A model generated the notes under the pieces. The model ran no database searches. It was not told the origin of the DNA and saw nothing but the letters and a program-made list of their open reading frames with translations. A stretch of DNA of 64,000 nt, from IMG/VR virus record IMGVR_UViG_3300021560_000013, positions 1 to 64,000 of that record. One strand, written 5' to 3'. A program made the translations under genes and the position numbers. How positions within the stretch are numbered: position 1 is the stretch's first letter; each line of letters opens with the position of its first letter. Source of the DNA: a virus. This document shows, piece after piece, positions 1 to 64,000 of this stretch.

Positions 1-1034
1 ACGAGAAGATCATCCACAAGGCGAGCGAGACGATCTCGGGCGTGCCGGGGGTGCAGACTCCCGGCAAGGGCAGGTGGCGCAAGCAGGAAGTCACGATCGA
101 CCCGTCGGTGGAGAATCAGGTCGGCAAGGCGCTCATGGGGCAGCTGCCCGAGAACGTGGACAAGATGCCGAAGGGCGAGCAGCCGACCGGCGACCCGGCG
201 AAGCTGCTCGCGCTGGCCGAGTCGCAGGGCCTACCGAACTACCAGGCGCTGCTCGATCTGGGGCACGGGATCGGGGAGGCGCTCGGCGCGCAGGTGCATG
301 ACATCTCGGCGGGCAAGGACTTCAAGGACGTGACGCGGGACATCGGGGACAACATGAACGTGCCGCACGTCATCATCGCGCCGGTGAAGAGCAGCAAGCG
401 GGCGCAGGAGAAGATGAACGCGGACGGCACGCCGGACAACTGGAACCAGCTGTTCGACGCGGTCCGCGCCACGGTCACGGTCCCCGAGGCGCAGGACATG
501 CCGCACGCGATCGCGACGATCCAGCAGGAGCTTGAGAAGCAGGGCTGGACGATCCAGCGCGGCAAGCCCCGCCTGGTGAACGCCGACGGCGACAACCGCT
601 CGAAGGCGAACGGCTACGGCGACACGATGCTGCTCGTGAAGGCCCCGGCGTCGAAGGGCGGCATGATCTGCGAGCTTCAGGTCAACACCAACCCGATGTG
701 GTGGACCAAGGAGGCCGGGCCGGGGCACAAGTTCTACGAGCTTCAGCGCGCGGTCGAGGGCCGGGCGATGGCTGAGAACCGCGATCGGACGCCCGAGGAG
801 AAGGCGCTCGTCGCGAAGATCAACGGCGCTGCCAAGCCGCTGTACGACCGGGCGTGGGGCGCGTCGCTGAACGGCGGGATCGCCGGTGACCCTGGCGAGG
901 TGGTGATGGGCAGCGCCGCCGACCGGGCGAAGAGCCAGAAGGCGCTCGCGGACCTGAGCACCGAGACCGAGGCGCTGATGGGCGGTCCGCCGAAGCCGAC
1001 GACGCAGCGCGGCACGCTGCCGAGGGCCGCGTGA
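1..1034 (+). CDS. 5'-truncated protein with C-terminal RelA/SpoT-like (small alarmone synthetase-type) nucleotidyltransferase domain
   Basis: Frame is open from the window start. Motifs VKSxxRAxEK, DAVRATV, NGYGD, ICELQVNT and H-KFYE follow the Syn1-Syn4 order of RelA_SpoT. Confidence 0.7.
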   Translation, partial: EKIIHKASETISGVPGVQTPGKGRWRKQEVTIDPSVENQVGKALMGQLPENVDKMPKGEQPTGDPAKLLALAESQGLPNYQALLDLGHGIGEALGAQVHDISAGKDFKDVTRDIGDNMNVPHVIIAPVKSSKRAQEKMNADGTPDNWNQLFDAVRATVTVPEAQDMPHAIATIQQELEKQGWTIQRGKPRLVNADGDNRSKANGYGDTMLLVKAPASKGGMICELQVNTNPMWWTKEAGPGHKFYELQRAVEGRAMAENRDRTPEEKALVAKINGAAKPLYDRAWGASLNGGIAGDPGEVVMGSAADRAKSQKALADLSTETEALMGGPPKPTTQRGTLPRAA

Positions 1035-1759
1035 TGGCGCGCGATCCGGTAGCGCCCGTCGATCCAGAACAGACGCAGGACCGTTCCGTCAACCCGTCGA
1101 TCGTCCGGACGCCGCCTACGCCGCCGGGCGACGGCGGCATTGACGACGACAGCAGCAGCGACTACTCGTGGTGGCTCAGGGACGGCGCGACGCCGTACCG
1201 CGCGGATCCGGACGAGACCGGCGGCTTCGAGGTGTTCTCCCAGAAGGACAACGCCTGGATGCGCCAGTACTCGGTGGACAAGGACAAGATGTGGCCGTCC
1301 AGCGCCGGGGAGATCGCCGGGATGATCGGCGGACGCCAGCGGCTGAACGAGCCCGTGGCGGGGACCATGCCGATCGACCCCGGCCCGGACGAGGACTTCG
1401 CGGCGGACGACTCGACCTACATGCAGGAGGCCGAGGCGCGCCAGGACGTGTCGGCGTACACCTCGCCGGACGACATCCCGCAGCAGCCGCCGATCTCGAT
1501 GGAGGATGACGGCACGCCGTCGGAGCTTCCGCCGATCACGCTTCCCGAAGGGGCCATGAACGAGCAGCAGATCCGTGATGCCGGTCTCGCGATCGACGTG
1601 CCGTTCGAGGCCCCGATGCCAGTCGCACTGAAGTACAAGGACACGGGGCAACAGGTATGGACGCCGCCGCCGGGGTGGCAGGACCAGGTGGCGGGTGGAG
1701 AGAGTCAGGAAGGGGCCGAAGGTGGCGGTAGTAGCGGAGAGACCGGGCCTGGCACATAG
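1031..1759 (+). CDS. Acidic Pro/Asp-rich hypothetical protein
   Basis: GTGA overlap with the upstream stop; coding-like codon usage. Confidence 0.7.
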   Translation: MMARDPVAPVDPEQTQDRSVNPSIVRTPPTPPGDGGIDDDSSSDYSWWLRDGATPYRADPDETGGFEVFSQKDNAWMRQYSVDKDKMWPSSAGEIAGMIGGRQRLNEPVAGTMPIDPGPDEDFAADDSTYMQEAEARQDVSAYTSPDDIPQQPPISMEDDGTPSELPPITLPEGAMNEQQIRDAGLAIDVPFEAPMPVALKYKDTGQQVWTPPPGWQDQVAGGESQEGAEGGGSSGETGPGT

Positions 1760-2063
1760 CCTGCCGCCAGGACACCCGGACGAGTTCGTAGGACGGTCGA
1801 TCAACCCAGCAGAACAGATCAGGGTCCTCTTGTGCCGCAAGAAGGCCCAGGGCATCGTGGACTGGGAGAAGCTGTGGCCGTGGGCGGTCGCCAGGGTGCG
1901 CTGGCCGCATGACCGCGAGGAGCGCCACGAGTGGAAGCGGACGATCGGGTGGGCCGAGGGCGCGTTCCGGCGCGCCTACGAGGGTGAGGCGCTGCCGGTG
2001 GACATGAGCGCGCTCGTGATCATCGAGACGCGGATCACGTTCACCATCGACGCGCCGGACTAG
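1695..2063 (+). CDS. Hypothetical protein (start uncertain)
   Basis: ORF track; its TAG stop is the first 3 nt of the palindrome at 2061. Confidence 0.6.
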   Translation: MERVRKGPKVAVVAERPGLAHSLPPGHPDEFVGRSINPAEQIRVLLCRKKAQGIVDWEKLWPWAVARVRWPHDREERHEWKRTIGWAEGAFRRAYEGEALPVDMSALVIIETRITFTIDAPD

Positions 2064-2104
2064 CGCGCGTCATGTGCTATCCTCGGGCTACACGACCGAG
2101 GAGA
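2061..2104 (+). promoter_or_regulatory. Cassette-head element 1: palindrome + -10 (TATCCT) + leader CGACCGAGGAGA
   Basis: TAGCGCGC-GTC-ATGTGCTA at 2061-2079; leader 2093-2104; GTG at 2110. Confidence 0.85.
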
Positions 2105-2109
2105 CAGCA

Positions 2110-2433
2110 GTGTCACACACGTTTCACGATGCCCTTCCGGGCTACGACCAGCGCCAGATCCTGCACGACGGCTGCCGCGAGTGCGAGCACCGGGGCAAGG
2201 ACGTATCGACCGCGCTCGCGAACATGGACGCGCACACGTTCGGCAAGGCGTGGCGGCGCGCCTTCGACTGGCAGTCCTCGCACGGCGGCGGCTACGACGC
2301 CACCGGCCAGGTGAGTCACGCCGAGATCGCGGTCCTGAAGGCGATCTGGGGGATCCAGGTTCACCTGGAGCGTCGCGGGCTCCCGCTCGACGGGACCGCC
2401 CCGACGTTCGAGACCGAGGAGAACGCGATCTGA
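2110..2433 (+). CDS. Hypothetical protein (CxxC)
   Basis: GTG follows the conserved leader. Confidence 0.75.
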   Translation: MSHTFHDALPGYDQRQILHDGCRECEHRGKDVSTALANMDAHTFGKAWRRAFDWQSSHGGGYDATGQVSHAEIAVLKAIWGIQVHLERRGLPLDGTAPTFETEENAI

Positions 2434-2666
2434 TGGCTCGGCTACCGCACATCGTGGCTCAGTGGTACCGGCGCGAGCCGGACAACGAGGACGGGGAGTG
2501 GGTCGAGATGGGCGTGCCGAACACCGTCTCGACCGCTGAGCGCTGGGCGCGCGAGCAGTGCAAGCGCCACCCCGACCATCCGAACACTCGCGTGACCGTG
2601 GACGGCGACGAGATCGGCCAGTGGACGTACTCCGAGCGCCGACGCCGGGCGGTCAAGATCCAGTGA
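2433..2666 (+). CDS. Hypothetical protein
   Basis: TGATG coupling; begins MARLPHIVAQWY. Confidence 0.7.
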   Translation: MARLPHIVAQWYRREPDNEDGEWVEMGVPNTVSTAERWAREQCKRHPDHPNTRVTVDGDEIGQWTYSERRRRAVKIQ

Positions 2667-2980
2667 TCGGCTGGTACCTGCTCGGCAGGCGGCGCGGTCG
2701 CAAGCAGGCGGAGGCCGATCTCGACGCTCAGGCTGAGCGCCAGCGTCTACGCGCGCCCGAGCCCGGCCCGCCGGACGAGGTGCTGGTCGAGGAGCCGTCC
2801 GAGATCCCGATCTCGCGAGCGTCGCTGTACGACTACCGCAAGCTGCGGGGCTGGATCCTGCTGATGGTGATGCCGCTCGTGCTGCTTGGCTGGCTCGTGA
2901 ACCCGTGGATCTACTTCGCCGGGCTGCTCCCGTTCTTCTTCTCTGTCGGGTTCATCGTGGAGTACTGGGAGAACCTGTGA
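2663..2980 (+). CDS. Membrane protein
   Basis: GTGA coupling; two C-terminal hydrophobic segments. Confidence 0.7.
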   Translation: MIGWYLLGRRRGRKQAEADLDAQAERQRLRAPEPGPPDEVLVEEPSEIPISRASLYDYRKLRGWILLMVMPLVLLGWLVNPWIYFAGLLPFFFSVGFIVEYWENL

Positions 2981-3168
2981 GCACCTGCGGAGCAGTCTCG
3001 AACCAGGGCACCGTATGCGAGCGTGCGCCGCACGCCGAGGGTGACGGCTGCCACGAGGCGTTCGTGGACGGCGACTCACGGCGCTGGTGGGGCGACGCGC
3101 GCTGGGCACCGTGGGAGTGGATCGTCTACGAGTTCGCTGTCACAGATCCGCGCCGACCCTCGGTTTAG
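2977..3168 (+). CDS. Small Cys/His-containing hypothetical protein
   Basis: GTGA coupling; C-x9-C...H...H pattern. Confidence 0.6.
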   Translation: MSTCGAVSNQGTVCERAPHAEGDGCHEAFVDGDSRRWWGDARWAPWEWIVYEFAVTDPRRPSV

Positions 3169-3335
3169 AGAAGACAGCACGAGGAGGGCGGCAGCCCAAT
3201 CTGAGGGACTGGTCAGCTGCAGGTAGACCCGCCAGAGCCTCCCGTCACCCCGAGCCCGGATCTTCGATCTAAGGACCTTAGATCCGGGCTCCGACCACCT
3301 GTCAGATATTCGGCGGCTCGAACGACTAGTAGGGC

Positions 3336-3650
3336 ATGAGACCAAACGAGATCTTCCCCGACGCACCCCGCCAGCCCGGCATCCTGCTGATGCTGACCTT
3401 CGACCAGGCGACCGCGATCCGCGACGCCGTGACCTGCTTCGGCATGGCCGTGGACGGCGAGCTTGAAGCCATCCGCGACACCTACACCAAGAGCGACGGG
3501 CCGGACATGGGAGCGGCGAACGCGATGACCGACGACGCCGTCCGGCTCGCCTACGAAGTCCACTCGATGATCGAGCAGCAGCAGCTGCCGTACATCCGGC
3601 GGTTCGGGGCCTGGTGGCGAAAGCGCGCTCAGGCGCTCGGCCTGGAGTAG
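3336..3650 (+). CDS. Hypothetical protein
   Basis: ORF track; coding-like composition. Confidence 0.65.
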   Translation: MRPNEIFPDAPRQPGILLMLTFDQATAIRDAVTCFGMAVDGELEAIRDTYTKSDGPDMGAANAMTDDAVRLAYEVHSMIEQQQLPYIRRFGAWWRKRAQALGLE

Positions 3651-3661
3651 GCTCGCCGGAT

Positions 3662-3748
3662 GTGGGGCGACACGGGTCTTTCCTGCTGTTCGTGACGCTG
3701 TTCGCGCTGTACGCGTTCGTGGTGCTGAGGCTGCTCGCGAAGCTCTAG
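3662..3748 (+). CDS. 28-aa single-TM micropeptide MGRHGSFLLFVTLFALYAFVVLRLLAKL
   Basis: Hand-translated; TAGGCT -10-like box 8 nt upstream. Confidence 0.45.
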   Translation: MGRHGSFLLFVTLFALYAFVVLRLLAKL

Positions 3749-3828
3749 GGGATCCAGTCGTCCGAGTCGGTGAGGGCGATCGCGGCGACGATCACGAACA
3801 CGGCCACGACCGTCCAGAACACGGCCAT
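3745..3828 (-). CDS. 27-aa single-TM micropeptide MAVFWTVVAVFVIVAAIALTDSDDWIP
   Basis: Hand-translated; TAGGCT 6 nt upstream of ATG (leaderless geometry). Confidence 0.5.
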   Translation of the reverse strand: MAVFWTVVAVFVIVAAIALTDSDDWIP

Positions 3829-3850
3829 GCGGCCAGCCTAGCACTAGCCT

Positions 3851-3922
3851 AAGCGCACGTCATGTGCTATGCTGTAGGTGGAAGGTGGGGGCCTTCCTCC
3901 CTTCCGTTTCCGACCGAGGAGA
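3851..3922 (+). promoter_or_regulatory. Cassette-head element 2: palindrome + -10 (TATGCT) + stem-loop + leader
   Basis: AAGCGCAC-GTC-ATGTGCTA at 3851-3869; hairpin GGAAGG...CCTTCC; CCGACCGAGGAGA at 3910-3922. Confidence 0.85.
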
Positions 3923-3926
3923 CCAC

Positions 3927-4355
3927 ATGGACGCCACCACCTGGAACTACAACGGCTGGTTCGGCGTGCCGCGCGACATCACGCTGACGACCGGCGTGTT
4001 CGATGAGGACGCGCGGGACGTGTTCTGCCGAGGCCACTGTCACAGCTTGGCGCTGGCGCTGGAGGAGATGATCCCCGGCGCTGTGCTGCACGGGCTGTGG
4101 GACTACGGCGAGATCGTCCACGTCTTCATCGCGCTGCCGTGCGGGGACTACCTCGACGGCAACGGGCTCGTGGACGAGGACTTCCTGCTCCGCGCAGCGT
4201 CCGACGAAGGGTTCATCGAGATGCTCGACATCGCGGACATCGACTGGCTGGAGATCACCGGCGAGTATCGCGAGCGGCGCGTCGAGGACGCGAGGCCGTT
4301 CGCGCGAGCGCTGATCGAGCGTGAGCGACTCGGTTTGTTGACTGCCGCCAGATGA
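3927..4355 (+). CDS. Hypothetical protein, possible Cys-His-Asp (papain/transglutaminase-like) fold
   Basis: ATG follows the leader; GHCHSLALAL...VHVFI...YLDGNG. Confidence 0.6.
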   Translation: MDATTWNYNGWFGVPRDITLTTGVFDEDARDVFCRGHCHSLALALEEMIPGAVLHGLWDYGEIVHVFIALPCGDYLDGNGLVDEDFLLRAASDEGFIEMLDIADIDWLEITGEYRERRVEDARPFARALIERERLGLLTAAR

Positions 4356-4407
4356 GTGTTAGCGTTCTGGGGAGCGGCGTACGGGCGAGATCCTGAGCGC
4401 CGCTCCT

Positions 4408-4438
4408 TTGTGAAGCTGCGCCGGACCGGCGTTACCGT
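4408..4438 (+). promoter_or_regulatory. Class-2 (putative late) leaderless promoter
   Basis: TTGTGA-N19-TACCGT, 6 nt before GTG 4445. Confidence 0.5.
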
Positions 4439-4444
4439 CCCCGT

Positions 4445-4828
4445 GTGGGCTACTGGGACCAGGTCGCCGTCCACGAGGCGCGAGGGCACTCGCGCGGGGT
4501 CTCGATGCTTGCCGCGCGCTACGTGCTGGACGAGCGCCGCGATCCGTCCCACTTCCCGTGGGACGAGCTTCTGCACCCGCGCACGCGCACCGGCGAGTTC
4601 GAGTTCAAGGGCTCGACCGAGGGGGACATTCCCGCCATGACCGCCAAGCAGCTGCACAAGATGCTGAAGAAGGCCGGGTTCTCGCGCGTGGGCCAGAAGG
4701 GCTCGCATGCGATCTTCAAGCATCCAGCTGGCGGGCGGCTCGTGGTCGTGCCGACGCACTCGGGCTCGATCCCGCGCGGGACGCTGCGGCACATCATCGC
4801 CACAGCCCAGACGCCAGCCCTTGCGTAA
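4445..4828 (+). CDS. hicA: HicA-family mRNA interferase domain with an N-terminal WDELLHPRxxxGEF leader; no HicB partner nearby
   Basis: MTAKQLHKMLKKAGFSRVGQKGSHAIFKHP...VVVPTH...IPRGTLRHII is the HicA signature. Confidence 0.8.
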   Translation: MGYWDQVAVHEARGHSRGVSMLAARYVLDERRDPSHFPWDELLHPRTRTGEFEFKGSTEGDIPAMTAKQLHKMLKKAGFSRVGQKGSHAIFKHPAGGRLVVVPTHSGSIPRGTLRHIIATAQTPALA

Positions 4829-4849
4829 GCGCACGATGTGTGCTATCTT
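4827..4849 (+). promoter_or_regulatory. Cassette-head element 3: palindrome + -10 (TATCTT), with no leader or RBS following
   Basis: AAGCGCAC-GAT-GTGTGCTA overlapping the hicA stop; followed by non-coding structured sequence. Confidence 0.85.
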
Positions 4850-4854
4850 GTAGG

Positions 4855-5347
4855 TGCGGTCCTGAGGGGCCGTGGCCCCGGAGTGGCTCTTCTCCGGAGC
4901 GGAGATCGAAGCGAGCGCCCGATCCGCAGGGCTGGTGCCGAGATCCCGGAGGACGCGGGTTTGATTCCCGCGCGGGGTAGAGACTTGAGGCTATTGGGAC
5001 GCCTCTCTAGGCCGGTGATCGCAGTAGGGTCGCGGACCGGCCCCAGACTTCGGGACCGCTAGTCCCTGGGCGCACGGCAGTGCGTAACCTCCCGACGGGG
5101 AGAGATCCTGGGCGCGAGAGCGAAATGAGCGGACCGAACTCCCGCCAGCAACCAAGACCGAGCGCCAACTCGTGAGGGGTCAGCGAAGGAGAAGCAGTTG
5201 GCAGCCCTTACTGCTGACCGCGCTGGCGGGGGAAACTTCGGCCAGGCGTGCCGCCCTTGGGGGCGCGTCCAGGGCTGGGGCGCGAGGCACGCCCGGCCTT
5301 GCAACAGGGTAGGCGAGTGCCTACCGCCGCCGGTAAAAACCTGGCGC
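4855..5347 (+). ncRNA. Candidate large structured ncRNA (~490 nt), class unknown
   Basis: Own promoter, no credible ORF. Many nested helices: 4856-4867/5048-5059, 5139-5149/5222-5232, 5178-5185/5212-5219, 5240-5252/5286-5298, 5308-5314/5319-5325. T-loop-like arm at 4955-4971. Confidence 0.65.
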
Positions 5348-5406
5348 TAGCGCGCATCGTGCGCTATGCTCTAGGTGGGGCCGAGAGAGCCCAACGACCG
5401 AGGAGA
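5348..5406 (+). promoter_or_regulatory. Cassette-head element 4
   Basis: TAGCGCGC-ATC-GTGCGCTA + TATGCT; hairpin GGGCCGAGAGAGCCC; CGACCGAGGAGA at 5395-5406. Confidence 0.85.
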
Positions 5407-5410
5407 CCTG

Positions 5411-5602
5411 ATGGAACGAGCCTTCTACGACCTGAGACCTGACGTGCCGTACGAGCCCGGCGAGATCGCCACGCTCCAGCACGAGGGCCAGATCGACCGC
5501 GAGCGCCAGGCCGTCGAGCGCCACTACCGCAACGGCAACGAGCCCGCTCTCAGGCGGGCGATCGCCCGCTGGCACGCACGAGAGGAGAGGCCCGAGCGAT
5601 GA
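5411..5602 (+). CDS. Hypothetical protein
   Basis: ATG follows the leader. Confidence 0.7.
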   Translation: MERAFYDLRPDVPYEPGEIATLQHEGQIDRERQAVERHYRNGNEPALRRAIARWHAREERPER

Positions 5603-5928
5603 CCGAGGAGTTCCGCAAGAAGTTCGACCCGTCGCAGTGGCGGGTCCTGCACCCGCAGCAGTTCGTGGACAAGCGCATGCAGTTGCGCCGCCCCGAGCGC
5701 GGCGGGCTCGTTCGCTACGGCGTGCGCGCCTACAGGGGCGCGATCGTCCGCAAGGGCGACGACGGCAAGCCGCAGCACGCCACCTGCAACCACGCTCACA
5801 GCAAGCCGGGCGCAGCGCGCAAGTGCGCTGAGCAGGAGGCTCGCAAACGCAATCGTGCGCTGGCGCGCGGCGTCCCTGACGGCGTGCCCGGCGGCTACTA
5901 CGGACAGGCGAAGGAGGTGACCGAATGA
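5599..5928 (+). CDS. Hypothetical protein (CxHxH...C motif)
   Basis: ATGA coupling. Confidence 0.7.
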   Translation: MTEEFRKKFDPSQWRVLHPQQFVDKRMQLRRPERGGLVRYGVRAYRGAIVRKGDDGKPQHATCNHAHSKPGAARKCAEQEARKRNRALARGVPDGVPGGYYGQAKEVTE

Positions 5929-6125
5929 CCGGACCCTACGAGGCAATCACGCAGTACGCGCTGAACACGCCGTTCCACAAGGTGATCGACCAGCGCTACC
6001 CCAACGCTCGCGCGAGCAGCTACGCGACGCGCGAGCAGGCCGAGATCGCCGCGATGCGGCTGAACGGCAAGTGGCTGATCGCTGAGGCCGACCGCCAGGA
6101 GCGGTTGGTGGCGTACGCCAGCTAG
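5925..6125 (+). CDS. Hypothetical protein
   Basis: ATGA coupling; its TAG stop begins the palindrome at 6123. Confidence 0.7.
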   Translation: MTGPYEAITQYALNTPFHKVIDQRYPNARASSYATREQAEIAAMRLNGKWLIAEADRQERLVAYAS

Positions 6126-6174
6126 CACACGCCGTGTGCTAGGATCATTCTAGAATCAACCCGACCGAAGGAGA
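6123..6174 (+). promoter_or_regulatory. Cassette-head element 5
   Basis: Perfect arms TAGCACAC-GCC-GTGTGCTA + TAGGAT; leader variant CCCGACCGAAGGAGA at 6160-6174. Confidence 0.85.
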
Positions 6175-6179
6175 TGAAG

Positions 6180-7043
6180 ATGCAACTGGGATTCGGCATG
6201 AGCCGAGCGGTCCCGGAGGACGTGACCACTGCCTGGGGCGCGCGACTGATCGCCCCGGCGGACATCCTGTGGGACCGCCAGGATCTCGTCGCTGAGAACG
6301 ACGAGGCCAAGCAGGAACTGATCGCGTGGCTCAACGGCGAGCCCGAGGGCACCGGCGCGATCGCGAAGGCGCGCGACTGGCTGCGGGAGAACTACCGTGG
6401 CATGCGCCAGGACTGGGACGACGAGCACGTTCTCTACGAGGACGCCGACGGGACCATCATGGGCTCGACCAACGCGAGCTACGGCTACGTCTACGTCGCG
6501 GGCTGGCTGAAGCCTGACCGTCCGGAGCCGCTGACCGACGAGGGGCGCGAAGTGCTGCGCGACATCCGGCGCATGACGCAGCCGGGGCGCTACCACGACG
6601 CGCTGACCGTGGATCGCTACGAGGCGGTTCGCGCGGCGATCCCGGCTGAGCGCTGGCACACGAAGTACGGCTGGGCTGAGGAGGACGCCGCGAAGATGGG
6701 CGGCACCGGCCACGAGGTTCGCCTGTACGCCGTCTACGCCGACGGCGAGCGGCGCGAGATCCAGCCGAACCAGCGCTCGGGCGACTTCGAGTTCGGCTAC
6801 CACGGCAGCGGGCCGCACGCGGTTGCTGAGGCGATCGTCAACGACCGGCTCGGCGTCGAGAACGACTCGGCGGACGACGACACGTACGTGCCACCGGCGC
6901 GGGCGTTCGACTTCGTGACCGAGGTGACGGAGCCCGCCGGGCGGCGCGACGACGGCCACATGGAGTACGAGACCCGGACGGTGCTCGCCGCCGACGTGGA
7001 CCGTTGCATCGAGGCGGCGCGCGAGAAGGCCGAGGCGTCGTGA
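6180..7043 (+). CDS. Two-domain hypothetical protein; C-terminal DUF6166-like motif
   Basis: FEFGYHGSGPHAVAEAI resembles the FEWGYxGSGP motif; start is 6174 or 6180. Confidence 0.65.
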   Translation: MQLGFGMSRAVPEDVTTAWGARLIAPADILWDRQDLVAENDEAKQELIAWLNGEPEGTGAIAKARDWLRENYRGMRQDWDDEHVLYEDADGTIMGSTNASYGYVYVAGWLKPDRPEPLTDEGREVLRDIRRMTQPGRYHDALTVDRYEAVRAAIPAERWHTKYGWAEEDAAKMGGTGHEVRLYAVYADGERREIQPNQRSGDFEFGYHGSGPHAVAEAIVNDRLGVENDSADDDTYVPPARAFDFVTEVTEPAGRRDDGHMEYETRTVLAADVDRCIEAAREKAEAS

Positions 7044-7426
7044 GCAACAACCTCTACCTGGTCTCGCACTACGACGAGCGGCGCGGGACCAACTGGGCGG
7101 GCGTGGACGAGGACCGGATCCTCCGGGAGACGAAGGTCAACGCGTACGACCGCTTCGGCCCGCGCGAGTGGAACGACTGGTTCCGGGAGCACGCGCCGTG
7201 GCTGCTGCCGGTGCTCGTGATCGACCACACCGACAACGACCGGGTGGTGGACATCCTGCGCCGCTACAGCGAGAAGGACCCGTTCGCGGACGACGAGAAC
7301 CGGATCATCGCGCGCTGGCGCGAGCAGATGGTCCCGTACCCGTACGGCTCGAAGGCGATGGAGTGGGAGCACCCTCCGGTGATGGCGATCGGCCAGGACG
7401 ATGTCGCAGGCTCGCTCCGCGCCTGA
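7040..7426 (+). CDS. Hypothetical protein
   Basis: GTGA coupling. Confidence 0.7.
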   Translation: MSNNLYLVSHYDERRGTNWAGVDEDRILRETKVNAYDRFGPREWNDWFREHAPWLLPVLVIDHTDNDRVVDILRRYSEKDPFADDENRIIARWREQMVPYPYGSKAMEWEHPPVMAIGQDDVAGSLRA

Positions 7427-7682
7427 GATCACCGCGCACTACCGGGCCGCGAACATCTACGCGATCGGCAACTGGGCCGTCGCGGAGATCAAGCGGCTCG
7501 GCGCTGACGCCGAGGGCAACGTGCTCGCGAGCGAGGAACTGTGCGACCTGGCGGACTGGTGCTGGGCCTGGATCGAGAACGACCCGAAGGACAACGGCGG
7601 CGACGCCAGCGTCCGGCGCGGCATGCGCCCGTACTGGCCCCGGATCTACCGCGCCTACCTGGACTTGCGTGGTAGCGCATGA
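7401..7682 (+). CDS. Hypothetical protein
   Basis: ORF track; stop lies inside the next palindrome. Confidence 0.65.
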   Translation: MSQARSAPEITAHYRAANIYAIGNWAVAEIKRLGADAEGNVLASEELCDLADWCWAWIENDPKDNGGDASVRRGMRPYWPRIYRAYLDLRGSA

Positions 7683-7730
7683 CAGGCGCTACACTTCCCG
7701 GCGGTTGCAGGCACAGTCCGACCGAGGAGG
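7673..7730 (+). promoter_or_regulatory. Cassette-head element 6
   Basis: TAGCGCAT-GAC-AGGCGCTA + TACACT; CCGACCGAGGAGG at 7718-7730. Confidence 0.8.
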
Positions 7731-7735
7731 ACAGG

Positions 7736-8647
7736 ATGGGTCGCCGTACGAACGGCTACAAGCTTGAGCTTGGTATCGAGCGCATCACGCCGCTGATGGC
7801 GACGGAGATGCTGCTCGCCAACACGATCAACCGCAGCATCCGGCCCAGACGCGTCAGCCAGTACGCCCGCGACATGAAGGCGGGCAACTGGGTGCCGGTG
7901 GGCGAGCCGATCGCGATCTCCGACAAGGGCGACCTGCTGAACGGCCAGCACCGGCTGCACGCGGTGATCGAGGCGGACGTGGACGTGGACATCCCCGTGG
8001 CGCGCGGCGTCCCGGCGCAGCTGCAGGACTCGATGGACCGGGGGCTCAAGCGCACGTTCGGAGACGTGCTCAAGCTGCACTACGACGAGGTGAACGTCAC
8101 GATGCTCGCGGCGGCGGTCAAGCAGGTTCACCAGTACCGGGCGACCGGGATCATGGGCCGCACCGGCGGGCATCACCCGGCCACGAGCGCGACGAACGCC
8201 GAGTTGGTCTCGACCTACGAGGCCGAGCGCAACCTGCGCGAGTCGGTCACCGTCGTGCATCGTGTACGCAACGGCGGGCAGTGGTTCGCGCCGGGCCTGC
8301 TGATGTCGCTGCACTACCTGTTCAGCGAGGCCGACCCTGCTGAGGCCGACCCGTTCTTCGAGGCGTTCGCGACCGGCGAGGACCAGCGGCGCGGCTCCGC
8401 GATCCTGGCGCTGCGCAAGCTCGGCACGCGGCGTCCGATGGACTTCACCTCGCAGGCGCAGGCGGCGATCATCATCAAGGCGTTCAACTTCTGGCGAGCG
8501 GGCCGCGCGATCAACACCGGCAACCTGCGCTGGCGCGCCGGTGGATCCTCGCCCGAGCAGTTCCCGAAGATCCTCAGCCCGGACGAGATCGCTGACGGCC
8601 AGGTCGAGGTGGGCATCGAGGAAGTGGAGGAGCCGGTGGCAGTCTGA
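7736..8647 (+). CDS. ParB/Srx N-terminal-like domain protein
   Basis: NTINRSI...YARDM...PIAI...LLNGQHRLHAV motif. Confidence 0.7.
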   Translation: MGRRTNGYKLELGIERITPLMATEMLLANTINRSIRPRRVSQYARDMKAGNWVPVGEPIAISDKGDLLNGQHRLHAVIEADVDVDIPVARGVPAQLQDSMDRGLKRTFGDVLKLHYDEVNVTMLAAAVKQVHQYRATGIMGRTGGHHPATSATNAELVSTYEAERNLRESVTVVHRVRNGGQWFAPGLLMSLHYLFSEADPAEADPFFEAFATGEDQRRGSAILALRKLGTRRPMDFTSQAQAAIIIKAFNFWRAGRAINTGNLRWRAGGSSPEQFPKILSPDEIADGQVEVGIEEVEEPVAV

Positions 8648-8812
8648 GGGACGAACGCGACGCTGGTACGGAAGCCGAACCGCTGAGGCGACTACCTCAC
8701 CCGGCAAGTCCTCGGCTCAGTAGAGCACTACGGGCCAGCGTCGCGTTGGTCTCTCGGTCGGGACCAAAGGCGTATAGGCCGTTTGCGGGGAGACCCGTAA
8801 ACGGCCATACGC
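8646..8812 (+). other. Structured intergenic element: long stem, partial anti-leader sequence and GAGA-loop hairpin
   Basis: AACGCGACGCTGG 8654-8666 pairs with CCAGCGTCGCGTT 8735-8747; CTCTCGGTCGGG at 8751-8762; hairpin at 8770-8812. Confidence 0.55.
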
Positions 8813-8819
8813 TTCGAGA

Positions 8820-11702
8820 GTGTCCGTCACCGCACCTCCGTTCGCCCCGGCTCCCTCCCCGTTCCAGCAGGCCCCACCGCCGGGCGTTGCGGCCCCGCAG
8901 CAGCAGCCAGGGCAGGCCCCGCCGACCGGCGGGCGACCCTGGAACGCGCAGCTGCACCCGCGTGGCCGGGGTGGGAAGTGGATCGTCGCGCCGGGCGCTG
9001 GAACGGGCGCTGGCGGGCCTGATCAGACGACCATCCAGCTGCAGCAGCGACTGCAGCAGCTGGGCTACCAGATCCCGGCGGACGGCAAGATGGGGCCGCG
9101 CACACAGGCCGCTGTCAAGGCGTTCCAGGAGAAGTATGGGCTGAGCACCACCGGCGGCGTGGACGCCGCGACGATGGAGGTGATGCAGAACCCGCCGGAC
9201 CAGTCGCTCGCGCAGATCCAGGCCGCTAAGAAGGCCGCTGCCGCTGCGACCAGGGCAGCCAAGGGAACGTCCAAGAAGGTCAAGCGAGGCTCCCAGAAGG
9301 GCGCAGGTGCGCCCACGGGGGCCGCTGGCGCGCTCAAGGGCACGAACACGAACATCCAGGGGCCGGGGCATCTCGGGTCCGCCGATCTTCAGGCCGGGCG
9401 GGGCATGCAGTCCGGCCAGGGCGACCCCGCCGTGAAGAACCTCCAGATCGCGCTGAGCGCGGCGGGGATCAAGGTCAATGCCGACGGGCGCTTCGGCCCA
9501 CAGACGGAGGCAGCTGTGCGACGACTCCAGCAGCAACACGGGCTGACCGTGGACGGCATCGTCGGCCCCGAGACGAAGGGCCTGCTCGTCGGGCTGGAGA
9601 CCGGCAAGCAGACGGCGAAGGCTGCCGCCAAGGCCAAGACGACCACGACCAAGAAGAAGAAGGACCAGCCCGCCGTGCTCCGCACCCGGCAGCCGACTCC
9701 CCGGCACGGCAGCCGGACCGCCGGGAGCCGCATGAAGCTGACGCCGCCCAAGCCGAAGGCCGCGAAGCTCAAGTACTCGGCGTCCGGCCTGCCCGACCCG
9801 GATCTCGAAGAGACGACGAACGCGTACGGCTACGGCGGCGTGCGGTCACTCGCGATCAAGGACTACCGCTCGGAGGGCGAGCCGCTGGTCGATCAGGATC
9901 TCTGGACGCGCTTCCAGGCGCTCGCGGATCCGCCGGACGAGACGATCTCCGACTTCCGCTCCGAGGGCGACACGCCGTCCGCGCCGGGCGACGAGACGAT
10001 CAAGGACTACCGCTCCGAGTTGACGGCGGCGCTCACCGAAGCGATCGCAGCGCGCAAGGCGGCGCAGGGCGGTCGGGCGTTCGCGCGAGCCCGAGCCCGC
10101 GAGCAGCTGCTGCGCTCCAAGCTCCTCGAAGCCGGGGTGTACGAGGAGGCGAAGCACGCAAGGGGTAGAGGTGGCCGGTGGATCGAGATGCTGAACAAGC
10201 TCAAGAGTCTGCCGGTCAACAAGCCCCAGGAGATCCACGGCGTCCCGGCGATGCGGCTCTCGACCGGCCACTACGCCGCAGCTGTCCAGGGCACGATGGT
10301 TCACGACGCGAGCCCGGAGAAGATCGCGAAGGCGATCGACAAGCACGTCTCCCACAAGGAGGAGCTACAGGCCCACGGCGACAAGGCGATGGAGGGCCTG
10401 TCCACCGATGTCGCCCGGCACTTCACCCGCGAGCACGCGCTCGCCGGGGACGACGAGGGCTTCCCCGAGCGCCACGAGATGTGGCACCAGGTGTACGACA
10501 TGGACCCGAAGCGCTACGTCCGCGAAGTGTTCTCCCAGGAGATGACGCCCGAGCATCGCGCCGAGGCCGAGAAGATGCTCGCGGACGCCAAAACGCACGT
10601 CGGGCGCAAGCAGGCCGAGCCGTACTTCGACATGACCAAGCCGCACGAGTTGGTGCCGATCGAGAAGCTCCACCCGATCAAGCAGGACCCGTCCGAGCAC
10701 ATCGCGAAGGCGGCGCGCTACATGGACGAGGCGGCGCGCGGAGCCCGCTCGAAGCGCAAGCCGATCACCGGCATGCGCAACTCGGACGGCACCGTCACGA
10801 TCCTCGACGGCAAGGGCACGCTCCAGGCGTCGCGCGATCGCGGCCTAACGCACCTGCCGGTCGAGATCACTGACCGACCCGAATCAGTCGAGCTACACAA
10901 CGGCGAGAAGGTCAAGGTCCCGCAGTCGGACGCTCAGGGCGACCAGATCCGCCGCGACGCGCTGAAGTACAACTCGGACTACCCCGAGTCGCACGCGGGG
11001 ATCTTGAAGGGCCAGCCAGCGGTCCACGTCGCGATCAGCCCGAGCGGGCCGCACGGTTCGAGCACCAGGGGCTGGCGCGCGTCGATCCGCCCGGTCGTGA
11101 TCATGCCGGACGGCGGGCACGCCGCCGCCGGTGAGCCGACGGTCAAGCCGCTGCGCCGGTTCGACGGGCGGCGCTCAGGGATCGAGCACGCGCAGCGCGG
11201 CAAGAAGTACCTGGGGCTGAAGGACTCGCAGGTGCCGATCCACTTCCACGACACCGAGACCCGCAAGACCGTGGTGGACGAGCCGGGCAAGCGCGTGAGT
11301 ACGCGCCGCCGGGCAACGCTCGGCCAGGCCGAGGGCGAGAAGGCGGCGGCGACCCGAGCGGAGATCATGCGCAAGTCGCCCGGCGCTCAGGCCGAGCTTG
11401 CGCGCCACCAGGAGATTGCCCGAGGGGCGACGCAGGGGGACGCGAACGCGATCCCGAAGGCTACGAACCGTAAGGGTGCCCCGAAGACCGGTGGGCGCGG
11501 TGGACTGAGCACCAACTACTACAAGAAGGAAGACGGCAGCGTGATCGCGTTCGACGCTCCGAACACGGTCATCGCTCACCGGATGGCACGTAACCACACG
11601 CCGACTGGCAAGCTGCAACACCTGGGCTGGGCGTGGCGCTCGTCTAGCGGTGAGAAGCGCCTGAACGGTGGAGGTCAGATGGTGCCCGAGAAACCCCTGT
11701 AG
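8820..11702 (+). CDS. 960-aa mosaic head-region protein: two peptidoglycan-binding domains, HPRGRGG motifs and a ParB-like domain
   Basis: LQQRLQQLGY...DGKMGPRTQAAVKAFQ and LQIAL...DGRFGPQTEAAVRRLQ...DGIVGPET (PG_binding_1); PITG...TILDGKGT...GLTHLPV. Confidence 0.8.
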   Translation: MSVTAPPFAPAPSPFQQAPPPGVAAPQQQPGQAPPTGGRPWNAQLHPRGRGGKWIVAPGAGTGAGGPDQTTIQLQQRLQQLGYQIPADGKMGPRTQAAVKAFQEKYGLSTTGGVDAATMEVMQNPPDQSLAQIQAAKKAAAAATRAAKGTSKKVKRGSQKGAGAPTGAAGALKGTNTNIQGPGHLGSADLQAGRGMQSGQGDPAVKNLQIALSAAGIKVNADGRFGPQTEAAVRRLQQQHGLTVDGIVGPETKGLLVGLETGKQTAKAAAKAKTTTTKKKKDQPAVLRTRQPTPRHGSRTAGSRMKLTPPKPKAAKLKYSASGLPDPDLEETTNAYGYGGVRSLAIKDYRSEGEPLVDQDLWTRFQALADPPDETISDFRSEGDTPSAPGDETIKDYRSELTAALTEAIAARKAAQGGRAFARARAREQLLRSKLLEAGVYEEAKHARGRGGRWIEMLNKLKSLPVNKPQEIHGVPAMRLSTGHYAAAVQGTMVHDASPEKIAKAIDKHVSHKEELQAHGDKAMEGLSTDVARHFTREHALAGDDEGFPERHEMWHQVYDMDPKRYVREVFSQEMTPEHRAEAEKMLADAKTHVGRKQAEPYFDMTKPHELVPIEKLHPIKQDPSEHIAKAARYMDEAARGARSKRKPITGMRNSDGTVTILDGKGTLQASRDRGLTHLPVEITDRPESVELHNGEKVKVPQSDAQGDQIRRDALKYNSDYPESHAGILKGQPAVHVAISPSGPHGSSTRGWRASIRPVVIMPDGGHAAAGEPTVKPLRRFDGRRSGIEHAQRGKKYLGLKDSQVPIHFHDTETRKTVVDEPGKRVSTRRRATLGQAEGEKAAATRAEIMRKSPGAQAELARHQEIARGATQGDANAIPKATNRKGAPKTGGRGGLSTNYYKKEDGSVIAFDAPNTVIAHRMARNHTPTGKLQHLGWAWRSSSGEKRLNGGGQMVPEKPL

Positions 11703-11712
11703 GAGAGAAATC

Positions 11713-12051
11713 ATGACCCTGCTCGAAGACCGACTCCAGGAGGCCGTCGAGGCGCGCAAGACGGCTCCGAACTCGACCGCGTTCGTGCGTGCCCGTGCGC
11801 GCGAGACCGTGTTGCGCCGTCAGCTGGAGGAGCGCGAGTTCACCGCCCAGAAGCGCGAGAAGCTCGCGGCCAAGGGTCACGCGATGCCGCACGGCGGGTT
11901 CCCGATCGAGAACGCCGAGGATCTCTCCAACGCCGTCAAGGCGCTCGGGCGCGCGAAGAACCCCGACGCGGCGAAGGCGCACATCATCAAGCGCGCGAAG
12001 GCGCTCGGGCTCACCTCGAAGCTGCCGGACGGCTGGAACGTGGACAGCTGA
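11713..12051 (+). CDS. Head-associated small protein (RARARE module + DUF6582-like domain)
   Basis: RBS AGGAG; REKLAAKGHAMPHGGFPIEN...HIIKRAKALG resembles domains fused to actinophage head proteins. Confidence 0.7.
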   Translation: MTLLEDRLQEAVEARKTAPNSTAFVRARARETVLRRQLEEREFTAQKREKLAAKGHAMPHGGFPIENAEDLSNAVKALGRAKNPDAAKAHIIKRAKALGLTSKLPDGWNVDS

Positions 12052-12686
12052 TGTCGGCGCTCGCGGAGGGCTACCTGGAGTCCCAGCATCCGCGTGGACG
12101 CCGGGGCGAGTGGATCCCGTCGCCGGGCGCGAAGGTAAAGCTGCGCCAGCTGGGCTCGGGCGGCGGCGTGCTGAAGGTCATCAAGGCGGCGGCGGGCCTG
12201 GCGAACGTCGAGGACCGTCGCGGCCAGAAGCACACCTACGCGATCTCCGACCTGCAGCCGCTGCTGGGCTCACGCCTGGCGCTGGCCGAGGCGATCGACG
12301 CCCGGACGGACGCGAGGACATCGCTGGAGTTCGTTCACGCGCGAGCGCGCGAGCAGGTGCTCCGCGAGTGGCTCTACTGCGAGGAGCACGCCGAGGAGTG
12401 GCTGCAGGAGAGCGAGAAGACAGCTGGCTACTCGGTGACACACGCTCCGCTCGGGAAGCCCGGCGGTCCGGGCCTGTGGAAGCACAAGGGTCTGCAGCTG
12501 CCCGCCTATATCCAGAACGTGGCGCGCGGGATTATGAAGACGGGCAAGACGATGAGCGCGGCCATCGCCTCAGCCATCGCCGTCGTCAAGCGCTGGGCAG
12601 CTGGCGGCGGTCACGTCAGCCCCGAGGTGAAGGCCGCTGCTGCCAAGGCCGTGGCCGAATGGGAGAAGCTCAAGGCCACGCACTGA
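12051..12686 (+). CDS. Head-associated protein (HPRG motif, RARE module, C-terminal LPAYIQNVA...AVAEWE domain)
   Basis: TGATG coupling; shares motifs with neighbouring proteins. Confidence 0.7.
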   Translation: MSALAEGYLESQHPRGRRGEWIPSPGAKVKLRQLGSGGGVLKVIKAAAGLANVEDRRGQKHTYAISDLQPLLGSRLALAEAIDARTDARTSLEFVHARAREQVLREWLYCEEHAEEWLQESEKTAGYSVTHAPLGKPGGPGLWKHKGLQLPAYIQNVARGIMKTGKTMSAAIASAIAVVKRWAAGGGHVSPEVKAAAAKAVAEWEKLKATH

Positions 12687-12720
12687 GCGCCGGTTCGCTC
12701 ATTCCTCCCGGAATGACCTA

Positions 12721-12766
12721 GAGCGCACGTCATGTGCTAAGCTGGGTAGGCACCCGACCGAGGAGG
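12721..12766 (+). promoter_or_regulatory. Cassette-head element 7
   Basis: GAGCGCAC-GTC-ATGTGCTA + TAAGCT; CCCGACCGAGGAGG at 12753-12766. Confidence 0.85.
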
Positions 12767-12770
12767 AACA

Positions 12771-12926
12771 GTGAAGAAGAAACTGACCGACGAGCAGCTG
12801 GGCGTGCTCGTAAGCCGCGCCGAGGACATCGTGAGGAACAGCGGCATCACCACGCTGCCGATTGCGACCGATGCCGTCCGCGCGACCGTGCTGGCGACCC
12901 TGATCGACCAGGAGCGTGGAGCGTGA
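12771..12926 (+). CDS. 51-aa hypothetical protein (MKKKLTDEQLGVLVSRAEDIV...)
   Basis: Hand-translated; GTG follows the leader; not in the ORF track. Confidence 0.7.
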   Translation: MKKKLTDEQLGVLVSRAEDIVRNSGITTLPIATDAVRATVLATLIDQERGA

Positions 12927-13123
12927 GCTTCAAGCCTGAGGTGATCGCTGACGACAGTGGCAAGTTCGCGGGCAACAACCTGGCATTCGCGACCGAAGCC
13001 GAGGCCGAGGAGTGGGTCAAGGATCTGTCCTACCGCTGGGTTCTCGTGCGCGAGACGCGCGTGGTCGAGTCCGACCAGCCGGTCAACGCCCGGATGGTGG
13101 CGGGCCACCTGCAGATGACCTAG
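12923..13123 (+). CDS. Hypothetical protein (MSFKPEVIADDSGKFAGNNLAFATEAEA...)
   Basis: GTGA coupling. Confidence 0.7.
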   Translation: MSFKPEVIADDSGKFAGNNLAFATEAEAEEWVKDLSYRWVLVRETRVVESDQPVNARMVAGHLQMT

Positions 13124-13127
13124 CGCC

Positions 13128-13192
13128 TAGCGCACGACGTGTGCTATACTCTAAGCGGAGGCCGAGAGAGCCTCCACCCCCGACCGAGGAGA
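13128..13192 (+). promoter_or_regulatory. Cassette-head element 8
   Basis: TAGCGCAC-GAC-GTGTGCTA + TATACT; hairpin GGAGGC...GCCTCC; CCCGACCGAGGAGA at 13179-13192. Confidence 0.9.
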
Positions 13193-13196
13193 CGAA

Positions 13197-15014
13197 GTGA
13201 CCACACTGAAGCATGCTTACGAGCGCCAGCGCGCTGCTGATTTCGCTCGCGAGCAGGCTCACGAGGTCTACGAGCGGATCTACTGGGACCTGGAGCCACG
13301 CGCTCGGGGCACGGTGGACATCCACGAGCACCCTGACTACAAGGCCGCTGTCGCTGAGGCCGACCGGCTCACCGACGAGGTGGCCGGTCTTCGCGCGCAG
13401 GCTGGCGGGAAGGTGTTCCGGATCGTAGACACGAAGCTGGAAGAGCTTGCCACGCGGATCGAGAAGCTGAACAAGAAGGCGACCAAGCTCGGGACCGACC
13501 CGATCGTGCTGACCGTCTCCGACGAGCACGAGCAGGAAGTGACCCGCGAGCTTCCGCCCGGCTATGACCCGGCCACGACCCTGGACGACTGGGGCAAGGC
13601 TGGCGTCGAGCGCGTCACCGACTACACCTACATCACGGTCAACGGCGAGACGCCGATGGTGGCTGGGAAGTGGGTGTTCGTGGCAACGCTCGACCACGAG
13701 GCGGACGAGGGCGCTGACGAGAGCGTAGGCATCCGCCGGGCTCCGATCGGAGCGTTCACGGTGGCCCGGATCGGCCAGGAGGCGGCGGATGCCGTCGAGA
13801 AGGCCGACCTGACCGACTACCGTCACGCTCGCGCCGACTGCGATCACTGCGGCTGGAACCGCCGCCGGAAGCAGACCTACGTGCTCTACGAGACGGCCAC
13901 TGGCGAGCTTCGCCAGATTGGCTCGACCTGCTTGCGCGACTACACCGGGGCCAACAACCCCGAGCGCGTCGCGGCCTGGGCCGAGTGGCTTGAGGGCCTG
14001 TACGGCGACCTGGGCGGCGGCGAGTACGACGAGGACGCCGGTGGTGGCGGCGGTCGCATCGCGATGCGCCAGCGGGACTTCCTCGCGAACGTCGTCGCGG
14101 TGATGCACGAGAACGGGTGGGTGCCGCGCTGGTCCCGCTCGGACTACGGCGACAGCGAGCGCAACTACAACGCCACCGCCGACGTGGCCGAGTCGAACTA
14201 CTTCGAGCGCAAGCCGAAGTTCAAGGTCCCCGTCACCGACGAGGATTACGCCGAGGCCGACGCCGCGCTTGAGTGGGTTCGCGAGGATCTGGCCGAGCGT
14301 GACGACCTGGACGAGTTCCAGCACAACCTCGTGACCTACACCCGCTCCGACTACGTGCCGAAGAAGGGCTCCGGATTCGTGGCCTACACGATCATGGCCC
14401 GGCGGCGCGAGATCGAGGGGTTCATCAAGAAGGAGCGCGCCGAGAAGGTCAAGGCGACCAGCGAGTGGTTCGGTGAGGTGAAGTCCCGAGTGAAGGGCCT
14501 GACGTTCACTGTGACTTTCACCCGCGAGTTCGAGTCCCGCTTCGGTGTCACCACGCTGACGAAGGGGATCACTCCGGAGGGGAACTTGATCACCTGGTTC
14601 GGAGCCGGTGGCCTTGAGCAGGGCAAGACCTACACGATGGCCGCGACGATCAAGTCGCACGACCTGGACAAGTACGCGGACAACGCGAAGACCACGGTTA
14701 TCACCCGCCCCGCGAAGATCGAGGAGATCGACACCGAGAACGGCGAGGAGGCGGGCGAGATGGAGGTGACCGCTACCGCCGCCGAGCGCGAAACCGCGCG
14801 CCTGAAGCGGCTCGACCCGAAGGACGTGGACGAGCACCTGGACAGCGCGATCGCCTCCTACAACGACCTGACCAACACGATGGAGCGAGGCGTCAGCGGG
14901 TCCTGGGAGCGCGAGTACTACGCCGACCAGGAGCAGCGGCTGAAGCGGCTGATCCACCGGTTGGAGAACGACCAGCGAGCGCTGGCGGCGATGACAACAC
15001 GAGAGGAGCAGTGA
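13197..15014 (+). CDS. 605-aa protein with Zn-finger (CDHC...GSTC) and probable C-terminal OB-fold
   Basis: Motifs seen in the translation; the fold is inferred. Confidence 0.7.
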   Translation: MTTLKHAYERQRAADFAREQAHEVYERIYWDLEPRARGTVDIHEHPDYKAAVAEADRLTDEVAGLRAQAGGKVFRIVDTKLEELATRIEKLNKKATKLGTDPIVLTVSDEHEQEVTRELPPGYDPATTLDDWGKAGVERVTDYTYITVNGETPMVAGKWVFVATLDHEADEGADESVGIRRAPIGAFTVARIGQEAADAVEKADLTDYRHARADCDHCGWNRRRKQTYVLYETATGELRQIGSTCLRDYTGANNPERVAAWAEWLEGLYGDLGGGEYDEDAGGGGGRIAMRQRDFLANVVAVMHENGWVPRWSRSDYGDSERNYNATADVAESNYFERKPKFKVPVTDEDYAEADAALEWVREDLAERDDLDEFQHNLVTYTRSDYVPKKGSGFVAYTIMARRREIEGFIKKERAEKVKATSEWFGEVKSRVKGLTFTVTFTREFESRFGVTTLTKGITPEGNLITWFGAGGLEQGKTYTMAATIKSHDLDKYADNAKTTVITRPAKIEEIDTENGEEAGEMEVTATAAERETARLKRLDPKDVDEHLDSAIASYNDLTNTMERGVSGSWEREYYADQEQRLKRLIHRLENDQRALAAMTTREEQ

Positions 15015-15021
15015 TGGGTCC

Positions 15022-15258
15022 ATGACCACAGCAACGGAGACCATCACGGTGGGTCGAGTGACCTACACCGTGACCAGAACAGGAGAGGAGAACGTGCCGT
15101 ACGAGCTTCACGGTCCCCGTGGCGCGCACTACGGGCTGCTGCGCAACGTGCCCCGGCCCGAGCTTCTCTTCATGATCAACCTGAGGGGACCGCTCTCGCG
15201 GGGGACGCCCGACTACTGGTTCACCGACCGGTCGGGCAGATTGGAGTTCCTGCGATGA
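15022..15258 (+). CDS. Hypothetical protein
   Basis: ORF track; [16 protein letters not shown]. Confidence 0.65.
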
Positions 15259-16585
15259 GCGCCGAGGAGTTCAGGATGGGGCCGGATCTCCTGAACGAGA
15301 TCCTGGCCGAGGCCGAGGTGACCGGGATGCGCTTCACGAAGAAGCGCCGAGGGCCGCTGCGGCTCGACACAGACCTGCCCACCGCCGAGGTGATCGACAA
15401 GCTCGTGAGCGGGATGAGCCTGCTGTACGCAAAGCTGCTTGAGGCCCGCCGGGGCCAGGACGAGCAGGCGGCGTACGCCGTGACGTTCCAGGCGGTGCCG
15501 CCGCCGTTGATGCGCGTGGCGTTCACTCGCCACGCCAGCGTGCCGTCCGCCTGAAGCTCGGGGAAGTTCCCGACGACGGCAACGTCGAGCGTAATTGGCG
15601 CGACCGAGTAGCCGCCTGAGACGAGCTTCGTCCCAGACGGGCAGACGGCAAGCTCGGTCTTGTTCGCCTGCGGACTGTTGACCGAGACCGAGGTGGCGAC
15701 GGTAATGTTCGCCACGCCGGACGGGCCTTGCAGTCCCTGCGGTCCTGGCGGGCCTTGGGGTCCGGCAGGGCCTGTAGCTCCCTGTGCGCCCGTCTGGCCG
15801 GTCGGCCCGATGGGGCCTGCCGGTCCTACTGCCCCATCCGCCCCAGTGGCCCCAGTGGCCCCCTGCGCGCCCGTGGCTCCCGTTGCGCCGGTTGGGCCGG
15901 GGTCGCCCTGAGCGCCGGTTGCGCCGACCGCGCCCGCCGGGCCGGGGACGGTCGAGTCCGCCCCAGTAGCCCCGGTTGCGCCGGTCGCTCCGGTCGCTCC
16001 GACAGCGCCGGTCGCTCCGACAGCGCCCTGGGCACCGACTGCCCCAGTGTCCCCTGTCGCGCCCTGTGCGCCCACCTGGCCGGTTGCGCCGACCGCGCCG
16101 GTACTCCCGGCAGGCCCCACGCTTCCGGTCGCCCCAACGTCGCCCTGCGTGCCCACAGCACCCGTCGGTCCGGGCAGCCCGGCGAACCCCTGCGCACCGG
16201 TGCTCCCCGTGTCGCCCTTCTCACCCTTCGGCCCCGGAGGGCCAGGCGGCAGAAGCGCCGGGTTCGAGCCCGGCAGACCCGGAGCGCCGTCCTTGCCGTT
16301 CGCGCCCGGCACGCCCGGCAGGCCCTGCTTGCCCTGCATGTACAGGAACATGCTGTTCGACTTGCCGTTCGCCCGGCCCGCCGAGGTGTGCGCGCTCGAC
16401 GCGATGATGTTCACCGCCTTGGTCTGGTTGTGGGCAGTCCTCTGGGCCAGCAGCAGCGCAGCGCAGGTGAGCAGCGCCAGCACCCCGAGCACCAGCCACG
16501 TCCCGAGGAACCGCTTGCGCGAGTAGTTCAGCGTCTGCCGGGCGCTCGCCGCCAGGTCTTCGATCAGCTTCGCCGGGTCAGTCAT
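15221..16585 (-). CDS. Membrane-anchored collagen-like (Gly-X-Y) protein
   Basis: N-terminal TM segment, long GATGAxG repeat, C-terminal beta domain. Confidence 0.85.
15255..15554 (+). CDS. Hypothetical protein overlapped by the convergent collagen-like gene
   Basis: ATGA coupling. Confidence 0.55.
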
Positions 16586-16892
16586 CGTTCAGCCTCCTCA
16601 TCAACTCGTCGCGAGCCTCGCGCAACTCGCTGCGCAGCACCTCGACCTGCCCGTCCAGGCGGGCGTTGTCCTCGCGCAGCTTGTCGCGCTCCGCACGCAG
16701 ATGCTCGTTGCTCGTCCGTAGCTCCTCGTTCAGCCCGCGTAGCTCGGTGAACACAGTGTCCTGCTGGGCGAGGACCGCCGTGGTGTCCTCGCGCCGCCAG
16801 CGCAGCGCCGTGAAGATCAGCCCGGCGACACCGAGGACCCCGATCCCGAGCGTGACCAGCTGGGCGATGTCGATCACGGCGTAGACGAGCAC
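16578..16892 (-). CDS. Single-TM coiled-coil membrane protein
   Basis: GTG 7 nt after TAAGTT; TM segment followed by heptad repeats. Confidence 0.7.
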
Positions 16893-16972
16893 TAGCAGGA
16901 ACTTACGGCTGCCCCTGGGGTCCGCAGGAATCCGAATCAGGCGGTCGCCCGGACCGCCCGTATGCTCTGGCT

Positions 16973-17629
16973 GTGTCCGAGATCGAGCGGCTGCTGGAGC
17001 GCGGTGCGGTCCTCCTGGAACCGAGCCCATGCCTGCCGACCGAGTACGGCAAACGCTGGCTCGATGACACCTGGACGGAGCTTGAGCGCCACCGTGGCGT
17101 GCTGCTCGACGTAGCGAAGCTGGCCGAGTACGAGGCCCAGATGTGGGACGAGATCGAGCGGATCCTCCGCGACGAGAACGCGCTCGTGGCGGCGATCTCC
17201 TCGGGTGTCTCGCAGTACGCGATGTCGCGGATCGTGGACCACCTGAACGGCAAGACGGCGTTCACGATGCCGACGGTGAGCGCGATGGCGCTCGGGATCG
17301 GCACCGCCCCCACGTCCACCTCGACCGGCGCGCTCGGCGCGAACGAGGCGAACTACACCGGCTACGGTCGGCAGTCGATCGCGGCGGCGGGCTGGAACGC
17401 CTCGACGGCGGCGACGCCGTCCGTCGGCACGAACGCGGGCATCATCACGTTCGGCGCGTGCAGCGCCGGGACGAGCACGCTGATCGGGTTCGTGATCGCG
17501 GACTCCGCGACGGTCAACGCGGGCAACGCGATCTGGTACGGCACGCTGACCAGCACCGTCATCTCGACCACCCAGACGCCGCCGACGATCGCCGCCGGGT
17601 CGCTGGCGGTGAGCATCACCGGGACCTGA
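16973..17629 (+). CDS. Virion structural / tail-fibre-associated beta protein
   Basis: EANYTGYGRQSI...TNAGIITF...GNAIWYGTL motif; leaderless TATGCT 6 nt upstream. Confidence 0.65.
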   Translation: MSEIERLLERGAVLLEPSPCLPTEYGKRWLDDTWTELERHRGVLLDVAKLAEYEAQMWDEIERILRDENALVAAISSGVSQYAMSRIVDHLNGKTAFTMPTVSAMALGIGTAPTSTSTGALGANEANYTGYGRQSIAAAGWNASTAATPSVGTNAGIITFGACSAGTSTLIGFVIADSATVNAGNAIWYGTLTSTVISTTQTPPTIAAGSLAVSITGT

Positions 17630-17631
17630 GC

Positions 17632-18084
17632 ATGCCCAAGGTTGGGAAGGCCAAGCCGCAGTCAGAGCCTGAGCCCGAGTTCTACACGCACCCGGAGACT
17701 GGCGAGACGACGGAGATCCCCGAGGGCTCGGTCATCGCCCGCAACGCCGACGGCGAGATCATGTACTGGTCGAACCCGTCCGCGATCCTCGAAGGCGACG
17801 TTCACCCGGATCACGTCGAGGGCTACGAGCCGAGCTTCGATCCGGAGGGTCCGACGCGGCGGGTGCTCGGGTTCATCACCAGCGAGGAGCACATGGGCCG
17901 ACCGCGTAACACGGTGGCGGTCCTGGCTGAGGATCTCGCGGACGATCCGAATAGCCCGTTCGAGCGCAACGAGGACGAGACGGTTCTGAAGCATCTCGAC
18001 GCGCTGGAGGACGCCGGGCTGGTCGAGCAGGACGACGGCATCTACGCCGTCACCGACGCCGGGCGCGTCGAACTGGCGAACTGA
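17632..18084 (+). CDS. Acidic protein with C-terminal winged-helix-like segment
   Basis: VLKHLDALEDAGLVEQDDGIYAVTDAG. Confidence 0.65.
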   Translation: MPKVGKAKPQSEPEPEFYTHPETGETTEIPEGSVIARNADGEIMYWSNPSAILEGDVHPDHVEGYEPSFDPEGPTRRVLGFITSEEHMGRPRNTVAVLAEDLADDPNSPFERNEDETVLKHLDALEDAGLVEQDDGIYAVTDAGRVELAN

Positions 18085-18090
18085 GGCCCG

Positions 18091-19263
18091 GTGCCTGCCG
18101 TCCCGCTTAGCGGAACGGGTCTGGTCTCCTACCCGGCGGTGGTCCTGCCAGACGCGCCAGCCGCCTACTACCGGCTGGGCGAGACCGGCGCGGTCGCCGC
18201 CGACCAGGCGGGCGGGCCGAACGGCAGCTACGGCGGGACGATCACGCAGGCGCAGCCGTCGCTGCTGCCATCCGGCGACGGCAAGTCGCTGTACGTCAAC
18301 GGTGGCGGCGTCGCGATCCCGGACGCGCCCGCGAACGAGCTTGGCGCGGGCGACTTCTCGATTGAGTGCTGGGTGCGGATTCCCGGCGGTGCGGGCGGCT
18401 ACCAGACGTTCGTGGACAACCCGAACCGCAACTACTCGCTGTTCTTCCAGTCCTCGTCCTACTGGTACGTCGGCGTCGGCGGGCCAGGCGGTGGCGGCTC
18501 GATCGCATATGCGGCAACCGACTGGACGACGACGCATCACGTCGTCGTCACGGTGAGCGGGTCCTCCTTCTCTACCTGGATCGACGGCGTGCAGTCCGGG
18601 CCGAACGTCACCGGCCACGGCACACAGAACAGCGCCAGCGGGTTCGCGATCGCTGAGAACCCATCCGGCGGTGGTGCCGGGCTGAGCGCCTACCTGCAGG
18701 AGTTCGCGCTCTACAACAAGGTGCTCACGCCCGCGCGGATCCAGGCGCACTACAACGCGGGGCTCGGGATCGGCGCGCCGATCACCGCCCAGGCCGGGAC
18801 CAGGGCCACGGCGGTCGTCTTCGCCCCCGTCGCACAGCCGCTCACGCCGACAGCGGCGAGCGGGAGCGCCGCCAGCGCGACGATCTCCATCCCCGCTCGG
18901 CTGACACCGGTCGCCCAAGCCGCCAGCGCTGCGCAGGCCACGGTCACGACCCCGATCGCGCAGCCGCTCACCCCGGTTGCCCAGGCCGCGAGCAGCGCGA
19001 CGGCGCTGGTCACCGCGAGGGTGAGCCTGACGGCGAGCGCGACCCAGGCGACCGCCGCGACGGCGTACGTGTTCGTGCCGCGCACCGTGTCCCTCCAGCT
19101 GCCGCTGGCCGTGCAGGTGTTCACGGCGGGCATGCGTGCCGACGCGGTGGACTCGACCGCGAGCGCGGCTGTGACCCCAGCCAGCGCCGCCATCGCGGTG
19201 GAGGATTCGACCGTGAGCGTGCTGGCGTTCGACACGCGGATCCTGGCGAGCGCCGAAAGCTAA
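18091..19263 (+). CDS. LamG/concanavalin-like domain virion protein
   Basis: PAAYYRLGE...FSIECWV...HHVVVT...WIDG...LQEFALYNKVLTPARIQAHY. Confidence 0.8.
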   Translation: MPAVPLSGTGLVSYPAVVLPDAPAAYYRLGETGAVAADQAGGPNGSYGGTITQAQPSLLPSGDGKSLYVNGGGVAIPDAPANELGAGDFSIECWVRIPGGAGGYQTFVDNPNRNYSLFFQSSSYWYVGVGGPGGGGSIAYAATDWTTTHHVVVTVSGSSFSTWIDGVQSGPNVTGHGTQNSASGFAIAENPSGGGAGLSAYLQEFALYNKVLTPARIQAHYNAGLGIGAPITAQAGTRATAVVFAPVAQPLTPTAASGSAASATISIPARLTPVAQAASAAQATVTTPIAQPLTPVAQAASSATALVTARVSLTASATQATAATAYVFVPRTVSLQLPLAVQVFTAGMRADAVDSTASAAVTPASAAIAVEDSTVSVLAFDTRILASAES

Positions 19264-19300
19264 CTGGGGGAGGGGCTCAGCCCGCTCTTACGATGCCGGT

Positions 19301-19687
19301 ATGGCCCAGTTCCTGACCGGCCCGTTCAAGATCAAGCGGGGCGTCACCTCACCGGCCTACCGCGTCCTGCTGCGCCAGGCGAACAAGCAGCCGGTGGACC
19401 TGAGCCAGGCCGATCACACGCACCTGGTGATGCGGCTGCGCGGCCAGTCCACGCCCACGGTGGACAGCCAGGCGGCGATCATCCAGCAGGGCGACGCCGT
19501 GACCGGCACCGATGTCGGCGTGGCCGAGTACACCTGGCAGCCGGGCGACACCGACATCGCCGGGGTCTACGACGCCGAGTTCGCGCTCTACGACATCAAC
19601 GGCCAGGTCTACGCGCGAGCCCCGAGCGACGGCTACCTCGAAGTCGTGATCATGGGCAATCTCTCGGCGGAAGGCACCCTGCCCTAG
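19301..19687 (+). CDS. BppU-N-like (baseplate upper/adaptor) small protein
   Basis: IKRGVTSP...PVDLS...GVAEYTWQPGDTDIAGVYDAEF. Confidence 0.65.
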   Translation: MAQFLTGPFKIKRGVTSPAYRVLLRQANKQPVDLSQADHTHLVMRLRGQSTPTVDSQAAIIQQGDAVTGTDVGVAEYTWQPGDTDIAGVYDAEFALYDINGQVYARAPSDGYLEVVIMGNLSAEGTLP

Positions 19688-19747
19688 CGCACGTTGTGTG
19701 CTATACTCCTGGTGGAGGGAAAAGCCCTCCATCCCCGACCGAGGAGG
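19685..19747 (+). promoter_or_regulatory. Cassette-head element 9
   Basis: TAGCGCAC-GTT-GTGTGCTA + TATACT; hairpin TGGAGGG...CCCTCCA; CCCGACCGAGGAGG at 19734-19747. Confidence 0.9.
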
Positions 19748-19751
19748 CCAC

Positions 19752-19922
19752 ATGAAGCTGAAGATCAAGGCGCACTTCGCCAATGGCGCGGTGCGGACGG
19801 TCGCAGCGACGACCTTCGAGGCGGCAGTCAAGAAGGCCGAGAAGTACCAGGGTGCTCTCGGTGAACTGCTCTACGTGACCGAGAAGGTCACGCGGACCCG
19901 GCCAGAAGGAGCAACGGCATGA
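19752..19922 (+). CDS. Hypothetical protein
   Basis: ATG follows the leader. Confidence 0.7.
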   Translation: MKLKIKAHFANGAVRTVAATTFEAAVKKAEKYQGALGELLYVTEKVTRTRPEGATA

Positions 19923-20125
19923 GCGACCTGACCCGATACGAGCAATGGATGGTGCGCAGCAACCTGGGCGCGATGCGTGCGACCGGCACGACCGCTGCCC
20001 AGCAGGCAGCGATCCTCCGAGCCAACGGCTATCTCCGAGTCGCAGCGGCGGTCGAGGCGACCGGGCGCGACGAGCGCGACGACATCCTCGACGCGATCGC
20101 CGGGATCGAGCGTGATGACACATGA
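19919..20125 (+). CDS. Hypothetical protein
   Basis: ATGA coupling. Confidence 0.7.
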   Translation: MSDLTRYEQWMVRSNLGAMRATGTTAAQQAAILRANGYLRVAAAVEATGRDERDDILDAIAGIERDDT

Positions 20126-20313
20126 GCGATCTAACCCGCCATAGGACGCAGTACGGCGCGGGCAAGGTCCACCTGGTCCGACCGTGCCGCGTGCGCTTCC
20201 ACGTCGTCCTCTACTGCACGGGCCGCGCCGTGTCCGGGAGCTACCCGACCGATGAGGCGGTCGAGTGCAAGGCGTGCATCAAGCGCGCCAAGCGCGAAGG
20301 AGTGGAGGCATGA
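20122..20313 (+). CDS. Small Zn-binding hypothetical protein
   Basis: H...C...CxxC pattern. Confidence 0.65.
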   Translation: MSDLTRHRTQYGAGKVHLVRPCRVRFHVVLYCTGRAVSGSYPTDEAVECKACIKRAKREGVEA

Positions 20314-20537
20314 CGACCGAGGAGACCTGCCACTGGCTGATCCAAGTCGCCAGCGGCAACCCCGAGCCCGACTTCCCAGAGGATCTCTGGACCGAAGTCG
20401 AGTGCGGGGCCGAACTGACCATCAACGAGTACGGCTCCTGGCGGTGCGCCGCCGGGCACGAGTACGTGACCTACGACGACCCCGCGCGAGGCGCGTGGGA
20501 CGCGGAGCAGGCGTTCATCGAGCGCCAGGAAGGCTGA
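20310..20537 (+). CDS. Small Zn-ribbon-like protein
   Basis: ECGA...WRCAAGH; RBS GGAGG. Confidence 0.65.
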   Translation: MTTEETCHWLIQVASGNPEPDFPEDLWTEVECGAELTINEYGSWRCAAGHEYVTYDDPARGAWDAEQAFIERQEG

Positions 20538-20538
20538 C

Positions 20539-20769
20539 ATGGCTAGGAAGCTGTCCGAGCCCCAGATGACGATGTTGCAGGAAGCGGCCAACAGCCCGAA
20601 CCTGCGCGCCCGCGCCGGGCACCGCAAGGAGCGCACGGCGCAGAAGCTGGTCGATCTCGGGCTGGGAACGATCTCGTTCTACGGCGCGCGGAGCTTCCAG
20701 ATCAACAAGGCGGGGCTGGCGTTTCTGGGATGGCACGTCGGCCCGATGACCGACTGGAGCGACCGGTGA
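20539..20769 (+). CDS. Hypothetical protein (winged-helix-like)
   Basis: LSEPQ...KLVDLGLG...INKAG. Confidence 0.6.
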   Translation: MARKLSEPQMTMLQEAANSPNLRARAGHRKERTAQKLVDLGLGTISFYGARSFQINKAGLAFLGWHVGPMTDWSDR

Positions 20770-20972
20770 AGTACGACGACACCGCCACCGACGTGCTCAC
20801 CGAGCGCCCGCCCTGCGACATCTGCAAGCAGCGTCCGGCGTACGCCGACGGCAAGACGACGATGGGGCCGTGGGCGTATATGTGCGCCCCGTGCTTCGAG
20901 ACGTACGGGATCGGGCTCGGCATGGGCCGAGGCCAGCGGATCCTGATCAACCCGACCGAGGAGGACACATGA
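20766..20972 (+). CDS. Small Zn-finger protein (CDIC...CAPC, GLGxGxGQ)
   Basis: GTGA coupling; motif. Confidence 0.7.
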   Translation: MKYDDTATDVLTERPPCDICKQRPAYADGKTTMGPWAYMCAPCFETYGIGLGMGRGQRILINPTEEDT

Positions 20973-21316
20973 AGGGCATCCGAGCGCGGATCTTCCGCGA
21001 CGACTCAAACAACGACGGCTCGAACGGCGGCATCTCCAGCTGCTGCAACGAGGTGACGATCATCGACTCGCGCCTACCCGAGCGCGACGAGCCGACCGCG
21101 CAGGCCCCGGCGGTCCGCATCGTGGAGCGCTCGTTCGGCGGCAAGCCGTACGTCCACCTGGAGCCGATCGACCGGCCCGAGGGCAAGCTCGGCCCGATGA
21201 TGGGCGGCAACTACGTCGGCGGCTACGGCGAGCTTCGCGAGTTCGCCAACGGCGGCGCGATCCCGCTCCACGACCGGTTCGAGACGCAGGCCGAGTACGA
21301 CCGGTACAGCGCATGA
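20969..21316 (+). CDS. Conserved-looking phage hypothetical protein
   Basis: Leader CCCGACCGAGGAGG at 20951-20964; SNGGISS...MMGGNY...IPLHDR. Confidence 0.75.
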   Translation: MKGIRARIFRDDSNNDGSNGGISSCCNEVTIIDSRLPERDEPTAQAPAVRIVERSFGGKPYVHLEPIDRPEGKLGPMMGGNYVGGYGELREFANGGAIPLHDRFETQAEYDRYSA

Positions 21317-21648
21317 CCAGCGAGTCGCCACGCGGCGCGCTCGCCGGGCGCATCGCTGACTTCGTGGACGAGCACGGGCTCGCTCAGGTGTTCGGCGGAC
21401 GGCAGGATCTGCGCAAGTCCGGGCGCTACTACAGCGTCATGCTGTCGATCGCCCGCTACCTGGACGGGTTCATCCGCGTGTACGGGCCGAAGTTCATCCT
21501 GATCCAGCTGCAGGGGCCTGCCGTCGGCGGTAGGTGGGAGGGCGTCTACGAGTCCGAGGAAAACGCGCTGACGTTCCTGAAGGCCCTGCTGGTGGACCAC
21601 GACGAGGACGCCGCCTACGCCGTGCCAACCAAAGCGCCGAAGTCCTAA
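21313..21648 (+). CDS. Hypothetical protein
   Basis: ATGA coupling. Confidence 0.7.
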   Translation: MTSESPRGALAGRIADFVDEHGLAQVFGGRQDLRKSGRYYSVMLSIARYLDGFIRVYGPKFILIQLQGPAVGGRWEGVYESEENALTFLKALLVDHDEDAAYAVPTKAPKS

Positions 21649-21727
21649 CCAGCGCGCTTAGCCTGGCCTGGCCCCGTTCGCAGCGCTTTCCTCTCTCCGA
21701 GGCTGCGGGCGGGGCACAACAATCCAT

Positions 21728-21758
21728 CTGGGGGAGTGCCCAGAACCGCGCTTAGTAT
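21728..21758 (+). promoter_or_regulatory. Class-2 (putative late) promoter of the head operon
   Basis: CTGGGG-N19-TAGTAT; same geometry at 19264 and 27576. Confidence 0.55.
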
Positions 21759-21767
21759 CGGCTCACC

Positions 21768-23261
21768 ATGAGCGTCACTGCGCCCCCAGAAGCTCCAGCC
21801 GACGCGCTCCAGCTGCGAGAGGCGATGTACGCGCTCTCGCGCGAGAGCGTCGAGTTCCCAGAAGACCTGCAAGAGGCCCGCGTCCAGCGACTCCTGGACA
21901 GCGGGCTCGACCTGGAGGAAGCGACCGCCCGCGAGGAGCAGGAACGCTCCAAGCTGGTGCCGGTCCACATCCTGCGCCCGTGCCTCGGCAAGGGCCGTGG
22001 CCGTCACATCTACGAGGCGGACATGCTGCAGGAGAACGCCCACAAGTTTGCGGGCTGGCGGCAGTTCATCGACCACCTCTCACCGGAAGCCCGGCGCGCT
22101 GCGAAGGGCCTGCCCCGCTCGATCCGAGATCTCGGCGGGCGGATCGTGGAGAGCTACTGGGACGGCAACGTCCCGGCGGACGACAAGAAGAAGTACGGCC
22201 AGGGAGCGGTCGTCGGCTGGTCGTTGCCGACGCCGTTCATCCGCGAACTGGCCGAGAACGATCCCGAGCTTGTCGAGTGCTCGATCTCCGCGAACGCCAC
22301 CGGCGTGCAGCCGCGCATGGTGGACGGCAAGCGGGCCTGGCTGGTCGAGGGCATCGAGGACCGTGGAAGCGTTGACTGGGTGACCGAGGCGGGCGCTGGT
22401 GGCCGCGTCGTCGCGTTGATGGAGTCTGCCTACGAGGAGGACGGGATGGGACTGCTGGAGTCGATGACCGACGAGGAGTTCATCGCCTACGTCGAAGAAG
22501 TCCGGCCCCACCTGCTCACCGAGCAAGGCGACGGTGACGCGGAGGACGAGGCGGATCAGGGCGACGACGAGCTTGAGGAGATGGTGGCGCGGATGATGAA
22601 GCGCAACCCCAAGCTCACCCGCGCCCAGGCCGAGGCGATGGCGAAGAAGGCGCTCGCGAAGTCGAGCCAGGAAGCGGCGGAAGCCGACGACACAGAGGAG
22701 ACAGACATGGGTGCGATCACCCCAGAGGCGCTCCAGGAAGCTCTCCAGTCCGAGGACTTCCAGAGCGTGCTCGGCCCGATCATTGACGACCGGGTCAAGA
22801 CTCTCGTTGAGTCGGCGGTGGCCGACGAGCGTGAGTTGATCCGCGCGGAGGCGCGAGCCGACGCCGACCGGCAGCTGGAACTGCGCGACATGCGCGACGC
22901 GGCTCACCGGCAGATCACCGAGGCCAAGCTCCCGGACGCGTTCGCGAACCGGGCCAAGTCTCAGTTCCAGCTGACGGAGACGGGGCCGACGCCGGGGCTC
23001 GACGTGGTGGACGACGTTGACGACGACGGCAACGTCACCAAGAAGGCGTCCGAGAAGCTGAGCGAGGCGGTCACCGCCGCCATCCAGGATCAGCGCGAGC
23101 TTCTCGCGGCGGCGAACCCGACAGCGGTTCGCGGCCAGGGACCTGGCACTCCCGCCAAGCGCGGCGAGGGTGACGACGAGCCGAAGAAGGGCGAGGGAAC
23201 GCTCTACGGCGCGCTCCTCCAGGAAGCAGGGGTCGATCCCTCCACGGCGTGGGACGACTGA
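21768..23261 (+). CDS. Prohead protease-scaffold fusion
   Basis: FIDH...RSIRDLGG...SISA...SVDWVTEAGAGG protease-like core, acidic coiled-coil tail, position before the capsid gene. Confidence 0.8.
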   Translation: MSVTAPPEAPADALQLREAMYALSRESVEFPEDLQEARVQRLLDSGLDLEEATAREEQERSKLVPVHILRPCLGKGRGRHIYEADMLQENAHKFAGWRQFIDHLSPEARRAAKGLPRSIRDLGGRIVESYWDGNVPADDKKKYGQGAVVGWSLPTPFIRELAENDPELVECSISANATGVQPRMVDGKRAWLVEGIEDRGSVDWVTEAGAGGRVVALMESAYEEDGMGLLESMTDEEFIAYVEEVRPHLLTEQGDGDAEDEADQGDDELEEMVARMMKRNPKLTRAQAEAMAKKALAKSSQEAAEADDTEETDMGAITPEALQEALQSEDFQSVLGPIIDDRVKTLVESAVADERELIRAEARADADRQLELRDMRDAAHRQITEAKLPDAFANRAKSQFQLTETGPTPGLDVVDDVDDDGNVTKKASEKLSEAVTAAIQDQRELLAAANPTAVRGQGPGTPAKRGEGDDEPKKGEGTLYGALLQEAGVDPSTAWDD

Positions 23262-23291
23262 GGCCCACGGTAGGCAGAAAGGAGCAGGCAA

Positions 23292-23675
23292 ATGCCGTAT
23301 AACCGCCCAGGCCCAGGCGTCTACGTCACCAACGGCGGCACCGCGATCGCGCACGGCTCGCCGCAGGTGAACGCGGGCTTTGTCGGCGTCGCCGTCAAGC
23401 AGGCCCCTCGCCAGTGGCAGGACAGCTACGCGATCCAGGGGACGATCGACGCCAGCGAGGCGTACTTCCTGATCACGAAGGGCGTGGTCCAGGTCCCGAA
23501 CACCGGGATCACGGCCAACGTGAAGGGCGACCCGATCTACATCACGCCCGCCAGCGTGCTGACCGCCACCTCGGCGGGCAACTCGAAGTTCGGGCGGGTC
23601 GTGGAGGTGGCCGGTGCCCGAGGCACGCCGCCGAACAAGGTCAGGATCGACCTGGACCTGAAGGACAGCTTCTAA
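23292..23675 (+). CDS. DUF2190-like capsid cement/decoration protein
   Basis: GFVGVA...GVVQV...GDPIY...FGRVVE; lies between protease and capsid genes. Confidence 0.7.
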   Translation: MPYNRPGPGVYVTNGGTAIAHGSPQVNAGFVGVAVKQAPRQWQDSYAIQGTIDASEAYFLITKGVVQVPNTGITANVKGDPIYITPASVLTATSAGNSKFGRVVEVAGARGTPPNKVRIDLDLKDSF

Positions 23676-23785
23676 GCCGGTGACGTTCCCGCTCCGGTTC
23701 CCCATCCGGAGCGGGTCGGCCTTCGGGCAACATCATGCGCTAAGCGCCCAGGGGGATCGAAGTCAATCGGACTGAGGAGTAGCAA

Positions 23786-24850
23786 ATGCACGGCAACCCC
23801 TACGGTGCCTTCGGCAGGCCGATCCGCCTGCTTGAGGCGTACCGCGAGTGGCGCGACGAGCGGATGCTGGAGGAGGCCGACTCCAAGGCCGACTTCGCAT
23901 CCTTCCTGTACGGACCCGTTCGCCAGTCGATGTGGCACGGCTACAGCCGCGCCCAGGCGCAGTACCAGCGCTACACCCGCGAGGAGTCCGCGCCGGACTT
24001 CCGCGATCGGCGTCTGCGTGGCCTGAACGGCCTGCTCGGGATCGGCTACGTGGGCGACCACGGGCACTACCCCGGACTGGCCCGGACGGACCGCCCGCCC
24101 GCCCACCTCTCGGTGGACACCTACGGCGGCATGTACTCGATCACCCGCCAGGCGATCATCAACGACGACTCGAACGAACTGCTGAACCGCAACCCGGCGG
24201 ACATGGGCTACGCGGCTGGCGTGTTCATCCTGCAGACGGTCATCGCGATGATCCAGAACCCGCCGAACGCGGGCGACGGCAACGCGTTCTACTCGGTCGC
24301 CGGGACCGGGCGCGGCAACCAGGTCGTCTCGCCGCTGTCGGAGGACAGCCTGGTGGATGCGATCGGGTTCATGGAGTCCCTGCTGGACGATGACGGTCGG
24401 CAGATCGTGGTCACGCCGCAGCTGCTGGTCGTCAAGAACGCCCGGATGCAGATGATCGCCCAGCGGATCCTGAACTCGACCCAGACCGGGACCAACGTGA
24501 CGTGGACCGGCGCTGCCGGTGTCGGCTCGCAGGTCATGGACAAGGGCACGATCAACCCGCTCGCCGGGGTCCTCCCCGCCGACGGCGTGATCCGCGACCC
24601 GTGGTTCTCGGACGCCAACGACTGGTACCTGTTCGCGGACCCGAACGACGTGCCAGCGTTCGCCGTGGGGTTCCTGAACGGGCAGTCCGAGCCGCAGGTG
24701 ATGCTGAAGGATCCGCTCGTGCGGATGGCGCTCGGGGCGGGGACGGACCCGTACTCGTTCGAGCTTGACGCCGTCGAGTTCAAGGTCCGCAGTGACTTCG
24801 GCGTCGCGCCGGTCGATCCTCGTGGGGCGTACCGCTCGATCGTGCCTTGA
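23786..24850 (+). CDS. Major capsid protein (Mu gpT-like)
   Basis: TYGGMYSITRQAIINDD, DGNAFYS, WYLFADP, VGFLNGQSEP, FKVRSDFG. Confidence 0.9.
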   Translation: MHGNPYGAFGRPIRLLEAYREWRDERMLEEADSKADFASFLYGPVRQSMWHGYSRAQAQYQRYTREESAPDFRDRRLRGLNGLLGIGYVGDHGHYPGLARTDRPPAHLSVDTYGGMYSITRQAIINDDSNELLNRNPADMGYAAGVFILQTVIAMIQNPPNAGDGNAFYSVAGTGRGNQVVSPLSEDSLVDAIGFMESLLDDDGRQIVVTPQLLVVKNARMQMIAQRILNSTQTGTNVTWTGAAGVGSQVMDKGTINPLAGVLPADGVIRDPWFSDANDWYLFADPNDVPAFAVGFLNGQSEPQVMLKDPLVRMALGAGTDPYSFELDAVEFKVRSDFGVAPVDPRGAYRSIVP

Positions 24851-24875
24851 CTCTCCCTCTCTCCGGGAAATGAGC

Positions 24876-24914
24876 CGGGCGGCGGCGGTCTTCGGACCGC
24901 CGTCGCTCGTTTGT
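24876..24914 (+). terminator. Intrinsic terminator after the capsid gene
   Basis: GGCGGCGGTC-TTCG-GACCGCCGTC stem followed by TTTGT. Confidence 0.75.
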
Positions 24915-24969
24915 GGCACCCCCCGTGCGCGCGGGTAGTCTCAGAACACACCCCAGACGAGGAGGACGC

Positions 24970-25440
24970 ATGCCACGCGGTAACGATGCAGCCGCCGCTG
25001 CTGAGGAGTTCAAGGCCAAGGTCGGCGCGGATCCCAACGCCGAGGACATGATCAAGCTCACGGCTGAGCGCTGGCCGCGCGAGCTTCTCACGGCGAACAA
25101 CCACAGCGTGGACGAGGAAGCCACCAGCGACGCTGACGACGACGCCGTCCAGGGCCTGGTCGGTGACCGGCACGTCCTCGGCTACGCGGTGCGCGGCCCG
25201 TTTGTCACGGTCGTCTCCGAGGACGACTCAGGCTTCACGGTCAAGCAGGCGTTCCCGTTCGAGGGGCGCGAGAAGGAGGCCGAGCGCTTCATGGAGCCCG
25301 CCGCCGAGGACGCCGAGGCGGCTGACGCAGAGGCTCAGGCCGAGGCCGAGAAGGCGCACGCCGAGGCGACCAAGGCAGCCGAGGCTGAGGCCAAGGCCGA
25401 GGAGAAGAAGGCCGCTCCTGCCGCTGCCGCTAAGAAGTGA
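24970..25440 (+). CDS. Hypothetical protein with Ala/Glu/Lys-rich tail
   Basis: RBS GGAGG; ATG at 24970. Confidence 0.7.
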   Translation: MPRGNDAAAAAEEFKAKVGADPNAEDMIKLTAERWPRELLTANNHSVDEEATSDADDDAVQGLVGDRHVLGYAVRGPFVTVVSEDDSGFTVKQAFPFEGREKEAERFMEPAAEDAEAADAEAQAEAEKAHAEATKAAEAEAKAEEKKAAPAAAAKK

Positions 25441-26018
25441 GCGTCACCCCGGCGGTCCTGCCGCCAACTGTCGATGACCTGAAGTCGTGGAGCCGGGTGG
25501 ACTTCTCGTCCCTCGATGATCCGTTCACCGACGACGACCTGCAGAACCTGCTCAACCGCACCTGCGCGTACCTCACGTCGGTCACCGGGCGTCCGATGGA
25601 CAGCACGATGCCGACGAACCTGGTGCCGATCGCCCAGGACGCGATCCAGCTGCGCGTGGAGCAGATCGGGTTCCAGGAGCAGACGGACTACGTCGAGACA
25701 TCCAGCGACGATCTGATCCAGTCCTTCTCGGCAGGCGGCTACTCCGAGACGCGCAAGGAGCCCGGTCGCCTGCGCTACACCGGCGCGACGACCGGCATCC
25801 CGGCGATCAACGACAACAGTGCCCTGAACATGGACATCTGGCTGCTGATGACGCCCGAGATGCAGGACTACTGGCGCTACATCATCCAGGGCACGGGTGG
25901 CCCAAGCTTCGAGGTCACCGAGGCCGATTGGGGCAACTACGACGGGCTGTATCCGTACTCCTACGGCGTCGGTGCGTTCCGGAGCGGGGTGGTGGACGCG
26001 TCGGTCTGGGGCGCATGA
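25437..26018 (+). CDS. Head-tail adaptor (gp6-like)
   Basis: TVDDLK...IQSFSAGGYSET; position. Confidence 0.65.
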   Translation: MSVTPAVLPPTVDDLKSWSRVDFSSLDDPFTDDDLQNLLNRTCAYLTSVTGRPMDSTMPTNLVPIAQDAIQLRVEQIGFQEQTDYVETSSDDLIQSFSAGGYSETRKEPGRLRYTGATTGIPAINDNSALNMDIWLLMTPEMQDYWRYIIQGTGGPSFEVTEADWGNYDGLYPYSYGVGAFRSGVVDASVWGA

Positions 26019-26059
26019 TGTGTGCGATTCAGGCATTCCCCGAGGAATGGGCGGAATGA

Positions 26060-26458
26060 GTGTCGCTGAACGCCGCACTGGTGGACAGGGCACGGCGCAT
26101 CGTTGACACTCCGCTGCCCGAGAAGGTCGAGGGAACGACCCAGTTCACGACCCTGCGCTACCCGTGGTTCAAGTGCCGGATCACGATGCAGGCAGCACCC
26201 GAGTCCGACGATCCGCAGGCCGGGCGCAGACGCGTGCCGCACCCGGCGCAGCTGCTGTGCGGGGTCAAGGATGTGGACGGCAACGTGCTCCAGATCAACT
26301 CGGACGATCGGCTGGAGATCGACTCGAAGCAGCTGGGGCAGTGGATCTACGAGATCACCTCGGACGGCGAGCCGATCCGGAAGAAGAAGAAGCTGATCGG
26401 CTGGCAGGCGAACCTCACGCGCGTCGAGGAGCATCCGTTCGAGCCGGTGGAGCCGTAG
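26060..26458 (+). CDS. Head closure/stopper protein
   Basis: Position and size. Confidence 0.55.
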   Translation: MSLNAALVDRARRIVDTPLPEKVEGTTQFTTLRYPWFKCRITMQAAPESDDPQAGRRRVPHPAQLLCGVKDVDGNVLQINSDDRLEIDSKQLGQWIYEITSDGEPIRKKKKLIGWQANLTRVEEHPFEPVEP

Positions 26459-27013
26459 ATGGCAATCGGGGGCGGGCGCTACGAGGTGAAGTACTACGGG
26501 CCGGATCTGACGAAGATCGCGGATCCGGCCCCGGTTCAGCGAGCCATGCGCCGGATGGCCGACCGGGGCGGCGACGCGCTGCACGAGTTCACCGCGATGT
26601 TCACGCCGGTCAGGACCGGCAACCTGGCGACCAGCTGGTATCGCGAGCCGACGCAGCGCGTGCAGCACGGCACCGAGGAGGCGCTGGAGTCACGAATCGC
26701 GACGGACGTTGACTACGCGCCGTACGTCAACTACGGGACGGGCCTGTGGGGACCGGAGCACCGCAAGTACCTGATCGAGCCGCACCCCCCCAACCAGCTG
26801 CTGTCGTGGATTGACCCGCACACGGGGATGCGGATGTACGCCCGTCGCGTCTGGCATCCGGGCTCGCCGGGCGAGCACATGGTCGAGAAGGCTGCCGTGT
26901 TCGTGGAGAGCACGCTTCACGAGATCGAGGCGGGGGAGCTTGAGCAGTGGAAGCTCGACACTGAGCGAGTGATCGAGGAGTCGATGATCGGGATCGCGTG
27001 GCCCAAGCTATGA
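26459..27013 (+). CDS. HK97 gp10-like neck protein
   Basis: TPVRTGNLATSW, YAPYVNYGTG, HPGSPG. Confidence 0.8.
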   Translation: MAIGGGRYEVKYYGPDLTKIADPAPVQRAMRRMADRGGDALHEFTAMFTPVRTGNLATSWYREPTQRVQHGTEEALESRIATDVDYAPYVNYGTGLWGPEHRKYLIEPHPPNQLLSWIDPHTGMRMYARRVWHPGSPGEHMVEKAAVFVESTLHEIEAGELEQWKLDTERVIEESMIGIAWPKL

Positions 27014-27570
27014 GCAGCCTGGACGTTGGCCGCGCCGCCACTGATGCGCTTCGCTCGCTGAAGCGCTACGTCGCGATCGCGCTCGGGGACAGCTGGGAGG
27101 TGCGCCTGTCGCGCGAGGAGGGCGCGTTCGAGCGCCCGTTCGCCCGCGTGTGGCAGGTCGCTGGGACGACCTACCCGCTGACGGGCGGCAAGTGGCTGGC
27201 GGACCTGGTGCAGCCGTTCGTGATCTCGGCCTACCCACCGCGCGGCGCTACCTCCGACGATGCCCTGCTCTCGGCGCAGGCGGTGGAGGATACGCTCTAC
27301 CGGGCGTTCCGCGTCGGCGTGGGGGACGGCAAGCCGCAACGCGTGCCGCTGTGCAACTACACCGGCGTCGCGATGACCGATCCGGGCGTATGGAACCCGC
27401 CGGTGTACATGCGCGTGGACAACCTCTCCACGCAGCCGTTCCCCGACCCGGATGACAACAAGCTGTGGACGGTTGTCTGCGACGTGCGCCTGAAGTGGCG
27501 CAGGCTCGCCGCGACGATCCCGGACAGCCCCGGTCTCAGCAGCGTCACGGTCACCGTCCAGCAGCCCTGA
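27010..27570 (+). CDS. Tail terminator-like protein
   Basis: Position before the sheath gene. Confidence 0.55.
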   Translation: MSSLDVGRAATDALRSLKRYVAIALGDSWEVRLSREEGAFERPFARVWQVAGTTYPLTGGKWLADLVQPFVISAYPPRGATSDDALLSAQAVEDTLYRAFRVGVGDGKPQRVPLCNYTGVAMTDPGVWNPPVYMRVDNLSTQPFPDPDDNKLWTVVCDVRLKWRRLAATIPDSPGLSSVTVTVQQP

Positions 27571-27648
27571 TCCATCTGTGGGGGGCCGCAGATCCGGACT
27601 TAGACTCGGCGGCAGCCCGTCTGTGGGCAACACAGAGAGGAGCAACCG

Positions 27649-27942
27649 GTGGCGGAATCAAGCAGGACGAGCAAGGCAGCCGCAGCGAAGGCCGAAGACG
27701 ATGCGCCACAGGCTGCCCAGATGAGCGTCGGCGCTGAGGAGACCGGTCCGCCGTCGTCTCTTCCCGTCGCGCAGCTGATCGAGAACAGTGGCCCACTTCT
27801 CGGTCAGCCCCCCTGGGTCGTTGGACCCGCGCTGGCCGACCGTCAGCCCGACGAGGAGCTAACGATCGACTTCGCGAAGGGCGTTGTGCAGGAGTGGCTC
27901 GACAGGCCGGTCGAGGTCGATCCGGCGACACAGGAGGCGTAA
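27649..27942 (+). CDS. Small hypothetical protein preceding the sheath gene
   Basis: RBS GAGGAG. Confidence 0.65.
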   Translation: MAESSRTSKAAAAKAEDDAPQAAQMSVGAEETGPPSSLPVAQLIENSGPLLGQPPWVVGPALADRQPDEELTIDFAKGVVQEWLDRPVEVDPATQEA

Positions 27943-27945
27943 GAG

Positions 27946-29433
27946 ATGCCGGGGATCTTCTCGAAGTCGGCGCGGCCCCCACGTCCTGGGGCGTACTTCA
28001 ACTGGGCCGCGACGCCGGTCACGACCGTTCTGCCGTCGATCGGCTCGGTCGTGCTGCTGGCGATCGTTCACGACTGGGGTCCGGACGAGGTGATCGTCCC
28101 GACCGTCTCGCTCGCGGACTTCCAGGCGAAGTTCGGCCCGACGCAGAGCGCGGGCTACAAGGCGGTCATGCAGTGCTTCGAGGGTGAGGCGTACGCCGGT
28201 CGAGGCGGCGCGGGCACCGTGCTCGTGTACCGCATGACGGGCTCGGCAGCGGTGAAGGCGACGGTCTCGGTCCAGAACACCACGCCCGCCGCGTGCCTCA
28301 CGCTGACCGCGAAGTACCAGGGCAGCTACGGCAACAGCCTGGGCTTCCGCAACATCGCTGACCCGGTAGTCGGAGCCAACAACATCCTGCAGATCACGCT
28401 GGGCGGGACGGTCGTGGAGTCCTACTCGTACGTGAAGACCGACATCACCGGGCTCGCGGCGCAGATCAACGCGCAGTCGCAGTGGGTGACCGGCGCGATG
28501 CTGATCACCGGCGTGGCAGTCGCGGCGGCGAGCACGAGCACGCCGCCGACGGCGCTCGCCACCGGCAACGACGGCTCGACGCTCGTCGGCGCGGACTGGT
28601 CGCTGATGACCACGAACTGCTCCTCGGCGCGCTTCTCGCTGTTCTCCCCCTACGACCTGACCGACTCGACCATCCTCCAGTCGATCCAGGTCTGGGTGGC
28701 GAACATGAACGTCAACGGCAAGCGGTTCATGGCCGTGGTCGGTGGCGCGCTGAACGAGACTGCGTCGGCGGCGGTCACGCGCTCGACGGCGCTCCAGACC
28801 GTGCAGTCCGGCGCGTCGATCTCGGGTGCCGAGGACTTCATCAACCTGGGCGTCGGCTCGGTGCAGGACTCCGCGCTCGGCGTGCTGTCCACCTCGCAGC
28901 TGGCTCCGAGGGTCGCCGGGATCCTGGCGGCGCGCGGCGAGTCGATGAGCCTGACGTTCGCCCGGCTGGCCGGGGTGACGCCGCTGATCCTGCCGGACGA
29001 CCCGTCAGTGCTGCAGTGCTTCAACGGCGGGGTGGTGTGCCTCGGCCAGGACTCCAACCCGGACGCGCCGGTGCGCGTCGAGAAGGGTCTGACGGCGTAT
29101 ATCGGCGGCGACACGACCAAGCCGTACCTGATCTACCGCAACCCCAAGTTCCTGCGGACGATGCAGGGCATCGAGTTGGACATCACCGACTGGGCGACGA
29201 ACAACGCGATCGGCCTGCTCCAGGTCAACGATGCGACCCGTGCGCTGGTCGTCGGCCACGCGCACGAGGTGATCCAGGCGCGTGCCGACCGGGGCGTGAT
29301 CCAGGACGGGTTCACCGTCGGCACCGACCCGAGCCCGCCGCCGTCCGACATGGACGAGTTCGTGGCGCTGCTCTACGGCATTGCCTTCGGGCGCTCCGTC
29401 GAGCAGGTCTTCAACACCGTCTTTATCTCTTGA
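27946..29433 (+). CDS. Tail sheath protein
   Basis: RPGAYFN, DWGP, LTAKYQGSYGNSL, RVAGILA, EQVFNTV. Confidence 0.9.
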   Translation: MPGIFSKSARPPRPGAYFNWAATPVTTVLPSIGSVVLLAIVHDWGPDEVIVPTVSLADFQAKFGPTQSAGYKAVMQCFEGEAYAGRGGAGTVLVYRMTGSAAVKATVSVQNTTPAACLTLTAKYQGSYGNSLGFRNIADPVVGANNILQITLGGTVVESYSYVKTDITGLAAQINAQSQWVTGAMLITGVAVAAASTSTPPTALATGNDGSTLVGADWSLMTTNCSSARFSLFSPYDLTDSTILQSIQVWVANMNVNGKRFMAVVGGALNETASAAVTRSTALQTVQSGASISGAEDFINLGVGSVQDSALGVLSTSQLAPRVAGILAARGESMSLTFARLAGVTPLILPDDPSVLQCFNGGVVCLGQDSNPDAPVRVEKGLTAYIGGDTTKPYLIYRNPKFLRTMQGIELDITDWATNNAIGLLQVNDATRALVVGHAHEVIQARADRGVIQDGFTVGTDPSPPPSDMDEFVALLYGIAFGRSVEQVFNTVFIS

Positions 29434-29460
29434 CGTGAGCTAAGGAAGGAGGTGTAACCA

Positions 29461-30006
29461 ATGGCTGAAGTCGGATCATCGGAGGGGCTCTACAGGTTCA
29501 GCGGCATGTACGGCTACGTGATCATGGATGGTCACGTCCGCGCGGAGATCACGAACGTCACGGCGACGATCACGATCGCGAAGATCGAGATGCCGCTGGT
29601 CGGCGCGACCCGGATGGGGATCAAGCCGGGACGGGAGACGCGCGAGGGCACGTTCAACGTCCAGAAGGTGGACACGCACTGGGAGAAGTACATCTACGGC
29701 TACCTCTCGCAGTCGCTCGCCGCACGCCGGGCAGCGCGCGGCACCCAGGCGGGCATGATGCGCTCGTTCGCGATGCAGGTGTGGCTGGACGACCCGGACG
29801 CGCTCGGCTTCGAGGTCTGGCAGTTCAACGGCTGCCTGATCTGGGACCTGCCGCTCGGGTTCAACATCACCGACGACGTGATCGACAAGTCCTTCAGCTT
29901 CGGCTGGGAGACCGAGCGTCCGCTGGAGACGTTCGAGATCATCCAGGGCCAGACCAACCCGGTCACGGGCCAGCCCGCGACGACAATCCTCGACTCGCTG
30001 TCGTGA
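29461..30006 (+). CDS. Tail tube protein (XkdM-like)
   Basis: SGMYG...EGTF...LDDPDALG...FSF. Confidence 0.8.
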   Translation: MAEVGSSEGLYRFSGMYGYVIMDGHVRAEITNVTATITIAKIEMPLVGATRMGIKPGRETREGTFNVQKVDTHWEKYIYGYLSQSLAARRAARGTQAGMMRSFAMQVWLDDPDALGFEVWQFNGCLIWDLPLGFNITDDVIDKSFSFGWETERPLETFEIIQGQTNPVTGQPATTILDSLS

Positions 30007-30215
30007 TCATCGACTACGAGCGAGCGTGGGTCGAGATGAAGACCCACTTGCTGTCCAAGAACAGTCACGGCCAGCGAGATCTCCTGACGCAGATGGCGCG
30101 CATCGAGATCGACTGCCGTGTCCCCGAGGAGGAACGGGCCTACGACCCGACTCCCGCCCCGACGCATAGCAGGCCCGCTGACCGGCCACTCCGCGAGGTG
30201 ACGGCTCATGGCTGA
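30003..30215 (+). CDS. Hypothetical protein
   Basis: GTGA coupling; begins MIIDYERAW. Confidence 0.5.
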   Translation: MIIDYERAWVEMKTHLLSKNSHGQRDLLTQMARIEIDCRVPEEERAYDPTPAPTHSRPADRPLREVTAHG

Positions 30216-30238
30216 CCCCATGTCACGAGGAGTGCCCG

Positions 30239-30847
30239 ATGCCAGAAGCACCGCCCGCTGTCAACGACGGGGCACCGCCGCCCGCCCCTACGACGCGGCA
30301 TAAGCGCGAGCAGGCAGGCCCGCTGCCGCCACCGACGGCCCTGAGGGGCCGCGAGGATCAGCCCGAGCGCACCACCGAGGAGGTGCTCGACGCGCTCGCG
30401 AGCGACAAGCCGATCACGCAGGCCGAGACGCAGTCCGCCACCGACTGGTTCCTCTCCGAGGAGCCCGAGGAGGACGGGGAGCAGACGCACGCCATCGACC
30501 TGAACGTCGGCGTGGGCGACGAGCAGCACTGGATCCAGTGGGTGATCCGCCCGGTGGACTCCGACGACCTGCGCCGGATCAACCGCCAGACGCTGGCGCT
30601 GCGCCGCCGGGGACGCCAGGACGATCTCGCGATCGACCAGCTGGGGAACCTGAAGGTGATCGTCGCGGGCTCGGTCGATCCGGACATCCAGACGATTGCG
30701 GAGCAGAGGGGCAAGGCCCCCGAGGCGCTCGTGCTGCAGCGGTTCAAGAAGAAGCCGGGCCTGATCACGCAGCTGGCGACGCAGATCATGGCCCTGTCGG
30801 GGTTCGATGACGAGGACGTGCGCGACGCGCTGAGCGCAAAAAACTGA
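30239..30847 (+). CDS. Tail assembly chaperone (XkdN-like)
   Basis: Position; IMALSGF; slippery site at the 3' end. Confidence 0.8.
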   Translation: MPEAPPAVNDGAPPPAPTTRHKREQAGPLPPPTALRGREDQPERTTEEVLDALASDKPITQAETQSATDWFLSEEPEEDGEQTHAIDLNVGVGDEQHWIQWVIRPVDSDDLRRINRQTLALRRRGRQDDLAIDQLGNLKVIVAGSVDPDIQTIAEQRGKAPEALVLQRFKKKPGLITQLATQIMALSGFDDEDVRDALSAKN

Positions 30848-31098
30848 TCAAGGCCGGGGGCGAGGCGCAGTTCCTGTTCCTGGCCTGGCGCTACGGAGGC
30901 GAAGATCCCTACCGGCTCTACAACGGTCTGGACGCGGACTACCGCCCGCTCGGGCACCCGGAGATGGACGCCCATCCGCCGACGTACCCGTCGCGGCTGC
31001 GCTACTTCCTCTACGGCTGCGGGCTCATGGCGCTGGAGAACGAGACGAAGCTCGCCGGGGGTAAGGGCAGCGGGCGAGTCGCGAGGGCGATGGGGTAG
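30838..31098 (+). CDS. -1 programmed frameshift extension of the tail assembly chaperone
   Basis: A-AAA-AAC heptamer at 30838-30844; the -1 frame is open to TAG 31098, just before the tape measure gene. Confidence 0.8.
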   Translation, partial: KKLIKAGGEAQFLFLAWRYGGEDPYRLYNGLDADYRPLGHPEMDAHPPTYPSRLRYFLYGCGLMALENETKLAGGKGSGRVARAMG

Positions 31099-31101
31099 CT
31101 G

Positions 31102-34100
31102 ATGGCCGTCTCGCTCGAAGCTGCGTTCGTCCTGATCGACAAGGCGAGCGGCCCGCTGAAGGAGATCCGCCGCCAGGCGAAGCTGACCGACCAGGCGCTG
31201 CGCGGCACGAGCACCACGAGCGGCGGCGCGGCGGGCTGGTCACGCCAGTTCACGACGGCGGGCACCGCCATCGGCAACTACACCAAGCAGGTCAAGGAGG
31301 CCGGGAAGGAGACGAAGAAGACCGCCGTCGAGGCCGACAACTTCGCCAGGCGGGTCAAGACCGCGTGGAAGGAGCTACAGAACTGGGGCAAGACGTTCGG
31401 CTCGGTCCACCCCGTGCTGACCAAGTTCGCGGCGGGGCTCGGTGGTGCGGTCGGCGGGCTGCAGGGCATGGCGGGTGCGTTCAAGCCGGTGATCTGGGCC
31501 GCGCTCGCGGCAGCCCCGGTGATCGTCGGGCTGGCCGGTGCGGTCGGCGCGCTCGTTGCGTCCCTGGGCGCTGCCGTCGGCGGCGGCGCGCTGCTCGGGG
31601 CCGGGCTGCTCGGGTCGTTCGCCGTCGGGCTTGGGTCGGTCGTCGCCGTGGCGAAACCGGCGATCACCCAGCTGCAGAACTACGAGAAGGCGACCAAGGC
31701 ACTGAACACGGCGATGGCGTCCGGCAACAAGACGCAGATCGCCGCCAAGCAGAAGCAGCTGGACGCACTTGCCAAAGCGCACCCCGGTGTAGCTCAGCTG
31801 TCGCAGAACCTGGACGCGTTCAAGAAATCGTGGGACAAGGCGACCAGGCCCGGCCAGGCGAGCTTCTTCAAGCTCGCCGCCGACGGGCTCGGGTCGCTGC
31901 GCAAGATGCTCCCGACGCTTGCGGGCGAGGTGAACAAGAACACCTCGGCGCTTGAGAGGAACTTCCGCAAGATCCTCGCGCCGTTCATCGAGGGTCGCCG
32001 GTTCCAGGGGACGATCGCCGGGCTCGGGTCGGTGTTCCGCCACAACCTGCCGGGGATGATGACCGGGGTCGTGAACATCCTGAAGGCGCTCGGGAACATC
32101 CTGAAGGAGATCGCCCCGACGCTCGACAAGACGGGCGGGCTGTTCGCGAAGCTGACCGGCAACTTCGAGCAGTGGACGCGGAGTAAGACGGGCAAGAGCC
32201 GGATCCACGAGATGACCGAGGCGTTCAAGGAGTGGGGGCGGCTCCTCGGCCAGGTCGCCCGGCTGATCGGCGCGGTGATGGGCCAGGGCATCAAGCCGGG
32301 CACGAGCGAGATCGGCAAGTGGGCGGACAAGATCGGCAAGCTCGCGGACTCGCTCCGGGGCGGCGGCAAGCAGAAGTCGATCGCGGACTTCTTCCAGAAG
32401 GGGATCGACACGGCCAACAACCTGTGGCCGGTGCTGAAGAACCTCGCGACGGCGCTGATGGGGATCTACAACGTGTGGAAGCCGCTGGGCAGCGTCGTGC
32501 AGACCGTCCTGAAGGCGTTCCCGCCGGGCGTCGTCGGCGCGCTGTCGCTCGCGTACGTCGGTCTGAAGGGCGGCATCGGCGCGGCCAAGGGGTTCAAGGG
32601 CGTCGCGAGCTTCTTCGGCAAGGACCGCGACGGCTCCTCGGAGCGCAAGTCGCTGTACGTGATCGTCACCAACATGTTCAGGGGCGGCGGCAGCGGCGCT
32701 GGCGGATCCAGCTGGCCGGGCGGCGGCAGCAAGTGGGAGAAGGACGCAATGAAGGCCGAGGAGCGCGCCGCCGGGAAGGGCGGGTTCTTCGGGCGCTTCT
32801 TCCGGGGCAAGGGCGGCGTCCGAGGCAAGCTCGGCGGTCTGATCGGCTTTGGTGAGACGGCAGCCGAGGACACCCGCCTGGTGGGCGGGCTCGGCAAGGT
32901 CTCCGGGTTCGGCGGCAGGTTCCTGGACCGGATCAAGGGTCACTTCGGGATCGGCGGGGCGAAGCTCGAAGAGGACGTGGGCAAGAGCTTCCTGTCCCGG
33001 ATATTCAGGGGCGGCGGCGTTCGCGGGTTCGGCGGGCTGACCGGCGGGCTGAGCGGCATGGCTGCGATGATGGCGCTGCCCGTCGCGGAGAAGTTCATCC
33101 CGAAGGCGCTGCGCGACAGCCCGGTCGGCAAGATCGGCGGCAGGCTGTTCGGCGGGTTCCTGCAGGGCGGCACGGCGGGTCTCGCGATCACCGGCGCGAA
33201 CATGCTGCTGCCGTCCTCGATCACGCAGTCCGGGATCGGGCGGACGGCCACGAGGATCGGGATGGGCGCGGCGACCGGCGCGACGTTCGGGAGCATGTTC
33301 GGCCCGCTCGGGACCGGCATCGGAGCGCTCGCTGGCGGCGGGCTCGCGGCAGCTGCGCCGCTGCTGAAGCACGTTCCGGTGCTCGGCGCGATCGCCGGGT
33401 TCTTCGGCGGCGGCGGCGGTCCGAGCGACGCGCAGAAGAAGTCCGAGGCGGGGATGCAGAGCTTCCAGAACCGGATCAAGGATCTGAAGGGCAACCTGGA
33501 CAAGCTCTCCCCCAAGCAGCTGATGGCGCTCAAGGACTGGGCGTTCAAGCTCGCGTCGGACCCGAACCTCAAGAAGTACAAGGACTGGCTCGTCTCGACC
33601 GGCGACCAGCTGCAGGATCCGAGCAAGGGGCTCAGGGGCGCGCTCGCGAAGGTCCAGCCCGCGTTCCAGGCGACCGCGTCCGTCGCTGGGCAGAGCCTCC
33701 AGGCGATCCAGTCCGTCGCCAAGAGCACCACCGCGCAGATCCAGGCGACGCTGCCTTCGGGCTCGGCGGCAGCGACGCTGGCGCTGTCCCAGAACTACCA
33801 GCAGGCCGCTGCCGACGTGCAAACGTCGATGCAGAACGGCGTCGTGGCGAACACGGCGGCTGGTATTGCGGCGGTGAACGGCTTGATGGCGAAGGCGTTC
33901 CAGCAACTCGGGTTCACTGGTCCGCAGTCGAAGAACCTCGCCGGGATGCTGGCGAAGGGTGGTTCCGCTGGGGCAGCCGCCCAGAACGTGCTGAACGTTG
34001 CACAGGCTGGCAAGGCTCAGGCAGCCACCGGCCAGGGCGGCGCGGCGGCGGGCGTCTCCACGAGCCAGTTCCTCTCGGCGGCAACCACGTCCTACGCGGC

Positions 34101-35760
34101 CCTGCCCGGCAAGCATGCGGCGGGCGGACGCCTGCCCGGCCCGGCGATGGGGGATCACATCCCGCTGTACGGCAAGGGCGGCGGGCTGCTCGGGATCGCG
34201 GACGGCGGCGAACTGGTCGTCAACAAGCACACCGAGAACCGCGTCAACGCGAAGCTCGCCGCGTTTGGCACCACGCTCGGACGCGAGGTCTCGAACGAGA
34301 CCAGGCCGCACAGCCGGGCGTTTTACCAGGGCGGTCGCATCCCGACGTTCCAGACGGGTGGCGTCACCGGCGAGGTGGACGCGTTCTTCAGCGCCGCCGG
34401 GTTCAACAAGATCGCGATCGCCGGGATCCTCGGCAACGCCATGCAGGAGTCCGGCCTGAACCCGAACACGGCGGGCGGCGGCATGTGGCAGCAGATCTCC
34501 AACTTCGGCCAGGGCACCGGCGGCTCGCTCCAGGCCCAGATGGTCAAGATGCTCTCGCAGATCGGCGGGCTCCGCGCCGCGCTGAACTCGGCGTCGAGCC
34601 CCGGCGCGGCGGCGACGATCTTCGAGCAGGGCTTCGAGAAGGCGGGCATCCCCGCGCTTGCGAACCGCATCAAGTACGCCAACGAGGCGTACTCCGGACA
34701 GCTGGGCGGCACGATCACCGGCGGCACCGGCGGGGCGGCAGCTGGTCTCGCGCCGATCTCGATCCCGGTCATCATCGCGCCGCAGGTCGGCGGCGCTGGG
34801 GCCACGCAGGCGCTCGGCCAGACGAACGTCAACGCGTACACGGGCGTGGCGAACGCGATCGTCCAGGCGGCGGGGGCGCAGATCAACGCCACTCGCGCAG
34901 CCACGATCACCGGTGGTGGCGGCGGCGCAGGCCCGTCGTTCGTCGCGGCGGGAGGCCCCACCCCGCCGCAGGTCCAGTACGCGCTGCAGGCCGCGAACGC
35001 GCTCGCTGACCGCCACCCGCCGTACGGCCACCAGGGCGCTGGCTGGGGGCTCGGTGCCTACGACTGCTCGTCGTACGTGAGCACGGTCATGGACGCGGCG
35101 GGGATCTGGCCGAAGTGGGCGTACTACACGGCGGCGCAGCCGATCAACCAGCACACCGATCCGGGGCCGGGCCAGTACATCACGATCGGCACCTGGGGCA
35201 CGTCCGGCCAGCAGGCCCACACGATGATGTCGATCATGGGGAACTATTTCGAGTCGGGTGGTGGAGATGGAGGCCCGCACCGTGACTCCGGGTGGTCGCA
35301 GAAGTTCGACCAGTACCGCCATCCGCACGGCTACGCCACTGGCGGTCTGCTCGGAAAGAACCGCGCGGGCTCGCGCCGCAACCTGTTCCTGAACAAGAAC
35401 CCAGGGCGCGGTCGGCCCGGCTACCAGCCGACGCAGGCCGAGGCCGCTGAGATCCAGCGCAACCAGGCGGCGATCAAGATGCAGTTCGCCAAGGAGCACG
35501 GCTACGGGCTCGGTGGCTACATCCCGTGGTTCGCCGGTGGCGGCGACTTCGTGGCGCGGCGTCCGACCGTGATCGGCGTGGGCGACCGGCCCGGCGGCGA
35601 GCGGGTCACCGTGTCACCGACCACCGGACCCGGCTCGCTCGGCGGTCACCCGCTGCACGTCGAGATCCACCACATCGAGGTGAACCGCGAGGGTGACATC
35701 CAGAAGATCGTGGACCGCGAGCTTCAGCTGCTCGCGGCGGGAATCGAGAACAGGCTCTGA
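31102..35760 (+). CDS. Tape measure protein with phage tail lysozyme-like and NlpC/P60-like domains
   Basis: Long Ala/Gly helical protein; IAGILGNAMQESGLNP; YDCSSYVS...HT. Confidence 0.9.
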   Translation: MAVSLEAAFVLIDKASGPLKEIRRQAKLTDQALRGTSTTSGGAAGWSRQFTTAGTAIGNYTKQVKEAGKETKKTAVEADNFARRVKTAWKELQNWGKTFGSVHPVLTKFAAGLGGAVGGLQGMAGAFKPVIWAALAAAPVIVGLAGAVGALVASLGAAVGGGALLGAGLLGSFAVGLGSVVAVAKPAITQLQNYEKATKALNTAMASGNKTQIAAKQKQLDALAKAHPGVAQLSQNLDAFKKSWDKATRPGQASFFKLAADGLGSLRKMLPTLAGEVNKNTSALERNFRKILAPFIEGRRFQGTIAGLGSVFRHNLPGMMTGVVNILKALGNILKEIAPTLDKTGGLFAKLTGNFEQWTRSKTGKSRIHEMTEAFKEWGRLLGQVARLIGAVMGQGIKPGTSEIGKWADKIGKLADSLRGGGKQKSIADFFQKGIDTANNLWPVLKNLATALMGIYNVWKPLGSVVQTVLKAFPPGVVGALSLAYVGLKGGIGAAKGFKGVASFFGKDRDGSSERKSLYVIVTNMFRGGGSGAGGSSWPGGGSKWEKDAMKAEERAAGKGGFFGRFFRGKGGVRGKLGGLIGFGETAAEDTRLVGGLGKVSGFGGRFLDRIKGHFGIGGAKLEEDVGKSFLSRIFRGGGVRGFGGLTGGLSGMAAMMALPVAEKFIPKALRDSPVGKIGGRLFGGFLQGGTAGLAITGANMLLPSSITQSGIGRTATRIGMGAATGATFGSMFGPLGTGIGALAGGGLAAAAPLLKHVPVLGAIAGFFGGGGGPSDAQKKSEAGMQSFQNRIKDLKGNLDKLSPKQLMALKDWAFKLASDPNLKKYKDWLVSTGDQLQDPSKGLRGALAKVQPAFQATASVAGQSLQAIQSVAKSTTAQIQATLPSGSAAATLALSQNYQQAAADVQTSMQNGVVANTAAGIAAVNGLMAKAFQQLGFTGPQSKNLAGMLAKGGSAGAAAQNVLNVAQAGKAQAATGQGGAAAGVSTSQFLSAATTSYAALPGKHAAGGRLPGPAMGDHIPLYGKGGGLLGIADGGELVVNKHTENRVNAKLAAFGTTLGREVSNETRPHSRAFYQGGRIPTFQTGGVTGEVDAFFSAAGFNKIAIAGILGNAMQESGLNPNTAGGGMWQQISNFGQGTGGSLQAQMVKMLSQIGGLRAALNSASSPGAAATIFEQGFEKAGIPALANRIKYANEAYSGQLGGTITGGTGGAAAGLAPISIPVIIAPQVGGAGATQALGQTNVNAYTGVANAIVQAAGAQINATRAATITGGGGGAGPSFVAAGGPTPPQVQYALQAANALADRHPPYGHQGAGWGLGAYDCSSYVSTVMDAAGIWPKWAYYTAAQPINQHTDPGPGQYITIGTWGTSGQQAHTMMSIMGNYFESGGGDGGPHRDSGWSQKFDQYRHPHGYATGGLLGKNRAGSRRNLFLNKNPGRGRPGYQPTQAEAAEIQRNQAAIKMQFAKEHGYGLGGYIPWFAGGGDFVARRPTVIGVGDRPGGERVTVSPTTGPGSLGGHPLHVEIHHIEVNREGDIQKIVDRELQLLAAGIENRL

Positions 35761-36692
35761 TGGCGGACGGGCTGAAGATCACGCTGTCCGGTCTCGGTAA
35801 CGGGCTGACCGTGGACAAGAACGGTCGGGCGCTCCTGCCCAAGCCGTTCGTGTTCCAGTGCTCGCCGCTGGAGCAGTACGCGATCCAGTACCAGATGAAC
35901 ATGGGCATGTACGACACGATCGACAACGACCAGTTCATGCGCCGGGGCTCGCGCCAGCTGGACACCTGGTCGTTCGACACGCTTGCGATGTATCTAGGTG
36001 TCGATCCTCATCCGGACGGGGTCCTGCGCTCGGTGGACCAGATGAAGCTGGTCACCGACGGGCACTACCAGCCGTCGTGGGTGCCGCACCCGACGCGCGA
36101 GCCGTCCGGCACCCAGTACCACCGGCCCGAGTGGTACCGGGATCAGCTGGAGAAGCTGCTCGACGCGGGCTCGCCGTTCCAGTATGTCGCGGCGTTCATG
36201 CACTCGACCACGATCCACCGCACCCCGGCGGTGCTGACCGCGTTCCAGGAGATCCACAAGCACGGCGAGGGCGACGCGATCTACTTCGCCAGCGTGTCGT
36301 TCACCAAGTGGCGCGATCCGGGCGGCGAGTCGGACAAGCCGAAGGGCACGCACCATCTGCCGGGCCACGTCCGCTTCCGGCTCGTGCAGCCGAACAACCG
36401 CTACATCGCCTACGACCTGGCGAACAACCGCAACATCCCGACGAAGGCCCACCGGACCGGCACCACGCTGATGGACCTGTCCCGCTACTTCTACGGCGAC
36501 GCGTCGCACTGGCGCAAGATCGCCCAGGTCAACCACCTGAAGGGCGGCGGTGGCAACACGCCGATCTTCAAGCACTGGTACCCGCACCGGATCTCGCGCG
36601 GCAAGCCGAACGTGACCATGACCGTCCCGAAGCTCCCCAAGCCGCCGCCGACGACGCGCACCGCCCCGGCGAAGACGAGGAAGAAGAAGTGA
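35760..36692 (+). CDS. Tail tube initiator / LysM-like (XkdP-like) protein
   Basis: GEGDAIYF; TLMDLSRYFYGDASHWRKIAQVN. Confidence 0.7.
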   Translation: MADGLKITLSGLGNGLTVDKNGRALLPKPFVFQCSPLEQYAIQYQMNMGMYDTIDNDQFMRRGSRQLDTWSFDTLAMYLGVDPHPDGVLRSVDQMKLVTDGHYQPSWVPHPTREPSGTQYHRPEWYRDQLEKLLDAGSPFQYVAAFMHSTTIHRTPAVLTAFQEIHKHGEGDAIYFASVSFTKWRDPGGESDKPKGTHHLPGHVRFRLVQPNNRYIAYDLANNRNIPTKAHRTGTTLMDLSRYFYGDASHWRKIAQVNHLKGGGGNTPIFKHWYPHRISRGKPNVTMTVPKLPKPPPTTRTAPAKTRKKK

Positions 36693-38233
36693 CCACGAAG
36701 ATCCCCGCCCGCCAGCGCCACGAGGAGATCAAGTTCGAGAACATGGTCATCAGCCAGGACGAGCAGACGATCTCGACGCCGGACATCTGGAAGACGCGGA
36801 TCCGGGTCGTGGCCCGCACCGCCGACGGCAACATCGACATCTCGGGCATGTGCGACGGGCTGTCCTGGTCAGACCAGTCATCGGACAGCCTCGCGAACAT
36901 CAACGTGCAGGCGGCGATGAGCGGCTCGATCACGCTGAAGAAGCCAGCGCTGCGCAACTACAGGAACCTGGCATCTGTGTTCTCGGCGCGAGTCGTGAAG
37001 GGCGTCGATCGCTGGGGCGCGCTCGGCGTGGTGATTGTCGCCCAGGTCGGGTACGGCAAGAAGTACACGAGCATCTGGGCGATGCGGGTCACGCCCGGCT
37101 ACGGCTCCAGCACCTCGGAGTCGATCTCGCTGGCGTCCGGCGACTGGACGCTGAACCTCACCGACGACCTGTGGACGATCGCCCAGACCGTGGCCGACTT
37201 CAAGTACACGAAGGGCAAGGTGATCCGCAAGAACGGGTGGCGCTGCGACCAGATTGCCCATGACGTGTGCCAGCGCTACCGCATCCCGGTGCGGACGCTG
37301 TCGCAGGGCACGACGTTTTTCGCGCTCGCCGCGTCCGACACGGCGCTGAAGTCGCCGGTGGACGTGATCACCGCCGCCTACAACGAGGAGACGAAGCGGA
37401 CCGGACGGACGTTCATCGTCCGCTGGGGCGCGCCGGACGCCAAGCACCCGTTCGGGGCGCTGGAGGTGATCCCGATGCGCCGCAACCGCAACCTGTACAG
37501 GCTGCGCCAGCAGCTGCTCGACGCGACACTGACGCGCTCCCAGCAGACCGGGTTCGCGACGATCATCCTGGCGCGCGGCCAGATCAAGCAGCGCAAGGGC
37601 AAGACCCGGAAGGTGACCGCCACCGTCCGCTCGGACCCCGCGATCCACCGCTTCGGCTTCGTGCGCAAGACGATCGACTTCGGCACGGTCAACTCCGAGA
37701 CGGAGCTTCGGATCATGGCGCAGCGCTCGCTTGCGCAGCGCCTGACGCCGATCCGCACCGCCGAGTTGAACCATCCCGGCATCGCGTCGATCCGCCGGGG
37801 CGACGCGGTCCACATCAACATCCCCGAGGAGGGCTACTCCGACGCGATCCTGACCGCGCTGCAGACGCCGTCGCAGAAGCACAAGCCGAAGTACCTGGTG
37901 GCCGCGCTGCAAGCCGCTGAGAAGGCGGACCCGTCGCTGTACGGGCTGCCGGACCCGACGGCAGCTGCGGCGGCAGCCAGCCAGAGCACGAGCACAACGC
38001 CAGCTGCGGACGCGAACACCCCGGCGATCACACCCGTCGCCAACCAGGGCATCGCGTTCGTGACCAGCGCGTCGCACTCGGTGTCGAGCGGCTCGTACAC
38101 GATGGACCTGTCCACGCAGTTCATCGACGTGCTCGACCCACGCGAGATCCGCGCCGAGGTGGACAAGACGATCCGCGACTGGAAGAAGGCCAACCCGCCG
38201 TCGTCGGCCAAGAAGAAGGCGAAGAAGAAGTAG
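36689..38233 (+). CDS. Baseplate hub (XkdQ-like)
   Basis: GTGA coupling; GIASIRRGDAV; HSVSSGSYTMDL. Confidence 0.7.
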   Translation: MTTKIPARQRHEEIKFENMVISQDEQTISTPDIWKTRIRVVARTADGNIDISGMCDGLSWSDQSSDSLANINVQAAMSGSITLKKPALRNYRNLASVFSARVVKGVDRWGALGVVIVAQVGYGKKYTSIWAMRVTPGYGSSTSESISLASGDWTLNLTDDLWTIAQTVADFKYTKGKVIRKNGWRCDQIAHDVCQRYRIPVRTLSQGTTFFALAASDTALKSPVDVITAAYNEETKRTGRTFIVRWGAPDAKHPFGALEVIPMRRNRNLYRLRQQLLDATLTRSQQTGFATIILARGQIKQRKGKTRKVTATVRSDPAIHRFGFVRKTIDFGTVNSETELRIMAQRSLAQRLTPIRTAELNHPGIASIRRGDAVHINIPEEGYSDAILTALQTPSQKHKPKYLVAALQAAEKADPSLYGLPDPTAAAAAASQSTSTTPAADANTPAITPVANQGIAFVTSASHSVSSGSYTMDLSTQFIDVLDPREIRAEVDKTIRDWKKANPPSSAKKKAKKK

Positions 38234-38581
38234 ATGCTCGACCCGGAGCCCGCAGTCCTCGACGGTCGCCAGTGCTTCCTCGACGCCCAGGCCGCGTACG
38301 CCGGGCAGGTCGTGCCGCTCGGCTTCTTCACCTGCTCCTGGTACGGCACGGCGGTCCAGGACGAGCGCGGCAGCTTCGCGGTCGTGGACCCGAACATGGG
38401 GCTCGCGGACGCGGTCGGTGAGGTGGTCCAGATCGCCTACGAGCGCCGGACGGTGAACGTGTACGTGCTCGGCTCCCAGGCCGGGCTCGGGACCGACATC
38501 GGCGTCACCCGGCGCTCCTACATGGCGTTCGCGCTGCTCGCGGACGAGCCGATCACCGTGACGGTCGGAGCGGTCTCGTGA
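38234..38581 (+). CDS. Hypothetical baseplate-region protein
   Basis: ORF track. Confidence 0.65.
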   Translation: MLDPEPAVLDGRQCFLDAQAAYAGQVVPLGFFTCSWYGTAVQDERGSFAVVDPNMGLADAVGEVVQIAYERRTVNVYVLGSQAGLGTDIGVTRRSYMAFALLADEPITVTVGAVS

Positions 38582-39588
38582 GCGGACGCCTCGCGGTTCA
38601 GGACGCGCTCGACAAGCACGCCAAGCGCGTGGTCGATCGCCACCGCGCGGTGCGCCGGGGCACGGTCGTTGATCTGACGCCGCTGACGGTGGACGTGAAC
38701 GACTTCGATCACCCGCTGACCTACCAGGACGACTTCGAGATGTCGCAGTGGATGGTCGCCTACAACCAGGGCACGAAGCTCCGGGTGGGCGACACGGTCC
38801 TGCTGCACCAGGAGGAGCACGAGTGGGTCCTGGTCGATGTCATCTCTGACGCCACGGTCGGCAGCCTCGGGGCGGGCGCGGCGGCAGCTGCTGTCGCTGG
38901 TACCACCCAGGCGGGAGTGGTCGCAGCGCGAGCCTGGCGCTCGGCACCGTGGAACCCCGCATCGGGCTGGCAGATCATCCCCGTGGACACTTCCGAGTAC
39001 GACAGCGCCAGCAACCTGAACCTGGCGCAGAACGCCTTCGTCGTCACCGTCGCGGGCTACTACCAGGTCTCAGTCGGCGCGTGCGTGCAGAACTCCGCGT
39101 CGGCCTTCAACGCGCAGGTGGGGGTGACGGTCAACGGCAGCCTCACGCATGCGCTCGAAGGCGCGCCCAACGTCGCCGGGCAGTCGATGTACCCGACGAT
39201 GGCAGCCACAGACATCGTGCGCTGCGTCGCGGGAGACAGGATCCAGGGGTACTTCTGGGCGAGCGCTACGCCACCGGCGATGGCACAGGCGCAGTCGAAC
39301 TTCCTCGCGGTGGCGCTCATCACTGTCGGCGCGGGACCGCAGGGACCGCCCGGCCCGGTCGGCCCGCCCGGCACGCTCCCGCCGGGCTCGGGCGACCAGA
39401 ACTACGTGTTCACCCAGGTGAGCGGCGCGGTCACCTGGAGCATCGCGCACAACCTCGCGAAGTACCCGTCGGTGTCAATCGTGGACAGTGCCAACAACCT
39501 GCTGGTGGCCGACGTGCAGTACATCGACCTGAACAACCTGACCGTTTCCTTTGCCAACGCGACTGCGGGGAAGGCGTACATGAACTGA
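38578..39588 (+). CDS. Baseplate spike-like N-terminal domain fused to a C1q-like domain and short collagen stretch
   Basis: GTVVDLTPLTV...LRVGDTVLL; AGYYQV...GDRI; GPQGPPGP; WSIAHNL. Confidence 0.65.
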   Translation: MSGRLAVQDALDKHAKRVVDRHRAVRRGTVVDLTPLTVDVNDFDHPLTYQDDFEMSQWMVAYNQGTKLRVGDTVLLHQEEHEWVLVDVISDATVGSLGAGAAAAAVAGTTQAGVVAARAWRSAPWNPASGWQIIPVDTSEYDSASNLNLAQNAFVVTVAGYYQVSVGACVQNSASAFNAQVGVTVNGSLTHALEGAPNVAGQSMYPTMAATDIVRCVAGDRIQGYFWASATPPAMAQAQSNFLAVALITVGAGPQGPPGPVGPPGTLPPGSGDQNYVFTQVSGAVTWSIAHNLAKYPSVSIVDSANNLLVADVQYIDLNNLTVSFANATAGKAYMN

Positions 39589-41435
39589 TGCCAAAGCTCG
39601 GCTCACATCTCGACTTCTCGCAGCTGGAAGCGCGCAACATGACGATCCAGAACTCGGCTGCGCCCAGCGCGCCGGTGAAGGGTCAGATCTACTACGACAC
39701 GGCGTCGAACACGCTGCTGTGGTGGAACGGCACCGCGTGGATCTCGGCGGTCGGCGGCATCTACGCGGACGCCACCGCGTCGAGCAAGGGCATCGTGCAG
39801 CTGGCCGGGGACCTGTCCGGATCAGCCGCCGCACCGGTCATCGCGACAGGCGCGATCACCTCCGCGAAGATCGCGGACGGCACGATCACCGACGTAGACG
39901 TGGCGGCGGCGAACAAGGACGGCGCGGTCGGCACGTACTCGATGCGCACCCTCGGGCTCGGCGCGGCGCAGGCGATGCCCGGCAACACGCGCCAGGACCA
40001 GATCGCCCTGCCGACCGCTCCGATGAACAACAACAGCCAGCGCTACACGGCGATAGCCGACCCGACCGCTGCGCAGGACGCTGCCACGAAGAACTACGTG
40101 GACACGCTCGGGTCCGCGAACCTCTCGTGGAAGCAGGAAGTCCGCGTGGTCGCTTACGGCGTGAACCTCACCCAGTCGGGCACGCAGACCGTGGACGGTG
40201 TCACGCTCGCCGTTGGGGACCGGGTGCTGTGCGTGGCGCAGACGACCGCCAACCAGAACGGCATCTGGATCGTGCAGTCGGGCGCGTGGACGCGAGCGCC
40301 GGACATGAACACCTGGACGCAGACGCTCGGCGCGATCGTCCCGACGAGCCAGCAGGGCACAAGCTGGTACGGGTCAATCTGGCGCTCGAACGCCTTCGAG
40401 GGTGGCACGATCGGCACCACGAACCTGTCGTTCACTGCCATCCCGAGCGCCATCGGCTTCGGCGGCACCACGCCCGGTTACGTGATGGCGGGCAACGCCA
40501 CGCTGGCGACCATTGGGTCATCGAGCCAGGCCCAAGGGGATGTCTACATCAACAACCACAAGGTCACCGGCCTGCTCGACCCGACTGTCTCCTCCGACGC
40601 GGCTACCAAGAACTACGTTGACAACGCGACGCAGGGACTGAACGCCAAGGCCGCTGTCGTGTGCGCCACGACCGCCAACATCACCCTGTCGGGTCTGCAG
40701 GCGATCGACGGCTACACGACGCTCGCGAACGACCGTGTGCTGGTGAAGAACCAGACGACGGCGAGCCAGAACGGCATCTACGTTGCAGCGTCCGGCGCGT
40801 GGACACGTTCGCTGGACAATGACACCTGGGCTGAGATGCCTGGCGCGTACGTGTGGGTCGAGGTGGGTACCGCGAACGCCGACTCGGGCTGGCTCTGCAC
40901 CAATGATCCGGGCGGCACGCTGAACACTACAAACGTGACCTGGGTGCAGTTCTCGGGCGCGGGCCAGATCACCGCCGGGACCGGCCTGACCAAGTCAGGG
41001 AACACGCTCACCGTGGCAGTGGACGGCGCGACGATCGGCTTCTCCGGGAACAACCTGACGATCCCAGCGGGCGGGGTAGGTGCCGCGCAGCTTGCCAGCG
41101 GCGCGGTCGTGCTGAGCGGTGCGGACGTGACCGGCACGCTTCCCATCGTCAACGGCGGCACAGGCCAGACCACTGCGAAGGCAGCGCGCGAGACAGGGCT
41201 CAGCGCAGCAGGCTTCTACACCAATAGCGCCACGCACGGCGCGGGCGCGACGATCACGATCCCGCAGGCGACGCATCTGCTGCGCGCGGCGCGCGACCTG
41301 CACGTCCAGGTGCTCGACGCCACCAGCGGCAACGTCGAGCTACCCGACATCGCGGTCGCCGCCAACGGGGACGTGACCGTCACCTATGCGGTGTCCGTCG
41401 CCGCCAACTCGAAGTACGTGACGGTGGTCGGCTGA
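39588..41435 (+). CDS. Tail fibre-like protein
   Basis: DAATKNYVD x2; DGVTLAVGDRVL...QNGIW repeat x2. Confidence 0.75.
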   Translation: MPKLGSHLDFSQLEARNMTIQNSAAPSAPVKGQIYYDTASNTLLWWNGTAWISAVGGIYADATASSKGIVQLAGDLSGSAAAPVIATGAITSAKIADGTITDVDVAAANKDGAVGTYSMRTLGLGAAQAMPGNTRQDQIALPTAPMNNNSQRYTAIADPTAAQDAATKNYVDTLGSANLSWKQEVRVVAYGVNLTQSGTQTVDGVTLAVGDRVLCVAQTTANQNGIWIVQSGAWTRAPDMNTWTQTLGAIVPTSQQGTSWYGSIWRSNAFEGGTIGTTNLSFTAIPSAIGFGGTTPGYVMAGNATLATIGSSSQAQGDVYINNHKVTGLLDPTVSSDAATKNYVDNATQGLNAKAAVVCATTANITLSGLQAIDGYTTLANDRVLVKNQTTASQNGIYVAASGAWTRSLDNDTWAEMPGAYVWVEVGTANADSGWLCTNDPGGTLNTTNVTWVQFSGAGQITAGTGLTKSGNTLTVAVDGATIGFSGNNLTIPAGGVGAAQLASGAVVLSGADVTGTLPIVNGGTGQTTAKAARETGLSAAGFYTNSATHGAGATITIPQATHLLRAARDLHVQVLDATSGNVELPDIAVAANGDVTVTYAVSVAANSKYVTVVG

Positions 41436-44400
41436 TGTCGCCCGCGATCACCGGCACGCTTGTTCCGCCGGTCCTGCCGAGCGCTCCTTCCGCTCCGACG
41501 CAGGGCCAGATGTACTACGACTCGACCGCGAACATCCTGTACTTCTGGAACGGGACGCAGTGGGTCTCGACGCAGTCCACCACGGGCACGATCTACGACT
41601 CCGACCAGGTGGGCGTGGTCAAGTCGTGGAGCGGCCAAACCATCCCGACGAACTGGATGCTGGCCGATGGCCGCGCCCTGCTGCGGGCAAGCTACCCGGA
41701 CCTGTTCAACGCGCTCGTGATTACCGGCACCGGAACGGCCACGTCGGGGAACGCGACCGTGACGGGCGTGACCCCGAGTGTAATTACCGAGCTACAGCAG
41801 ATGGGAGCGGCCACGTCCGGGCTCGCGATCCCCGTGGACGGCACGTATGTTCCGGCTGGCGCGACGATCACCGCCTACCAGGTCTCGCCGCCGACGGTGA
41901 CGCTGAGTGCGAACGCGAACGGCTCCGGATCCACGACGTTCAACATCGCCCCCTGGGGGAACGGGGACGGGAGCACCACGTTCCGGATCCCGGACCTGCG
42001 CTCCCGGATGCTGATCGGCGCGAACTACCAGGGCGCTCCCGCGCTCGGCAGCGACGCGCAGATCACCGGGGGAGCCCAGGCGCTGGTCAGCCGCATCCTC
42101 GCGAGCACCGGCGGCGAGCAGTCACACCTGCTTGTGGCCGCTGAGGGTGCGCAGAACGGCAACGCCACGACCGTCGCCACGAACACCGGCTACGCCGACA
42201 CGAACCACTACCACATCTTCAACGTCAACTCGGGCAACCAGTCCGCGAACCACAACCACTACCTGTCGCTCAGCGGGAACAACGTGCCGGTCACCCAGTC
42301 CGGCGGTCAGGGCGCGGCGGTCCTGGGCGGCGGCTCCTACGTGAACGCCGAGACCCAGGGGCACGGGCACAACATCAACAGCAATACCGACTGGCAGTCC
42401 AATTCCTACAACAACTCGAACCACTACCACGCGCAGAACGCGCAGAGCATCAACGCGCGCAACGCCGACAACGCGCACAACAACCTCCCGCCCTGGTGCG
42501 CCATCGCCCTGATCATCAAGGTGGCCGGGACGCAGATCAACTCGGGCGGCGCGCTTCAGGGCGCGACCGGCGTGCGCGGCTCGAACTGGAGCATGTACGT
42601 CGGTGCGGGCACCCCGCCAGCGGGCACGTTCGCCTCGGAGCTTGACGGCGACTGGTGCTTCCGCCAGAGCGACGGCGAGGTGTTCAAGCGCGTCTCCGGA
42701 GCGTGGGTCGATCAGGGCTACGTGATGAAGCAGTCCGGCCTGCCGGTTGTCGCGAAGTCCCGGCGCGGCTCTGCGGTGAGCCTCGCCGTCGGGTGGAACA
42801 AGATCCCGATGGACACGCTCGTGTTCGCCAGCCCTGGAGCCAGCGGGGTGGTGGACACGGCGAACGGGCGCATGGTCATCCAGACGGCGGGCTACTACCA
42901 GGTCAGCGCTCAGCTGGGCGAGTTCCCCACCGGCGAGATCCTGATCGACATCGTCGTCAACGGCGGGCTTGACGTTGCCACGGGCTTTCGCGGCACTCGT
43001 ACGGGAGGCGGCTCACAGCAGAACGCCGTGGCATCGGGGGCGATGCAATTCGCCGTGAACGACACGATTGAGGTGTACCTGTACTGCGGTACTGCCCAGT
43101 CGCTGAGTTGCTTCAACGGCGGGGTGTCATGGCTGACGATCGCGTCGATCACGAGCGGGCCGGGACCGCAGGGCGCTCGGGGCTCGAACTGGTACACGTA
43201 CACGGGCGCGGGGACGCCTCCCGCCGGGACGTTCCTGAACGAGCTTGACCGGGACATGGCCGTCCGCACGTCCGACGGCGAGGTGTTCTGCCGCATCAGC
43301 GGAGCGTGGACCGATCAGGGCTGGGCGATGCAGATCGGCCAGGTGACGATGGACACCTGGCACCTGATCGGTGCGTCAGGTCAGCCCACGTTCGTGAGCG
43401 GCTGGACGAACTACGGCGGCGGCTACAACCCCGGCGGCTACCGGAAGTTCCCCGACGGCAAGGTCAAGTTGAAGGGCCTGATCAGCGCTTCGTCCGCCCA
43501 GTCCGCTGGCGCGGTGATATTCACGCTGCCAGCGGGCTATCGACCGCCAGCCCGCCAGCTGAAGGAGTGCGAGACGAGCGGGACGAATGGAGCCCGTATC
43601 GACATTCTCACCGACGGATCCGTCTCGCCGCAGGTGGCGCAGGGCGCGGGCGCTTGGGTCAGCCTCGATGACCTTGAGTTCGACACCGAGTCGGTCACGG
43701 TCATGTCCGCCGGGTCGCAAGGTCCGCGCGGCGCAGGCTGGTACTCCTACACCGGCTCGGGCACCCCGGCGTCCAACGCGATCCCGAACACGCAGAACGG
43801 CGACTTCTGCATCCGCGCGTCGGACGGCGAGGTGTTCCAGATGGTCAGCGGGGCGTGGGTTGATCAGGGCTACGCGATCAAGGGCTCGGGCGGCGGCGGT
43901 GGTGGTGGCGGCGCGGCTACGGCGGTGGCCTGCCGCATGTATCGCAATGCGGCATTGACGCTGGCGAGCGGGGCGACGTGGACGCGGATTCCGCTCGACA
44001 CGATCAGCTTCGACACGTCGAACATGGCGAGCGTCGCCAACGGGCGCATCCAGATCCCGCAGGGCGGCTACTACCAGGTGAACGCCGAGGTGCTGTTCAC
44101 CGTGAGCGGCACCGGCACATACACAAGCTGCGCGGTGGGGATCTACAAGAACGGCTCGCTCGTCATCGAGAACTACGCGATCCCCGCCATCCAGACGTAC
44201 GGCTCGGCTTCCGTCTCGGACATTCTCCAATGCAGCGCGGGCGACTACATCGAGCTATATGCGATCAACTCGCAGGGCACGGCCCTGTACACCAACACGG
44301 TCGTCAACGCCCTGTCGGTCTCGCAGGTCGCCTCGGCCAACCTGACGACCGCCCCGGTCACCCCGGCACGGGCGTACCGGGGTACCACGCTGACTCCTGC

Positions 44401-47400
44401 TGCTGGATGGAACAAGCTCACGGTTGACACGATCGGGACCGATCCGGGCGCGAACTTCACACTCGCAACTGGGCGCTACGTCTGTCCAGCCAGCGGCTGG
44501 TACCAGGTCAACGCACACGTCGAGTGGATCAACGCAACGTCGGGGCAGCTATACGGTGCTGGCGTCTACAAGAACGGCGCGAGCGTCGCCTTCAGTACGA
44601 CGCCGGGCACCGGCATCGAACTGGGCACTGGCACGAGTGACGTGATCCAGTGCAATGCGGGTGACTACCTCGAACTGTGGAGCTACAGCGGGAACGGCAC
44701 GATCGCCGTCGGCACGGCGGTAGCCAACACGTACCTGTCGGTCTCCCAGGTCGGGAACGTCTCTAGCGTCTCCGCGCCGACGAGCACGATGGCGGCGCGC
44801 GGGTACCGCAACGCCGCGCTCAGCCTCAGCACCGGGAGCAACAAGGTCCCGCTCGACACTGTCAGCTACGACACCAGCGGGCTGCTACAGACCGCCAATG
44901 GGCGGATCGTCTGTCCGGTCGCAGGGCTCTACCAGGTCAACGGGAGCGTCTACCCGAGCGTTGCGAACGCGACAATCGAGTGCCAGATCTGGAAGAACGG
45001 CGTGCAGGTGCTGTCAGGCAGCCAGGTGCAGGCGGTCGCAGCGGGCGGCTCGCTCGTCCAGGCGAACGACATCATCCAGTGCAACGCCGGTGACTACCTT
45101 GAGCTTTACGCGTACACGAGCGTCGCCGGGCCGCTGAGCGTCGGCACCCAGAACCTGAACTTCCTCTCGGTTGCGCTGATTTCCTCGCTGCCGGGGACGG
45201 CTGGGCCGGTCACGCCAGCGCGGGCGTACCGGAACGCGGCGTTCTCGGTTACCGCTTCAGGCATCACGAAGATCCCGCTGGACGCCGTCCAGTACGACCC
45301 CGGAGGGAACGTCAACACGGCGCAGGGGCGCTACAACGTACCGGCCACAGGCACGTACGCGATCAGTGCGCGCGTCATCATGCAGGCACCAGCCTCAAGC
45401 ACTGACATGACGGCTGAGCCGGTCATCCTCGTCAACGGCGCAACGCGGAGTTCTGGGGGCGGCGCGTCGCGCGTGGACAACAGCCAGTACGTGCGGATGA
45501 CCCACAGCGACATCCTCTCCCTGAACGCGGGGGACTACGTCGAACTGGGGGTGTACTCAAGCGCGGCGATCACCTACACCTGTTATGTCGGCCAGACGGG
45601 CGAGGCGAACTCGCTGTCGATCGCCCAGGTCGGGAACCTGTCGAGCGTCAGCGCTCCGACGAGCACGATGGCGGCGCGAGCTTATAGGAATGCCGCGCTC
45701 ACGCTGACCGCAGGTGCCACACAGAAGATCCCTCTCGACACCGCGAGCTTCGATACGTCGGGGATGGTCAGCACAGCCAATGGGCGGATCAACATCTCCC
45801 AGGCGGGCTACTACGATCTCCAAGCGTCAGCCGGAATATCTGGCGGCACTGCATCGGCAGATGGTCTATTCCAGGTGCAGATCTGGGTCAATGGGGCTGC
45901 TCGGGTCGAGGGCAATCGCAACACTCGGCTGGACCAGTTCGGTGCGGCGCTGAGTATGGCCTCCGACACGATGTCGTTGAACGCGGGGGATTATGTCGAG
46001 CTTTACTGCTATGCCACCAGCGCGTGGGCTGTGCAGGTAGGCGCGGTCCGCAACTACCTCTCACTCTCGCTGGTCTCCTCGCTCCCTGGGGCGGTCGGGC
46101 CGACGACCCCGGCGCGGATGCACAAGGCCGGGTTCACTTCCCCGGCAGCCAGCGCGCAGGTCATGCCGTTTGACGTTCTCGATTACGACCCCGGCGGGAA
46201 CATCAACCTCGCCACCTACCGGTACACCTGCCCGGCGACCGGCTACTACCAAGTGGACTGGACTCTCAACTCGGGGGTTGGGCCTGCGGGCACGAACATC
46301 ACCATGTACGCGTCGATCTACAAGAACGGCGCAGGCTACGGCACGATCAGCCGCGCCACCGAGACCAGCACTGACGGCTGGGCCTCTGTCGGCGGCTCGG
46401 ACCTGATCCCGTGCAACGCCGGGGACTACCTTCAGCTTTACTACTACACCTCGGGCGCGTGGAATAACACGAGCGCGCAGTTCGCCGTCGCCCAGGTCGG
46501 CAATCAGATGGCGATCCCCGCGAGCACCGTGTGCGCACGCGGGTATCGCAACGCTGCGTTCAGCCTCAGCGGCCCCGGCTGGACGAAGGTGCCGATCGAC
46601 ACCGCCGCCTTCGACACGAGCGGCGCGGTGCAGGCCGCGAATGGTCGGCTGGTCGCTCCCGTCGCGGGCTACTACCAGGTCCAGGCGGACGTGGCGCTGA
46701 ACGCCACGTCCTCCTTGACCTTCAGCCTGCTGATCTCGCTCTACAAGAACGGTGCCGAGGTGTCACGCGGCACCGAGTCGAATATCTCCATGAACGCGAC
46801 CAACGGGCGCGGGCAGAACGTCACCGACATCGTCTACTGCAACGCCGGTGACTACTTGGAGATGTACGTCTACAACAGCTACGGCTCACTTGCGCTGAGC
46901 GTCGGTAGCCCCTTGTACAACTACCTGTCGATGGCGCTGCTCACGCCGCTGTCGGGCACGGCGGGGCCGACGAGTGCCGCGAGGGCGTACCGCAACGCTG
47001 CGTACACGCTGCCAGCGAATGGCTGGCAGAAGATCCCGATCGACACGAAAGACTTCGATCCGGGCAACAACATCAGCACGTCAGCGAATCGCTACACGGC
47101 TCCCGCCACCGGCTACTACCAGGTGAACGGGGAGGTGGCGCTCGGTCCGACGACCGGGAACATCAGCGTGATGGTCCACTCGGCCATTTACGTCAACGGC
47201 ACCTACGTGCGCAGCGGCACGGTCGTATCCAACTCCGACAACAACGGCTACATGCGCGCGGGCGTGGCCGACATCCTCTCGCTGAACGCCGGGGACTACG
47301 TCGAGCTTTGGTGCTACTCGCTGACCGCGTACGCGCTGCTTGTCGGCCCGAGCTACAACTACCTCAGCGTCACGCAGGTCGGCAACTCGATGCAGTTCAA

Positions 47401-47869
47401 GTCGGCGGGCGGCGACCTGACCGGCAACTACCCGACCCCCCAGCTAGCCCCGCCGCGCGGACGAACCCAGATCGGCGGCATGAGCGGGCTGGCGAACACG
47501 ACATCACTGGCGATGACCTTTGTCGGCACCCCAACCACCGGGAACGGGATGACGGTGAGCGGCAACGGCTTCAAGGTGCCGACAAAGGGCTACTACCGGG
47601 TGCAGGCGGTCGAGACGATCGCGTCGCTCACGCCTGCTGCCACTAGTTACATCCAACTCGGTTTCACGGTCAACGGAGCGAATGTGCCGAACCCAGGAAC
47701 GTTCACCACCGGTCTCACTGCCGCCGCCACGGGCTACCCATCAGTCACGGCATTCGAGCAGCTTTCCCTGAACGCGGGCGACGTGGTCGGCGTGACCTTC
47801 TACAACGGCTCGGGTGCCGCGACGAGCGGGAACGCGGGCATCTTCACGATTGAGTACATCGGACAGTGA
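41435..47869 (+). CDS. 2144-aa tail fibre: collar domain, His-rich segment and about 10 C1q-like domains
   Basis: IPTNWMLADG...YPDLF...GDGSTTFRIPDLR; repeated GYYQV...NAGDY(V/L)EL. Confidence 0.85.
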   Translation: MSPAITGTLVPPVLPSAPSAPTQGQMYYDSTANILYFWNGTQWVSTQSTTGTIYDSDQVGVVKSWSGQTIPTNWMLADGRALLRASYPDLFNALVITGTGTATSGNATVTGVTPSVITELQQMGAATSGLAIPVDGTYVPAGATITAYQVSPPTVTLSANANGSGSTTFNIAPWGNGDGSTTFRIPDLRSRMLIGANYQGAPALGSDAQITGGAQALVSRILASTGGEQSHLLVAAEGAQNGNATTVATNTGYADTNHYHIFNVNSGNQSANHNHYLSLSGNNVPVTQSGGQGAAVLGGGSYVNAETQGHGHNINSNTDWQSNSYNNSNHYHAQNAQSINARNADNAHNNLPPWCAIALIIKVAGTQINSGGALQGATGVRGSNWSMYVGAGTPPAGTFASELDGDWCFRQSDGEVFKRVSGAWVDQGYVMKQSGLPVVAKSRRGSAVSLAVGWNKIPMDTLVFASPGASGVVDTANGRMVIQTAGYYQVSAQLGEFPTGEILIDIVVNGGLDVATGFRGTRTGGGSQQNAVASGAMQFAVNDTIEVYLYCGTAQSLSCFNGGVSWLTIASITSGPGPQGARGSNWYTYTGAGTPPAGTFLNELDRDMAVRTSDGEVFCRISGAWTDQGWAMQIGQVTMDTWHLIGASGQPTFVSGWTNYGGGYNPGGYRKFPDGKVKLKGLISASSAQSAGAVIFTLPAGYRPPARQLKECETSGTNGARIDILTDGSVSPQVAQGAGAWVSLDDLEFDTESVTVMSAGSQGPRGAGWYSYTGSGTPASNAIPNTQNGDFCIRASDGEVFQMVSGAWVDQGYAIKGSGGGGGGGGAATAVACRMYRNAALTLASGATWTRIPLDTISFDTSNMASVANGRIQIPQGGYYQVNAEVLFTVSGTGTYTSCAVGIYKNGSLVIENYAIPAIQTYGSASVSDILQCSAGDYIELYAINSQGTALYTNTVVNALSVSQVASANLTTAPVTPARAYRGTTLTPAAGWNKLTVDTIGTDPGANFTLATGRYVCPASGWYQVNAHVEWINATSGQLYGAGVYKNGASVAFSTTPGTGIELGTGTSDVIQCNAGDYLELWSYSGNGTIAVGTAVANTYLSVSQVGNVSSVSAPTSTMAARGYRNAALSLSTGSNKVPLDTVSYDTSGLLQTANGRIVCPVAGLYQVNGSVYPSVANATIECQIWKNGVQVLSGSQVQAVAAGGSLVQANDIIQCNAGDYLELYAYTSVAGPLSVGTQNLNFLSVALISSLPGTAGPVTPARAYRNAAFSVTASGITKIPLDAVQYDPGGNVNTAQGRYNVPATGTYAISARVIMQAPASSTDMTAEPVILVNGATRSSGGGASRVDNSQYVRMTHSDILSLNAGDYVELGVYSSAAITYTCYVGQTGEANSLSIAQVGNLSSVSAPTSTMAARAYRNAALTLTAGATQKIPLDTASFDTSGMVSTANGRINISQAGYYDLQASAGISGGTASADGLFQVQIWVNGAARVEGNRNTRLDQFGAALSMASDTMSLNAGDYVELYCYATSAWAVQVGAVRNYLSLSLVSSLPGAVGPTTPARMHKAGFTSPAASAQVMPFDVLDYDPGGNINLATYRYTCPATGYYQVDWTLNSGVGPAGTNITMYASIYKNGAGYGTISRATETSTDGWASVGGSDLIPCNAGDYLQLYYYTSGAWNNTSAQFAVAQVGNQMAIPASTVCARGYRNAAFSLSGPGWTKVPIDTAAFDTSGAVQAANGRLVAPVAGYYQVQADVALNATSSLTFSLLISLYKNGAEVSRGTESNISMNATNGRGQNVTDIVYCNAGDYLEMYVYNSYGSLALSVGSPLYNYLSMALLTPLSGTAGPTSAARAYRNAAYTLPANGWQKIPIDTKDFDPGNNISTSANRYTAPATGYYQVNGEVALGPTTGNISVMVHSAIYVNGTYVRSGTVVSNSDNNGYMRAGVADILSLNAGDYVELWCYSLTAYALLVGPSYNYLSVTQVGNSMQFKSAGGDLTGNYPTPQLAPPRGRTQIGGMSGLANTTSLAMTFVGTPTTGNGMTVSGNGFKVPTKGYYRVQAVETIASLTPAATSYIQLGFTVNGANVPNPGTFTTGLTAAATGYPSVTAFEQLSLNAGDVVGVTFYNGSGAATSGNAGIFTIEYIGQ

Positions 47870-48246
47870 TGCCGACTTACGCGATGGTCACGAAGCACGC
47901 GCCGCGACAGGTGGTCAGCCTGTTCGACAGCCCCCTCGCCGCCGACGACCCGTTCCTCGTCCCCTACGGCCTGGACCAGTGGCCGATCGACGTGACCAGC
48001 CTGAGCCCCCAGCCGCAGCCCGGCTGGTCCTACGACGGCGTGGCGTTCACTGAGCCGGGGCCGATGCGCAACCGGCGGCAGATCATGGCGAAGATGACCC
48101 AGATGCTTCAGCGCAACCAGGACTTCCTGGCGATCCAGACGCCGACGAACGCCCAGGTCGTCCAGGCGGTGCAGGCGCTGACGAGAGAGGTCACGATGCT
48201 GATCCGGATCGTGGCCGACCAGCTGGACACAACGGACGGAACATAG
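47869..48246 (+). CDS. Tail fibre assembly-like protein
   Basis: PQPGWSYDGVAFTEP; follows the fibre gene. Confidence 0.6.
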   Translation: MPTYAMVTKHAPRQVVSLFDSPLAADDPFLVPYGLDQWPIDVTSLSPQPQPGWSYDGVAFTEPGPMRNRRQIMAKMTQMLQRNQDFLAIQTPTNAQVVQAVQALTREVTMLIRIVADQLDTTDGT

Positions 48247-48254
48247 GAGGAGAG

Positions 48255-48557
48255 ATGGAGTTTCAGGCAACGTTCTCGTTCGAGGCCGACAGCCCGGAGG
48301 ACGCGCACGAGCAGATCAGCCAGTGGGTGGTTACGCCCGGCTCAATCCTGATGCACGTCACGCACAACCCGCCACGGGTGGTCCACCAGCCGTTCGTGGT
48401 CGAGTCCGGCGTGGTGGCCGAGCACATCCCCGCGTTCGAGGACTCCTCCGCGCCGCCGCTGCCGATCATGCCGCCCCCGCCCGAGGAGGTCTCGCCCTTC
48501 GCCGCACCGGCGGGCCATCCGATGCCTCCCGCCCCTCACACCCATAACGGAGGGTAG
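48255..48557 (+). CDS. Hypothetical protein
   Basis: RBS AGGAG. Confidence 0.6.
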   Translation: MEFQATFSFEADSPEDAHEQISQWVVTPGSILMHVTHNPPRVVHQPFVVESGVVAEHIPAFEDSSAPPLPIMPPPPEEVSPFAAPAGHPMPPAPHTHNGG

Positions 48558-48559
48558 GC

Positions 48560-49087
48560 GTGAGCACAACCGAGCCCAACGCGCTCGACTACGACCTGAT
48601 CCCGCCCGATCCGGGGCTGATCAACCCGGATCTCGCGCTCGACGCTGCGCTCGCGCCGGTCGAGACGGTGGACCCGGACGCGCCGATCCCGTTCGGGCGC
48701 AGCTGGCGGTTCGACTTCGAGGCCGGGCAGTTCGTCAAGGATGGGACCGCCCCGCAGGAGACCTACGAGCTTGACTCGCTGATTGTGTGGGTCGAGAAGA
48801 CCTGCCGGACCGCCCGGTACGCGCACCCGATCTACTCGGACGCCTACGGCGTGGACGGCGGGGAGATCATCGGCATGCAGGTGGACGACGAACTGCTTGC
48901 CGCCTACCAGGACGCGATCACCGAGGCTCTGCTCGTCCACGACCGGATCACCGCTGTGCAGGACTTCGGGTTCGACATGGATCCGTTTGACGAGGCGCTC
49001 TACGCCAGCTTTACGGTGATCCTGGACACCGCCCCGCCGTTCGAGGCCCAGCCCCTGGAGTTCTCCAACATGCCCGTCGCGACATGA
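48560..49087 (+). CDS. Baseplate wedge gp25/XkdS (DUF2634)-like protein
   Basis: WRFDFEAGQF...TARY.HPIYS.AYG...ITEALLVHDRITAV. Confidence 0.8.
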   Translation: MSTTEPNALDYDLIPPDPGLINPDLALDAALAPVETVDPDAPIPFGRSWRFDFEAGQFVKDGTAPQETYELDSLIVWVEKTCRTARYAHPIYSDAYGVDGGEIIGMQVDDELLAAYQDAITEALLVHDRITAVQDFGFDMDPFDEALYASFTVILDTAPPFEAQPLEFSNMPVAT

Positions 49088-51198
49088 CCGACGTAGTCGA
49101 TCTCACCGAAGTCTTCTCCGAGACGCTCGCCCGCGTCCGAGCCCGCATGGACGCCGACGCGAACGCCGGGCTGACCCAGGACGACCCGGCGTGGATCGAC
49201 CTGCGTGAGGGCACGTTCTACTGGGACATGACCCAGCCTGCGGCGATGGAGTGCGCTCGGCTGTGGGACGCCATGACCGAGACCGTCGCCGCCGCGTTCC
49301 CGTCCACGGCGTGGGGCGACTACCTGGACGAGCACGGCACCACGTTCAGCCTCACGCGCACCCCGGCAGCACCGGCGACGGGCTACCTGTTGTTCATCGC
49401 GAGCGCGGCGACGCTGATCGCAGCGGGCGTCCAGGCGTCCACGTCGGCGTCATCCACGGGGGACGTGACGACGTTCGCCACGACCGCGTCCGGCACGACG
49501 AGCGCGCCGCTGGCGATCCCGTCGAGCGTGGCGGTGGGTGTTGCGCAGTCCGGCGGCTACCTGACCGCCGGAACGCGCTACTACCACGTCACGGCGGTCA
49601 ACCAGTACGGCGAGACGACGGGCTCGGCGGACCAGTCGGGTGTCACGACGAGCGCGGTGGGCGTGAACACGCTGACCTGGGCGGCGGTGCCGGGCGACTT
49701 CTCGAACCTTGTCGTCAACCCGAACTTCGAGTACGACACGACGGGCGCGGCACCGGCGGCATGGATCTCAGGCACCGGCGCGGGCGGTGCCGTCACGGTG
49801 TTCCAATGCCAGGGCGGCTGGGCGTCCGTCGGCACGAAGTCGGCGCGGCTGACCGGCACCGTGCCGCAGGCCGGTGGGCAGATCTCGGCCCAGTGTCCGG
49901 CTTCGGCCACGTCGCTCGCCGTCCAGCCCGGCGTGCCCTACACGCTGAGCATCGCCGCGAACGCCTTGACGCTCCCGTCGGGCGTGAACGCATACCCGCA
50001 GATCAACTGGTACACGTCGGCAGGCGTCTTCATCTCGGCCAACACGGGTACCGGCGCGAGCGGTCGCCTCACAGCGGCGGGGATCGGGCGCGTGACCGTC
50101 ACGGGCACCTCTCCGAGCAACGCCGCCTACGCCATCCCGCTCTTCGTGATCAACAACAGCAACGCGTCCGGCGGCACGCTCACGGTTGACGCCTACTTCG
50201 ACGCCGTCCTGTTCGCGCAGACCGGCGCGTTCACCGCCTACACCGACGGGGACCAGCCGAGCATGGCCTGGGCAGGCACGCCGGGCAACAGCGTCTCGAA
50301 CCCGACCGTCGGCCCGATCACCTACAACGTCTACACCACGCAGACGGCGAACTCGATGGGCGCGCTCCTCGCGAGCGTCACGACCACGAACTACACCGAC
50401 AACGGCACGGTCACGCCCAACGCGTCGCTCCAGGAGCCGCAGATCAACACCACCTCCGGGGTGCTGCTCGCCGCGCAGGCGGTCACGCCCGGCAGCGCCG
50501 GGAACGTCGGCGCTGGCGCGGTCGCCTCGCTCGATACGGTGATCCCCGCCGTGATGTCAGTCACGAACCCGAGCCCGATGCAGGGCGGCTCGGAGGAGGA
50601 GGCCGACGACGACTTCCGCGATCGCATCCTCGGGGAGTACGTCGGCACTTCGGGCGGCGGCAACAGCGTGGACTACAAGCGCTGGGCCGCGTCGCAGGGC
50701 ATCGAGCGCACCACGGTTGCGCCGGTCTGGAACGGGGCGGGCACGGTCCTGGTGATCGCGATGAACAACGACGGCTCGCCGGTCTCCAGCCAGACCGTGA
50801 CGAACCTTCAGGCGTTCCTCGACCCGTTCGCCGGTCAGGGCGCGGGCCAGGCTCCGATCGGCGCGACGGTCACGGTCACCACCTCGACGGTCCGGACGAT
50901 CACGATCAGCGCCGGGGTGAAGGGCGAGACCGGCTACACGCTCGACGGCACGGCGGGCACGATCGCGACACGGGCGGCGATCATGTCCGCGCTGACCGCC
51001 TACCTGACCAGCCTGCAGCCGGGCGACACGCTCGTCTACACGCACGCGCTCGCGACGTTCTTCGTCACCGGCGTCCACCAGGTCATCAACCTCCAGATCA
51101 ACGGCGGGTCGAGCGACATCACGCTCGGTGGACTGACGCCCCCGACGCCGACGCCCCAGATCGCGAGCCTCGGTGCGGTGACGCTGACCGACGCCTGA
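49084..51198 (+). CDS. Baseplate J-like protein with inserted Fn3-like and carbohydrate-binding domains
   Basis: DLREGTFYWD, AWGDYLD, GGSEEEADDDFRDRI, WNGAGTV. Confidence 0.85.
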   Translation: MTDVVDLTEVFSETLARVRARMDADANAGLTQDDPAWIDLREGTFYWDMTQPAAMECARLWDAMTETVAAAFPSTAWGDYLDEHGTTFSLTRTPAAPATGYLLFIASAATLIAAGVQASTSASSTGDVTTFATTASGTTSAPLAIPSSVAVGVAQSGGYLTAGTRYYHVTAVNQYGETTGSADQSGVTTSAVGVNTLTWAAVPGDFSNLVVNPNFEYDTTGAAPAAWISGTGAGGAVTVFQCQGGWASVGTKSARLTGTVPQAGGQISAQCPASATSLAVQPGVPYTLSIAANALTLPSGVNAYPQINWYTSAGVFISANTGTGASGRLTAAGIGRVTVTGTSPSNAAYAIPLFVINNSNASGGTLTVDAYFDAVLFAQTGAFTAYTDGDQPSMAWAGTPGNSVSNPTVGPITYNVYTTQTANSMGALLASVTTTNYTDNGTVTPNASLQEPQINTTSGVLLAAQAVTPGSAGNVGAGAVASLDTVIPAVMSVTNPSPMQGGSEEEADDDFRDRILGEYVGTSGGGNSVDYKRWAASQGIERTTVAPVWNGAGTVLVIAMNNDGSPVSSQTVTNLQAFLDPFAGQGAGQAPIGATVTVTTSTVRTITISAGVKGETGYTLDGTAGTIATRAAIMSALTAYLTSLQPGDTLVYTHALATFFVTGVHQVINLQINGGSSDITLGGLTPPTPTPQIASLGAVTLTDA

Positions 51199-52457
51199 TG
51201 GCTGCCGTCAACCTCACCCCCAGCGCCGGTGCTGCCACCCAGGCGCTCGTGACGCTGTACGCGCCCGCGAAGGTGTTCTTCACCGCGAGCGCAGCTGCCG
51301 CCACGGCAGCGCTCGCCTCGCCGTCCACGCCGGTCACCGGCAACGGGCTGCCCCAGTCGATCGACCCGCTGGCGATCTTCTCCGACGTGAACACGCCCGA
51401 CTTGGAGCCGCCGGATCTGCTGTCCGAGGTGCCGCCCTTCGAGCAGAACTCCTACGAGATCCAGGCGGTGCTCGGCGTTGTCGCGAACGAGCTAGCGCGG
51501 ATCGAGGCGGCGCAGCAGGCGCTCGTGAACAACTTCTTCCCAGCGTCCGCCGACGCGCTGCTGCCGATCTTCGAGTCGCTGCTCGGCCTTCCGGTCGCCC
51601 CGCCGGGGCTCGACATCGGCACACGCCAGCAGATCGTGCTCGCGTACATGCAGCGGCTGAAGTCAGGCGGGCGCGGCCTGGACTGGATCAACGCGCTGAG
51701 CGCGCTGGCGGGCGTGAGCTTCACCTACCAGGAGCACCTCACCAACCCGATCACGAACCTCTGCACCAACGGCTCGTTCGAGCAGGACGTGGTCGGTGCC
51801 CTGCCCGCCGGGTGGAACACCGCCCCCGGCTACTGGATCAACACGGGCGCGACAGTCACCAAGCAGACGACAGGCGGCGGCTATGTCGGCGCGAGCGCGA
51901 TGCGGATCGTCACGCCCGGCGTCACCACACTGACCGGGGCGAAGTTTCCGATCAATGTGACCGCCGGTCAGCCGATGACGGTCAGCGCCGCGTTCAAGGG
52001 CGCTGCCGGGGGCGAGCAGATCCAGCTGGGCATCGGAGACGCGGTTGTCGGCTGGGCGTCAACCGCCGCCGTCACGCTGAGCACCGGCTGGCAGGTCTTG
52101 ACCACCACGCTCACGCCGACGGCCAGCGGCTCGACCTTCGTCGGGATCCGACAGAACCAGGCGAGCTACCCGGCGGTCACGTTCTACGTGGACGCCGTGA
52201 TGCTCGTCAACGGCTCCTCGGCCCCGGCCTACGCCGACGGCGATTCGCTCGGCTACCAGTGGTCCGGCGCGGCGGGGAACAGCACCAGCTTCCAGTCCTC
52301 GCCGCCCGCGAACACCGTCCTGGTCAAGATCCCGTCGGCGCTCGCCGGTGTCGGCTGGCCGTACATCCGCGACATCACCCCGGCTCACATCGCGATCCAG
52401 CAGGGCTACACCGACGGGTTCTTCGTCGGCATCACGAACATCGGGAGCAACCTATGA
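51198..52457 (+). CDS. Baseplate wedge XkdT/YmfQ (DUF2313)-like protein with inserted CBM-like domain
   Basis: FFPASA...FESLLGL...RQQIV; ITPAHI. Confidence 0.7.
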   Translation: MAAVNLTPSAGAATQALVTLYAPAKVFFTASAAAATAALASPSTPVTGNGLPQSIDPLAIFSDVNTPDLEPPDLLSEVPPFEQNSYEIQAVLGVVANELARIEAAQQALVNNFFPASADALLPIFESLLGLPVAPPGLDIGTRQQIVLAYMQRLKSGGRGLDWINALSALAGVSFTYQEHLTNPITNLCTNGSFEQDVVGALPAGWNTAPGYWINTGATVTKQTTGGGYVGASAMRIVTPGVTTLTGAKFPINVTAGQPMTVSAAFKGAAGGEQIQLGIGDAVVGWASTAAVTLSTGWQVLTTTLTPTASGSTFVGIRQNQASYPAVTFYVDAVMLVNGSSAPAYADGDSLGYQWSGAAGNSTSFQSSPPANTVLVKIPSALAGVGWPYIRDITPAHIAIQQGYTDGFFVGITNIGSNL

Positions 52458-53587
52458 GCAAGCACCGCCAGCTGGTCTACGGCGCGCCCATTCCCCAGGA
52501 CTTCCTGGACGCGCTCCAGGAGTTCATCGGCATGGCCCACTCGGGCCTGCAGCTGTCCGTCGTCACGCCGGGCACCGCCAGCCAGCCCGCCAACCAGGTG
52601 CAGGTCGCTGCCGCGTCCGGCAACAGCCAGGTCGGCATCGCGATCAACGGACTGTGGCGCTACGTCGCCTCACCGCCCGCGCCGATCTCGATCTCGGGCG
52701 CGCCCGGCACCTACGACATCTTCGCCTGCACCGGCAACAACAGCTTCAGCGTCAACGCGACGCCACCGCCGCCCGAGCTTGACGCGACCGACTACACGTT
52801 CACACTCCAGGCGCTCCCCCAGGGCAGCACGCCGACGAGCCCGCCGAACTACCGCAAGATCGGGGAGTGCGTGTTCGACGGCACGCGGATCCTGTACCTG
52901 CGCCAGACGCTCGGCGGCGGCGACAGCTACCGCCAGTTCCAGGCGGGCGACCTGAAGCTGTCCGCCGTCGCGAGCCCGCCGCCGGGCTGGCTGCTGTGCG
53001 ACGGGACCGCGTACAGCCGGGCGACGTACGGCGTCCTCTACGCCGCCCTGGGAGGGTCAGCCTCGCCGCACGGCCAGGGAGACGGCTCGACTACCTTCAA
53101 CGTGCCGGACTACAAAGGCCGCGTTCCGATGGGCGTCGGCACCGCCGCCGGGGCAGCCGGGGCTACCAGCCACACGCTCGGAGCCAAGGGCGGCGAGGAG
53201 ACCCACGTACTGCAGAACGCCGAGATGCCCAGCCACAGCCACGGCGGCTTCGACGGCTACGCCTCGACCGACCACTACCACTACGGCGGCACCAGCAACG
53301 ACTCGCCCGACCATGCGCACAACCTGTCGCTCTCGGCCAACAACTCGCCCGTCACCCAGTCGGGCGGGCAGGGTTGCGCGACGATCGGCGGCGGGTCGAG
53401 CACCAGCGGCGCGACCGCCCGGCACTCGCACACGTTCACGACCTGGTGGCAGTCCCAGACGCGCAACAGCTACGACGGCTCGGTCTCCGACCCGAACCAC
53501 CGTCACGCGATCAGCGCCGACGGCGGCAGCGGCCCTCACAACACGCTGATGCCGTACACCACCTGCAACGTATTCATCAAGTTCTAG
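52454..53587 (+). CDS. Short tail fibre with collar domain
   Basis: PPGWLLCDG...SRATYGVLY...GDGSTTFNVPD...GGEETHVL...HNTLMPY...FIKF. Confidence 0.85.
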   Translation: MSKHRQLVYGAPIPQDFLDALQEFIGMAHSGLQLSVVTPGTASQPANQVQVAAASGNSQVGIAINGLWRYVASPPAPISISGAPGTYDIFACTGNNSFSVNATPPPPELDATDYTFTLQALPQGSTPTSPPNYRKIGECVFDGTRILYLRQTLGGGDSYRQFQAGDLKLSAVASPPPGWLLCDGTAYSRATYGVLYAALGGSASPHGQGDGSTTFNVPDYKGRVPMGVGTAAGAAGATSHTLGAKGGEETHVLQNAEMPSHSHGGFDGYASTDHYHYGGTSNDSPDHAHNLSLSANNSPVTQSGGQGCATIGGGSSTSGATARHSHTFTTWWQSQTRNSYDGSVSDPNHRHAISADGGSGPHNTLMPYTTCNVFIKF

Positions 53588-53630
53588 CTCACGACGTAAC
53601 ACATGCTGCGCGCTCGTGTATCCTGTGAGC

Positions 53631-53712
53631 ACACGAGGACCCCGAACGCAACTCTCCTCGGTCGGGATTGAAACGTCCGGGCCTCTGAAACGGCTCCTAC
53701 GGGAGCCGTTTC
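53631..53712 (+). ncRNA. Candidate antisense sRNA complementary to the conserved cassette leader
   Basis: TATCCT at 53619-53624; hairpin 53635-53685 with loop CTCTCCTCGGTCGGGA; then a terminator-like hairpin. Confidence 0.6.
53687..53712. terminator. Hairpin between convergent operons
   Basis: GAAACGGCTCC-TACG-GGAGCCGTTTC (UNCG loop). Confidence 0.7.
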
Positions 53713-53761
53713 GCCTTCCAGGGCCAGGTACCGGGTGGGGGCTCGGAGGGGCGCAGCGGGC

Positions 53762-54073
53762 TCAGGCGGCGCTCTGGGGGGCCTTCTGGGGCCATAGCCC
53801 CGCCATCCGCTCGCGCGCCCCGGCGGTCGTCCAGATCGTCACACCGAATGACGGCGGCGAGCCGATCCGGCACTCGCCTTCGAGCGTCAGCCACTCCAGG
53901 CGCGGCCTGCCGTCCCGGTCCTCCAGGTCCATCGGGTCAAGGCACCGGCGGCGCGTCTCCGGATCGCTGGAGCGGTAGTCGCCCGTCCGGTGGATGTCGA
54001 ACGCCTCGACGGAGTGGAAGTGCCTGCCGCAGGCACTGCAATGGTTGGTGCAGGTGACGGTCTTAGCTGGCAA
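53762..54073 (-). CDS. FDxHR-type Zn-binding protein
   Basis: HCSACGRHFHSVEAFDIHR. Confidence 0.7.
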   Translation of the reverse strand: MPAKTVTCTNHCSACGRHFHSVEAFDIHRTGDYRSSDPETRRRCLDPMDLEDRDGRPRLEWLTLEGECRIGSPPSFGVTIWTTAGARERMAGLWPQKAPQSAA

Positions 54074-54995
54074 CGGGCTCCTCGACCGCCTCGCCCTCGA
54101 TCGGGATCGAGCCCCCGTTGCGCAGCACGAAGTCCGTTACCTCCTGCAGGATCTCCGTCCGCTTCGCCAGGTCCGCCCCGGCGAGCTTCAGCCGCACCTT
54201 CTGGGGTAGGAATGATCCGGGCCGGACACGGTTCGCCTCAGCGAACGCCACCTGCAGCTGTCGGGCAAGCTCGTCGTCCGGCCCCCAGTCAGGCTCCTGG
54301 TCGATCGGCGCGCCCAGGTCGATGATCCCGCCGAGCTTCTCGTCGTAGCGTGCGCCCACCTCGTCCTCGGGGATCAGCCCGGTGATCGAGAACTGCTTGC
54401 GGAGCACCATCGACTCGGCGCACTTCAGGATCATCGCGTCCGGGTACTTGCCCCAGGACTTCTTCATGTTCGGGCGGTTGTACTGGGCGAACTTCGCCAG
54501 GAAGAACGTCGGCACGCGCACGCCCCGGTAGCACATCGCCCACGCGCCGACGATGTTGCCCTTCAGCCGCTCCTCGGCGGCGATCTCGTCGTAGGTGTGG
54601 ACGAACCCATCCTTGGTGCGGGCGATCTTGTCGGTGGCGTAGATCACGTCGCCGTTCATCCCGCCGAAGTCGTCGTAGCGGTTCGCGATCGCGAGCAGCC
54701 CGTCGCGCGAGACGATTGTCACCCACGTCGGCTCCTCGCCGTCGCGGCCCGGCATCTTCGCCAGGTACACCTGCCCGGCGAACGGGTCGAGCTTGTAGCG
54801 CCCCGTCAGTTCGAGGAACATCAGGAACGCGTTGTCGTCCGCGCCGCGAGCGACCGTCCGCTTCATCAGCGCCAGCTGCTCGTTGTCGAACGCGAACCGC
54901 GCCGGACGCGTCAGCGGCGTCGGCATCGCGCGGACGATCATGCCGGGGTTGTCGCCCGGCGGGGCCTCCGGGGGGGCTGTCTCGGTCTCAGCCAT
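54063..54995 (-). CDS. bet: RecT/Bet-family single-strand annealing recombinase
   Basis: FLEL..RYKLDPF..QVY, VSRDG...IA, VGAWA, W.KYPDAMILKCAES..LRKQF. Confidence 0.85.
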   Translation of the reverse strand: MAETETAPPEAPPGDNPGMIVRAMPTPLTRPARFAFDNEQLALMKRTVARGADDNAFLMFLELTGRYKLDPFAGQVYLAKMPGRDGEEPTWVTIVSRDGLLAIANRYDDFGGMNGDVIYATDKIARTKDGFVHTYDEIAAEERLKGNIVGAWAMCYRGVRVPTFFLAKFAQYNRPNMKKSWGKYPDAMILKCAESMVLRKQFSITGLIPEDEVGARYDEKLGGIIDLGAPIDQEPDWGPDDELARQLQVAFAEANRVRPGSFLPQKVRLKLAGADLAKRTEILQEVTDFVLRNGGSIPIEGEAVEEPVAS

Positions 54996-56208
54996 TGCCT
55001 GCCTTTCTCGCTTCCACCTGCGCCAGCGATGCCTCCAGCTGGCGCAGCAGTTCGTCGTCTACTTCCTCGGGCACGATCGGAGGCTTCGGGATGTGGATGT
55101 CGAACCGCGTCCCGATCTCCTCACGGTACAAGTCCTCGATCGACTCGCCCACCTGCAGGCCGCGCTCCAGCTGCTCCATCGTCGGGCGCGCCACCCGGCG
55201 CTGCACCCGATGGCCGTACACCCGGTTCGCCTTCGCGTCCTTCACCGGGATCGGACCGTGAACCGACGCCCACGCCTTCGCCGCCTCCTTGTTCTGCTTG
55301 ATCGCCTTCTCGGCCACCAGGATCTGAGCGACCACCTCCTCAGCCTCCTCCGCGTTGCGGATGCGGCCCCGACGGCGCGCCGTAGGGAAGATCGGGCACG
55401 CCGTCGGGCGGGGGCAGTGGCCGCAGTGGTTACCCGGCGAGGGATGCCAGGTCTCCTCCTCGACCGAGCGGTCGAAGCGTTCGATCAGCGCCGACATCGT
55501 CAACTCGATCTCGTCCAGCTGATCGCGATACAAGGTCGCCTGTCGTGGCTGGGAGTAGCGGGGGTAGAACTCGCGCAGCGTGATCGACGTGAGCGGCGCG
55601 TGGTTCTTGAAGCCGAGCAGCGCGTAGGCCCGCTGCTGGAAGAAGCCCGACTCGGAGATCTCCGAGGGCGGCGGCAGCCACCAGCCGGTCTTCCAGTCGA
55701 TCACGATCCCGTGCTCCAGGTTCTCGCCTTCCGCGAACAGCGCGTCCAGCTGGCCGGTGAACACCCGGTCCACCTGCCCGCCGTACGGGTTCGGGTAGCG
55801 CACGACCGTGTCCAGCCGCTGCTCGATGTCCACCAGCCCGGCGATGTTCCACTGCGTCTCGGAGGCGAACTTCTTCGTCATCCACAGCAGATCGTGGATC
55901 TCGGACATCGGCACGTTCACCATGTCCGCGATCGGCACGTCCGCCTGGCGCAGCGTCTCCAGCATGATCGCGAGCGCTACGTCCACCTCGATGCGCTCCT
56001 CGCCGTGCGCGGCCATCTCCCGCAGCATCTTCGCTGCCGCCCGGTGCCAGATGATCCCCCGGCCCGACGCCGCGTCCGAGAACGTCTTGCGGTACCGGCG
56101 CTCGAACAGGCTCATCAGCCCGCACTCGTCGTAGTCCGACAGGGTGCTTTGCCGGACCCTCGGGAACTCCTCCAGCGCCTTCGGATACGGCGTCGCTGCT
56201 ACCACCAC
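54988..56208 (-). CDS. PD-(D/E)XK RecB/Cas4-like exonuclease
   Basis: GQLD...IVIDWKTG, Q...YAL, HCGHCP...CP; conserved leader at 56216-56227. Confidence 0.85.
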   Translation of the reverse strand: MVVAATPYPKALEEFPRVRQSTLSDYDECGLMSLFERRYRKTFSDAASGRGIIWHRAAAKMLREMAAHGEERIEVDVALAIMLETLRQADVPIADMVNVPMSEIHDLLWMTKKFASETQWNIAGLVDIEQRLDTVVRYPNPYGGQVDRVFTGQLDALFAEGENLEHGIVIDWKTGWWLPPPSEISESGFFQQRAYALLGFKNHAPLTSITLREFYPRYSQPRQATLYRDQLDEIELTMSALIERFDRSVEEETWHPSPGNHCGHCPRPTACPIFPTARRRGRIRNAEEAEEVVAQILVAEKAIKQNKEAAKAWASVHGPIPVKDAKANRVYGHRVQRRVARPTMEQLERGLQVGESIEDLYREEIGTRFDIHIPKPPIVPEEVDDELLRQLEASLAQVEARKAGNG

Positions 56209-56364
56209 GGGGGTGCCTCCTCGGTCGTTACAGGGAGGCTCGCACGTCGATCGGACGGAACCGCGATCCGTTTCCCGCAGGGTCCGCGACGGCGGTTAGT
56301 CTCCTCGAAGTGTCCCGACCGAAACCCTCCTCCAGCACTCCCGCGAAGCTGCCCCTCTGAGCCC

Positions 56365-56823
56365 GTGGGAGCCTCCGTAACGCCACGGGAGTGGTACCGG
56401 AGGGTGGTGGGCCACCCCCCCAAGCCGTGCGCCGTATGTCGCGGGAGAGTGCGCGTCCAGGGGCACCACATCATCACGCAGGTGAGGCTTGAGCGCGTCG
56501 AGCGCGAGCGCCACCTGGAGCCCGGCACCCTCGTCTGGGATCCACGGTGCGGCATCGCGATCTGCGAGCTATGCCACACCCGCCACACCAGCGCGTTCCG
56601 CCGGATCCCCCGCTCGAAGCTCACACCGGAGAACTGGGACTTCATCAACGAGCTAGGGCTCGACTGGTGGATCGCGCGCTACTACCCAGGAGAGAGAGAT
56701 GGCGAAGGCGCAGCAGAACAACGGCAGCACGCAGTCGATCGAGGACATGGCAGGCGACGAGACCGTCCTGGGCGCGGCGATCAACGGCACCTCGGAACAG
56801 CTGAGCTTCGATCTCGGGTCTGA
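56365..56823 (+). CDS. HNH endonuclease-like protein (start uncertain)
   Basis: CAVC...GHHII...CELCHTRH. Confidence 0.65.
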   Translation: MGASVTPREWYRRVVGHPPKPCAVCRGRVRVQGHHIITQVRLERVERERHLEPGTLVWDPRCGIAICELCHTRHTSAFRRIPRSKLTPENWDFINELGLDWWIARYYPGERDGEGAAEQRQHAVDRGHGRRRDRPGRGDQRHLGTAELRSRV

Positions 56824-57034
56824 GTACAACCTGACCGACTCGACGCTGAAGCTCGCACAGATCCCGACCATGACCGTCAACGGTCAGTTCTCCGAGGGCG
56901 ACCGCGTGAAGGTGCTGCTGGAGATCGAGGTGGAGTACGTGAGCTTCCCGCCGATCAAGGACCGAGGGTTCCGCGTCGGCACCGAGCGACGGCACATCGG
57001 CCAGGTGATGTCCGCCGCGCCTGTAGACGACTAA
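56699..57034 (+). CDS. Hypothetical protein
   Basis: RBS GGAG; coding-like composition. Confidence 0.7.
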   Translation: MAKAQQNNGSTQSIEDMAGDETVLGAAINGTSEQLSFDLGSEYNLTDSTLKLAQIPTMTVNGQFSEGDRVKVLLEIEVEYVSFPPIKDRGFRVGTERRHIGQVMSAAPVDD

Positions 57035-57139
57035 GGCCGCTCTTAGCGGGAACTTTCGGATTGCGGGGCGGCGTGTCCGGCGCTAGGTTCACGGGTCTGC
57101 CGTCCCGACCGACGCTCGCGTCCAGAGCGGGGAGATGCC

Positions 57140-59044
57140 GTGCCTTCTGAAGCCGTCGAACGCGTGCTCGCGCGCCTATGGGCGCTGGACTGCAACGCAC
57201 GCGGCAACGAGACGACGGGCTGGACGGCGAAGTGCCCGGCGCACGACGACCGCAGCCCGAGCTTCAAGCTTGACCAGGCCGACGACGGCAGGGCGCTCGT
57301 CTACTGCCACACCGGCTGCACCATTGACCAGATCGCGTCCTCCATGTCGCTCGACGTGCGCGAACTGTTCGAGCCCGAGCCCGAGTCGATCGACAAGATC
57401 GTGGTCGAGCGCTACGACTACACCGACCAGCACGGCGTCATGCTGTTCCAGGTCGAGCGCCTGAGCCCGAAGGGGTTCCGCCAGCGCAAACCAGACGGGC
57501 GCGGCGACTGGTCGTACTCGCTCGGGTCAACGCGCCGAGTCCTGTACCGGCTACCGGCGGTGATCGAGGCGGTCAAGGCCGGGCAGCGGATCTACCTGGT
57601 CGAGGGCGAGAGGGACGTTCACACGCTGGAGAGCAAGGGCAAGGTCGCCACCACCATGCCCGGCGGCGCGGGCAAGTGGCGCAAGGAGTACACCGAGACG
57701 CTGCGTGGCGCACGCGAGGTGGCGATCATCCAGGACGTAGACGAGCTTGACCCGAAGACCGGCCACCGCCCCGGCCAGGAGCACGCCGAGATGGTGCGCC
57801 AGAAGCTAGAGGGTGTCGTCCAGGCGGTCAGGGTGTTCCAGCCCGCCGTCGGCAAGGACATCACCGATCACATCAAGGCTGGGATGGGAGTCGGCGCGAT
57901 CGTGCCCGCCGGGGAGTCGCGTCCGCATGCACGCCTGGAGATCAAGCCAGCCAGGGCGATCATGGAGGAGCCGGAACTGGGCGAGGAGGGGTTCCTGCTC
58001 GGGCCGTTGGTCTACAAGGGCCACCGGATCGTCGTCGGCGGCTGGACCGGCCACGGCAAGACCACCTTCACGATGCACATGGTGAGCGCCGCCGTCAACG
58101 GCAAGGAGTTCCTGCGGCCACTCTGGAAGGGCAGGAAGGACAGGGACAGGCCCGTGACGGCGCTCGTGATCGACGTGGAGCAGGGCACCAAGACGGTCAA
58201 GCGCGTGCTCCGCGAGACCGGCCTGGATCACTCCGACCGCGTCCAGTACCTGCGCGTGCCAGACGGGCTGGCGCTCGACTCCGACCCGGAGGCCATCGAG
58301 TTCCTTGAGAAGGCGTTCGCCAAGAACCACTTCGACATCGTGCTGGCCGATCCGCTGTACAAATTGCACCGGGGCGACCCGAACGACACCAAGGCTGCGA
58401 CCGAACTGATGCGCCGGTTTGACGACTGGCGCGAGCGCTACTCGTTCGCGCTGATCCTGCCGATGCACTGCCGCAAGCCGCAAGGCGACCGTGGCCCGAA
58501 GCTCTCCCCCCACGACCTGTTCGGCTCATCCGCATACCAGTGGGGTGCGGAGATGTTGCTCGGCGTCGAGCGCAAGTCGCAGACCAAGACGTGGATCCAC
58601 TGGTGGAAGGACCGCGAGGGCGAGGCTGCCGAGCAGGGCGCAATCGTCGGCTCGCACTGGGACATCGCCTTCGATCGGAAGACCGGCTTCGGGCGCTACG
58701 TTGAGAACCACCAGGAGCGACTGCCGATCGTCGCCCAGCCGAGCCCGAGATTCGATCTGGGCGACTTCTGCTACCAGCAGATCCGGGACACCGGCGCGGT
58801 CACTCGCGACGACATCAAGTCCCGCCTGCACGCGAAGGGCATCCGCTGGGCTGGTGGCATGCCCGCCATCGACAAGGCGCTGGAGAACCAGGGACACCGG
58901 GGCGTGATCTCCAACGGCGCGCACCTCAAGAAGGACCGCGTCTACCAGTTGCAACCCGAGCTTCTCACAGCAGAGAGCCCCGCCGAAGCGGGGCTCGATA
59001 CCTCATCGCCTACCAGAGCAAGTGAGGAAGGAGGCGCACTCTAG
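57140..59044 (+). CDS. Primase-helicase (Zn-binding, TOPRIM and AAA/RepA-like helicase domains)
   Basis: CPAHDDRSPS...CHTGC; LVEGERDV; GWTGHGKT; VLADP. Confidence 0.9.
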   Translation: MPSEAVERVLARLWALDCNARGNETTGWTAKCPAHDDRSPSFKLDQADDGRALVYCHTGCTIDQIASSMSLDVRELFEPEPESIDKIVVERYDYTDQHGVMLFQVERLSPKGFRQRKPDGRGDWSYSLGSTRRVLYRLPAVIEAVKAGQRIYLVEGERDVHTLESKGKVATTMPGGAGKWRKEYTETLRGAREVAIIQDVDELDPKTGHRPGQEHAEMVRQKLEGVVQAVRVFQPAVGKDITDHIKAGMGVGAIVPAGESRPHARLEIKPARAIMEEPELGEEGFLLGPLVYKGHRIVVGGWTGHGKTTFTMHMVSAAVNGKEFLRPLWKGRKDRDRPVTALVIDVEQGTKTVKRVLRETGLDHSDRVQYLRVPDGLALDSDPEAIEFLEKAFAKNHFDIVLADPLYKLHRGDPNDTKAATELMRRFDDWRERYSFALILPMHCRKPQGDRGPKLSPHDLFGSSAYQWGAEMLLGVERKSQTKTWIHWWKDREGEAAEQGAIVGSHWDIAFDRKTGFGRYVENHQERLPIVAQPSPRFDLGDFCYQQIRDTGAVTRDDIKSRLHAKGIRWAGGMPAIDKALENQGHRGVISNGAHLKKDRVYQLQPELLTAESPAEAGLDTSSPTRASEEGGAL

Positions 59045-59425
59045 GGCGCGCTTCGGACAGATCCGCCCCACACCCCGACAGGGCGTCACCAAGGGGTACC
59101 ACGGTCGCTCCCCGATCTGGGAGCGGAGGCCGACTGGAAGCCGATGAAGCGCGGAGCTTGTAGCCCGGATCGGGGTGAAGTGCGTGGCGCGTGGAGGTGG
59201 AAAGAGTCCGAAACCGCATGCCGACGGCTCACCCTGCGGATGTTCGTGGCTCGGTCTTCTGTCCCTCCGGGGGCAGTAGGCCGTAGTCCTCCCCTGCCTT
59301 CAGGTCTTCCCAACGGATGTAGTTACCGATCGCGAAGTTGGAGCAGGTCGAGACAGGTCGAGGGTTGAGCCTCTCCTTACCTCAGAGATCGCCAGGGCGA
59401 GGCTCGGACCCTGGTCTTGTGTGGA

Positions 59426-59596
59426 CTATGGCTTACAGCGTTTGCAGGCTGGGTGACCGTCTCGGATGCACTCGGAGCGCCTGCGATCGACTACCGGGTT
59501 TTTGAGAACCACGCTCAGTAGCCACCTGCATTTGGGCCGGTGGTAGCGGGCCTCTGGGTTGTCGGTCTCGATCTTGACCATCGGGTCGTTGTCCAT
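59426..59596 (-). CDS. Small Zn-binding (Ada metal-binding-like) protein
   Basis: YHRPKC...ACKRCKP; leader variant CCCGACCCGAGAGGAGG. Confidence 0.65.
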   Translation of the reverse strand: MDNDPMVKIETDNPEARYHRPKCRWLLSVVLKNPVVDRRRSECIRDGHPACKRCKP

Positions 59597-59691
59597 GTTC
59601 ACCTCCTCTCGGGTCGGGATGGTTTGCCGTATACATCGGCAGATCAGGCGTTGGACTTGAGTGCCCTGGCTCGCGACTTGTGTTTGGGGCC

Positions 59692-59722
59692 TTGACACGG
59701 AGCACGCGATCTGTGTTAGAGT
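59692..59722 (+). promoter_or_regulatory. Promoter TTGACA-N19-TAGAGT containing a degenerate palindrome
   Basis: AGCACGC-GAT-CTGTGTTA overlaps the spacer and -10. Confidence 0.45.
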
Positions 59723-59796
59723 GCCCGGCTCAATCGCCGTGATGCTCACGCACAAGCGTCAGCGGACCGGCGTCTACCAAGGGTGGTGAGTGGCTT

Positions 59797-60510
59797 GTGA
59801 GTGCCACTGAGCAGGAACCTGCCGACCAGCAGGACGGCCAGAAGGATCTGTCGTTCAGCGAACGAGTCGCGCTCGACGTGCTGGCGATCTTCGCCGCCCG
59901 CGACATGATTGCTGACGGCGCGGTGGACATGTACGCCGTAGCCGACGAGATCCAGCCCACGATCTTCGACGCGAAGGTCAAGGTCGAGGGCGACCGTTCC
60001 AAGGTCGGAGTCACACCGTCTCACCTGATGGACAAGCACTTCCCCGAGGTGCCCAAGCGCGACAGCGTGGACAGCACCGACGCGGATCTCCTGGACTACA
60101 CCGACGCGGTCTACGCCAAGGTGAAGGACCAGGTGTTCCGAGTGTTGAACATCATGCCGGACGGCATCATCCAGTCCCGCCTCGCCTCCGCGCTGGGCGA
60201 AGGCTGGGTGCTGTGTCGCATGAAGGGCAAGCGCGGTGCCGAGGAGGTTGCGTACGTCTCTCGCAGCCGCAAGTGCATCGACGCGGACAACAACGGCCCG
60301 GCGTACCACCGGGTCCAGCTGGCTATCGCTCGCGCGTCGGCACTGACCGGCATGTCGATCGAGCGGGTGCCCGAGCACGGCACCTGGTTCCAGCGGCAGC
60401 ACAAGCGGTCGCTGAAGAACAGCCTCGAAGCCGGTGACAACGTGGTCATCGCGGCGCTCGACTCGGGGGACGAACCCGACGACGGCCCCGACGAGGACGA
60501 CGATGAGTAG
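59797..60510 (+). CDS. Hypothetical protein
   Basis: ORF track. Confidence 0.7.
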   Translation: MSATEQEPADQQDGQKDLSFSERVALDVLAIFAARDMIADGAVDMYAVADEIQPTIFDAKVKVEGDRSKVGVTPSHLMDKHFPEVPKRDSVDSTDADLLDYTDAVYAKVKDQVFRVLNIMPDGIIQSRLASALGEGWVLCRMKGKRGAEEVAYVSRSRKCIDADNNGPAYHRVQLAIARASALTGMSIERVPEHGTWFQRQHKRSLKNSLEAGDNVVIAALDSGDEPDDGPDEDDDE

Positions 60511-61213
60511 TACCCAGGGAGCCCCTTCGGGGGCTCCCGACCCTAACCCGGAGAAGCGGGTGACCTGGCAGCTTACCGAGGCCGGTGTTCACCCGTGGGA
60601 GGACGACGGCGTGATTGGCTGGGTGATCGTCCGGCTGAAGGCCGGGGCGACCGCGTACCAGATCCGCGCCGAGTCGGTGGACGGCGCGGAGGGCTGGCCC
60701 GAGCCCGGCGTGTACCTGGGCCAGAACGCTGCCGAGAAGGCGGTGGCTGTCGCCAAGGACCGCATCCGGCACGAGCGCGGCGCGCCGACGATCAAGGCCC
60801 AGGCGAAGAAGCCGAAGGCGACCGAGGGCGGCAAGCGGGTGCGCCAGCTGCACGAGGCCAAGCGCGCCGGGCAGCGCGACGCCGAGGATGAGGTGTTCAA
60901 GATGCAGGTGGCGCTCGCGGAGACGATCAGTTTCCTGGAGCGGTTCGACCTGCCGGATCTCACCTGGTCCGAGGACGTGCAGGAGCACCTGAACGACATC
61001 GTCCACGACCTGGAGCGCTGCCGGGGCTGGAACGAGCGGGCGGTGGACACGGTGTGGGCGATGATGGATGACGTGAGCCGCCAGCGGCGGATCCGCGATC
61101 TGCGCCGCCGCGCCGACGATCCAAGCTCGACCAGCTGGGAGCGCCGGAACGCTCGCGAGTTGTACGAGAAGCTGGAGCGGAAGTACCGCCAGCAGAAGAA
61201 CCTCGGTGCTTAG
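60503..61213 (+). CDS. Hypothetical protein
   Basis: ATG at 60503 overlaps the upstream gene end. Confidence 0.7.
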   Translation: MSSTQGAPSGAPDPNPEKRVTWQLTEAGVHPWEDDGVIGWVIVRLKAGATAYQIRAESVDGAEGWPEPGVYLGQNAAEKAVAVAKDRIRHERGAPTIKAQAKKPKATEGGKRVRQLHEAKRAGQRDAEDEVFKMQVALAETISFLERFDLPDLTWSEDVQEHLNDIVHDLERCRGWNERAVDTVWAMMDDVSRQRRIRDLRRRADDPSSTSWERRNARELYEKLERKYRQQKNLGA

Positions 61214-61608
61214 GCGGCAGCGGCGGTGGCGGCAGCCTCGCGCTGCCGCTTACGCTCCGCTCGCTGCCACCGGCGGCGCTTGCGTCCTTCGACCTTCGCG
61301 CACAGCGGGCAGTGAGAGCCGCGCCGGAAGAACTTCGTGATTGCGGGCTGCTGCACCCCCAGCGACTCCCCGATCTCCCGGTCGCTGTAGCCCATGTCGC
61401 GAAGCTCGTGGACGGCGTGCCGGATCAGGTCGTCGTACGTGTCGCGCAACCCCCGGATCTGCTCCAGCGAATACGTGTCCTCGTACCCGTCGGTGAAGCG
61501 CTCTCCTAAGCTCTCGTACGTCCGGGTGATCATGCCCATGAGTTCGGACACTTCGTCGGTCGGGAACGGCCTTCGCTCATTCCTCCAGGAATGACTCGAA
61601 TCGCTCAT
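61210..61608 (-). CDS. Helix-turn-helix DNA-binding protein (candidate regulator of the palindromes)
   Basis: AVHELRDMGYSDREIGESLGVQQPAITKFF; CxxC; operator in its own promoter. Confidence 0.75.
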   Translation of the reverse strand: MSDSSHSWRNERRPFPTDEVSELMGMITRTYESLGERFTDGYEDTYSLEQIRGLRDTYDDLIRHAVHELRDMGYSDREIGESLGVQQPAITKFFRRGSHCPLCAKVEGRKRRRWQRAERKRQREAAATAAAA

Positions 61609-61613
61609 TGGCT

Positions 61614-61661
61614 CTCTCCTTGGTCGGGGTCCACCTAGAGTATAGCGCACGATGTGAGCCA
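61614..61661 (-). promoter_or_regulatory. Cassette-head element 10 (in front of the HTH gene)
   Basis: Minus strand TGGCTCAC-ATC-GTGCGCTA + TATACT; leader CCCGACCAAGGAGAG. Confidence 0.85.
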
Positions 61662-61666
61662 GCACA

Positions 61667-62281
61667 ATGCCGCCGAGCCGGTCCGTAACATCTCACGTCG
61701 TGCGCATCACCCGCCCCGATCGAGACCCTGACCTGGAGTTCCGCGTGGTCGGCCACAGCGCGCCCGGCGGCTCGAAGGACGTGGGCGTGATCTACCGCAA
61801 CGGGCCGAACGGCACGAAGGTGCCGGTCACCGACGCCAAGGGCAAGATCAAGACGTTCGTCCGCGACAAGTCCGGCCAGGCCGGGAAGGACTGGCGGACG
61901 ACCGTCGCGACCACGGGCCTGGCGGCGCTCGTCCAGGCGGGCCTTGAGCGGTTCGACGGGCCGCTGTACGTCGAGCTAACGATCATCCGCCCGCGCGGCC
62001 CCGGCCACTACGGTTCGGGCCGGAACGCGGGGCGGCTCCTCCCTTCCGCACCCGCGTTCCCAGCTGTCGCCCCGGACGTGACGAAGCTCACCCGCTCCAC
62101 CGAGGATGCCCTGAACTCGGTCGTCTGGAACGACGACTCGCGCAACGTCGCCCTGCTGACCGAGAAGGTCTACGCTGAGCCCGGCGAGCCCGAGGGCGCG
62201 GAAGTGAAGATTTGGACCCTGCCCGCGACTGTCGGCAGGGTCGAGGCGGATCCGGACCAGCTGGAGATGGCCGTCGCCTGA
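61667..62281 (+). CDS. rusA: RusA-family Holliday junction resolvase
   Basis: PGGSK...GPLYV...PDVTKLTRSTEDALNSVVWNDDS...KVY. Confidence 0.85.
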   Translation: MPPSRSVTSHVVRITRPDRDPDLEFRVVGHSAPGGSKDVGVIYRNGPNGTKVPVTDAKGKIKTFVRDKSGQAGKDWRTTVATTGLAALVQAGLERFDGPLYVELTIIRPRGPGHYGSGRNAGRLLPSAPAFPAVAPDVTKLTRSTEDALNSVVWNDDSRNVALLTEKVYAEPGEPEGAEVKIWTLPATVGRVEADPDQLEMAVA

Positions 62282-62337
62282 AGCTCACGCCGAGGAGACG
62301 ACCGGCCCCAGGCTCACGCCGGGGCCGGTCACCCCGG

Positions 62338-62829
62338 TCAGTCGTCGCCGGTGAAGTCCGGGTTGTGGAACAGCACCTCGGGGTCGTCGCGCGAGCGCAG
62401 GAAGCGCGGCTCGCCGTTGGAGTCCGTCTCGTCAATGAGGTGATCCACCGCGTGCTCGACAGCGCACCAGACCGCGTACTGCCAGACCGCCTTCGCGATG
62501 TCCAGCGAGTCGCCGTTCAGGTACAGCGGGTTGCGGCGCATGAAGCTGCGCACGTAGCCGATCAGCGAGCCGTTCTCGATCCGGAACCGGAACTCCTGCG
62601 CGATCGCGTACGTGAGGATCTCGCCCTTCTCCTCGTCCGAGCGCTCCTCGCCCGGCTCAAGCTCCCGGTCGGCCCACTCGGCTATGTCTAGCTCCTCCGC
62701 GCGCTCCAGCGCCTTCGCGGTGCGCCGTTCGATCCGGGTCACGACGGCGCGCTCCAGCATCGCGAGGGCGTGGCGCTCGGGGCCACCGGACGGCGGGCGC
62801 TTGCGCGGCGGTTTGCGCTTACGTGGCAC
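62338..62829 (-). CDS. Hypothetical protein
   Basis: ORF track. Confidence 0.65.
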   Translation of the reverse strand: MPRKRKPPRKRPPSGGPERHALAMLERAVVTRIERRTAKALERAEELDIAEWADRELEPGEERSDEEKGEILTYAIAQEFRFRIENGSLIGYVRSFMRRNPLYLNGDSLDIAKAVWQYAVWCAVEHAVDHLIDETDSNGEPRFLRSRDDPEVLFHNPDFTGDD

Positions 62830-63460
62830 GGCGCGCGGCGTCCTTCATCTGCCTGGACAGCGTCTCGATCGTCTCCTGCGGGACGGTCGGCTCGACCCCT
62901 TCGACGCCGAGGCCGGTCGGGATGCCGTCCTCCCAGGCGCGCTGGCGCGTGCCGATCGTGTAGCCCCGCTGGCGGTCGGCGGCGTGGTCGGTCGTGTCCA
63001 CCTCGTCCAGCACGTCGAAGCCACCGCCGAGACCGAGCGGCGAGCCCGCGTCCGGCGGGAGCACCCACAGGTGGTACTCGTTCGCGCCGTCCTTCAGGTT
63101 CCACTCGGGCGGGAAGATCTGGATCGCCTCACGGTCACGCCCGGCCACCTCGTTCTTGATCGCCTGGATGTGCCGCCAGTCATAGATCGCCGCGCGGTCG
63201 TTCCGCTTGTAGCTCAGGTGCATCGAGCCGTCCTCGAACTCCAGGCCGAACCCGTTGTAGAGCCGGTTGCCGAACGCGAACGCCCGCACGGCCCGCTGCG
63301 GGTTGCGGTACTGGTAGAAGTGCTCGCGCCCGTCGCTGCGGTGGTACACCTGCGACATCGCGGAGACGCCCGGCGGCGTCGAGTCCACGAGCCACATCGG
63401 ATTCCAGCTGGCCTTCGCCGGGTTGCCGCCCGGACGCTTGCGCTTAGCCATCACGCCCAC
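62819..63460 (-). CDS. Conserved phage protein (HLS...DWR..Q.IKNE...E.FP...YHLW)
   Basis: Recognisable motif; start is 63460 or 63451. Confidence 0.7.
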   Translation of the reverse strand: MGVMAKRKRPGGNPAKASWNPMWLVDSTPPGVSAMSQVYHRSDGREHFYQYRNPQRAVRAFAFGNRLYNGFGLEFEDGSMHLSYKRNDRAAIYDWRHIQAIKNEVAGRDREAIQIFPPEWNLKDGANEYHLWVLPPDAGSPLGLGGGFDVLDEVDTTDHAADRQRGYTIGTRQRAWEDGIPTGLGVEGVEPTVPQETIETLSRQMKDAARRAT

Positions 63461-63726
63461 CCCGCCAGCACGTCCACCTGCTTGCGGCCCTGGCGGCTGC
63501 GCTCCATCGCCGCCTGGTGCTCGTCGCCGTCGGCGCGAGCCTGGTGGTAGAGGTAGGTCTCAAGCTCGGCGGTCAGCACGTTGCGCATGGCCGTCCGGTC
63601 CAGGCTGGTGGACAGCTGCGCGATCGTGACCGCGTGCAGCAGCGCGTCCACGCGCGCCTTGGACTTGGACGCCAGCAGCTTGAACGTGACCGGCTGCTCG
63701 CGCTTGATCTGCTCGCGGGAAGCCAT
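63451..63726 (-). CDS. Hypothetical protein
   Basis: ATG at 63726 immediately follows the upstream stop. Confidence 0.65.
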   Translation of the reverse strand: MASREQIKREQPVTFKLLASKSKARVDALLHAVTIAQLSTSLDRTAMRNVLTAELETYLYHQARADGDEHQAAMERSRQGRKQVDVLAGWA

Positions 63727-63727
63727 C

Positions 63728-63979
63728 TCAGTAGTCGGGCGGGAAGATCCCGCGCATGTCGCGCTCGAACATCTCATCCTCGATCCGCTGCTCTTCCAGC
63801 TGGACCTGGCGCTCCGTCTCGGCGCGCTCCTCGGGGGTCGTCCAGAACCCGGCCAGGTAGCCACGGTCGTCGTAAAGCTCACCGCGATCGCCCTTGGTCA
63901 GGATCTCTCCGGTCTCACCGAGCCAGAGATCGAAGGTCTCTCCGATCCAGTTGCGCTCGGTCAGCGTCAGTCGGGTCAT
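63728..63979 (-). CDS. Hypothetical protein
   Basis: Conserved leader CCCGACCGAGGAG at 63985-63997, 5 nt before ATG. Confidence 0.7.
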   Translation of the reverse strand: MTRLTLTERNWIGETFDLWLGETGEILTKGDRGELYDDRGYLAGFWTTPEERAETERQVQLEEQRIEDEMFERDMRGIFPPDY

Positions 63980-64000
63980 GCTCACTCCTCGGTCGGGGGT

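Follow-up and report, generated by a model that had tools for sequence, protein, structure and literature searches.

Lambda Cro/CI at OR/OL, the Cluster A stoperators and the conserved inverted repeats of Streptomyces phage phiC31 are multi-operator repressor systems, and P1/P7 c4 and P22 sar are phage antisense RNAs that mask ribosome-binding sites. The SAS/ESAS motifs were described in Cluster K mycobacteriophages (Pope et al. 2011, PMC3203893), with SAS-like motifs also in Microbacterium Cluster EF (PMC7302621); the function of SAS was left open, as involving a 'host- or phage-encoded RNA or protein' (PMC3203893). T4-type phages carry PeSL (promoter-early stem-loop) cassettes (Arbiol 2010, PMC2839356; Comeau 2014, PMC4122927), Cluster O phages 17-bp dyad repeats (Cresawn 2015, PMC4351075), and Cluster EG phages 18-bp inverted repeats (PMC7302621). 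An 18-bp intergenic motif, TAGaCTcTaGGTgTaAgC, has been reported for Microbacterium Cluster EC/EI (PMC7302621).

The window, i.e. the whole stretch of DNA analysed here, is the first 64 kb of the 110,271-bp contig of an uncultured phage, which was compared with four related metagenomic phages of 122-134 kb sharing only ~74% nucleotide identity with it over half of the genome. The non-structural arms of the five genomes are highly mosaic, and most small proteins of the phage are ORFans. The five genomes, two of them complete, yielded no integrase or resolvase, and the phage is apparently lytic. An actinobacterial host is suggested by the 68% GC content, by the TANNNT form of the promoters and by actinophage protein matches at 25-30%. 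A conserved sigma factor was not found in the five genomes, G004 alone encoding one, and a search for a single-subunit RNA polymerase, whose control was uninformative, gave no match.

A sequence-only reading of the window had picked out ten dispersed elements combining a palindromic operator, a -10 box, a stem-loop and a conserved leader. A search with TAGCRCACNNNRTGYGCTA, allowing up to two mismatches, matched exactly these ten sites (2061, 3851, 4827, 5348, 6123, 7673, 12721, 13128 and 19685 on the + strand; 61643-61661 on the - strand), against a chance expectation for the window of 0.12 copies (maximum 2) in dinucleotide shuffles. The hexamers starting at the last TA were also exactly as listed there (TATCCT, TATGCT, TATCTT, TATGCT, TAGGAT, TACACT, TAAGCT and three times TATACT). 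The ten copies are real and yet undercount the system: ~28 promoter-type copies occur across the contig, one of which, at 64014 (-), straddles the window end, and each of the four relatives has 16-24. The modules, together with a promoter and a candidate RNA gene discussed below, are as follows.

2061..2112, + strand: module 1; dyad 2061-2079, its TAG being the stop codon of the upstream ORF 1695-2063; -10 TATCCT 2078-2083; leader ACGACCGAGGAG 2092-2103, without hairpin; GTG start 2110.
3851..3929, + strand: module 2; dyad 3851-3869; -10 TATGCT 3868-3873; discriminator GTAGGT; hairpin at +1, ~3880-3905; leader CCGACCGAGGAG 3910-3921; ATG 3927.
4827..4874, + strand: module 3; -35-like TTGCGT 5' of the dyad at a spacing of exactly 17 nt; dyad 4827-4845; -10 TATCTT 4844-4849; GTAGGT; hairpin at +1, 4856-4873; leader and ORF both lacking, the module standing at the head of a ~490-nt non-coding stretch.
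5348..5413, + strand: module 4; dyad 5348-5366; -10 TATGCT 5365-5370; CTAGGT; weak hairpin ~5377-5392 with loop GAGAGA; leader ACGACCGAGGAG 5394-5405; ATG 5411.
6123..6182, + strand: module 5; perfect dyad 6123-6141, its TAG being the stop codon of ORF 5925-6125; -10 TAGGAT 6140-6145; variant leader CCGACCGAAGGAG, with a one-base insertion, 6161-6173; ATG 6180.
7673..7738, + strand: module 6; dyad 7673-7691 (2 mismatches); -10 TACACT 7690-7695; leader CCGACCGAGGAG 7718-7729; ATG 7736.
12721..12773, + strand: module 7; dyad 12721-12739; -10 TAAGCT 12738-12743; short leader 12754-12765, without hairpin; GTG 12771.
13128..13199, + strand: module 8; perfect dyad 13128-13146; -10 TATACT 13145-13150; hairpin at +1, 13157-13175 (GGAGGC-CGAGAGA-GCCTCC); leader 13180-13191; GTG 13197, opening a conserved 605-aa gene.
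19685..19754, + strand: module 9, the final dyad promoter ahead of the structural block; perfect dyad 19685-19703, its TAG being the stop codon of ORF 19301-19687; -10 TATACT 19702-19707; hairpin at +1, 19714-19730; leader 19735-19746; ATG 19752.
21721..21770, + strand: structural-block promoter; AATCCATCTGGGG 21721-21733; TAGTAT 21753-21758; ATG 21768.
53616..53718, + strand: candidate small RNA gene with conserved GTGTATCCT; -10 TATCCT 53619-53624; first hairpin carrying CTCCTCGGTCGG 53654-53665, the perfect reverse complement (antisense) of leader CCGACCGAGGAG; terminator hairpin 53687-53712.
61606..61661, - strand: module 10; TTGTGC before dyad 61661-61643; -10 TATACT 61644-61639; CTAGGT; leader CCGACCAAGGAG 61627-61616; ATG 61608, opening a 132-aa ORF whose HTH-like PHROG hits are weak.

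The dyad consensus is a perfect 19-bp 9-W-9 palindrome, TAGCRCACG-W-CGTGYGCTA, whose terminal TA, on the side facing the gene and not on the other, forms the first bases of a TANNNT -10. Across the five genomes, TANNNT begins at this TA in 101 of 114 dyads (~29% expected) and is found on both sides of just 7; 13 dyads have none, and some dyads lie inside coding sequence. The element is conserved as T-A-n-n-n-T with free nnn, as predicted for group-1 sigma recognition, and a Shine-Dalgarno (SD) sequence and high-GC3 ORF follow at 90 of 108 oriented sites, at a median distance of 45 nt. All 108 have G at -14. The sole systematic asymmetry of the dyad is a T at position 15, which coincides with the 'TGn' of an extended -10; this T, at -15, is present in 84% of sites and its equivalent at the mirrored position in just 28%, so that selection for TGn appears to be superimposed on the dyad. 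The left-end TA is conserved despite having no -10 role. A canonical -35/-10 promoter scan of 1-20 kb returned none, and most oriented sites have no -35; TTG lies exactly 6 nt 5' of the dyad, giving a 17-nt spacer, in 18 of 108 sites, against at most 4 at other registers.

We regard it as probable, on the strength of these sequence patterns, that the elements are extended -10 promoters of host sigma-A, each lying inside the operator of a dimeric phage repressor; sequence anatomy, statistics and conservation are observed, and promoter activity, transcription start, repression, identity of the binder and role of the hairpin are what we infer. The promoter would be of the host housekeeping (sigma-A/sigma-70) type, -35-independent (TGn-TAnnnT) and built into the right half of the 19-bp operator, which would span ~-29 to -11, that is, the 17-nt spacer and the first two -10 bases. 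The dyad would be recognised by a phage-encoded dimeric DNA-binding protein and, because the bases that sigma has to touch, TA at -12/-11 and TG at -15/-14, belong to the half-site, an occupied operator should exclude RNA polymerase and so repress the promoter. Upon infection, unmodified host polymerase would fire all ~28 promoters of the non-structural genome, accumulating repressor would then shut them off jointly, and the structural block would be transcribed from a separate promoter. Transcripts would start at the 7th-8th nucleotide after the -10, directly at a GC-rich stem-loop with a purine-rich loop, a putative 5'-end stabiliser, and after it would carry the invariant leader CCGACCGAGGAG. 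The module looks like a genome-wide switch for non-structural genes.

The distribution of the copies is consistent with such a division. Dyad promoters cover all non-virion-structural DNA, and copies are missing from the 21.7-52.5 kb structural block alone. The earlier description of an early/accessory regulon holds as regards a co-regulated set but falls short in extent, since the set includes operons with the large terminase, a conserved 682-aa gene, MuF and SSB. The structural-block promoter, conserved in G001, G002 and G004, lacks the dyad, the hairpin and the CCGACCGAGGAG leader alike. The small RNA gene comes directly 3' of the last tail gene, which ends at 53585 in a TAG stop that begins a dyad half-site. 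As a candidate trans-acting partner of the leader, this conserved RNA may add translational shut-off.

The leader consists of the Shine-Dalgarno sequence with a 5' extension; at 8 of the 10 window sites it stands ahead of the start codon, either exactly or with a single mismatch. SD and a high-GC3 ORF come after nine of the ten elements, the exception being 4827. The reported (C)TAGGTGG continuation is found as (C/G)TAGGT 3' of the -10 at 3851, 4827, 5348 and 61661, and the short hairpin is clear at 3851, 4827, 13128 and 19685 and weaker at 5348 and 7673. Hairpins begin at offset 6 or 7 past the -10 at 38 and 37 of the 108 sites (2.5 in shuffles), and a stem-loop at the predicted +1 is ~15-fold commoner than in shuffles. 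The arms covary: 43 hairpins have 26 distinct arms, loops that are 82% purine and both-sided changes in five of six stem pairs, and in the promoters orthologous to module 8 in G001, G002 and G004 the hairpin is retained while its arms differ. The hairpin is present at only about half of the promoters and the leader at ~60%.

The best and sole named candidate for the binder, albeit unproven, is an 85-aa winged helix-turn-helix (wHTH) protein of MerR/Xis type encoded at contig 67236-67493; no other protein recognisable as DNA-binding is conserved across the five genomes. In 5/5 genomes its gene stands behind a motif promoter with the proximal half-site intact and the distal one degenerate, and since its conserved operator is weakened this promoter would be the last to be silenced. 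Its model has the fold of a MerR-type winged helix, for which the RacA-DNA and BldC-DNA complexes are the nearest structures. It may instead be packaging-related, given that the large terminase follows 1.6 kb downstream of its gene and that the protein also resembles small-terminase DNA-binding domains (PHROG 57; 7lwr, 1j9i), and the true binder could be hidden among the ORFan small proteins.

The palindrome might alternatively act as an RNA or DNA stem-loop, for example as a U-tract-less terminator of the upstream cassette or as a processing site. An 8-9 bp GC-rich stem could form, G5 and T15, which often occur together, would pair as G-U in the sense strand, and the upstream gene does end in or at the dyad; however, the arms vary independently, Watson-Crick counts equalling the independence expectation at every variable pair, compensatory changes occur at no pair, and pair 9-11 is anti-correlated, which indicates a protein site rather than a hairpin. 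The sequence itself is also conserved beyond pairing at 101 sites in five genomes, and a terminator scan gave background levels. At contig 83365-83430 three dyads are clustered, the first overlapping TTGGCA, the second forming the 17-nt spacer before TACTAT and the third covering +1; these would be senseless as terminators, and we rank this reading as the least probable of all. A phage protein bound at the dyad might conversely replace the -35 and recruit host RNA polymerase, creating a middle promoter class dependent on a phage factor, as at the T4 MotA box of middle promoters or with class II / MerR-like activators. The invariant element 5' of the -10, the missing conserved -35 (intrinsic promoter strength being assumed), the non-early functions in the regulon and the MerR-type fold of the best candidate, from a family that binds promoter spacers, speak for such activation. 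We nevertheless consider it unlikely: the half-site covers bases contacted by sigma itself, at sites with a -35 the spacer measures 17 nt, as opposed to 19-20 nt in MerR-type promoters, the third dyad over +1 would be compatible with repression alone, and the non-structural arms showed no dyad-free promoter, those with weakened dyads excepted, to supply the first activator.

The binding protein could also be a host transcription factor, through which the phage would sense host physiology. The outer six bases, TAGCAC...GTGCTA, match the outer part of the HrcA CIRCE half-site, and actinobacterial repressors of the DtxR/IdeR type typically have 19-bp 9-1-9 dyads over the -10. This is very unlikely, as the TAGCAC arms are 7 nt apart rather than the 13 nt of CIRCE, the motif is common to the phage clade at 16-29 copies per genome, and in 596 Gb of prokaryotic sequence (185,579 species genomes) the exact dyad has only 3 isolated single-copy matches; this near absence makes the binder probably phage-encoded. 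The modules might, finally, serve mainly in recombination, as patches of homology through which phages shuffle gene cassettes among themselves. Promoter and stem-loop between small ORFs, as in T4-type PeSLs (PMC2839356, PMC4122927), mosaic non-structural arms and a dyad abutting the upstream stop codon in 31 of 108 sites would suit that role, but dyad junctions are no richer than other junctions in synteny breaks or in gained or lost genes (odds ratios 0.8-1.9, p = 0.33-0.62), and dyad symmetry, orientation and TGn asymmetry would be left unexplained. The shuffling implied by the earlier PeSL comparison is thus not borne out, and as a function it is hardly credible; it may be a side effect of the modules. 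The co-regulated promoter set under a dimeric DNA-binding protein that the same reading proposed fits the strict symmetry, the independent arms, the one-sided TANNNT toward the gene, the TGn asymmetry, the triple operator around TTGGCA-17-TACTAT, conservation in five phages and absence from host-type genomes.

As a repressor-operator system, the set resembles multi-operator repressor systems, where one protein silences early transcription from many dispersed sites, operators overlap the core promoter and the repressor gene is autoregulated. Those phages are temperate, however, and stoperators are asymmetric 13-mers inside transcription units, whereas here every promoter is merged with an operator whose proximal half-site gives the TGn-TA of the extended -10. 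The candidate RNA is like c4 and sar in being a small phage RNA with a loop complementary to the RBS region; they have one or two immunity-region targets, whereas here one RNA would match ~25 mRNAs through the leader.

SAS/ESAS and PeSL, the analogues named from sequence, do share features with the modules. Like the leader, SAS is an asymmetric, invariant word of 12-13 nt overlying the ribosome-binding site in 11-19 non-structural genes per genome, conserved beyond the need for 16S pairing and often preceded by a second upstream element (PMC3203893), but the sequences are unrelated (GGGATAGGAGCCC versus CCGACCGAGGAG), and a matching antisense RNA is present here. ESAS, located directly upstream of SAS, consists of two imperfect inverted repeats of 17 bp separated by a spacer that varies from 4 to 13 bp (PMC3203893), whereas here a fixed 9-1-9 dyad is fused to a -10, ~25-30 nt upstream, and followed by the +1 hairpin. 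PeSLs similarly repeat a host-type promoter and stem-loop between small ORFs in plastic parts of a large lytic phage genome, but use sigma-70 -35/-10 early promoters without an operator dyad, and their proposed recombination role is unsupported for the dyad modules. The Cluster O repeats are short perfect dyads (7-3-7) with at least 30 copies per genome in apparently lytic actinophages, and a dimeric binder was predicted; most are promoter-unassociated and without orientation (PMC4351075), whereas the dyad here is fused to the -10 and co-oriented with the gene. The EC/EI motif, present in 12 copies 21-30 bp upstream of start codons in lytic high-GC actinophages (PMC7302621), reads over its first 13 nt as TAnnnT + cTAGGTg, the -10 and discriminator of 24-32 of the 108 sites; compared by its published consensus only, it differs in being asymmetric, without an upstream dyad, and in belonging to genomes of ~53 kb with a sigma factor.

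The ten dyads that the sequence-only reading had located in the window were all found in place, against a chance expectation of 0.12, and their hexamers and flanks agreed with its description. The motif scan that it had proposed for the whole genome and its relatives returned approximately 28 promoter-type copies genome-wide, and four related metagenomic phages (G001, G002, G003 and G004) were recovered by searching with the motif itself. The contig (G000; 110,271 bp, 68% GC), the first 64 kb of which make up the window, is an IMG/VR viral contig and 89% complete according to CheckV, and megablast and tblastn searches against 50,697 phage records yielded no close cultured relative. G001, G002 and G004 are 122-125 kb in length and show ~74% identity to the contig across half its length, and G003 (134 kb) is far more distant from it than these three. 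The primase-helicase is ~29% identical to its counterparts in Arthrobacter phages, with weaker matches to Gordonia and Microbacterium phages, and we infer an actinobacterial host. A 21-nt match in Gordonia phage Stormageddon was discarded as due to chance: this phage has one leader word, and its dyad matches lie at control level. Neither a tyrosine nor a serine recombinase was found in any of the five genomes, a sigma factor was found in G004 alone, and a search for a single-subunit RNA polymerase, the control of which was uninformative, found none; on these grounds the phages appear to be lytic and reliant on the host polymerase.

Alignment of 108 oriented sites from the five genomes gave a perfect 9-W-9 dyad, TAGCRCACG-W-CGTGYGCTA, as the consensus. 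A TANNNT hexamer, free at its nnn positions, starts at a terminal TA in 101 of the 114 pooled dyads, and only 7 dyads carry it on both sides, these being apparent divergent promoter pairs which share one operator. Single dyads flanked on both sides by TANNNT, hairpin and leader are present at G001 86499, G002 75575 and G004 36905. A Shine-Dalgarno sequence and an ORF follow 90 of the 108 sites at a median distance of 45 nt. The G at -14 (G16) is invariant (108/108) and position 15 (-15) is T in about 84% of the sites (90/108), compared to 28% for the equivalent base at the mirrored position, which is the sole systematic break in dyad symmetry; T15, taken with the invariant G16, forms the TGn that marks an extended -10. 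The sites share no conserved -35 and most are without one, TTG being found exactly 6 nt upstream of the dyad in 18/108 sites and almost never at other registers, a spacing from which it follows that the dyad takes up the 17-nt spacer and runs two bases into the -10. The dyad thus covers -29 to -11, overlapping core promoter elements, and the sites show sequence features of a sigma-A/sigma-70 extended -10 promoter, i.e. TAnnnT with A-11 and T-7, TGn, and co-orientation with a nearby gene. A scan of 1-20 kb for canonical -35/-10 pairs detected no promoter. The segment formed by the -10 and sTAGGTG occurs at 24-32 of the 108 sites; 25 of its 27 copies accompany a dyad and the other two lie behind degenerate dyads. 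One dyad promoter precedes a possible non-coding RNA, and Rfam gave no family anywhere in the window, this candidate included:

Window 4827-5347, + strand: ncRNA candidate with a dyad promoter and a +1 hairpin, after which neither a leader nor a high-GC3 ORF intervenes ahead of the next module

Copies of the dyad span 1-20 kb and 61-108 kb of the contig, leaving the virion structural block (21.7-52.5 kb) free of them, and a copy-free gap over this block is likewise present in the relatives. In 31/108 sites, including window 2061, 6123 and 19685, the upstream gene ends on the first triplet of the dyad (TAG/TAA) as its stop codon, and at 7 further sites across the five genomes it ends on a TGA within the dyad; operator, promoter and stop codon overlap in 23 bp. 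Loci noted among the dyad-driven genes and at the structural and tail genes are the following:

Window 8820-11702, + strand: 960-aa protein with two PG_binding_1 domains and with PG_binding_3 domains, among the dyad-driven genes
Window 21721-21770, + strand: conserved structural-operon promoter, consisting of AATCCATCTGGGG, ~19 nt, TAGTAT, 9 nt and the ATG at 21768
Window 52454-53587, + strand: tail-fibre-like gene, missed by simple ORF filters

The structural-operon promoter is devoid of dyad, hairpin and leader. Its mRNA would be nearly leaderless, and its upstream box may be a late-activator site. Since the structural block has its own dyad-free promoter, the dyad promoters are considered a separate temporal class.

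The sequence-only reading had attributed the dyad to a dimeric DNA-binding protein, and the 9-W-9 consensus with its independent arm deviations is consistent with this attribution. Watson-Crick counts equal the independence expectation at every variable pair, and pair 9-11 is anti-correlated; it is the sequence rather than the pairing that is conserved, and a dimeric protein is therefore favoured over an RNA or DNA stem. A hairpin or terminator function of the palindrome was rejected, with no covariation observed and a terminator scan at background level. A host regulon was also ruled out, because the exact dyad was matched only three times, each as a single copy, in 596 Gb of prokaryotic genomes. 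The direction in which the protein would act is indicated by the half-site, which contains the sigma-contact bases -15/-14 and -12/-11, by the outer TA, which is kept on the distal arm too, where a promoter role is absent, and by a cluster of operators on the contig:

Contig 83365-83430: three tandem dyads around TTGGCA-17-TACTAT, one over the -35, one as the spacer and one over +1
Contig 83466-85253: 595-aa protein bearing a signal peptide and Gly-X-Y repeats of collagen-like type, downstream of the triple dyads

The triple-dyad region and the collagen-like gene, which is guarded by operators more heavily than any other in the genome, correspond to L006:5365-7253. As a dyad which covers +1 can only repress, the +1 site of this cluster, together with the sigma-contact bases in the half-site and the conservation of the distal TA, argues that the dyad binder is probably a repressor; an activator is considered unlikely. 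In promoters activated by MerR-type proteins, a good -35 and a good -10 are separated by an over-long spacer of 19-20 bp that holds the dyad. That spacing is not seen here: sites with a -35-like TTG have a 17-nt spacer, and most sites have no -35.

The candidate put forward for such a repressor is wHTH, an 85-aa protein with an HTH_17/MerR-like winged helix (contig 67236-67493), which was the only recognisable DNA-binding protein conserved in all five genomes in Pfam/PHROG scans of ~70 proteins; no other universally conserved one was found in these scans, the HTH_3 genes not being universal. In all five genomes, the wHTH promoter has an intact -10-proximal half-site and a degenerate distal half, for example TAACGCGCGTCGTGTGCTA-CCCT in the contig and TACGCCAACATCGTGAGCTA-AGAT in G003, and a weakened operator at its own gene is the pattern that would be expected for a negatively autoregulated repressor. 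The structures nearest to an AlphaFold model of wHTH (pLDDT 77) are the RacA-DNA and BldC-DNA complexes together with GlnR/TnrA. The model is likewise near small-terminase DNA-binding domains and the large terminase is encoded 1.6 kb downstream of the wHTH gene, and a role of wHTH as the small terminase is possible; weak small-terminase leads were also obtained for a 96-aa gene adjoining the terminase, and ESM Atlas and PDB sequence searches with the other conserved small proteins gave nothing usable except these leads. A wHTH homologue is present on a 264-kb contig. The identification of wHTH as the dyad-binding repressor is offered tentatively.

Downstream of the -10, the leader hairpins were assessed by fixed-geometry counting and a positional test. 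Counted from the -10, a stem-loop begins at the 7th nt in 38 of the 108 sites and at the 8th nt in 37, compared to 2.5 in shuffles, and at about half of the sites it is flush with the +1/+2 of the predicted 5' end. This phasing lends indirect support to a transcription start 6-8 nt past the hexamer. The 43 hairpins have 26 different 5' arms and GAGAG-like loops (82% purine), and orthologous promoters retain the hairpin with differing arms, such as GGAGGC/GCCTCC, GCGGTC/GACCGC and GCGGCC/GGCCGC. Changes on both sides are found at 5/6 pairs in nine hairpins of the same geometry, a set selected for pairing, and for that reason only the diversity of the arms is given weight. Stabilisers of mRNA classically take the form of a stable hairpin directly at the 5' end, within 0-4 nt of it, and a protein-binding hairpin of the boxB type, as in lambda-type nut sites, is also possible.

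The leader CCGACCGAGGAG is present in 27 copies in the contig (≤1 mismatch), 16 of which have a dyad no more than 120 nt upstream, and in 30-37 copies in G001, G002 and G004; G003 keeps the dyad, yet the leader is essentially absent from it. Only AGGAG can pair with 16S rRNA, and the CCGACC extension of the leader therefore needs another explanation. The RNAs which may bear on this extension are as follows:

Window 53616-53718, + strand: candidate small RNA just past the last tail gene, with conserved -10, hairpin and terminator
G001, L031:14901-15025: counterpart of the small RNA, by synteny and compensatory stem changes
G002, L045:4310-4435: counterpart, on the same evidence
G004, L037:9915-10036, minus strand: counterpart, on the same evidence
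G003 (L054), contig 102626-103147: 500-nt non-coding gap with several strong hairpins and a CU-rich tract

The -10 of the small-RNA unit lies within GTGTATCCT, and the apical part of the first hairpin, CTCCTCGGTCGG, matches the leader exactly in antisense. Synteny of the unit extends over the contig, G001, G002 and G004, with four compensatory pairs, and its terminator has a U-tract in the relatives and a weak tail in the contig. The TAG stop of the tail-fibre-like gene opens a dyad half-site, TAGCTCACGACGT, and the promoter of the small RNA lies downstream of it. In scans for further anti-leader RNA copies, the matches listed were either in the three relatives already known or due to chance. 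The four syntenic sequences suggest that the small RNA may act in trans as an anti-leader RNA. The RBS word of G003 is GAGGTAGG, 23/34 copies of which precede ORFs, and the loop of a hairpin in its non-coding gap, CCUACCUC (UUCCUACCUC), is antisense to this word; this G003 locus may correspond to the anti-leader RNA of the other genomes. A two-tier, genome-wide shut-off circuit can be envisaged, with considerable doubt, in which the phage repressor would close the ~28 operator-embedded promoters as tier one, and the small RNA, made from the end of the late tail operon, would pair through its apical CUCCUCGGUCGG with the invariant leader, taken as Shine-Dalgarno plus 5' seed, and so block translation of ~25 early/middle mRNAs.

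If this circuit is true, the RBS word would be invariant because a single phage RNA targets all of its copies in trans, which would be the first mechanistic explanation of SAS-type invariant RBS words in actinobacteriophages, a question dating from 2011; the matching antisense RNA makes the purpose of such motifs directly testable. The repressor-controlled module would itself represent a very economical design, with stop codon, operator and promoter in one 23-bp element copied ~28 times, by which a large lytic phage could both drive and switch off the entire non-structural programme, needing no more than the host polymerase and one small protein. High-GC Actinobacteria would also gain a promoter-operator pair that is defined and portable, and three classes of unexplained actinophage repeats, namely dyad repeats, motifs of the -10/discriminator kind and SAS-like RBS words, would be joined in one testable module.

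The sequence-only reading had named the SAS/ESAS motifs of Cluster K mycobacteriophages and the T4-type PeSL (promoter-early stem-loop) cassettes as analogues, and both likenesses hold in part. The Cluster K SAS word is the 13-bp GGGATAGGAGCCC at start codons (PMC3203893), in place of which the present leader word is found, so that the two are analogous in position only (PMC3203893). The ESAS lies immediately ahead of the SAS and is built of 17-bp inverted repeats that are imperfect and variably spaced, whereas the module has a fixed 1-nt centre, a dyad fused to the -10 and a hairpin between dyad and leader; the position of the RBS word is thus shared, and neither the SAS sequence nor the ESAS architecture is. 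The PeSL comparison stands for the composite of promoter and stem-loop between ORFs and fails for sites of indel and modular exchange: a crude gene-level test in the related genomes showed no enrichment of synteny breaks at dyads, and a cassette-shuffling role was dropped on this account. The -10 and sTAGGTG segment matches the first 13 nt of an 18-bp motif, itself unexplained, in Cluster EC phages of Microbacterium (PMC7302621), and no description of the dyad sequence was found in the literature. The features that define SAS/ESAS, PeSL, stoperators, Cluster O repeats and MerR promoters are not those of the module; it would work like a multi-operator phage repressor system, and it has a PeSL-like layout and a SAS-like RBS word.

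Follow-up and report, generated by a model that had tools for sequence, protein, structure and literature searches.

The non-coding gap at positions 4829–5347 of the analysed stretch of phage DNA (64,000 nt, hereafter the window) is headed by a promoter repeat and contains a tRNA-like RNA of about 105 nt, which constitutes a new tRNA-like RNA family with four members and which, among described RNAs, comes nearest to the TLD-only tmRNA of mycobacteriophage DS6A. In our estimation, the gap is probably an RNA cassette with its own promoter, an orthologue of the small tRNA island found in sister phages; its tRNA would have been lost and a processed tRNA mimic retained as its payload. The window corresponds to the initial 64 kb of an IMG/VR phage record (G000) of 110 kb, with 68% GC and an estimated completeness of 89%.

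The gap is bounded on the left by a gene for a HicA-domain protein (4445–4828; Pfam HicA_toxin, E = 4.5e-17) and on the right by the next cassette, with its promoter repeat at 5348 and its ATG at 5411. Positions 4829–5347 are non-coding, as had been claimed in an earlier note on this DNA. Codon periodicity is absent, the GC content being 0.6–0.8 in all three phases. A phase-resolved GC plot shows GC3 values of 0.9–0.97 in both flanking genes and no dominant phase from about 4830 to 5350, and with indels of 1–2 nt between homologues no frame is kept across the gap. An open reading frame at 5198–5350, with an SD-like AAGGAG and a TTG start, was discarded because of GC2 and GC3 values of about 0.7 and only about 0.8, respectively, and of its overlap with a conserved hairpin. 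The sequences quoted in the earlier note were found where it had placed them. A BLAST search of the INPHARED phages with positions 4400–5800 returned no match.

The repeat at the head of the cassette (4827–4855, plus strand) consists of a palindrome followed by a −10 box, TATCTT (4844–4849), with a predicted transcription start near G4856. The pattern is enriched, with six matches for 0.09 expected. In nine other copies located at cassette heads, a ribosome-binding site of the CCGACCGAGGAG type, in variant form at 6123 and 61661, follows within about 70 nt, together with a start codon. Comparison of the window copies confirmed that the one at 4827 is the only cassette-head repeat with neither a ribosome-binding site nor an ORF behind it; two degenerate matches to the pattern on the minus strand (39450 and 13135) likewise have no ribosome-binding site. 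The homologous cassettes of three sister phages (G001, G004 and G005) are headed by a conserved copy of the repeat. Judged from its sequence, the repeat at 4827 is a putative promoter.

Relatives of the phage were retrieved with the major capsid protein (23786–24850, Phage_capsid_4), which yielded 24 related IMG/VR loci with 82–93% identity, five of them records of 72–125 kb. When the gap was compared with the relatives' records by BLAST, two parts matched, besides short hits to the promoter repeat. Query positions 1–151 matched G005 (86%) and G001 (78%), and query positions 409–470 matched G001 (81%); window positions 5238–5298 also match G005. A first covariance model was built from the three 5′ modules of the window, G001 and G005. 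A fourth, diverged copy of the module, missed by BLAST, was detected with the covariance model in G004 (51 bits, E = 5e-9). The scores of the module in the four phages are 147, 145, 126 and 51 bits. A rebuilt model, R2, derived from the four-member alignment A4, revealed no further members in the 24 related records, and exact-pattern scans of viral, metagenome and genome contigs gave, beyond the three sister phages, just chance hits inside coding sequence. Searches for related loci with the HicA protein, a 109-aa protein and a phrog_5931 neighbour produced nothing useful (L002 and L003 are unrelated); the downstream 63-aa protein has eight more homologous clusters. The four members of the module family thus all belong to a single clade of uncultured phages.

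The conserved 5′ module spans about 125 nt of the plus strand (4856–4979) and consists of a leader hairpin and a tRNA-like core. The leader hairpin H1 (4856–4862/4867–4873, loop TGAG) is present in the window, G005 and G001; it is reduced in G004, where a longer, different leader is found instead. Such variability fits a leader that is discarded. The core, of about 105 nt (4875–4979), is defined by the covariance model, the alignment A4 and RNAalifold. It is closed by a 6-bp acceptor-like helix H2 (4875–4880/4973–4978), which is followed by a single strand with an invariant GG (4881–4889) and by a long arm. The latter consists of helix H3 (4890–4897/4946–4953), the inner hairpin H4 with a 2-nt bulge (4899–4908/4920–4927) and a partly conserved strand that ends in an invariant AGAUC (4928–4945). 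A T arm of 6 bp (4954–4959/4967–4972) with a 7-nt loop (4960–4966) comes next, and A4979 occupies the position of the discriminator. Both G+1 and A73 are invariant in the four members. H2 is contiguous with the T stem, the 6 + 6 = 12 bp corresponding to the length of a tRNA minihelix. There are no nucleotides between H3, the T arm and H2, and the order of the elements is that of the tRNA-like domain of tmRNA. The T-arm-like GCGGG-TTTGATT-CCCGC (4955–4971) pointed out in the earlier note is therefore real and conserved, and the reading of the RNA from the plus strand is upheld by the G-U pairs of the conserved helices (H1, H2, H3 and the T arm), which favour this strand.

Standard pairing is found in 97.7% of 133 cells of A4, and 7 of the 35 pairs are changed on both sides, counts that lean towards the structure since this alignment of four sequences was fitted to the model. 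The observed pairing was not equalled in any of 500 column shuffles. When the partners were slid by 1–3 columns, pairing was 34–58% with at most two double changes. RNAalifold predicted the same helices from a plain MAFFT alignment and from A4. The core is 68–84% identical among the members, and 20 of its 56 paired columns vary. Its identity to G005 (84%) and G001 (73%) is comparable to that of the adjacent coding DNA (79% and 75%, respectively). Within the T loop, positions 1 and 5 (54 and 58 in tRNA numbering) covary, two members having U-A and two C-G, which fits the 54–58 pair of T loops. All four members have a U at position 2 of the loop (U55) and a purine at position 4 (R57); the loops are non-canonical in three of the four. 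The 3′ tails differ (AGAG, AACCA, ACCCA and ACCG), so that CCA is not reliably encoded, as in the tRNA-Glu genes of the island described below. The minimum free energy of the module is no better than that of shuffled sequences (z = −0.1 for 4856–4985). The module is conserved and its helices covary, which is good evidence for the structure, not conclusive evidence.

The RNA shares with canonical tRNAs G+1, U55, R57 and a GG at the position of the D loop, and all four members have the 12-bp acceptor/T stem, 7-nt T loop and A discriminator of a tRNA minihelix. It is not a tRNA: there is neither a D arm nor an anticodon arm, only 9 nt separate the acceptor strand from H3, and both ARAGORN and the Rfam tRNA model RF00005 were negative. 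No Rfam family matched in the window at gathering or permissive thresholds, in keeping with the earlier note, which could not place the RNA in any class; the modules of the relatives had no match either, permissive threshold included. YrlA (RF02553) was the only tRNA-related weak hit (16 bits, E = 3, for a gathering score of 69). It resembles the window RNA in having a tRNA-like module with a T arm, but the ends of the window RNA pair as an acceptor helix and not as a Ro-binding stem. A Ro/Y-RNA was dismissed on the grounds that the YrlA score is far below the cut-off and that the phage record contains no Ro/TROVE gene.

The closest comparison is with tmRNA. The succession of an acceptor strand, a D-loop analogue, a P2-like helix (H3), a T arm and the second acceptor strand is that of tmRNA. 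The third acceptor pair is C-G in all four members, not the G3-U70 of tmRNA, and models of the tmRNA clan gave no hit at E values up to 10 in positions 4600–5600, nor up to 5 in the three relatives. A TLD-only ('CDS-less') tmRNA was described in mycobacteriophage DS6A by Hudson, Lau and Williams in 2014 (PMC4131195; PMC11915505), and a TLD-only RNA strongly inhibits tmRNA, perhaps via titration of SmpB (PMC4131195). This RNA was located at positions 28478–28560 of JN698994, where the Rfam tmRNA model, from the same library, scores 43 bits (E = 6.5e-14). It (L081:28478-28560) is unannotated in GenBank, is missed by ARAGORN and falls just under the gathering score of 47 bits. The DS6A and window RNAs are both phage-encoded, about 80–105 nt long and free of a tag reading frame, and both combine an acceptor helix and a T arm with a single-stranded analogue of the D loop, a single helix where a tRNA has its anticodon arm, and a short interior. 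Specific to DS6A are the acceptor GGGGCCG/CGGCUCC with G3-U70 and an ACUA tail replacing ACCA. The window RNA differs in its first pairs (G1-U72, C2-G71 and C3-G70), in having no tmRNA-type tail, in its 6 + 6 instead of 7 + 5 minihelix and in its branched interior of 48 nt; the model R2 does not match the DS6A RNA. In topology the window RNA thus agrees with TLD-only tmRNAs, but at the level of sequence it passes none of the tests for membership of that class. RNase P is known to process mimics that are not tRNAs, including tRNA-like stable RNAs from the tRNA region of T-even phages, the phage C4 antisense RNA and the phi80 M3 RNA (PMC11143913). These too are small stable phage RNAs, some of them co-transcribed with tRNAs, that mimic the acceptor/T-arm part seen by RNase P. 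They have no sequence relationship with the window RNA, the processing of which is a prediction.

In the three sister phages, a tRNA-Glu(CUC) gene was identified by ARAGORN and RF00005 108–550 nt downstream of the module. The cassette is ordered as promoter, tRNA-like RNA, spacer, tRNA-Glu(CUC) and terminal hairpin, the hairpin being seen in G001 and G005. A tRNA-Thr-like gene also lies shortly before the promoter in these two phages and together with tRNA-Glu makes up the whole tRNA set of their genomes. A 130-aa ORF of G005 (L028:1099-1491, + strand), antisense to the cassette, was recognised by eye as resembling HNH homing endonucleases from its CxxC...HH...CxxCH motifs. It sits between the module and tRNA-Glu and is missing from the other three phages. 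A 77-aa ORF lies between tRNA-Glu and the 3′ hairpin in G001, and a reversed HicA-like gene follows tRNA-Glu in G004. From the placement of tRNA-Glu, the tRNA-Thr-like gene and the HNH ORF, the sister locus is a small tRNA island of phages with a homing endonuclease as its guest. Phage tRNA islands with homing endonuclease genes are a known arrangement, which the position of the module between tRNA-Thr and tRNA-Glu, and the HNH gene in one relative, reproduce. The island is orthologous between the window phage and its sisters.

The tRNA-Glu(CUC) genes (L029:1774-1847, L069:1802-1875 and L028:1032-1106) have a G1-U72 wobble pair, a G discriminator and no encoded CCA. The tRNA-Thr-like gene (L029:1390-1510 in G001, L028:1694-1777 in G005), which was called by RF00005 in both phages and by ARAGORN in G005 only, has an extended variable region; in both phages a hairpin resembling a terminator, AGAGGGCCGGA...TCCGGCCCTCT, stands after it, just before the cassette promoter.

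No tRNA was found in the window or in the whole genome of the window phage (ARAGORN, 0 genes; RF00005, none at E up to 10), while RF00005 did detect the real tRNAs of the relatives. The upstream tRNA slot is taken by two protein genes, including that of the HicA protein. The slot of tRNA-Glu(CUC) corresponds to a variable centre of about 250 nt (4980–5236), unique to this phage, which has no similarity to anything available, either in its own genome or in the relatives, and no tRNA by ARAGORN or RF00005; a search for a degenerate tRNA-Glu yielded just local matches of 8–19 nt. The centre contains a stable branched hairpin (5139–5232) with an 11-bp closing helix (5139–5149/5222–5232) and no homologues. 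The fold of 5134–5236 has z = −3.9 on the plus strand, none of 200 shuffles being as stable, and z = −1.7 on the minus strand. The centre may be functional or filler. Within it, AAGACCGAGCGCCAACTCGTG (5155–5174, of which AAGACCGAGCGCC covers 5155–5167) resembles a degenerate cassette leader and ribosome-binding site, CGACCGAGGAG...ATG, and may, from this resemblance, be the relic of a lost small gene or a decayed cassette head. A direct repeat, CCCTGGGCGC (5064–5073) and CCTGGGCGCG (5107–5116), flanks two small hairpins and is maybe a small duplication.

The second conserved part of the cassette is a GC-rich 3′ hairpin (5240–5298) with a 14-bp basal stem, four compensatory pairs and z = −2.4. 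It is kept in G001 and G005, directly after tRNA-Glu or the small-ORF part. No U tract follows it and a simple terminator scan gives no call; a role in terminating the cassette transcript, or in stabilising its 3′ end, is probable. Two more small hairpins (5308–5346, z = −2.6) are found just before the promoter repeat at 5348.

Two genes in the phage suggested possible partners of the RNA. The HicA-domain protein is an orphan, no HicB having been seen in its vicinity, and is extended at its N terminus by about 60 aa. A nucleotidyltransferase of the PolyA_pol/CCA-adding type is encoded at G000:C1:88597-89013, inside an ORF of more than 1000 aa, though the genome is without tRNA genes. An enzyme of this type is present in the window phage, G001, G005 and G002, the last of which has no module, but none was found in the module-bearing G004. 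Linkage of this enzyme to the module was discarded on co-occurrence, as was linkage of the HicA gene, the distribution of which is given below.

The earlier note had interpreted the whole of 4856–5347 as a single RNA of about 490 nt, and a large multi-domain RNA of a new class, comparable to GOLLD and ROOL and tied together by a closing helix and a pseudoknot, might be argued from a non-coding, promoter-headed gap, from the appearance of the closing helix in the minimum free energy fold and from the unusual stability of 5134–5236. Helices 5139–5149/5222–5232, 5240–5252/5286–5298 and 5308–5325 of the earlier note are indeed present in minimum free energy folds. Over the whole 491 nt, however, the plus strand has a z-score of only −1.63, with 6 of 100 shuffles equally stable, and the minus strand folds better (z = −3.2); by sub-region, z is −0.1 for 4856–4985, 0.0 for 4986–5133, −3.9 for 5134–5236 and −2.4 for 5237–5300. 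The helix proposed to close 'domain 1' (4856–4867/5048–5059) does not stand out, as a helix of at least 12 bp with at most two G-U pairs arises in 23% of dinucleotide shuffles. Nor does the 10-bp pseudoknot, since two helices of at least 10 bp with at most one G-U pair were observed for 0.93 per dinucleotide shuffle. Helices of such size are frequent in shuffled sequences of 68% GC, and both long-range pairings are therefore unremarkable. Conservation in the three cassette-bearing relatives is restricted to the first 125 nt or so and to the 3′ hairpin of about 60 nt (4856–4979 and 5240–5298), with no Rfam match to large structured phage ncRNAs such as GOLLD and ROOL. The centre and the 3′ partners of both the closing helix and the pseudoknot are missing in all relatives, where the 5′ strand forms a local hairpin. 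The giant RNA is an artefact of the high GC content, and a single large molecule is very improbable. Even less credit can be given to a partnership of the RNA with the adjacent orphan HicA protein, in the manner of an antitoxin or as a mimic of its target. HicA enzymes cleave mRNAs and tmRNA. The HicA gene of the window phage ends at the cassette promoter, and its homologue in G004 (G004:C1:69137-69511, − strand) also abuts the cassette, in convergent orientation; but G001 and G005 have the module without HicA, and G002 has HicA (G002:C1:675-1049) without the module. It is about as hard to accept that the T-arm and acceptor segment is an attP core copied from the 3′ end of a host tRNA or tmRNA. 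Such 3′ ends are frequent in the attachment sites of phages, but here covariation between phages involves both the T stem and the 5′ acceptor strand, the segment lies behind a promoter in a tRNA island, and no integrase was seen among the neighbouring genes scanned.

Decay would be another way to account for the module, as a tRNA or tmRNA pseudogene in a dead tRNA island. The T loops are degenerate in three of the four members, D and anticodon arms are absent, CCA is inconsistent and the fold energy does not exceed that of shuffles. Seven compensatory pairs and 97.7% pairing at 68–84% identity nevertheless indicate selection on the fold, and the four members share one architecture that is not that of a tRNA, at odds with independent decay, so that a pseudogene appears quite improbable. 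A role in cis, as a leader or processing element for the downstream tRNA-Glu (an RNase P or RNase E entry site, or a folding chaperone) whose target was recently lost here, is unlikely rather than far-fetched. The module is upstream of tRNA-Glu(CUC) in all three relatives, and processing sites marked by tRNA-like 't-elements' are known (PMC1920247). The spacers between module and tRNA, however, are long (108–550 nt) and unrelated, with an antisense HNH gene within that of G005, and the module is intact, with all its helices, in a phage that lacks both island tRNAs and has had the surroundings of the module fully replaced.

The preferred reading is thus that of an RNA cassette that has outlived its tRNAs, for which we infer transcription, processing by RNase P and CCA addition, and a decoy or titration function. 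The window phage would have lost the island tRNAs and kept the tRNA-like RNA of about 105 nt behind an 18-nt leader hairpin, plus the terminal hairpin, the kept parts being separated by about 250 nt of presumed lineage-specific filler with one very stable hairpin domain. The RNA would fold as a three-way junction with the acceptor helix stacked on the T arm, the GG single strand replacing the D arm and the long branched arm replacing the anticodon arm. RNase P is predicted to cut between G4874 and G4875, removing the H1 leader; the 3′ end would be trimmed after A4979, and CCA would be added by an enzyme of the host or by the CCA-adding-type nucleotidyltransferase that the phage itself encodes. 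The product would be a stable tRNA mimic, unable to decode, that may occupy a protein that binds tRNA or tmRNA, such as SmpB, an enzyme that modifies the ends of tRNAs or cleaves them, or the phage nucleotidyltransferase.

Codon usage, or evasion of defences that cleave tRNAs, is the usual explanation for tRNA genes in phages. Here, a phage clade conserves only the half of a tRNA that is recognised by enzymes, and one member keeps the RNA without any real tRNA; retention after the loss of all tRNAs points to a function other than decoding. Beside the single published TLD-only phage RNA, that of DS6A, the family provides an independent example, which is not of the alanine type. The covariance model R2 and the exact predicted processing sites make the idea testable. 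As a more speculative extension, possible but to be held with considerable reserve, the RNA might be a dedicated tRNA/tmRNA decoy of a clade of high-GC phages of about 110–125 kb, titrating a host factor that reads the acceptor/T-arm part. If so, the target could be SmpB, with trans-translation being shut down as by artificial TLD-only RNAs, or a defence toxin that modifies tRNA ends or cleaves tRNAs. The decoy would work together with the CCA-adding/HD enzyme of the phage, and it would have been kept without any tRNA because its role would be in host takeover or counter-defence and not in translation.

Follow-up and report, generated by a model that had tools for sequence, protein, structure and literature searches.

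Proteins of the window that carry the two elements

The DNA analysed here (the window) covers 64 kb (64,000 nucleotides) from the start of the 110-kb genome, 68% GC, of an uncultured phage that encodes a tail sheath. Megablast and tblastn find no close relatives among cultured phages, and only the PG-binding and zincin domains match. Near one end of the window lies a group of genes whose products share two short peptide elements (Table 1). The first, ARARE, is found in the proteins starting at 8820, 11713 and 12051, with pairwise BLASTP E values of 2e-5 to 2e-8 between the copies. The second is the HPR tag. A six-frame scan of the window with the pattern H[PA]R-x(2,3)-G-x-[WFY] gives just four matches, all at the sites named in the first-pass annotation, and every peptide quoted there is found in the gene to which it was assigned. 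Four further in-frame copies, at genome positions 86272, 87640, 88537 and 90004, lie inside two large multidomain proteins adjoining the portal gene, and the pattern has one off-frame chance match in the whole genome. In its extended form the tag reads L-x-E-[AGS]-x-[YWF]-x-E-x-L-HPR-[GD]-R-x-G-[KR]-W. The same codon is used in 57% of the codon pairs for identical residues of the copies; since synonymous codons vary among them, it is the peptide that is conserved rather than a DNA repeat. Both motifs are genuine modular elements linking unrelated domains, as had been proposed.

Table 1. Positions of genes and junction elements (window coordinates unless marked as genome)
Feature	Position	Strand	Description
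HicA-domain protein	4445..4828	+	N-terminal extension with HPR tag (W..F at 4559-4600)
960-aa multidomain protein	8820..11702	+	HPR, PG_binding_1, ARARE, HPR, C-terminal part
8820 protein, HPR tag 1	8940-8981	+	upstream of two PG_binding_1 domains
8820 protein, ARARE hairpin	10029-10130	+	ends in L-L-E-A (10122-10133)
8820 protein, HPR tag 2	10140-10181	+	followed by 500-aa C-terminal part, fold not assigned
112-aa protein	11713..12051	+	ARARE hairpin (11713-11832), L-E-E, DUF6582-like domain (about 11842-12048)
211-aa protein	12051..12686	+	tag, beta barrel, ARARE, three-helix domain X
12051 protein, front		+	L-A-E-G (12060-12071), HPR tag (12072-12113), small SH3/Tudor-like beta barrel
12051 protein, rear		+	ARARE (12279-12374), L-Q-E-S (12402-12413), domain X (12414-12683)
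Candidate head-maturation protease and scaffold	21768..23261	+	protease in N-terminal half, scaffold in acidic C-terminal half
Head decoration protein	23292..23675	+	PHROG 122, 1.3e-7
Major capsid protein	23786..24850	+	Pfam Phage_capsid_4, 5.9e-37, from residue 34
Putative capsid N-terminal propeptide (~30 aa)		+	conserved L-L-E-A (23828-23839) and L-E-E-A (23867-23878)
Portal gene	genome 81268-83316		PHROG 10963, 1.7e-29; just upstream of two large proteins

The 4445 protein has a Pfam HicA_toxin domain (PF07927, E 4.5e-17) at residues 68-121, and the HPR-HicA architecture is seen in 3 of 39 representative tag carriers. In orthologues of the 8820 protein, ARARE is kept about 24 aa ahead of the HPR tag. 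The database gene call for this protein (P0154, 870 aa) starts 90 aa later, and thus loses HPR tag 1 and cuts one PG-binding domain. A ParB-like domain had also been listed among the domains joined by the motifs; neither Pfam nor PHROGs nor a search of PDB sequences recovers it, and its single lead is a weak one in the protein atlas (rank 20, score 0.79).

The ORF first placed at 11668 most likely begins at the ATG at 11713, as in its orthologues, every one of which starts with M-T-L-L-E-D-R-L. The C-terminal region of its product matches PHROG 80, annotated "head maturation protease" (E 7e-4), and DUF6582 adjoins Peptidase_S78 in another protein (P0075). The AF2 model of the 211-aa protein (pLDDT 81) predicts that ARARE is a helical hairpin. 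Fold searches with this model give weak Tudor/PWWP/SH3 matches and, for domain X, a 46%-identical match within a 1187-aa viral protein. Domain X has 130 relatives, some joined to Peptidase_S78 or PG_binding. ARARE is shuffled among DUF6582-like, domain X and HPR modules, L-x-E always comes after it, and it is limited to this phage lineage. A kinship of ARARE with the scaffold N-terminus was considered, and profile-profile comparison shows no relation.

The two large proteins downstream of the portal gene are of 996 and 1056 aa. The 996-aa protein has two HExxH regions between HPR tags as well as a GNAT domain. A zincin region in this genome has matches among the minor head proteins of cultured phages. 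The 1056-aa protein contains CCA/polyA polymerase, HD and DUF7178 domains. Phage_Mu_F (PF04233) has no HMM match in this genome, and the only hints of MuF in the 996-aa protein are a P-P-V-H-x-G-C-G-C (H-x-x-C-x-C) motif and the position after the portal.

Spread and placement of the HPR tag

At E<=1e-3, a profile built from the eight copies of this genome matches 415 representative proteins, single members of which hold as many as 16-17 tags. The consensus across bacteria is [WFY]-[DE]-E-x-[LK]-H-P-R-x3-G-[RK]-[FW], about 20 residues long. Literature searches found no published description of this widespread tag, and it is apparently undescribed. Of 185 carriers, 73 have their first tag no more than 60 aa from the N-terminus, and in just 2 does the last tag come that close to the C-terminus; the median distance between tags is 275 aa, and many carrier genes begin M-x-W-D-E-S-K-H-P-R. 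Judged by this placement, the tag is an N-terminal prefix of modules, either in free proteins or inside polyproteins. Its partner domains include ART-PolyVal, GNAT, HicA, Zeta, NUDIX, Acb1 and PG-binding, which are typical of injected effectors, and ART-PolyVal is found flanked by tags at both ends. One carrier has a Pfam match to LPD1, which is another motif and not the HPR tag.

The neighbourhoods of 24 HPR loci from diverse bacterial phyla contain 13 matches to portal, 8 to terminase, 7 to MuF, 6 to DUF2213 and 3 to capsid genes. Portal-tag-LPD3/PBECR1 and tag-LPD3-DUF2213 architectures are both seen, DUF2213 being annotated as a head maturation protease in cultured phages, and 4 of 39 representative carriers contain a Phage_Mu_F domain. 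The first-pass annotation had named a lack of association with head modules in other phages as evidence against its scheme; the association is found, with portal, MuF, terminase, head protease and capsid genes, in phages and prophages of many phyla. The tag is absent from seven cultured phages that have MuF-metallopeptidase fusions or DUF2213 head modules, so these offer no proteomics-backed example. For an HPR locus labelled E. coli, searching complete E. coli genomes gives no match.

The RHS proteins of Desulfovibrio also carry the tag, about 30-40 residues past the end of the YD-shell and directly behind a D-P-x-N-R-x-D-x-S-G-L motif, which we read as the RHS DPxGL junction. Here the tag heads C-terminal toxins, which argues that it is not purely a capsid address.

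Head genes and candidate glutamate cut sites

The decoration and capsid genes directly follow the 21768 gene, whose product matches PHROG 15531 "head maturation protease" (1.7e-4) and PHROG 172 "scaffolding" (5.8e-4); the protein-atlas look-alikes of this protein are Peptidase_S77/S80 (score 0.95). The AF2 model is poor (pLDDT 55), and the protein has no PDB profile match and no fold match (Z<=4.2 in a wide search). Searches of the genome give no match to Pfam S77, S80, S78, DUF2213 or Mu-I, and the protease family is only weakly indicated. The 21768 protein contains 13 [LIM]-x-E-[AGS] sites where 2.1 are expected (z 7.7), the highest value in the genome. The N-terminal sites of the capsid protein are kept in 20 related loci, including a 58%-identical one (L021), and relatives keep N-terminal L-x-E sites in both the capsid and the scaffold protein. 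Synteny of the window block with the scaffold/capsid head genes is kept in 22 related loci.

Similar sites precede most internal HPR tags in this phage lineage. Of 98 such tags, 59 have a [LIVM]xE[AGS] site 9-12 aa ahead of them, where 5.7 are expected (~10-fold), and about 40% have no upstream L-x-E site; at the P0002-type junction the site is L-E-E-R, with R in place of [AGS]. Because the shuffling control for these counts covers composition and leaves periodicity aside, the enrichment of L-x-E-A could in part reflect helical, E/A/L-rich sequence. The L/I-x-E motif is thus common to cargo, scaffold and capsid propeptide at the level of the motif, with cleavage predicted. The pattern fits a head protease that cuts after Glu. 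The association with L-x-E noted in the first-pass annotation is borne out ahead of the tags, in the scaffold/protease candidate and at the capsid N-terminus. Its suggestion of a Glu-specific prohead protease as in T4 agrees with the distribution of sites, and is held back by the weakly indicated family.

Possible roles of the junction elements

We lean, without great confidence, towards the reading that the window region encodes virion-internal cargo, polyvalent or linked to portal/MuF, assembled like beads on a string by means of three junction elements. The HPR tag would be a pan-bacterial leader at the N-terminal edge of each effector module, [LIM]-x-E-[AGS] a site cleaved after Glu by the head-maturation protease that the phage itself encodes, and ARARE a lineage-specific helix-loop-helix right ahead of the cut site. 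The cargo would enter the procapsid along with portal, MuF and scaffold, cleavage after Glu would release modules that each begin with an HPR tag, and these would exit together with the DNA. Since ARARE sits before the predicted cut it would be lost like a pro-region, and since the cut is predicted upstream of the HPR tag, the tag would remain on the cargo. We infer cleavage, packaging and ejection of the cargo from the observed motifs, their positions and their associations.

The closest likeness is to the polyvalent proteins of phages and conjugative elements, for which packaging and injection have been predicted (Iyer, Burroughs, Anand, de Souza, Aravind 2017, PMC5512222). Like the tag carriers, these have ART-PolyVal, GNAT, 2H, zincin metallopeptidase, LPD1/LPD3, PBECR1 and PG-targeting domains and are joined to, or encoded beside, MuF/portal genes. 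At least two distinct effector or enzymatic domains in one polypeptide, which define a polyvalent protein, are present in the 996-aa and 1056-aa proteins; the 960-aa window protein has two PG_binding domains and the 500-aa part of unassigned fold. The context of phage packaging and late genes is also found, with the portal upstream and the window block syntenic with scaffold/capsid genes. The hallmark domains (ART-PolyVal, MPTase, LPDs, PBECR, MuF/portal fusion) occur in tag carriers elsewhere, and this genome has the zincin region that resembles minor head proteins. Neither an HPR leader nor a Glu cut site before each module is mentioned by Iyer et al. 2017 (PMC5512222), and unlike polyvalent proteins, small single-module proteins (HicA, 112-aa and 211-aa) bear the elements here. 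In MuF polymorphic toxins, a virion anchor domain precedes variable toxin domains (Jamet et al. 2017, PMC5576092; Zhang et al. 2012, PMC3482391), and these papers contain no conserved pre-toxin motif of HPR sequence. In Neisseria prophages the tag is found on portal proteins, where it separates the portal domain from LPD3/DUF2213. MuF toxins have an N-terminal Phage_Mu_F, whereas this genome has no match to it.

In T4, the gp21 prohead protease cuts at L/I-x-E to take off the capsid-targeting sequence (CTS) of the internal proteins and Alt. As here, short N-terminal peptides are found on unrelated cargo, and the Glu-type cut motif also occurs in the scaffold and the capsid propeptide. The HPR and ARARE elements have no sequence similarity to the T4 CTS, and the CTS is removed whereas the HPR tag would be retained and ARARE alone removed. 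The gp21 protease belongs to S77, and the 21768 protein resembles S77/S80 in the atlas but not in Pfam. The DPxGL motif of RHS proteins and the VENN motif of CdiA are pre-toxin junction motifs that mark the start of a variable effector. The HPR tag is likewise a conserved short element where a variable effector begins; it differs from both in its sequence, in its many repeats per protein and in being tied mainly to phage head modules.

The first-pass annotation had taken the motifs to be capsid-targeting signals. The modularity, the head association of the HPR tag and the L-x-E sites of that scheme hold, but the targeting role is not supported for either motif, and the tag is also found in covalent portal fusions, where targeting would be needless, and heading the C-terminal toxins of RHS proteins. 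Applied to the HPR tag, that idea becomes the possibility, which we hold as no more than tentative, that the tag itself is an encapsidation/ejection address that docks cargo to the portal, MuF, the scaffold or the capsid interior. This would suit its place right at the N-terminus of many free-standing proteins whose genes lie beside portal/MuF genes, its indifference to cargo type and its presence on the DUF2213 head maturation protease, which must enter the procapsid. However, one tag per module exceeds what an address needs if cutting occurs within the prohead, the tag is retained in portal and MuF fusions and borne by RHS toxins, and the seven cultured phages with comparable head modules lack it. 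It is rather unlikely that the tag does its work once the cargo has reached the recipient cell, or while the cargo is passing into it, whether by aiding refolding, by engaging a universal host factor or by helping unfolded effectors to thread a narrow channel. The tag does head the cargo of two unlike containers, phage capsids and RHS shells, it is kept across phyla despite differing head proteins, and Gly-rich linkers often come after it; on the other side, the RHS cases may be no more than toxin cassettes captured by recombination.

The presence of one tag at each junction, and the two HExxH domains between tags beside the portal, could also be explained if the tag were a processing site, either self-cleaving or for the zincin-type metallopeptidase domains by which polyvalent proteins have been proposed to process themselves (Iyer et al. 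2017, PMC5512222). We consider this improbable, because stand-alone proteins that start with the tag have nothing upstream to cleave and a metallopeptidase is not seen in many carrier loci. Still further down in probability, and close to dismissed, is the idea that the motifs are junctions kept mainly for recombination or module swapping, like CdiA VENN, and have no function as peptides. Module shuffling is indeed extensive, but synonymous codons differ among the copies and the peptide is kept across phyla spanning 30 to 68% GC.

The reading as beads on a string can be extended, speculatively and with about as much reserve as for an address, to an HPR leader that is a universal portable mark by which proteins are carried inside DNA-delivering containers (phage capsids, and perhaps also conjugative elements and RHS shells) and set free in the recipient cell. 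The protease cut site right in front of the tag would then be particular to each lineage. If so, the HPR tag alone would flag injected effectors in any genome, and it could load foreign proteins into capsids.

To our knowledge, the capsid-borne phage proteins that enter the host with the DNA are largely unknown beyond T4, P1, N4 and a handful of other phages. With a conserved leader of 20 residues, candidate injected effectors in phages and prophages could be listed from sequence alone, and the partner domains seen here include HicA, Zeta-toxin, ADP-ribosyltransferase and anti-CBASS Acb1. The combination of the HPR tag with a lineage-specific protease site would account for the conversion of giant polyvalent proteins into separate enzymes, and the tag on RHS toxins hints at a role common to encapsulated, delivered effectors.

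The ARARE and HPR motifs in the phage genome

Two peptide motifs were proposed in the first-pass annotation, and all of the peptides quoted there are found in the sequence. The copies of motif 1 (ARARE, a helical-hairpin element of ~35 aa) are related to each other, with pairwise BLASTP E-values of 2e-5 to 2e-8. Motif 2 (the HPR tag, a ~20-residue HPR-x3-G-x-W/F peptide) occurs at the four sites claimed in the window and at no others there in any of the six frames, and four further in-frame copies lie outside it, two in each of the large portal-side proteins. The consensus of the eight copies is L-x-E-[AGS]-x-[YW]-x-E-x-L-HPR-[GD]-R-x-G-[KR]-W. Where residues are identical, just 57% of codon pairs agree, so it is the peptide and not a DNA repeat that is under selection. 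The ParB-like assignment for the 960-aa protein is unsupported by any profile. The database gene call begins this protein 90 codons later (870 aa), which would drop the first HPR tag and cut into a PG-binding domain (window 8820-9089), so the GTG at 8820 looks to be the better start.

The parent viral contig is a single sequence of 110,271 bp, classed as linear, with 68% GC and an estimated completeness of 89% (CheckV); the window is its first 64 kb. No near relative was found among 50,697 cultured-phage records. In the 22 related IMG/VR loci, with scaffold protein identities of 52-91%, the block encoding the 960-, 112- and 211-aa proteins keeps its position upstream of the genes for scaffold and capsid. 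A 605-aa protein encoded directly after this block is present in all relatives and has no Pfam match. The first ORF extends to the beginning of the contig and may continue from the opposite end of the genome. Past the portal, a collagen-like gene is followed by two large multidomain proteins. The 996-aa protein has a MuF-like motif, for which there is no profile support, two HExxH regions and a GNAT domain, and the 1056-aa protein has CCA/polyA polymerase, HD and DUF7178 domains.

Coordinates of tagged, head, tail and portal-side features (window and genome numbering coincide; L001 is the portal-side region of the same genome)
Feature	Position	L001 position	Match or remark
First ORF	42-1034		weak RelA_SpoT, E 0.0023, below Pfam cut-off
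HicA-domain protein	4445-4828		HPR tag
960-aa protein	8820-11702		
112-aa protein	11713-12051		
211-aa protein	12051-12686		
605-aa protein	13197-15014		PHROG 2319 (unknown function), 5.5e-66
Protease/scaffold candidate, 497 aa	21768-23261		
Decoration protein	23292-23675		
Major capsid protein	23786-24850		Phage_capsid_4, 5.9e-37
Tail sheath	27946-29433		
Portal	81268-83316 (outside window)		PHROG 10963, 1.7e-29
Collagen-repeat protein, 595 aa	83466-85254	2467-4254	Pfam Collagen, 3e-65; between portal gene and first large cargo protein
Large multidomain protein, 996 aa	85375-88365	4376-7366	two HPR tags
Large multidomain protein, 1056 aa	88390-91560	7391-10561	two HPR tags

The HPR tag as a leader of modules

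The eight-copy profile retrieved 109 copies in 53 proteins from a word-indexed database, and an exhaustive search of 1.84 billion representatives gave 415 proteins at E<=1e-3, 74 of them at E<=1e-10. The broad consensus, from 445 copies, is [WFY]-[DE]-E-x-[LK]-H-P-R-[DG]-x-x-G-[RK]-[FW]. Two giant carriers of 5313 and 7334 aa (P0193 and P0194), both encoded on a single 409,570-bp contig from NCBI, contain 16 and 17 matching stretches by HMMER; by regex each has 16 copies, in the variant W-D-E-x-K-HPRGEHG[RK][WF]. Judged from its placement, the tag behaves as a module prefix. Of 185 carriers, 73 have their first copy no more than 60 aa from the N-terminus, and only 2 have their last copy that close to the C-terminus. 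The median spacing is 275 aa (5-95% range 112-688 aa). The attached domains include PG-binding, GNAT, CCA/polyA polymerase with HD, MuF, Zeta toxin, HicA (3 of 39 carriers), NUDIX, Acb1, topoisomerase IB, 2H and ART-PolyVal, the last bracketed by tags on either side in two carriers. These are the kinds of domains expected of injected effectors.

Scanning one genome per prokaryotic species with the back-translated pattern W-D-E-x-x-H-P-R-x3-G identified 76 loci, all but about five being in-frame motifs, in Firmicutes, Melainabacteria, Neisseria, Desulfovibrio, Bacteroidota, Planctomycetota, Actinomycetota, Spirochaetes and one archaeon. The gene start M-x-W-D-E-S-K-H-P-R-D is common among the tagged genes. 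The association of the tag with head modules in other phages, on which the first-pass annotation had made its proposal depend, is seen here. Pfam matches to 148 ORFs adjoining the tag at 24 of the 76 loci include 13 portal, 8 large terminase, 7 Phage_Mu_F (plus 2 minor capsid 2), 6 DUF2213, 5 cement, 5 XM1 gp53 minor capsid, 4 LPD3, 4 PBECR1 and 3 capsid. In many cultured phages DUF2213 carries the annotation "head maturation protease". Architectures with a portal are portal-tag-LPD3, portal-tag-PBECR1 and portal-tag-LPD3-DUF2213, and those without are tag-LPD3-DUF2213, tag-glutamine deamidase toxin and tag-M23 peptidase.

The tag occurs outside capsid contexts as well, and the following observations weaken a pure capsid-address reading. 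In RHS proteins of Desulfovibrio and Nitratidesulfovibrio (L032, L043, L062, L067, L078) the tag lies ~30-40 residues past the end of the RHS/YD-shell match, directly after a D-P-x-N-R-x-D-x-S-G-L motif that can be read as the RHS DPxGL junction, and NlpC/P60 or pesticin-type toxin domains follow it (L043, L032). Covalent fusions to the portal, which would have no need of an address, also retain the tag, and the head modules of seven inspected cultured phages lack it. These observations would allow the tag to act during passage or in the recipient cell.

Glutamate sites, the candidate protease and ARARE proteins

In T4, gp21 cleaves scaffold, capsid and internal proteins after L/I-x-E. The same pattern, here read from sequence only, is found in the scaffold candidate, capsid protein and putative cargo of this phage lineage. 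Among close relatives, 59 of the 98 internal tags are preceded by an [LIVM]-x-E-[AGS] that starts 9-12 residues before the His; the site density in the same proteins predicts 5.7. In the broad set the site precedes 127 of 423 (20 expected). These sites are more over-represented in the 497-aa scaffold candidate than in any other protein of the genome: it has 13 where 2.1 are expected (z 7.7), a level that none of 300 shuffles attained. The aligned sites of its N-terminal half are conserved in relatives. Residues 1-31 of the capsid protein contain L-L-E-A and L-E-E-A, and both sites persist even in a relative with 58% identity. The Pfam capsid domain begins at residue 34.

The site pattern fits the Glu-specific prohead protease suggested earlier, but the family of the enzyme is unconfirmed by HMMs or fold searches, and its AF2 model is poor. 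The 497-aa protein is weakly identified as the protease: it matches PHROG 15531 "head maturation protease" (1.7e-4), residues 1-245 have Peptidase_S77/S80 look-alikes in a protein atlas (score 0.95), and the C-terminal half has a "scaffolding protein" match (5.8e-4).

Only 25 proteins match the ARARE profile, and all belong to this phage lineage. The element sits at the N-terminus (M-T-L-L-E-D-R-L-Q-E-A-V...) or inside the protein, with L-x-E after it in every case; this location before a putative cut site suggests that it is a removable pro-region. It is freely combined with other modules. It occurs with a DUF6582-like domain, with or without domain X, and the junctions between these modules read L-Q-E-S, L-E-E-A or L-Q-E-A. 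In one combination an HPR tag lies between a first ARARE and a second with the DUF6582-like domain, and inside the large PG-binding proteins ARARE precedes the tag. For the 211-aa protein, AF2 modelling (pLDDT 81) gives a small SH3/Tudor-like barrel, then ARARE as a helix, short loop and long helix, and lastly domain X, which is a three-helix bundle. This domain has 130 relatives, and in other phages it is fused to PG-binding domains or to prohead proteases of HK97 type (Peptidase_S78) with or without DUF6582. In the protease fusions (P0067, P0069, P0075, P0119) it lies at the protease N-terminus, sometimes with DUF6582 between. In the 112-aa protein, the C-terminal part has a match to the tail of a PHROG annotated as "head maturation protease". 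The small proteins of the block are thus assembled from pieces that, elsewhere, are part of head-maturation proteins.

Relation to polyvalent proteins

From the sequence patterns we infer that the cargo may be cleaved, packaged and ejected. The closest framework is the polyvalent-protein concept (Iyer et al. 2017), along with MuF or portal-fused toxins. The HPR leader is unmentioned in that paper, in the MuF/toxin papers and in string searches across about 8.4 million full texts, a limited coverage that does not prove it undescribed. Polyvalent cargo proteins are already known, and the new elements would be a previously unremarked universal leader and a lineage-specific processing site.

Follow-up and report, generated by a model that had tools for sequence, protein, structure and literature searches.

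A 13-nt leader, CCCGACCGAGGAG, or in its 15-nt form CCCGACCGAGGAG(AG), contains a GAGGAG Shine-Dalgarno and stands shortly ahead of start codons in the phage genome analysed here, but one of its 13 exact copies, the only one in the whole genome, has no start codon to serve. This copy lies on the minus strand at 53666 (window positions 53652-53666), just behind the last tail gene, and the locus raises the question of what a start-less leader does at the end of a late operon and on which strand it is read. The original prediction took its other strand for a small antisense RNA which displays the complement of the leader in a hairpin loop and blocks translation of the genes that carry the leader. 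Comparison with relatives supports part of that reading, namely a conserved module with a promoter-like box and a terminator, and leaders that belong to non-structural genes; the possible escape of the leader of an HTH-like gene and a fully open loop are not supported.

A leader shared by non-structural genes

The window, which is the whole stretch of DNA analysed, comprises the first 64 kb of a record of 110,271 bp (68% GC, 89% complete), and the sequencing runs containing positions 52600-54600 are of soil metagenome DNA, with no RNA run among them. Judged from a baseplate J protein, a Mu gp48-like protein and a tail-collar fibre, the uncultured phage looks like a myovirus, and no useful DNA or protein match to it was found among GenBank phages, actinophages included. 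Its structural block, from head to tail, occupies about 21.3-53.6 kb and is followed by a convergent operon, and the hairpin module of interest sits in the 174-nt gap between the tail-fibre stop (53587) and that operon (53762). The genes on the two sides are as follows.

52454-53587, plus strand: tail-fibre gene with a tail-collar domain, the last late gene (PF07484 Collar, E=5.7e-15; tail-fibre PHROGs)
53762-56208, minus strand: convergent operon (Pfam and PHROG matches), with the three genes below
54988-56208, minus strand: PD-(D/E)XK exonuclease gene (Pfam/PHROG)
54063-54995, minus strand: RecT gene (Pfam/PHROG)
53762-54073, minus strand: zinc-binding protein gene (Pfam/PHROG)

The RecT operon is itself headed by a leader copy at 56217-56229 on the minus strand. 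Across the 110-kb genome the exact pattern CCCGACCGAGGAG occurs 13 times and the reversed control pattern not once, and at up to three mismatches the motif is matched 17 times as compared to 8.1 +/- 2.8 in shuffles. As had been predicted, the start-less copy differs from the genuine ones, for the 12 other exact copies have ATG or GTG 5-11 nt downstream and a coding-like ORF behind it. The earlier figure of about 12 leader genes was too low, as the window holds only 64 of the 110 kb; genome-wide there are about 24-27 once variants in the first three bases are counted. The 12 sites that had been listed in the window are nevertheless all real, and they are given below.

12753-12765, plus strand: exact leader copy, here as an example, with GTG 5 nt downstream
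2091, 3909, 5393, 6160, 7717, 13179, 19734 and 20951, plus strand: other leaders, each 5-8 nt ahead of an ATG or GTG and followed by a high-GC3 ORF
56229, 61628 and 63997, minus strand: other leaders, likewise 5-8 nt ahead of an ATG or GTG and followed by a high-GC3 ORF

Among these, the leader at 6160 is the variant CCCGACCGAAGGA and that of the HTH-like gene at 61628 is a variant with a central A. The leaders precede non-structural genes only, and none was found at gene starts within the structural block. Many of them share a cassette in which a palindromic box, TAGCGCACG-N-CRTGYGCTA, is followed by CTAGGTGG, a short 5' hairpin and then the leader. The final TA of the palindromic box is the start of a TANNNT -10 box, and the cassette promoters of this phage read TGTGCTATCCT / TATGCT-CTAGG. 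The leader copies at 20951, 74324 and 7717 have no promoter nearby.

The hairpin module in the window and in related phages

The gap behind the tail-fibre gene contains four features, in the following order.

53615-53625, plus strand: conserved 11-mer box CGTGTATCCTG with a -10-like TATCCT (53619-53624), picked out by its conservation and read as a putative small-RNA promoter
53635-53685, plus strand: imperfect two-tier hairpin with the anti-leader at its tip (RNAfold and a covariance-model-fitted alignment of 16 modules)
53652-53666, plus strand: anti-leader CUCUCCUCGGUCGGG (loop motif CTCTCCTCGGTCGGG), which on the minus strand reads as the leader CCCGACCGAGGAGAG; an exact match, invariant in 16/16 modules
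53687-53712, no strand assigned: perfect 11-bp GC-rich hairpin GAAACGGCTCC-UACG-GGAGCCGTTTC (folding and conservation in relatives)

Most of the parts that had been described from the letters were recovered at their places, including the -10-like TATCCT, the UNCG terminator-like hairpin, which proved to be a perfect 11-bp stem with a UACG loop, and the stems of the first hairpin, GAGG/CCTC (53635-38 / 53682-85), CCCG/CGGG (53641-44 / 53678-81) and ACG/CGT. The 16-nt loop fared less evenly; the sequence that it holds at 53652-53666 complements the leader in reverse with 0 mismatches, but a fully open loop is not predicted, as RNAfold places within it a 4-bp mini-stem, UCCU/GGGA, which leaves only a pentaloop, CGGUC. 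The predicted unpaired probability of CGGUC is 0.9-1.0, and in the predicted fold the mini-stem takes up 8 of the 13 seed bases. The fold has a z-score of -3.4, which is mostly due to the terminator hairpin. Besides, an inverted repeat, CTCGTGT (53613-19) / ACACGAG (53631-37), encloses the TATCCT box. A search of positions 53400-53900 against Rfam with cmscan at E<=5 assigned no family, the lone match being noise (Fibrobacter-1, 14 bits).

Read on the minus strand, the copy was claimed to lack a properly spaced start, and indeed the only candidates behind it are a TTG at 2 nt and a GTG at about 19-21 nt. In the relatives described below, a usable start codon 4-13 nt past GGAG on the minus strand is found in 0/16 modules, and a minus-strand gene behind the start-less copy was rejected on that ground. 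Indels in the stems of the relatives interrupt any reading frame. A 191-aa minus-strand ORF (53057-53632) was also rejected, as it lies antisense to the tail-fibre gene.

For conservation, we relied on a search with RecT only, in which the motif was not used and which returned seven viral contigs at 71-79% amino acid identity, while motif scans supplied the other modules, so that 16 are available in total (the window and 15 further soil-phage contigs). In all seven of the RecT-found contigs, the RecT operon is followed downstream by the terminator hairpin and then by a second hairpin whose loop contains the leader motif. Across the 16 modules not one letter of the 15-nt core CTCCTCGGTCGGGAT changes, and the stems flanking it differ, with inner stems of GCCGAG/CTCGGC, GTCGAG/CTCGAC, GCTGAG/CTCAGC and GUUGGG/CUCGGC. 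A degenerate leftover leader was rejected as an account of the copy because these 15 nt are invariant while the stems changed. Compensatory changes were detected at 8 of 11 stem pairs, and the covariation score of 0.305 stands against 0.197 in shuffles (0/500 reach 0.305) and at most 0.129 for slid partners, in an alignment that was fitted to the structure and so somewhat favours it. The terminator hairpin retains GAAACGG...CCGTTTC in nearly all modules, and its inner stem pairs co-vary as well.

The synteny is constant, with the tail-fibre gene upstream on the anti-leader strand and convergent genes downstream; ahead of most of the 16 modules a same-strand gene of about 380 aa was recovered, and in a few contigs it was missed by the ORF filter. 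The covariance model gives a single strong match per genome in the genome of the window and in four relatives, and on sequence evidence the element is a conserved single-copy module. Three relatives are complete (122-125 kb, two of them with direct terminal repeats) and carry 20-23 exact 12-mer leaders each, as compared to 0 for the control pattern. Loss of the hairpin in a phage that keeps the leader, to which the original prediction had drawn attention, was seen in no complete genome, nor was the reverse; the fragments G006 and G007, which are only 16-23% complete, contain leaders and no module. Co-variation between loop and leaders, which had been suggested as a check, does not occur, since neither ever varies and the relatives thus display co-conservation only. 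Such invariance would fit a shared protein ligand too.

Further searches added little. A RecT profile search for more distant relatives returned the same seven contigs, a gapped motif scan of viral contigs yielded no further module, and a metagenome scan gave at least two further modules, the matches listed being mostly chance. Weak covariance-model matches in L128 and L129 were rejected as an ordinary leader on the other strand and an unrelated site.

Strand, pairing and competing explanations

The 11-mer box is identical in the window and its three nearest relatives, with flanks that differ, and across the modules the TG(n)TANNNT box takes the forms TGTATCCT, TGTTATGCT, TGTATGCT and TGTAAGCT, the last three being those of the other 12 modules. 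Its distance to the loop motif is 26-35 nt in 15/16 modules and, owing to an insertion, 71 nt in L086, and the base of the hairpin starts 6-13 nt past it, at the place expected for the start of a transcript. The box resembles the cassette promoters of these phages, including the CTCTAAG/CTCTAGG that follows, and is without their palindromic operator. In the window and its three closest relatives the TG abuts the -10 hexamer directly (the canonical form is TGn) and there is no -35; a consensus scan, for which a -35 and an extended run of T are prerequisites, detected neither a sigma-70 promoter nor a T-rich terminator at the module. On the plus strand the terminator comes about 10 nt or less beyond the hairpin, with a short U run. 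From its fold, the hairpin at 53687-53712 would act as a bidirectional terminator, serving the small RNA and the tail operon on the plus strand and the RecT operon on the minus strand. Nothing terminates between the tail-fibre stop at 53587 and the module.

Folding energies do not decide the strand. Summed over the modules, the hairpin folds at -288 kcal/mol on the tail-fibre strand versus -307 on the RecT strand, and wobble pairs lean both ways, as 16 G-U cells are valid on plus only and 9 A-C cells on plus are G-U on minus only, the window and L010 leaning to minus and L012, L014, L188 and L086 to plus. As modelled, the hairpin is foldable about equally on either strand, or slightly better on minus. 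The plus strand is favoured by the conserved TG(n)TANNNT box, by its resemblance to the cassette promoters and by the terminator just after the hairpin.

The same data frame the strongest competitor, in which the minus strand is the functional one and an RNA made by read-through of the RecT terminator displays a start-less leader as a decoy, titrating a RegA- or CsrA-like regulator or 30S subunits. Stability of the hairpin on minus at least equal to that on plus, together with the G-U pairs that the window and L010 form on minus only, speaks for it, as does a loop that is a complete leader with GGA/GGAG and never with a start codon; an invariant loop and invariant leaders would also suit a single shared ligand, and small RNAs produced by read-through after a first terminator are known (rrA, rrB and rrF, PMC8144298). 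On that strand, however, the hairpin comes directly behind a strong terminator of 11-14 bp which leaves no space for a promoter, a defined 3' end downstream is missing in most relatives, and in L012, L014 and L188 half of the inner stem is made of pairs that become A-C mismatches. The decoy also leaves the conserved TG-TANNNT box of the opposite strand unaccounted for, and no candidate leader-binding protein was identified, so we consider it unlikely.

On the plus strand, the energetics of pairing are compatible with a trans-acting RNA. The computed energy of the 13-bp duplex between anti-leader and leader is -27.5 to -28.7 kcal/mol and that of the leader-variant duplexes -20 to -26 kcal/mol, as against -8 to -10 kcal/mol for a plain Shine-Dalgarno (GAGGAG or GGAGG), and opening the whole seed costs 6-7 kcal/mol. 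After this cost the duplex energies indicate that the RNA would bind the tagged genes and not ordinary ribosome-binding sites. When duplexes are ranked genome-wide, as had been proposed, the leader genes come out on top, in a test that is near circular and with a background median of -22. The leader of the HTH-like gene at 61628, which it was suggested might escape, is computed to form a duplex of -22.7 kcal/mol, in line with accepted variants (-20 to -23). The CCCGACC part of the leader would confer specificity and make the first contact, through GACCG, with the open pentaloop.

We hold it somewhat better than an even bet that a plus-strand anti-leader RNA of about 80-110 nt binds the leaders by base pairing, most likely with a block of translation as the result. 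Such a small structured RNA would be made from the plus strand after the tail-fibre gene, with a length of about 82 nt here and 80-110 nt in relatives, and its transcription may start about 6-8 nt past the TG-TANNNT box (a -10 type). Alternatively or in addition, it may form the 3' terminal part of the late tail mRNA, as read-through from the tail operon is possible when no terminator intervenes before the module. Its own 3' end would be the GC-rich terminator hairpin. The anti-leader at the tip of the first hairpin would pair with the 13-nt leaders of about 25 non-structural genes, where open CGGUC would make its initial contact with GACCG, which lies outside the Shine-Dalgarno of the leader, and pairing would then spread across GAGGAG and mask the ribosome-binding site. 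The most likely result would be joint translational repression of the tagged genes, plausibly strongest late, while the tail operon is transcribed. Since the module closes the late operon, a late shut-off of non-structural genes is suggested; if its promoter belongs to the same class as those of the targets, a simple late shut-off would need the read-through route. What the analysis itself establishes is the layout of the module, its conservation, single copy and synteny, the co-varying stems and the computed pairing energies, and from these we infer transcription from the plus strand, pairing in vivo and an outcome of repression rather than activation or decay.

Two other explanations place the function outside pairing in trans. 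The module might act only in cis, as a 3' structure which ends or stabilises the late tail mRNA and insulates the convergent operons, the leader-like loop being a by-product such as a captured cassette fragment. Its location, where two operons converge on a bidirectional terminator, is what such a structure would have, and the leader-like and promoter-like pieces in scrambled order might be a relic of recombination. A relic would decay, however, whereas here 15 nt are invariant despite 71-79% RecT identity and changed stems; a stabiliser requires no particular loop sequence, and the TANNNT box is kept at a fixed distance, all of which makes a purely local role quite improbable. Least probable, and hardly to be expected, is that the 13-mer is a DNA site bound by a phage protein in the manner of a stoperator, with the copy after the RecT operon halting leftward antisense transcription into the tail genes, for although the copies are numerous and each points the same way as its own gene, the start-less one is oriented along the operon preceding it, and stoperators (as cited in PMC3203893) are likewise 13-bp, asymmetric, oriented and dispersed, the fixed spacing of 5-8 nt to the start codon and the embedded GAGGAG indicate translation, copies without promoter exist (20951, 74324, 7717), the co-varying stems point to selection on single-strand folding, the cassette promoters already have a separate palindromic operator, and an immunity system is unlikely given no match to PF00589 (tyrosine integrase) in the genome of the window (G000) or three complete relatives, none to PF00239 (serine recombinase) in G000, and direct terminal repeats in two relatives.

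Comparison with described systems

The closest parallel to the leader system is found in Cluster K mycobacteriophages, which carry at 11-19 non-structural genes, 3-9 nt ahead of the start, a 13-nt asymmetric motif with a Shine-Dalgarno core, the SAS/ESAS (Pope et al. 2011, PMC3203893). The SAS is conserved beyond the reach of pairing with 16S rRNA and is often found behind a promoter-bearing inverted repeat (PMC3203893). In K1 phages one reverse copy away from gene starts was recorded and not interpreted (Pope et al. 2011, PMC3203893), and the function of the SAS, left open in 2011 (PMC3203893), was still called unclear in 2024-2025 (PMC11373665; PMC12699233). In phage Anaya (L157, 34871-34883) we located the reverse copy within the non-coding gap between gp96 and gp97, on the same strand as all the genes around it, where a 17-bp hairpin displays it in an apical loop of 10 nt. 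Conservation of the element extends to 133 Cluster K phages, and its hairpin is retained in diverged ones. In Amgine the hairpin loop has drifted to GGGCUUCCCUUCCC and its own SAS is unchanged, and in view of this drift the parallel is imperfect and only suggestive.

Both systems place a 13-nt tag with a Shine-Dalgarno core before many starts and in a single orientation relative to the gene (12/13 exact copies and about 12 variants here), and in both the tag is restricted to non-structural genes. They differ in consensus (GGGATAGGAGCCC in the SAS, CCCGACCGAGGAG here) and in the conserved extension, which lies on both sides of the Shine-Dalgarno in the SAS and 5' of it here. The hosts of the motif differ too, for this phage is not of Cluster K (Weiservirinae), and 60-kb temperate siphoviruses stand against unrelated myovirus-like phages of 110-125 kb with no integrase. 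By this comparison the leader system is an analogue of the Cluster K SAS and not a member.

In mechanism, the nearest described RNA is c4 of P1/P7, a 77-nt trans-acting antisense RNA which prevents translation when its loops base-pair with sequence around a ribosome-binding site (Citron & Schuster 1990, as summarised in PMC12197685). The likeness lies in a loop that complements the target at its ribosome-binding region, here as a 13-bp exact match in silico. According to that summary c4 has a role in immunity and a single target region, the ant message of its own operon, unlike the about 25 dispersed targets with a private leader here, and the module has no match to the Rfam model RF01695.

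Comparable loops are also known from cellular RNAs of Gram-positive bacteria, in which small RNAs with C-rich loops, such as the 6C RNA of Actinobacteria and RsaE/RoxS, bind G-rich Shine-Dalgarno regions independently of Hfq, using short seeds on generic G-rich tracts of several mRNAs. The shared trait is a C/U-rich apical loop directed at GGAG-type sites of several mRNAs, whereas the seed here is 13 nt, exact and specific to phage genes, and has no Rfam match. Stoperators of Cluster A phages, many asymmetric 13-bp sites which are oriented with transcription and act on DNA via the immunity repressor, resemble the leaders in being many oriented copies of an asymmetric 13-nt site (cited in PMC3203893). 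As they are presented there, they have no fixed spacing to start codons, unlike the Shine-Dalgarno-containing motif at fixed spacing here, in which the odd copy moreover sits in a co-varying hairpin of a phage with no tyrosine integrase match.

Taken together, the module is most likely a plus-strand anti-leader RNA of the antisense small-RNA kind, whose reach would be that of a regulon. A 2025 review of phage small RNAs and the literature searched describe no phage-wide leader regulon. To our knowledge, the antisense RNAs established for phages (c4, sar, OOP) have a single target message apiece. The wider proposal, that the whole non-structural set is marked by a private extension of the Shine-Dalgarno and that one master anti-leader RNA switches about 25 genes, a principle which would also explain the Cluster K SAS, is put forward tentatively and falls somewhat short of an even chance. 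If true, a single RNA reaching about 25 phage genes would constitute a translational switch on the scale of a regulon, undescribed for phages in the literature searched. The 13-nt tag and its cognate RNA would form a compact orthogonal pair for translation control in high-GC hosts. Such a switch would also account for the conservation of the leader beyond the Shine-Dalgarno core, a question that has stood for the Cluster K SAS since 2011, and as cultivable Cluster K phages of Mycobacterium smegmatis have the parallel hairpin, BRED mutants and published RNA-seq offer a direct test of the idea.

Promoters and 5′ hairpins of the leader cassettes

The cassettes, in which a promoter and a 5′ hairpin precede the Shine-Dalgarno-containing leader, carry in their promoters an imperfect palindrome, TAGCGCACG-N-CRTGYGCTA, whose final TA forms the start of the TANNNT -10 box.

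13128-13150, also about 2061, 3851, 5348, 12721 and 19685 (plus strand): cassette-promoter palindrome
About 61661 (minus strand): cassette-promoter palindrome

The cassette promoters of the related phage genomes G003-G005 are built alike, with the palindrome running into the TANNNT -10 box, and the palindrome is probably an operator. The box of the proposed anti-leader small RNA itself does not have the full palindrome of the cassette promoters. In many cassettes a short GC-rich 5′ hairpin (e.g. GGAGGCCGAGAGAGCCTCC) separates the promoter from the leader; two cassettes have the loop CGAGAGA in common, and the 3′ arm, CCUCC, resembles the anti-SD.

13157-13175, 19710-19730 and 5375-5392: short GC-rich 5′ hairpins between promoter and leader

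Recombination operon and variants of the proposed small RNA module

A variant leader (AACGACCGAGGAG) stands at the head of the RecE/RecT-type operon, the final gene of which encodes the small zinc-binding protein.

53762-56229 (minus strand): RecE/RecT-type recombination operon encoding a PD-(D/E)XK exonuclease, RecT and a small FDXHR-type zinc-binding protein

The module is enlarged in one relative, L086, by an insertion of ~40 nt that separates the -10 box from the main hairpin and contains a hairpin of its own; the predicted RNA of L086 has a length of ~146 nt. Another relative, L009, has a small additional hairpin upstream of the -10 box, which could stop transcription of the tail operon ahead of the proposed small RNA gene or could terminate minus-strand read-through a second time.

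L086 7640-7725 (plus strand): enlarged small RNA module with insertion
L069, sequence of L009, about 5797-5830 (minus strand): additional small hairpin (GGCCGAATCGGC), past the stop codon of the tail-fibre gene and before the -10 box

Reverse SAS hairpin in Cluster K phages

In Cluster K1 phages, a lone reverse-oriented copy of the start-associated sequence (SAS), the mycobacteriophage analogue of the leader, is located within the apical loop of a hairpin whose 17-bp stem is conserved; in Anaya this hairpin lies directly 3′ of a strong 16-bp hairpin.

L157 34795-34910 (Anaya record JF704106, about 59,794-59,909): reverse-SAS hairpin element, non-coding gap gp96/gp97

The element is kept in 133 Cluster K phages. 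Its loop is divergent in Amgine and DarthP, the SAS of Amgine being nonetheless unaltered.

Phage lifestyle

No tyrosine integrase was found in the genome of the window and three complete relatives (whole records G000-G003), and no serine recombinase in the genome of the window. Direct terminal repeats were present in two relatives. The phage and its complete relatives, with genomes of 110-125 kb, are probably virulent.
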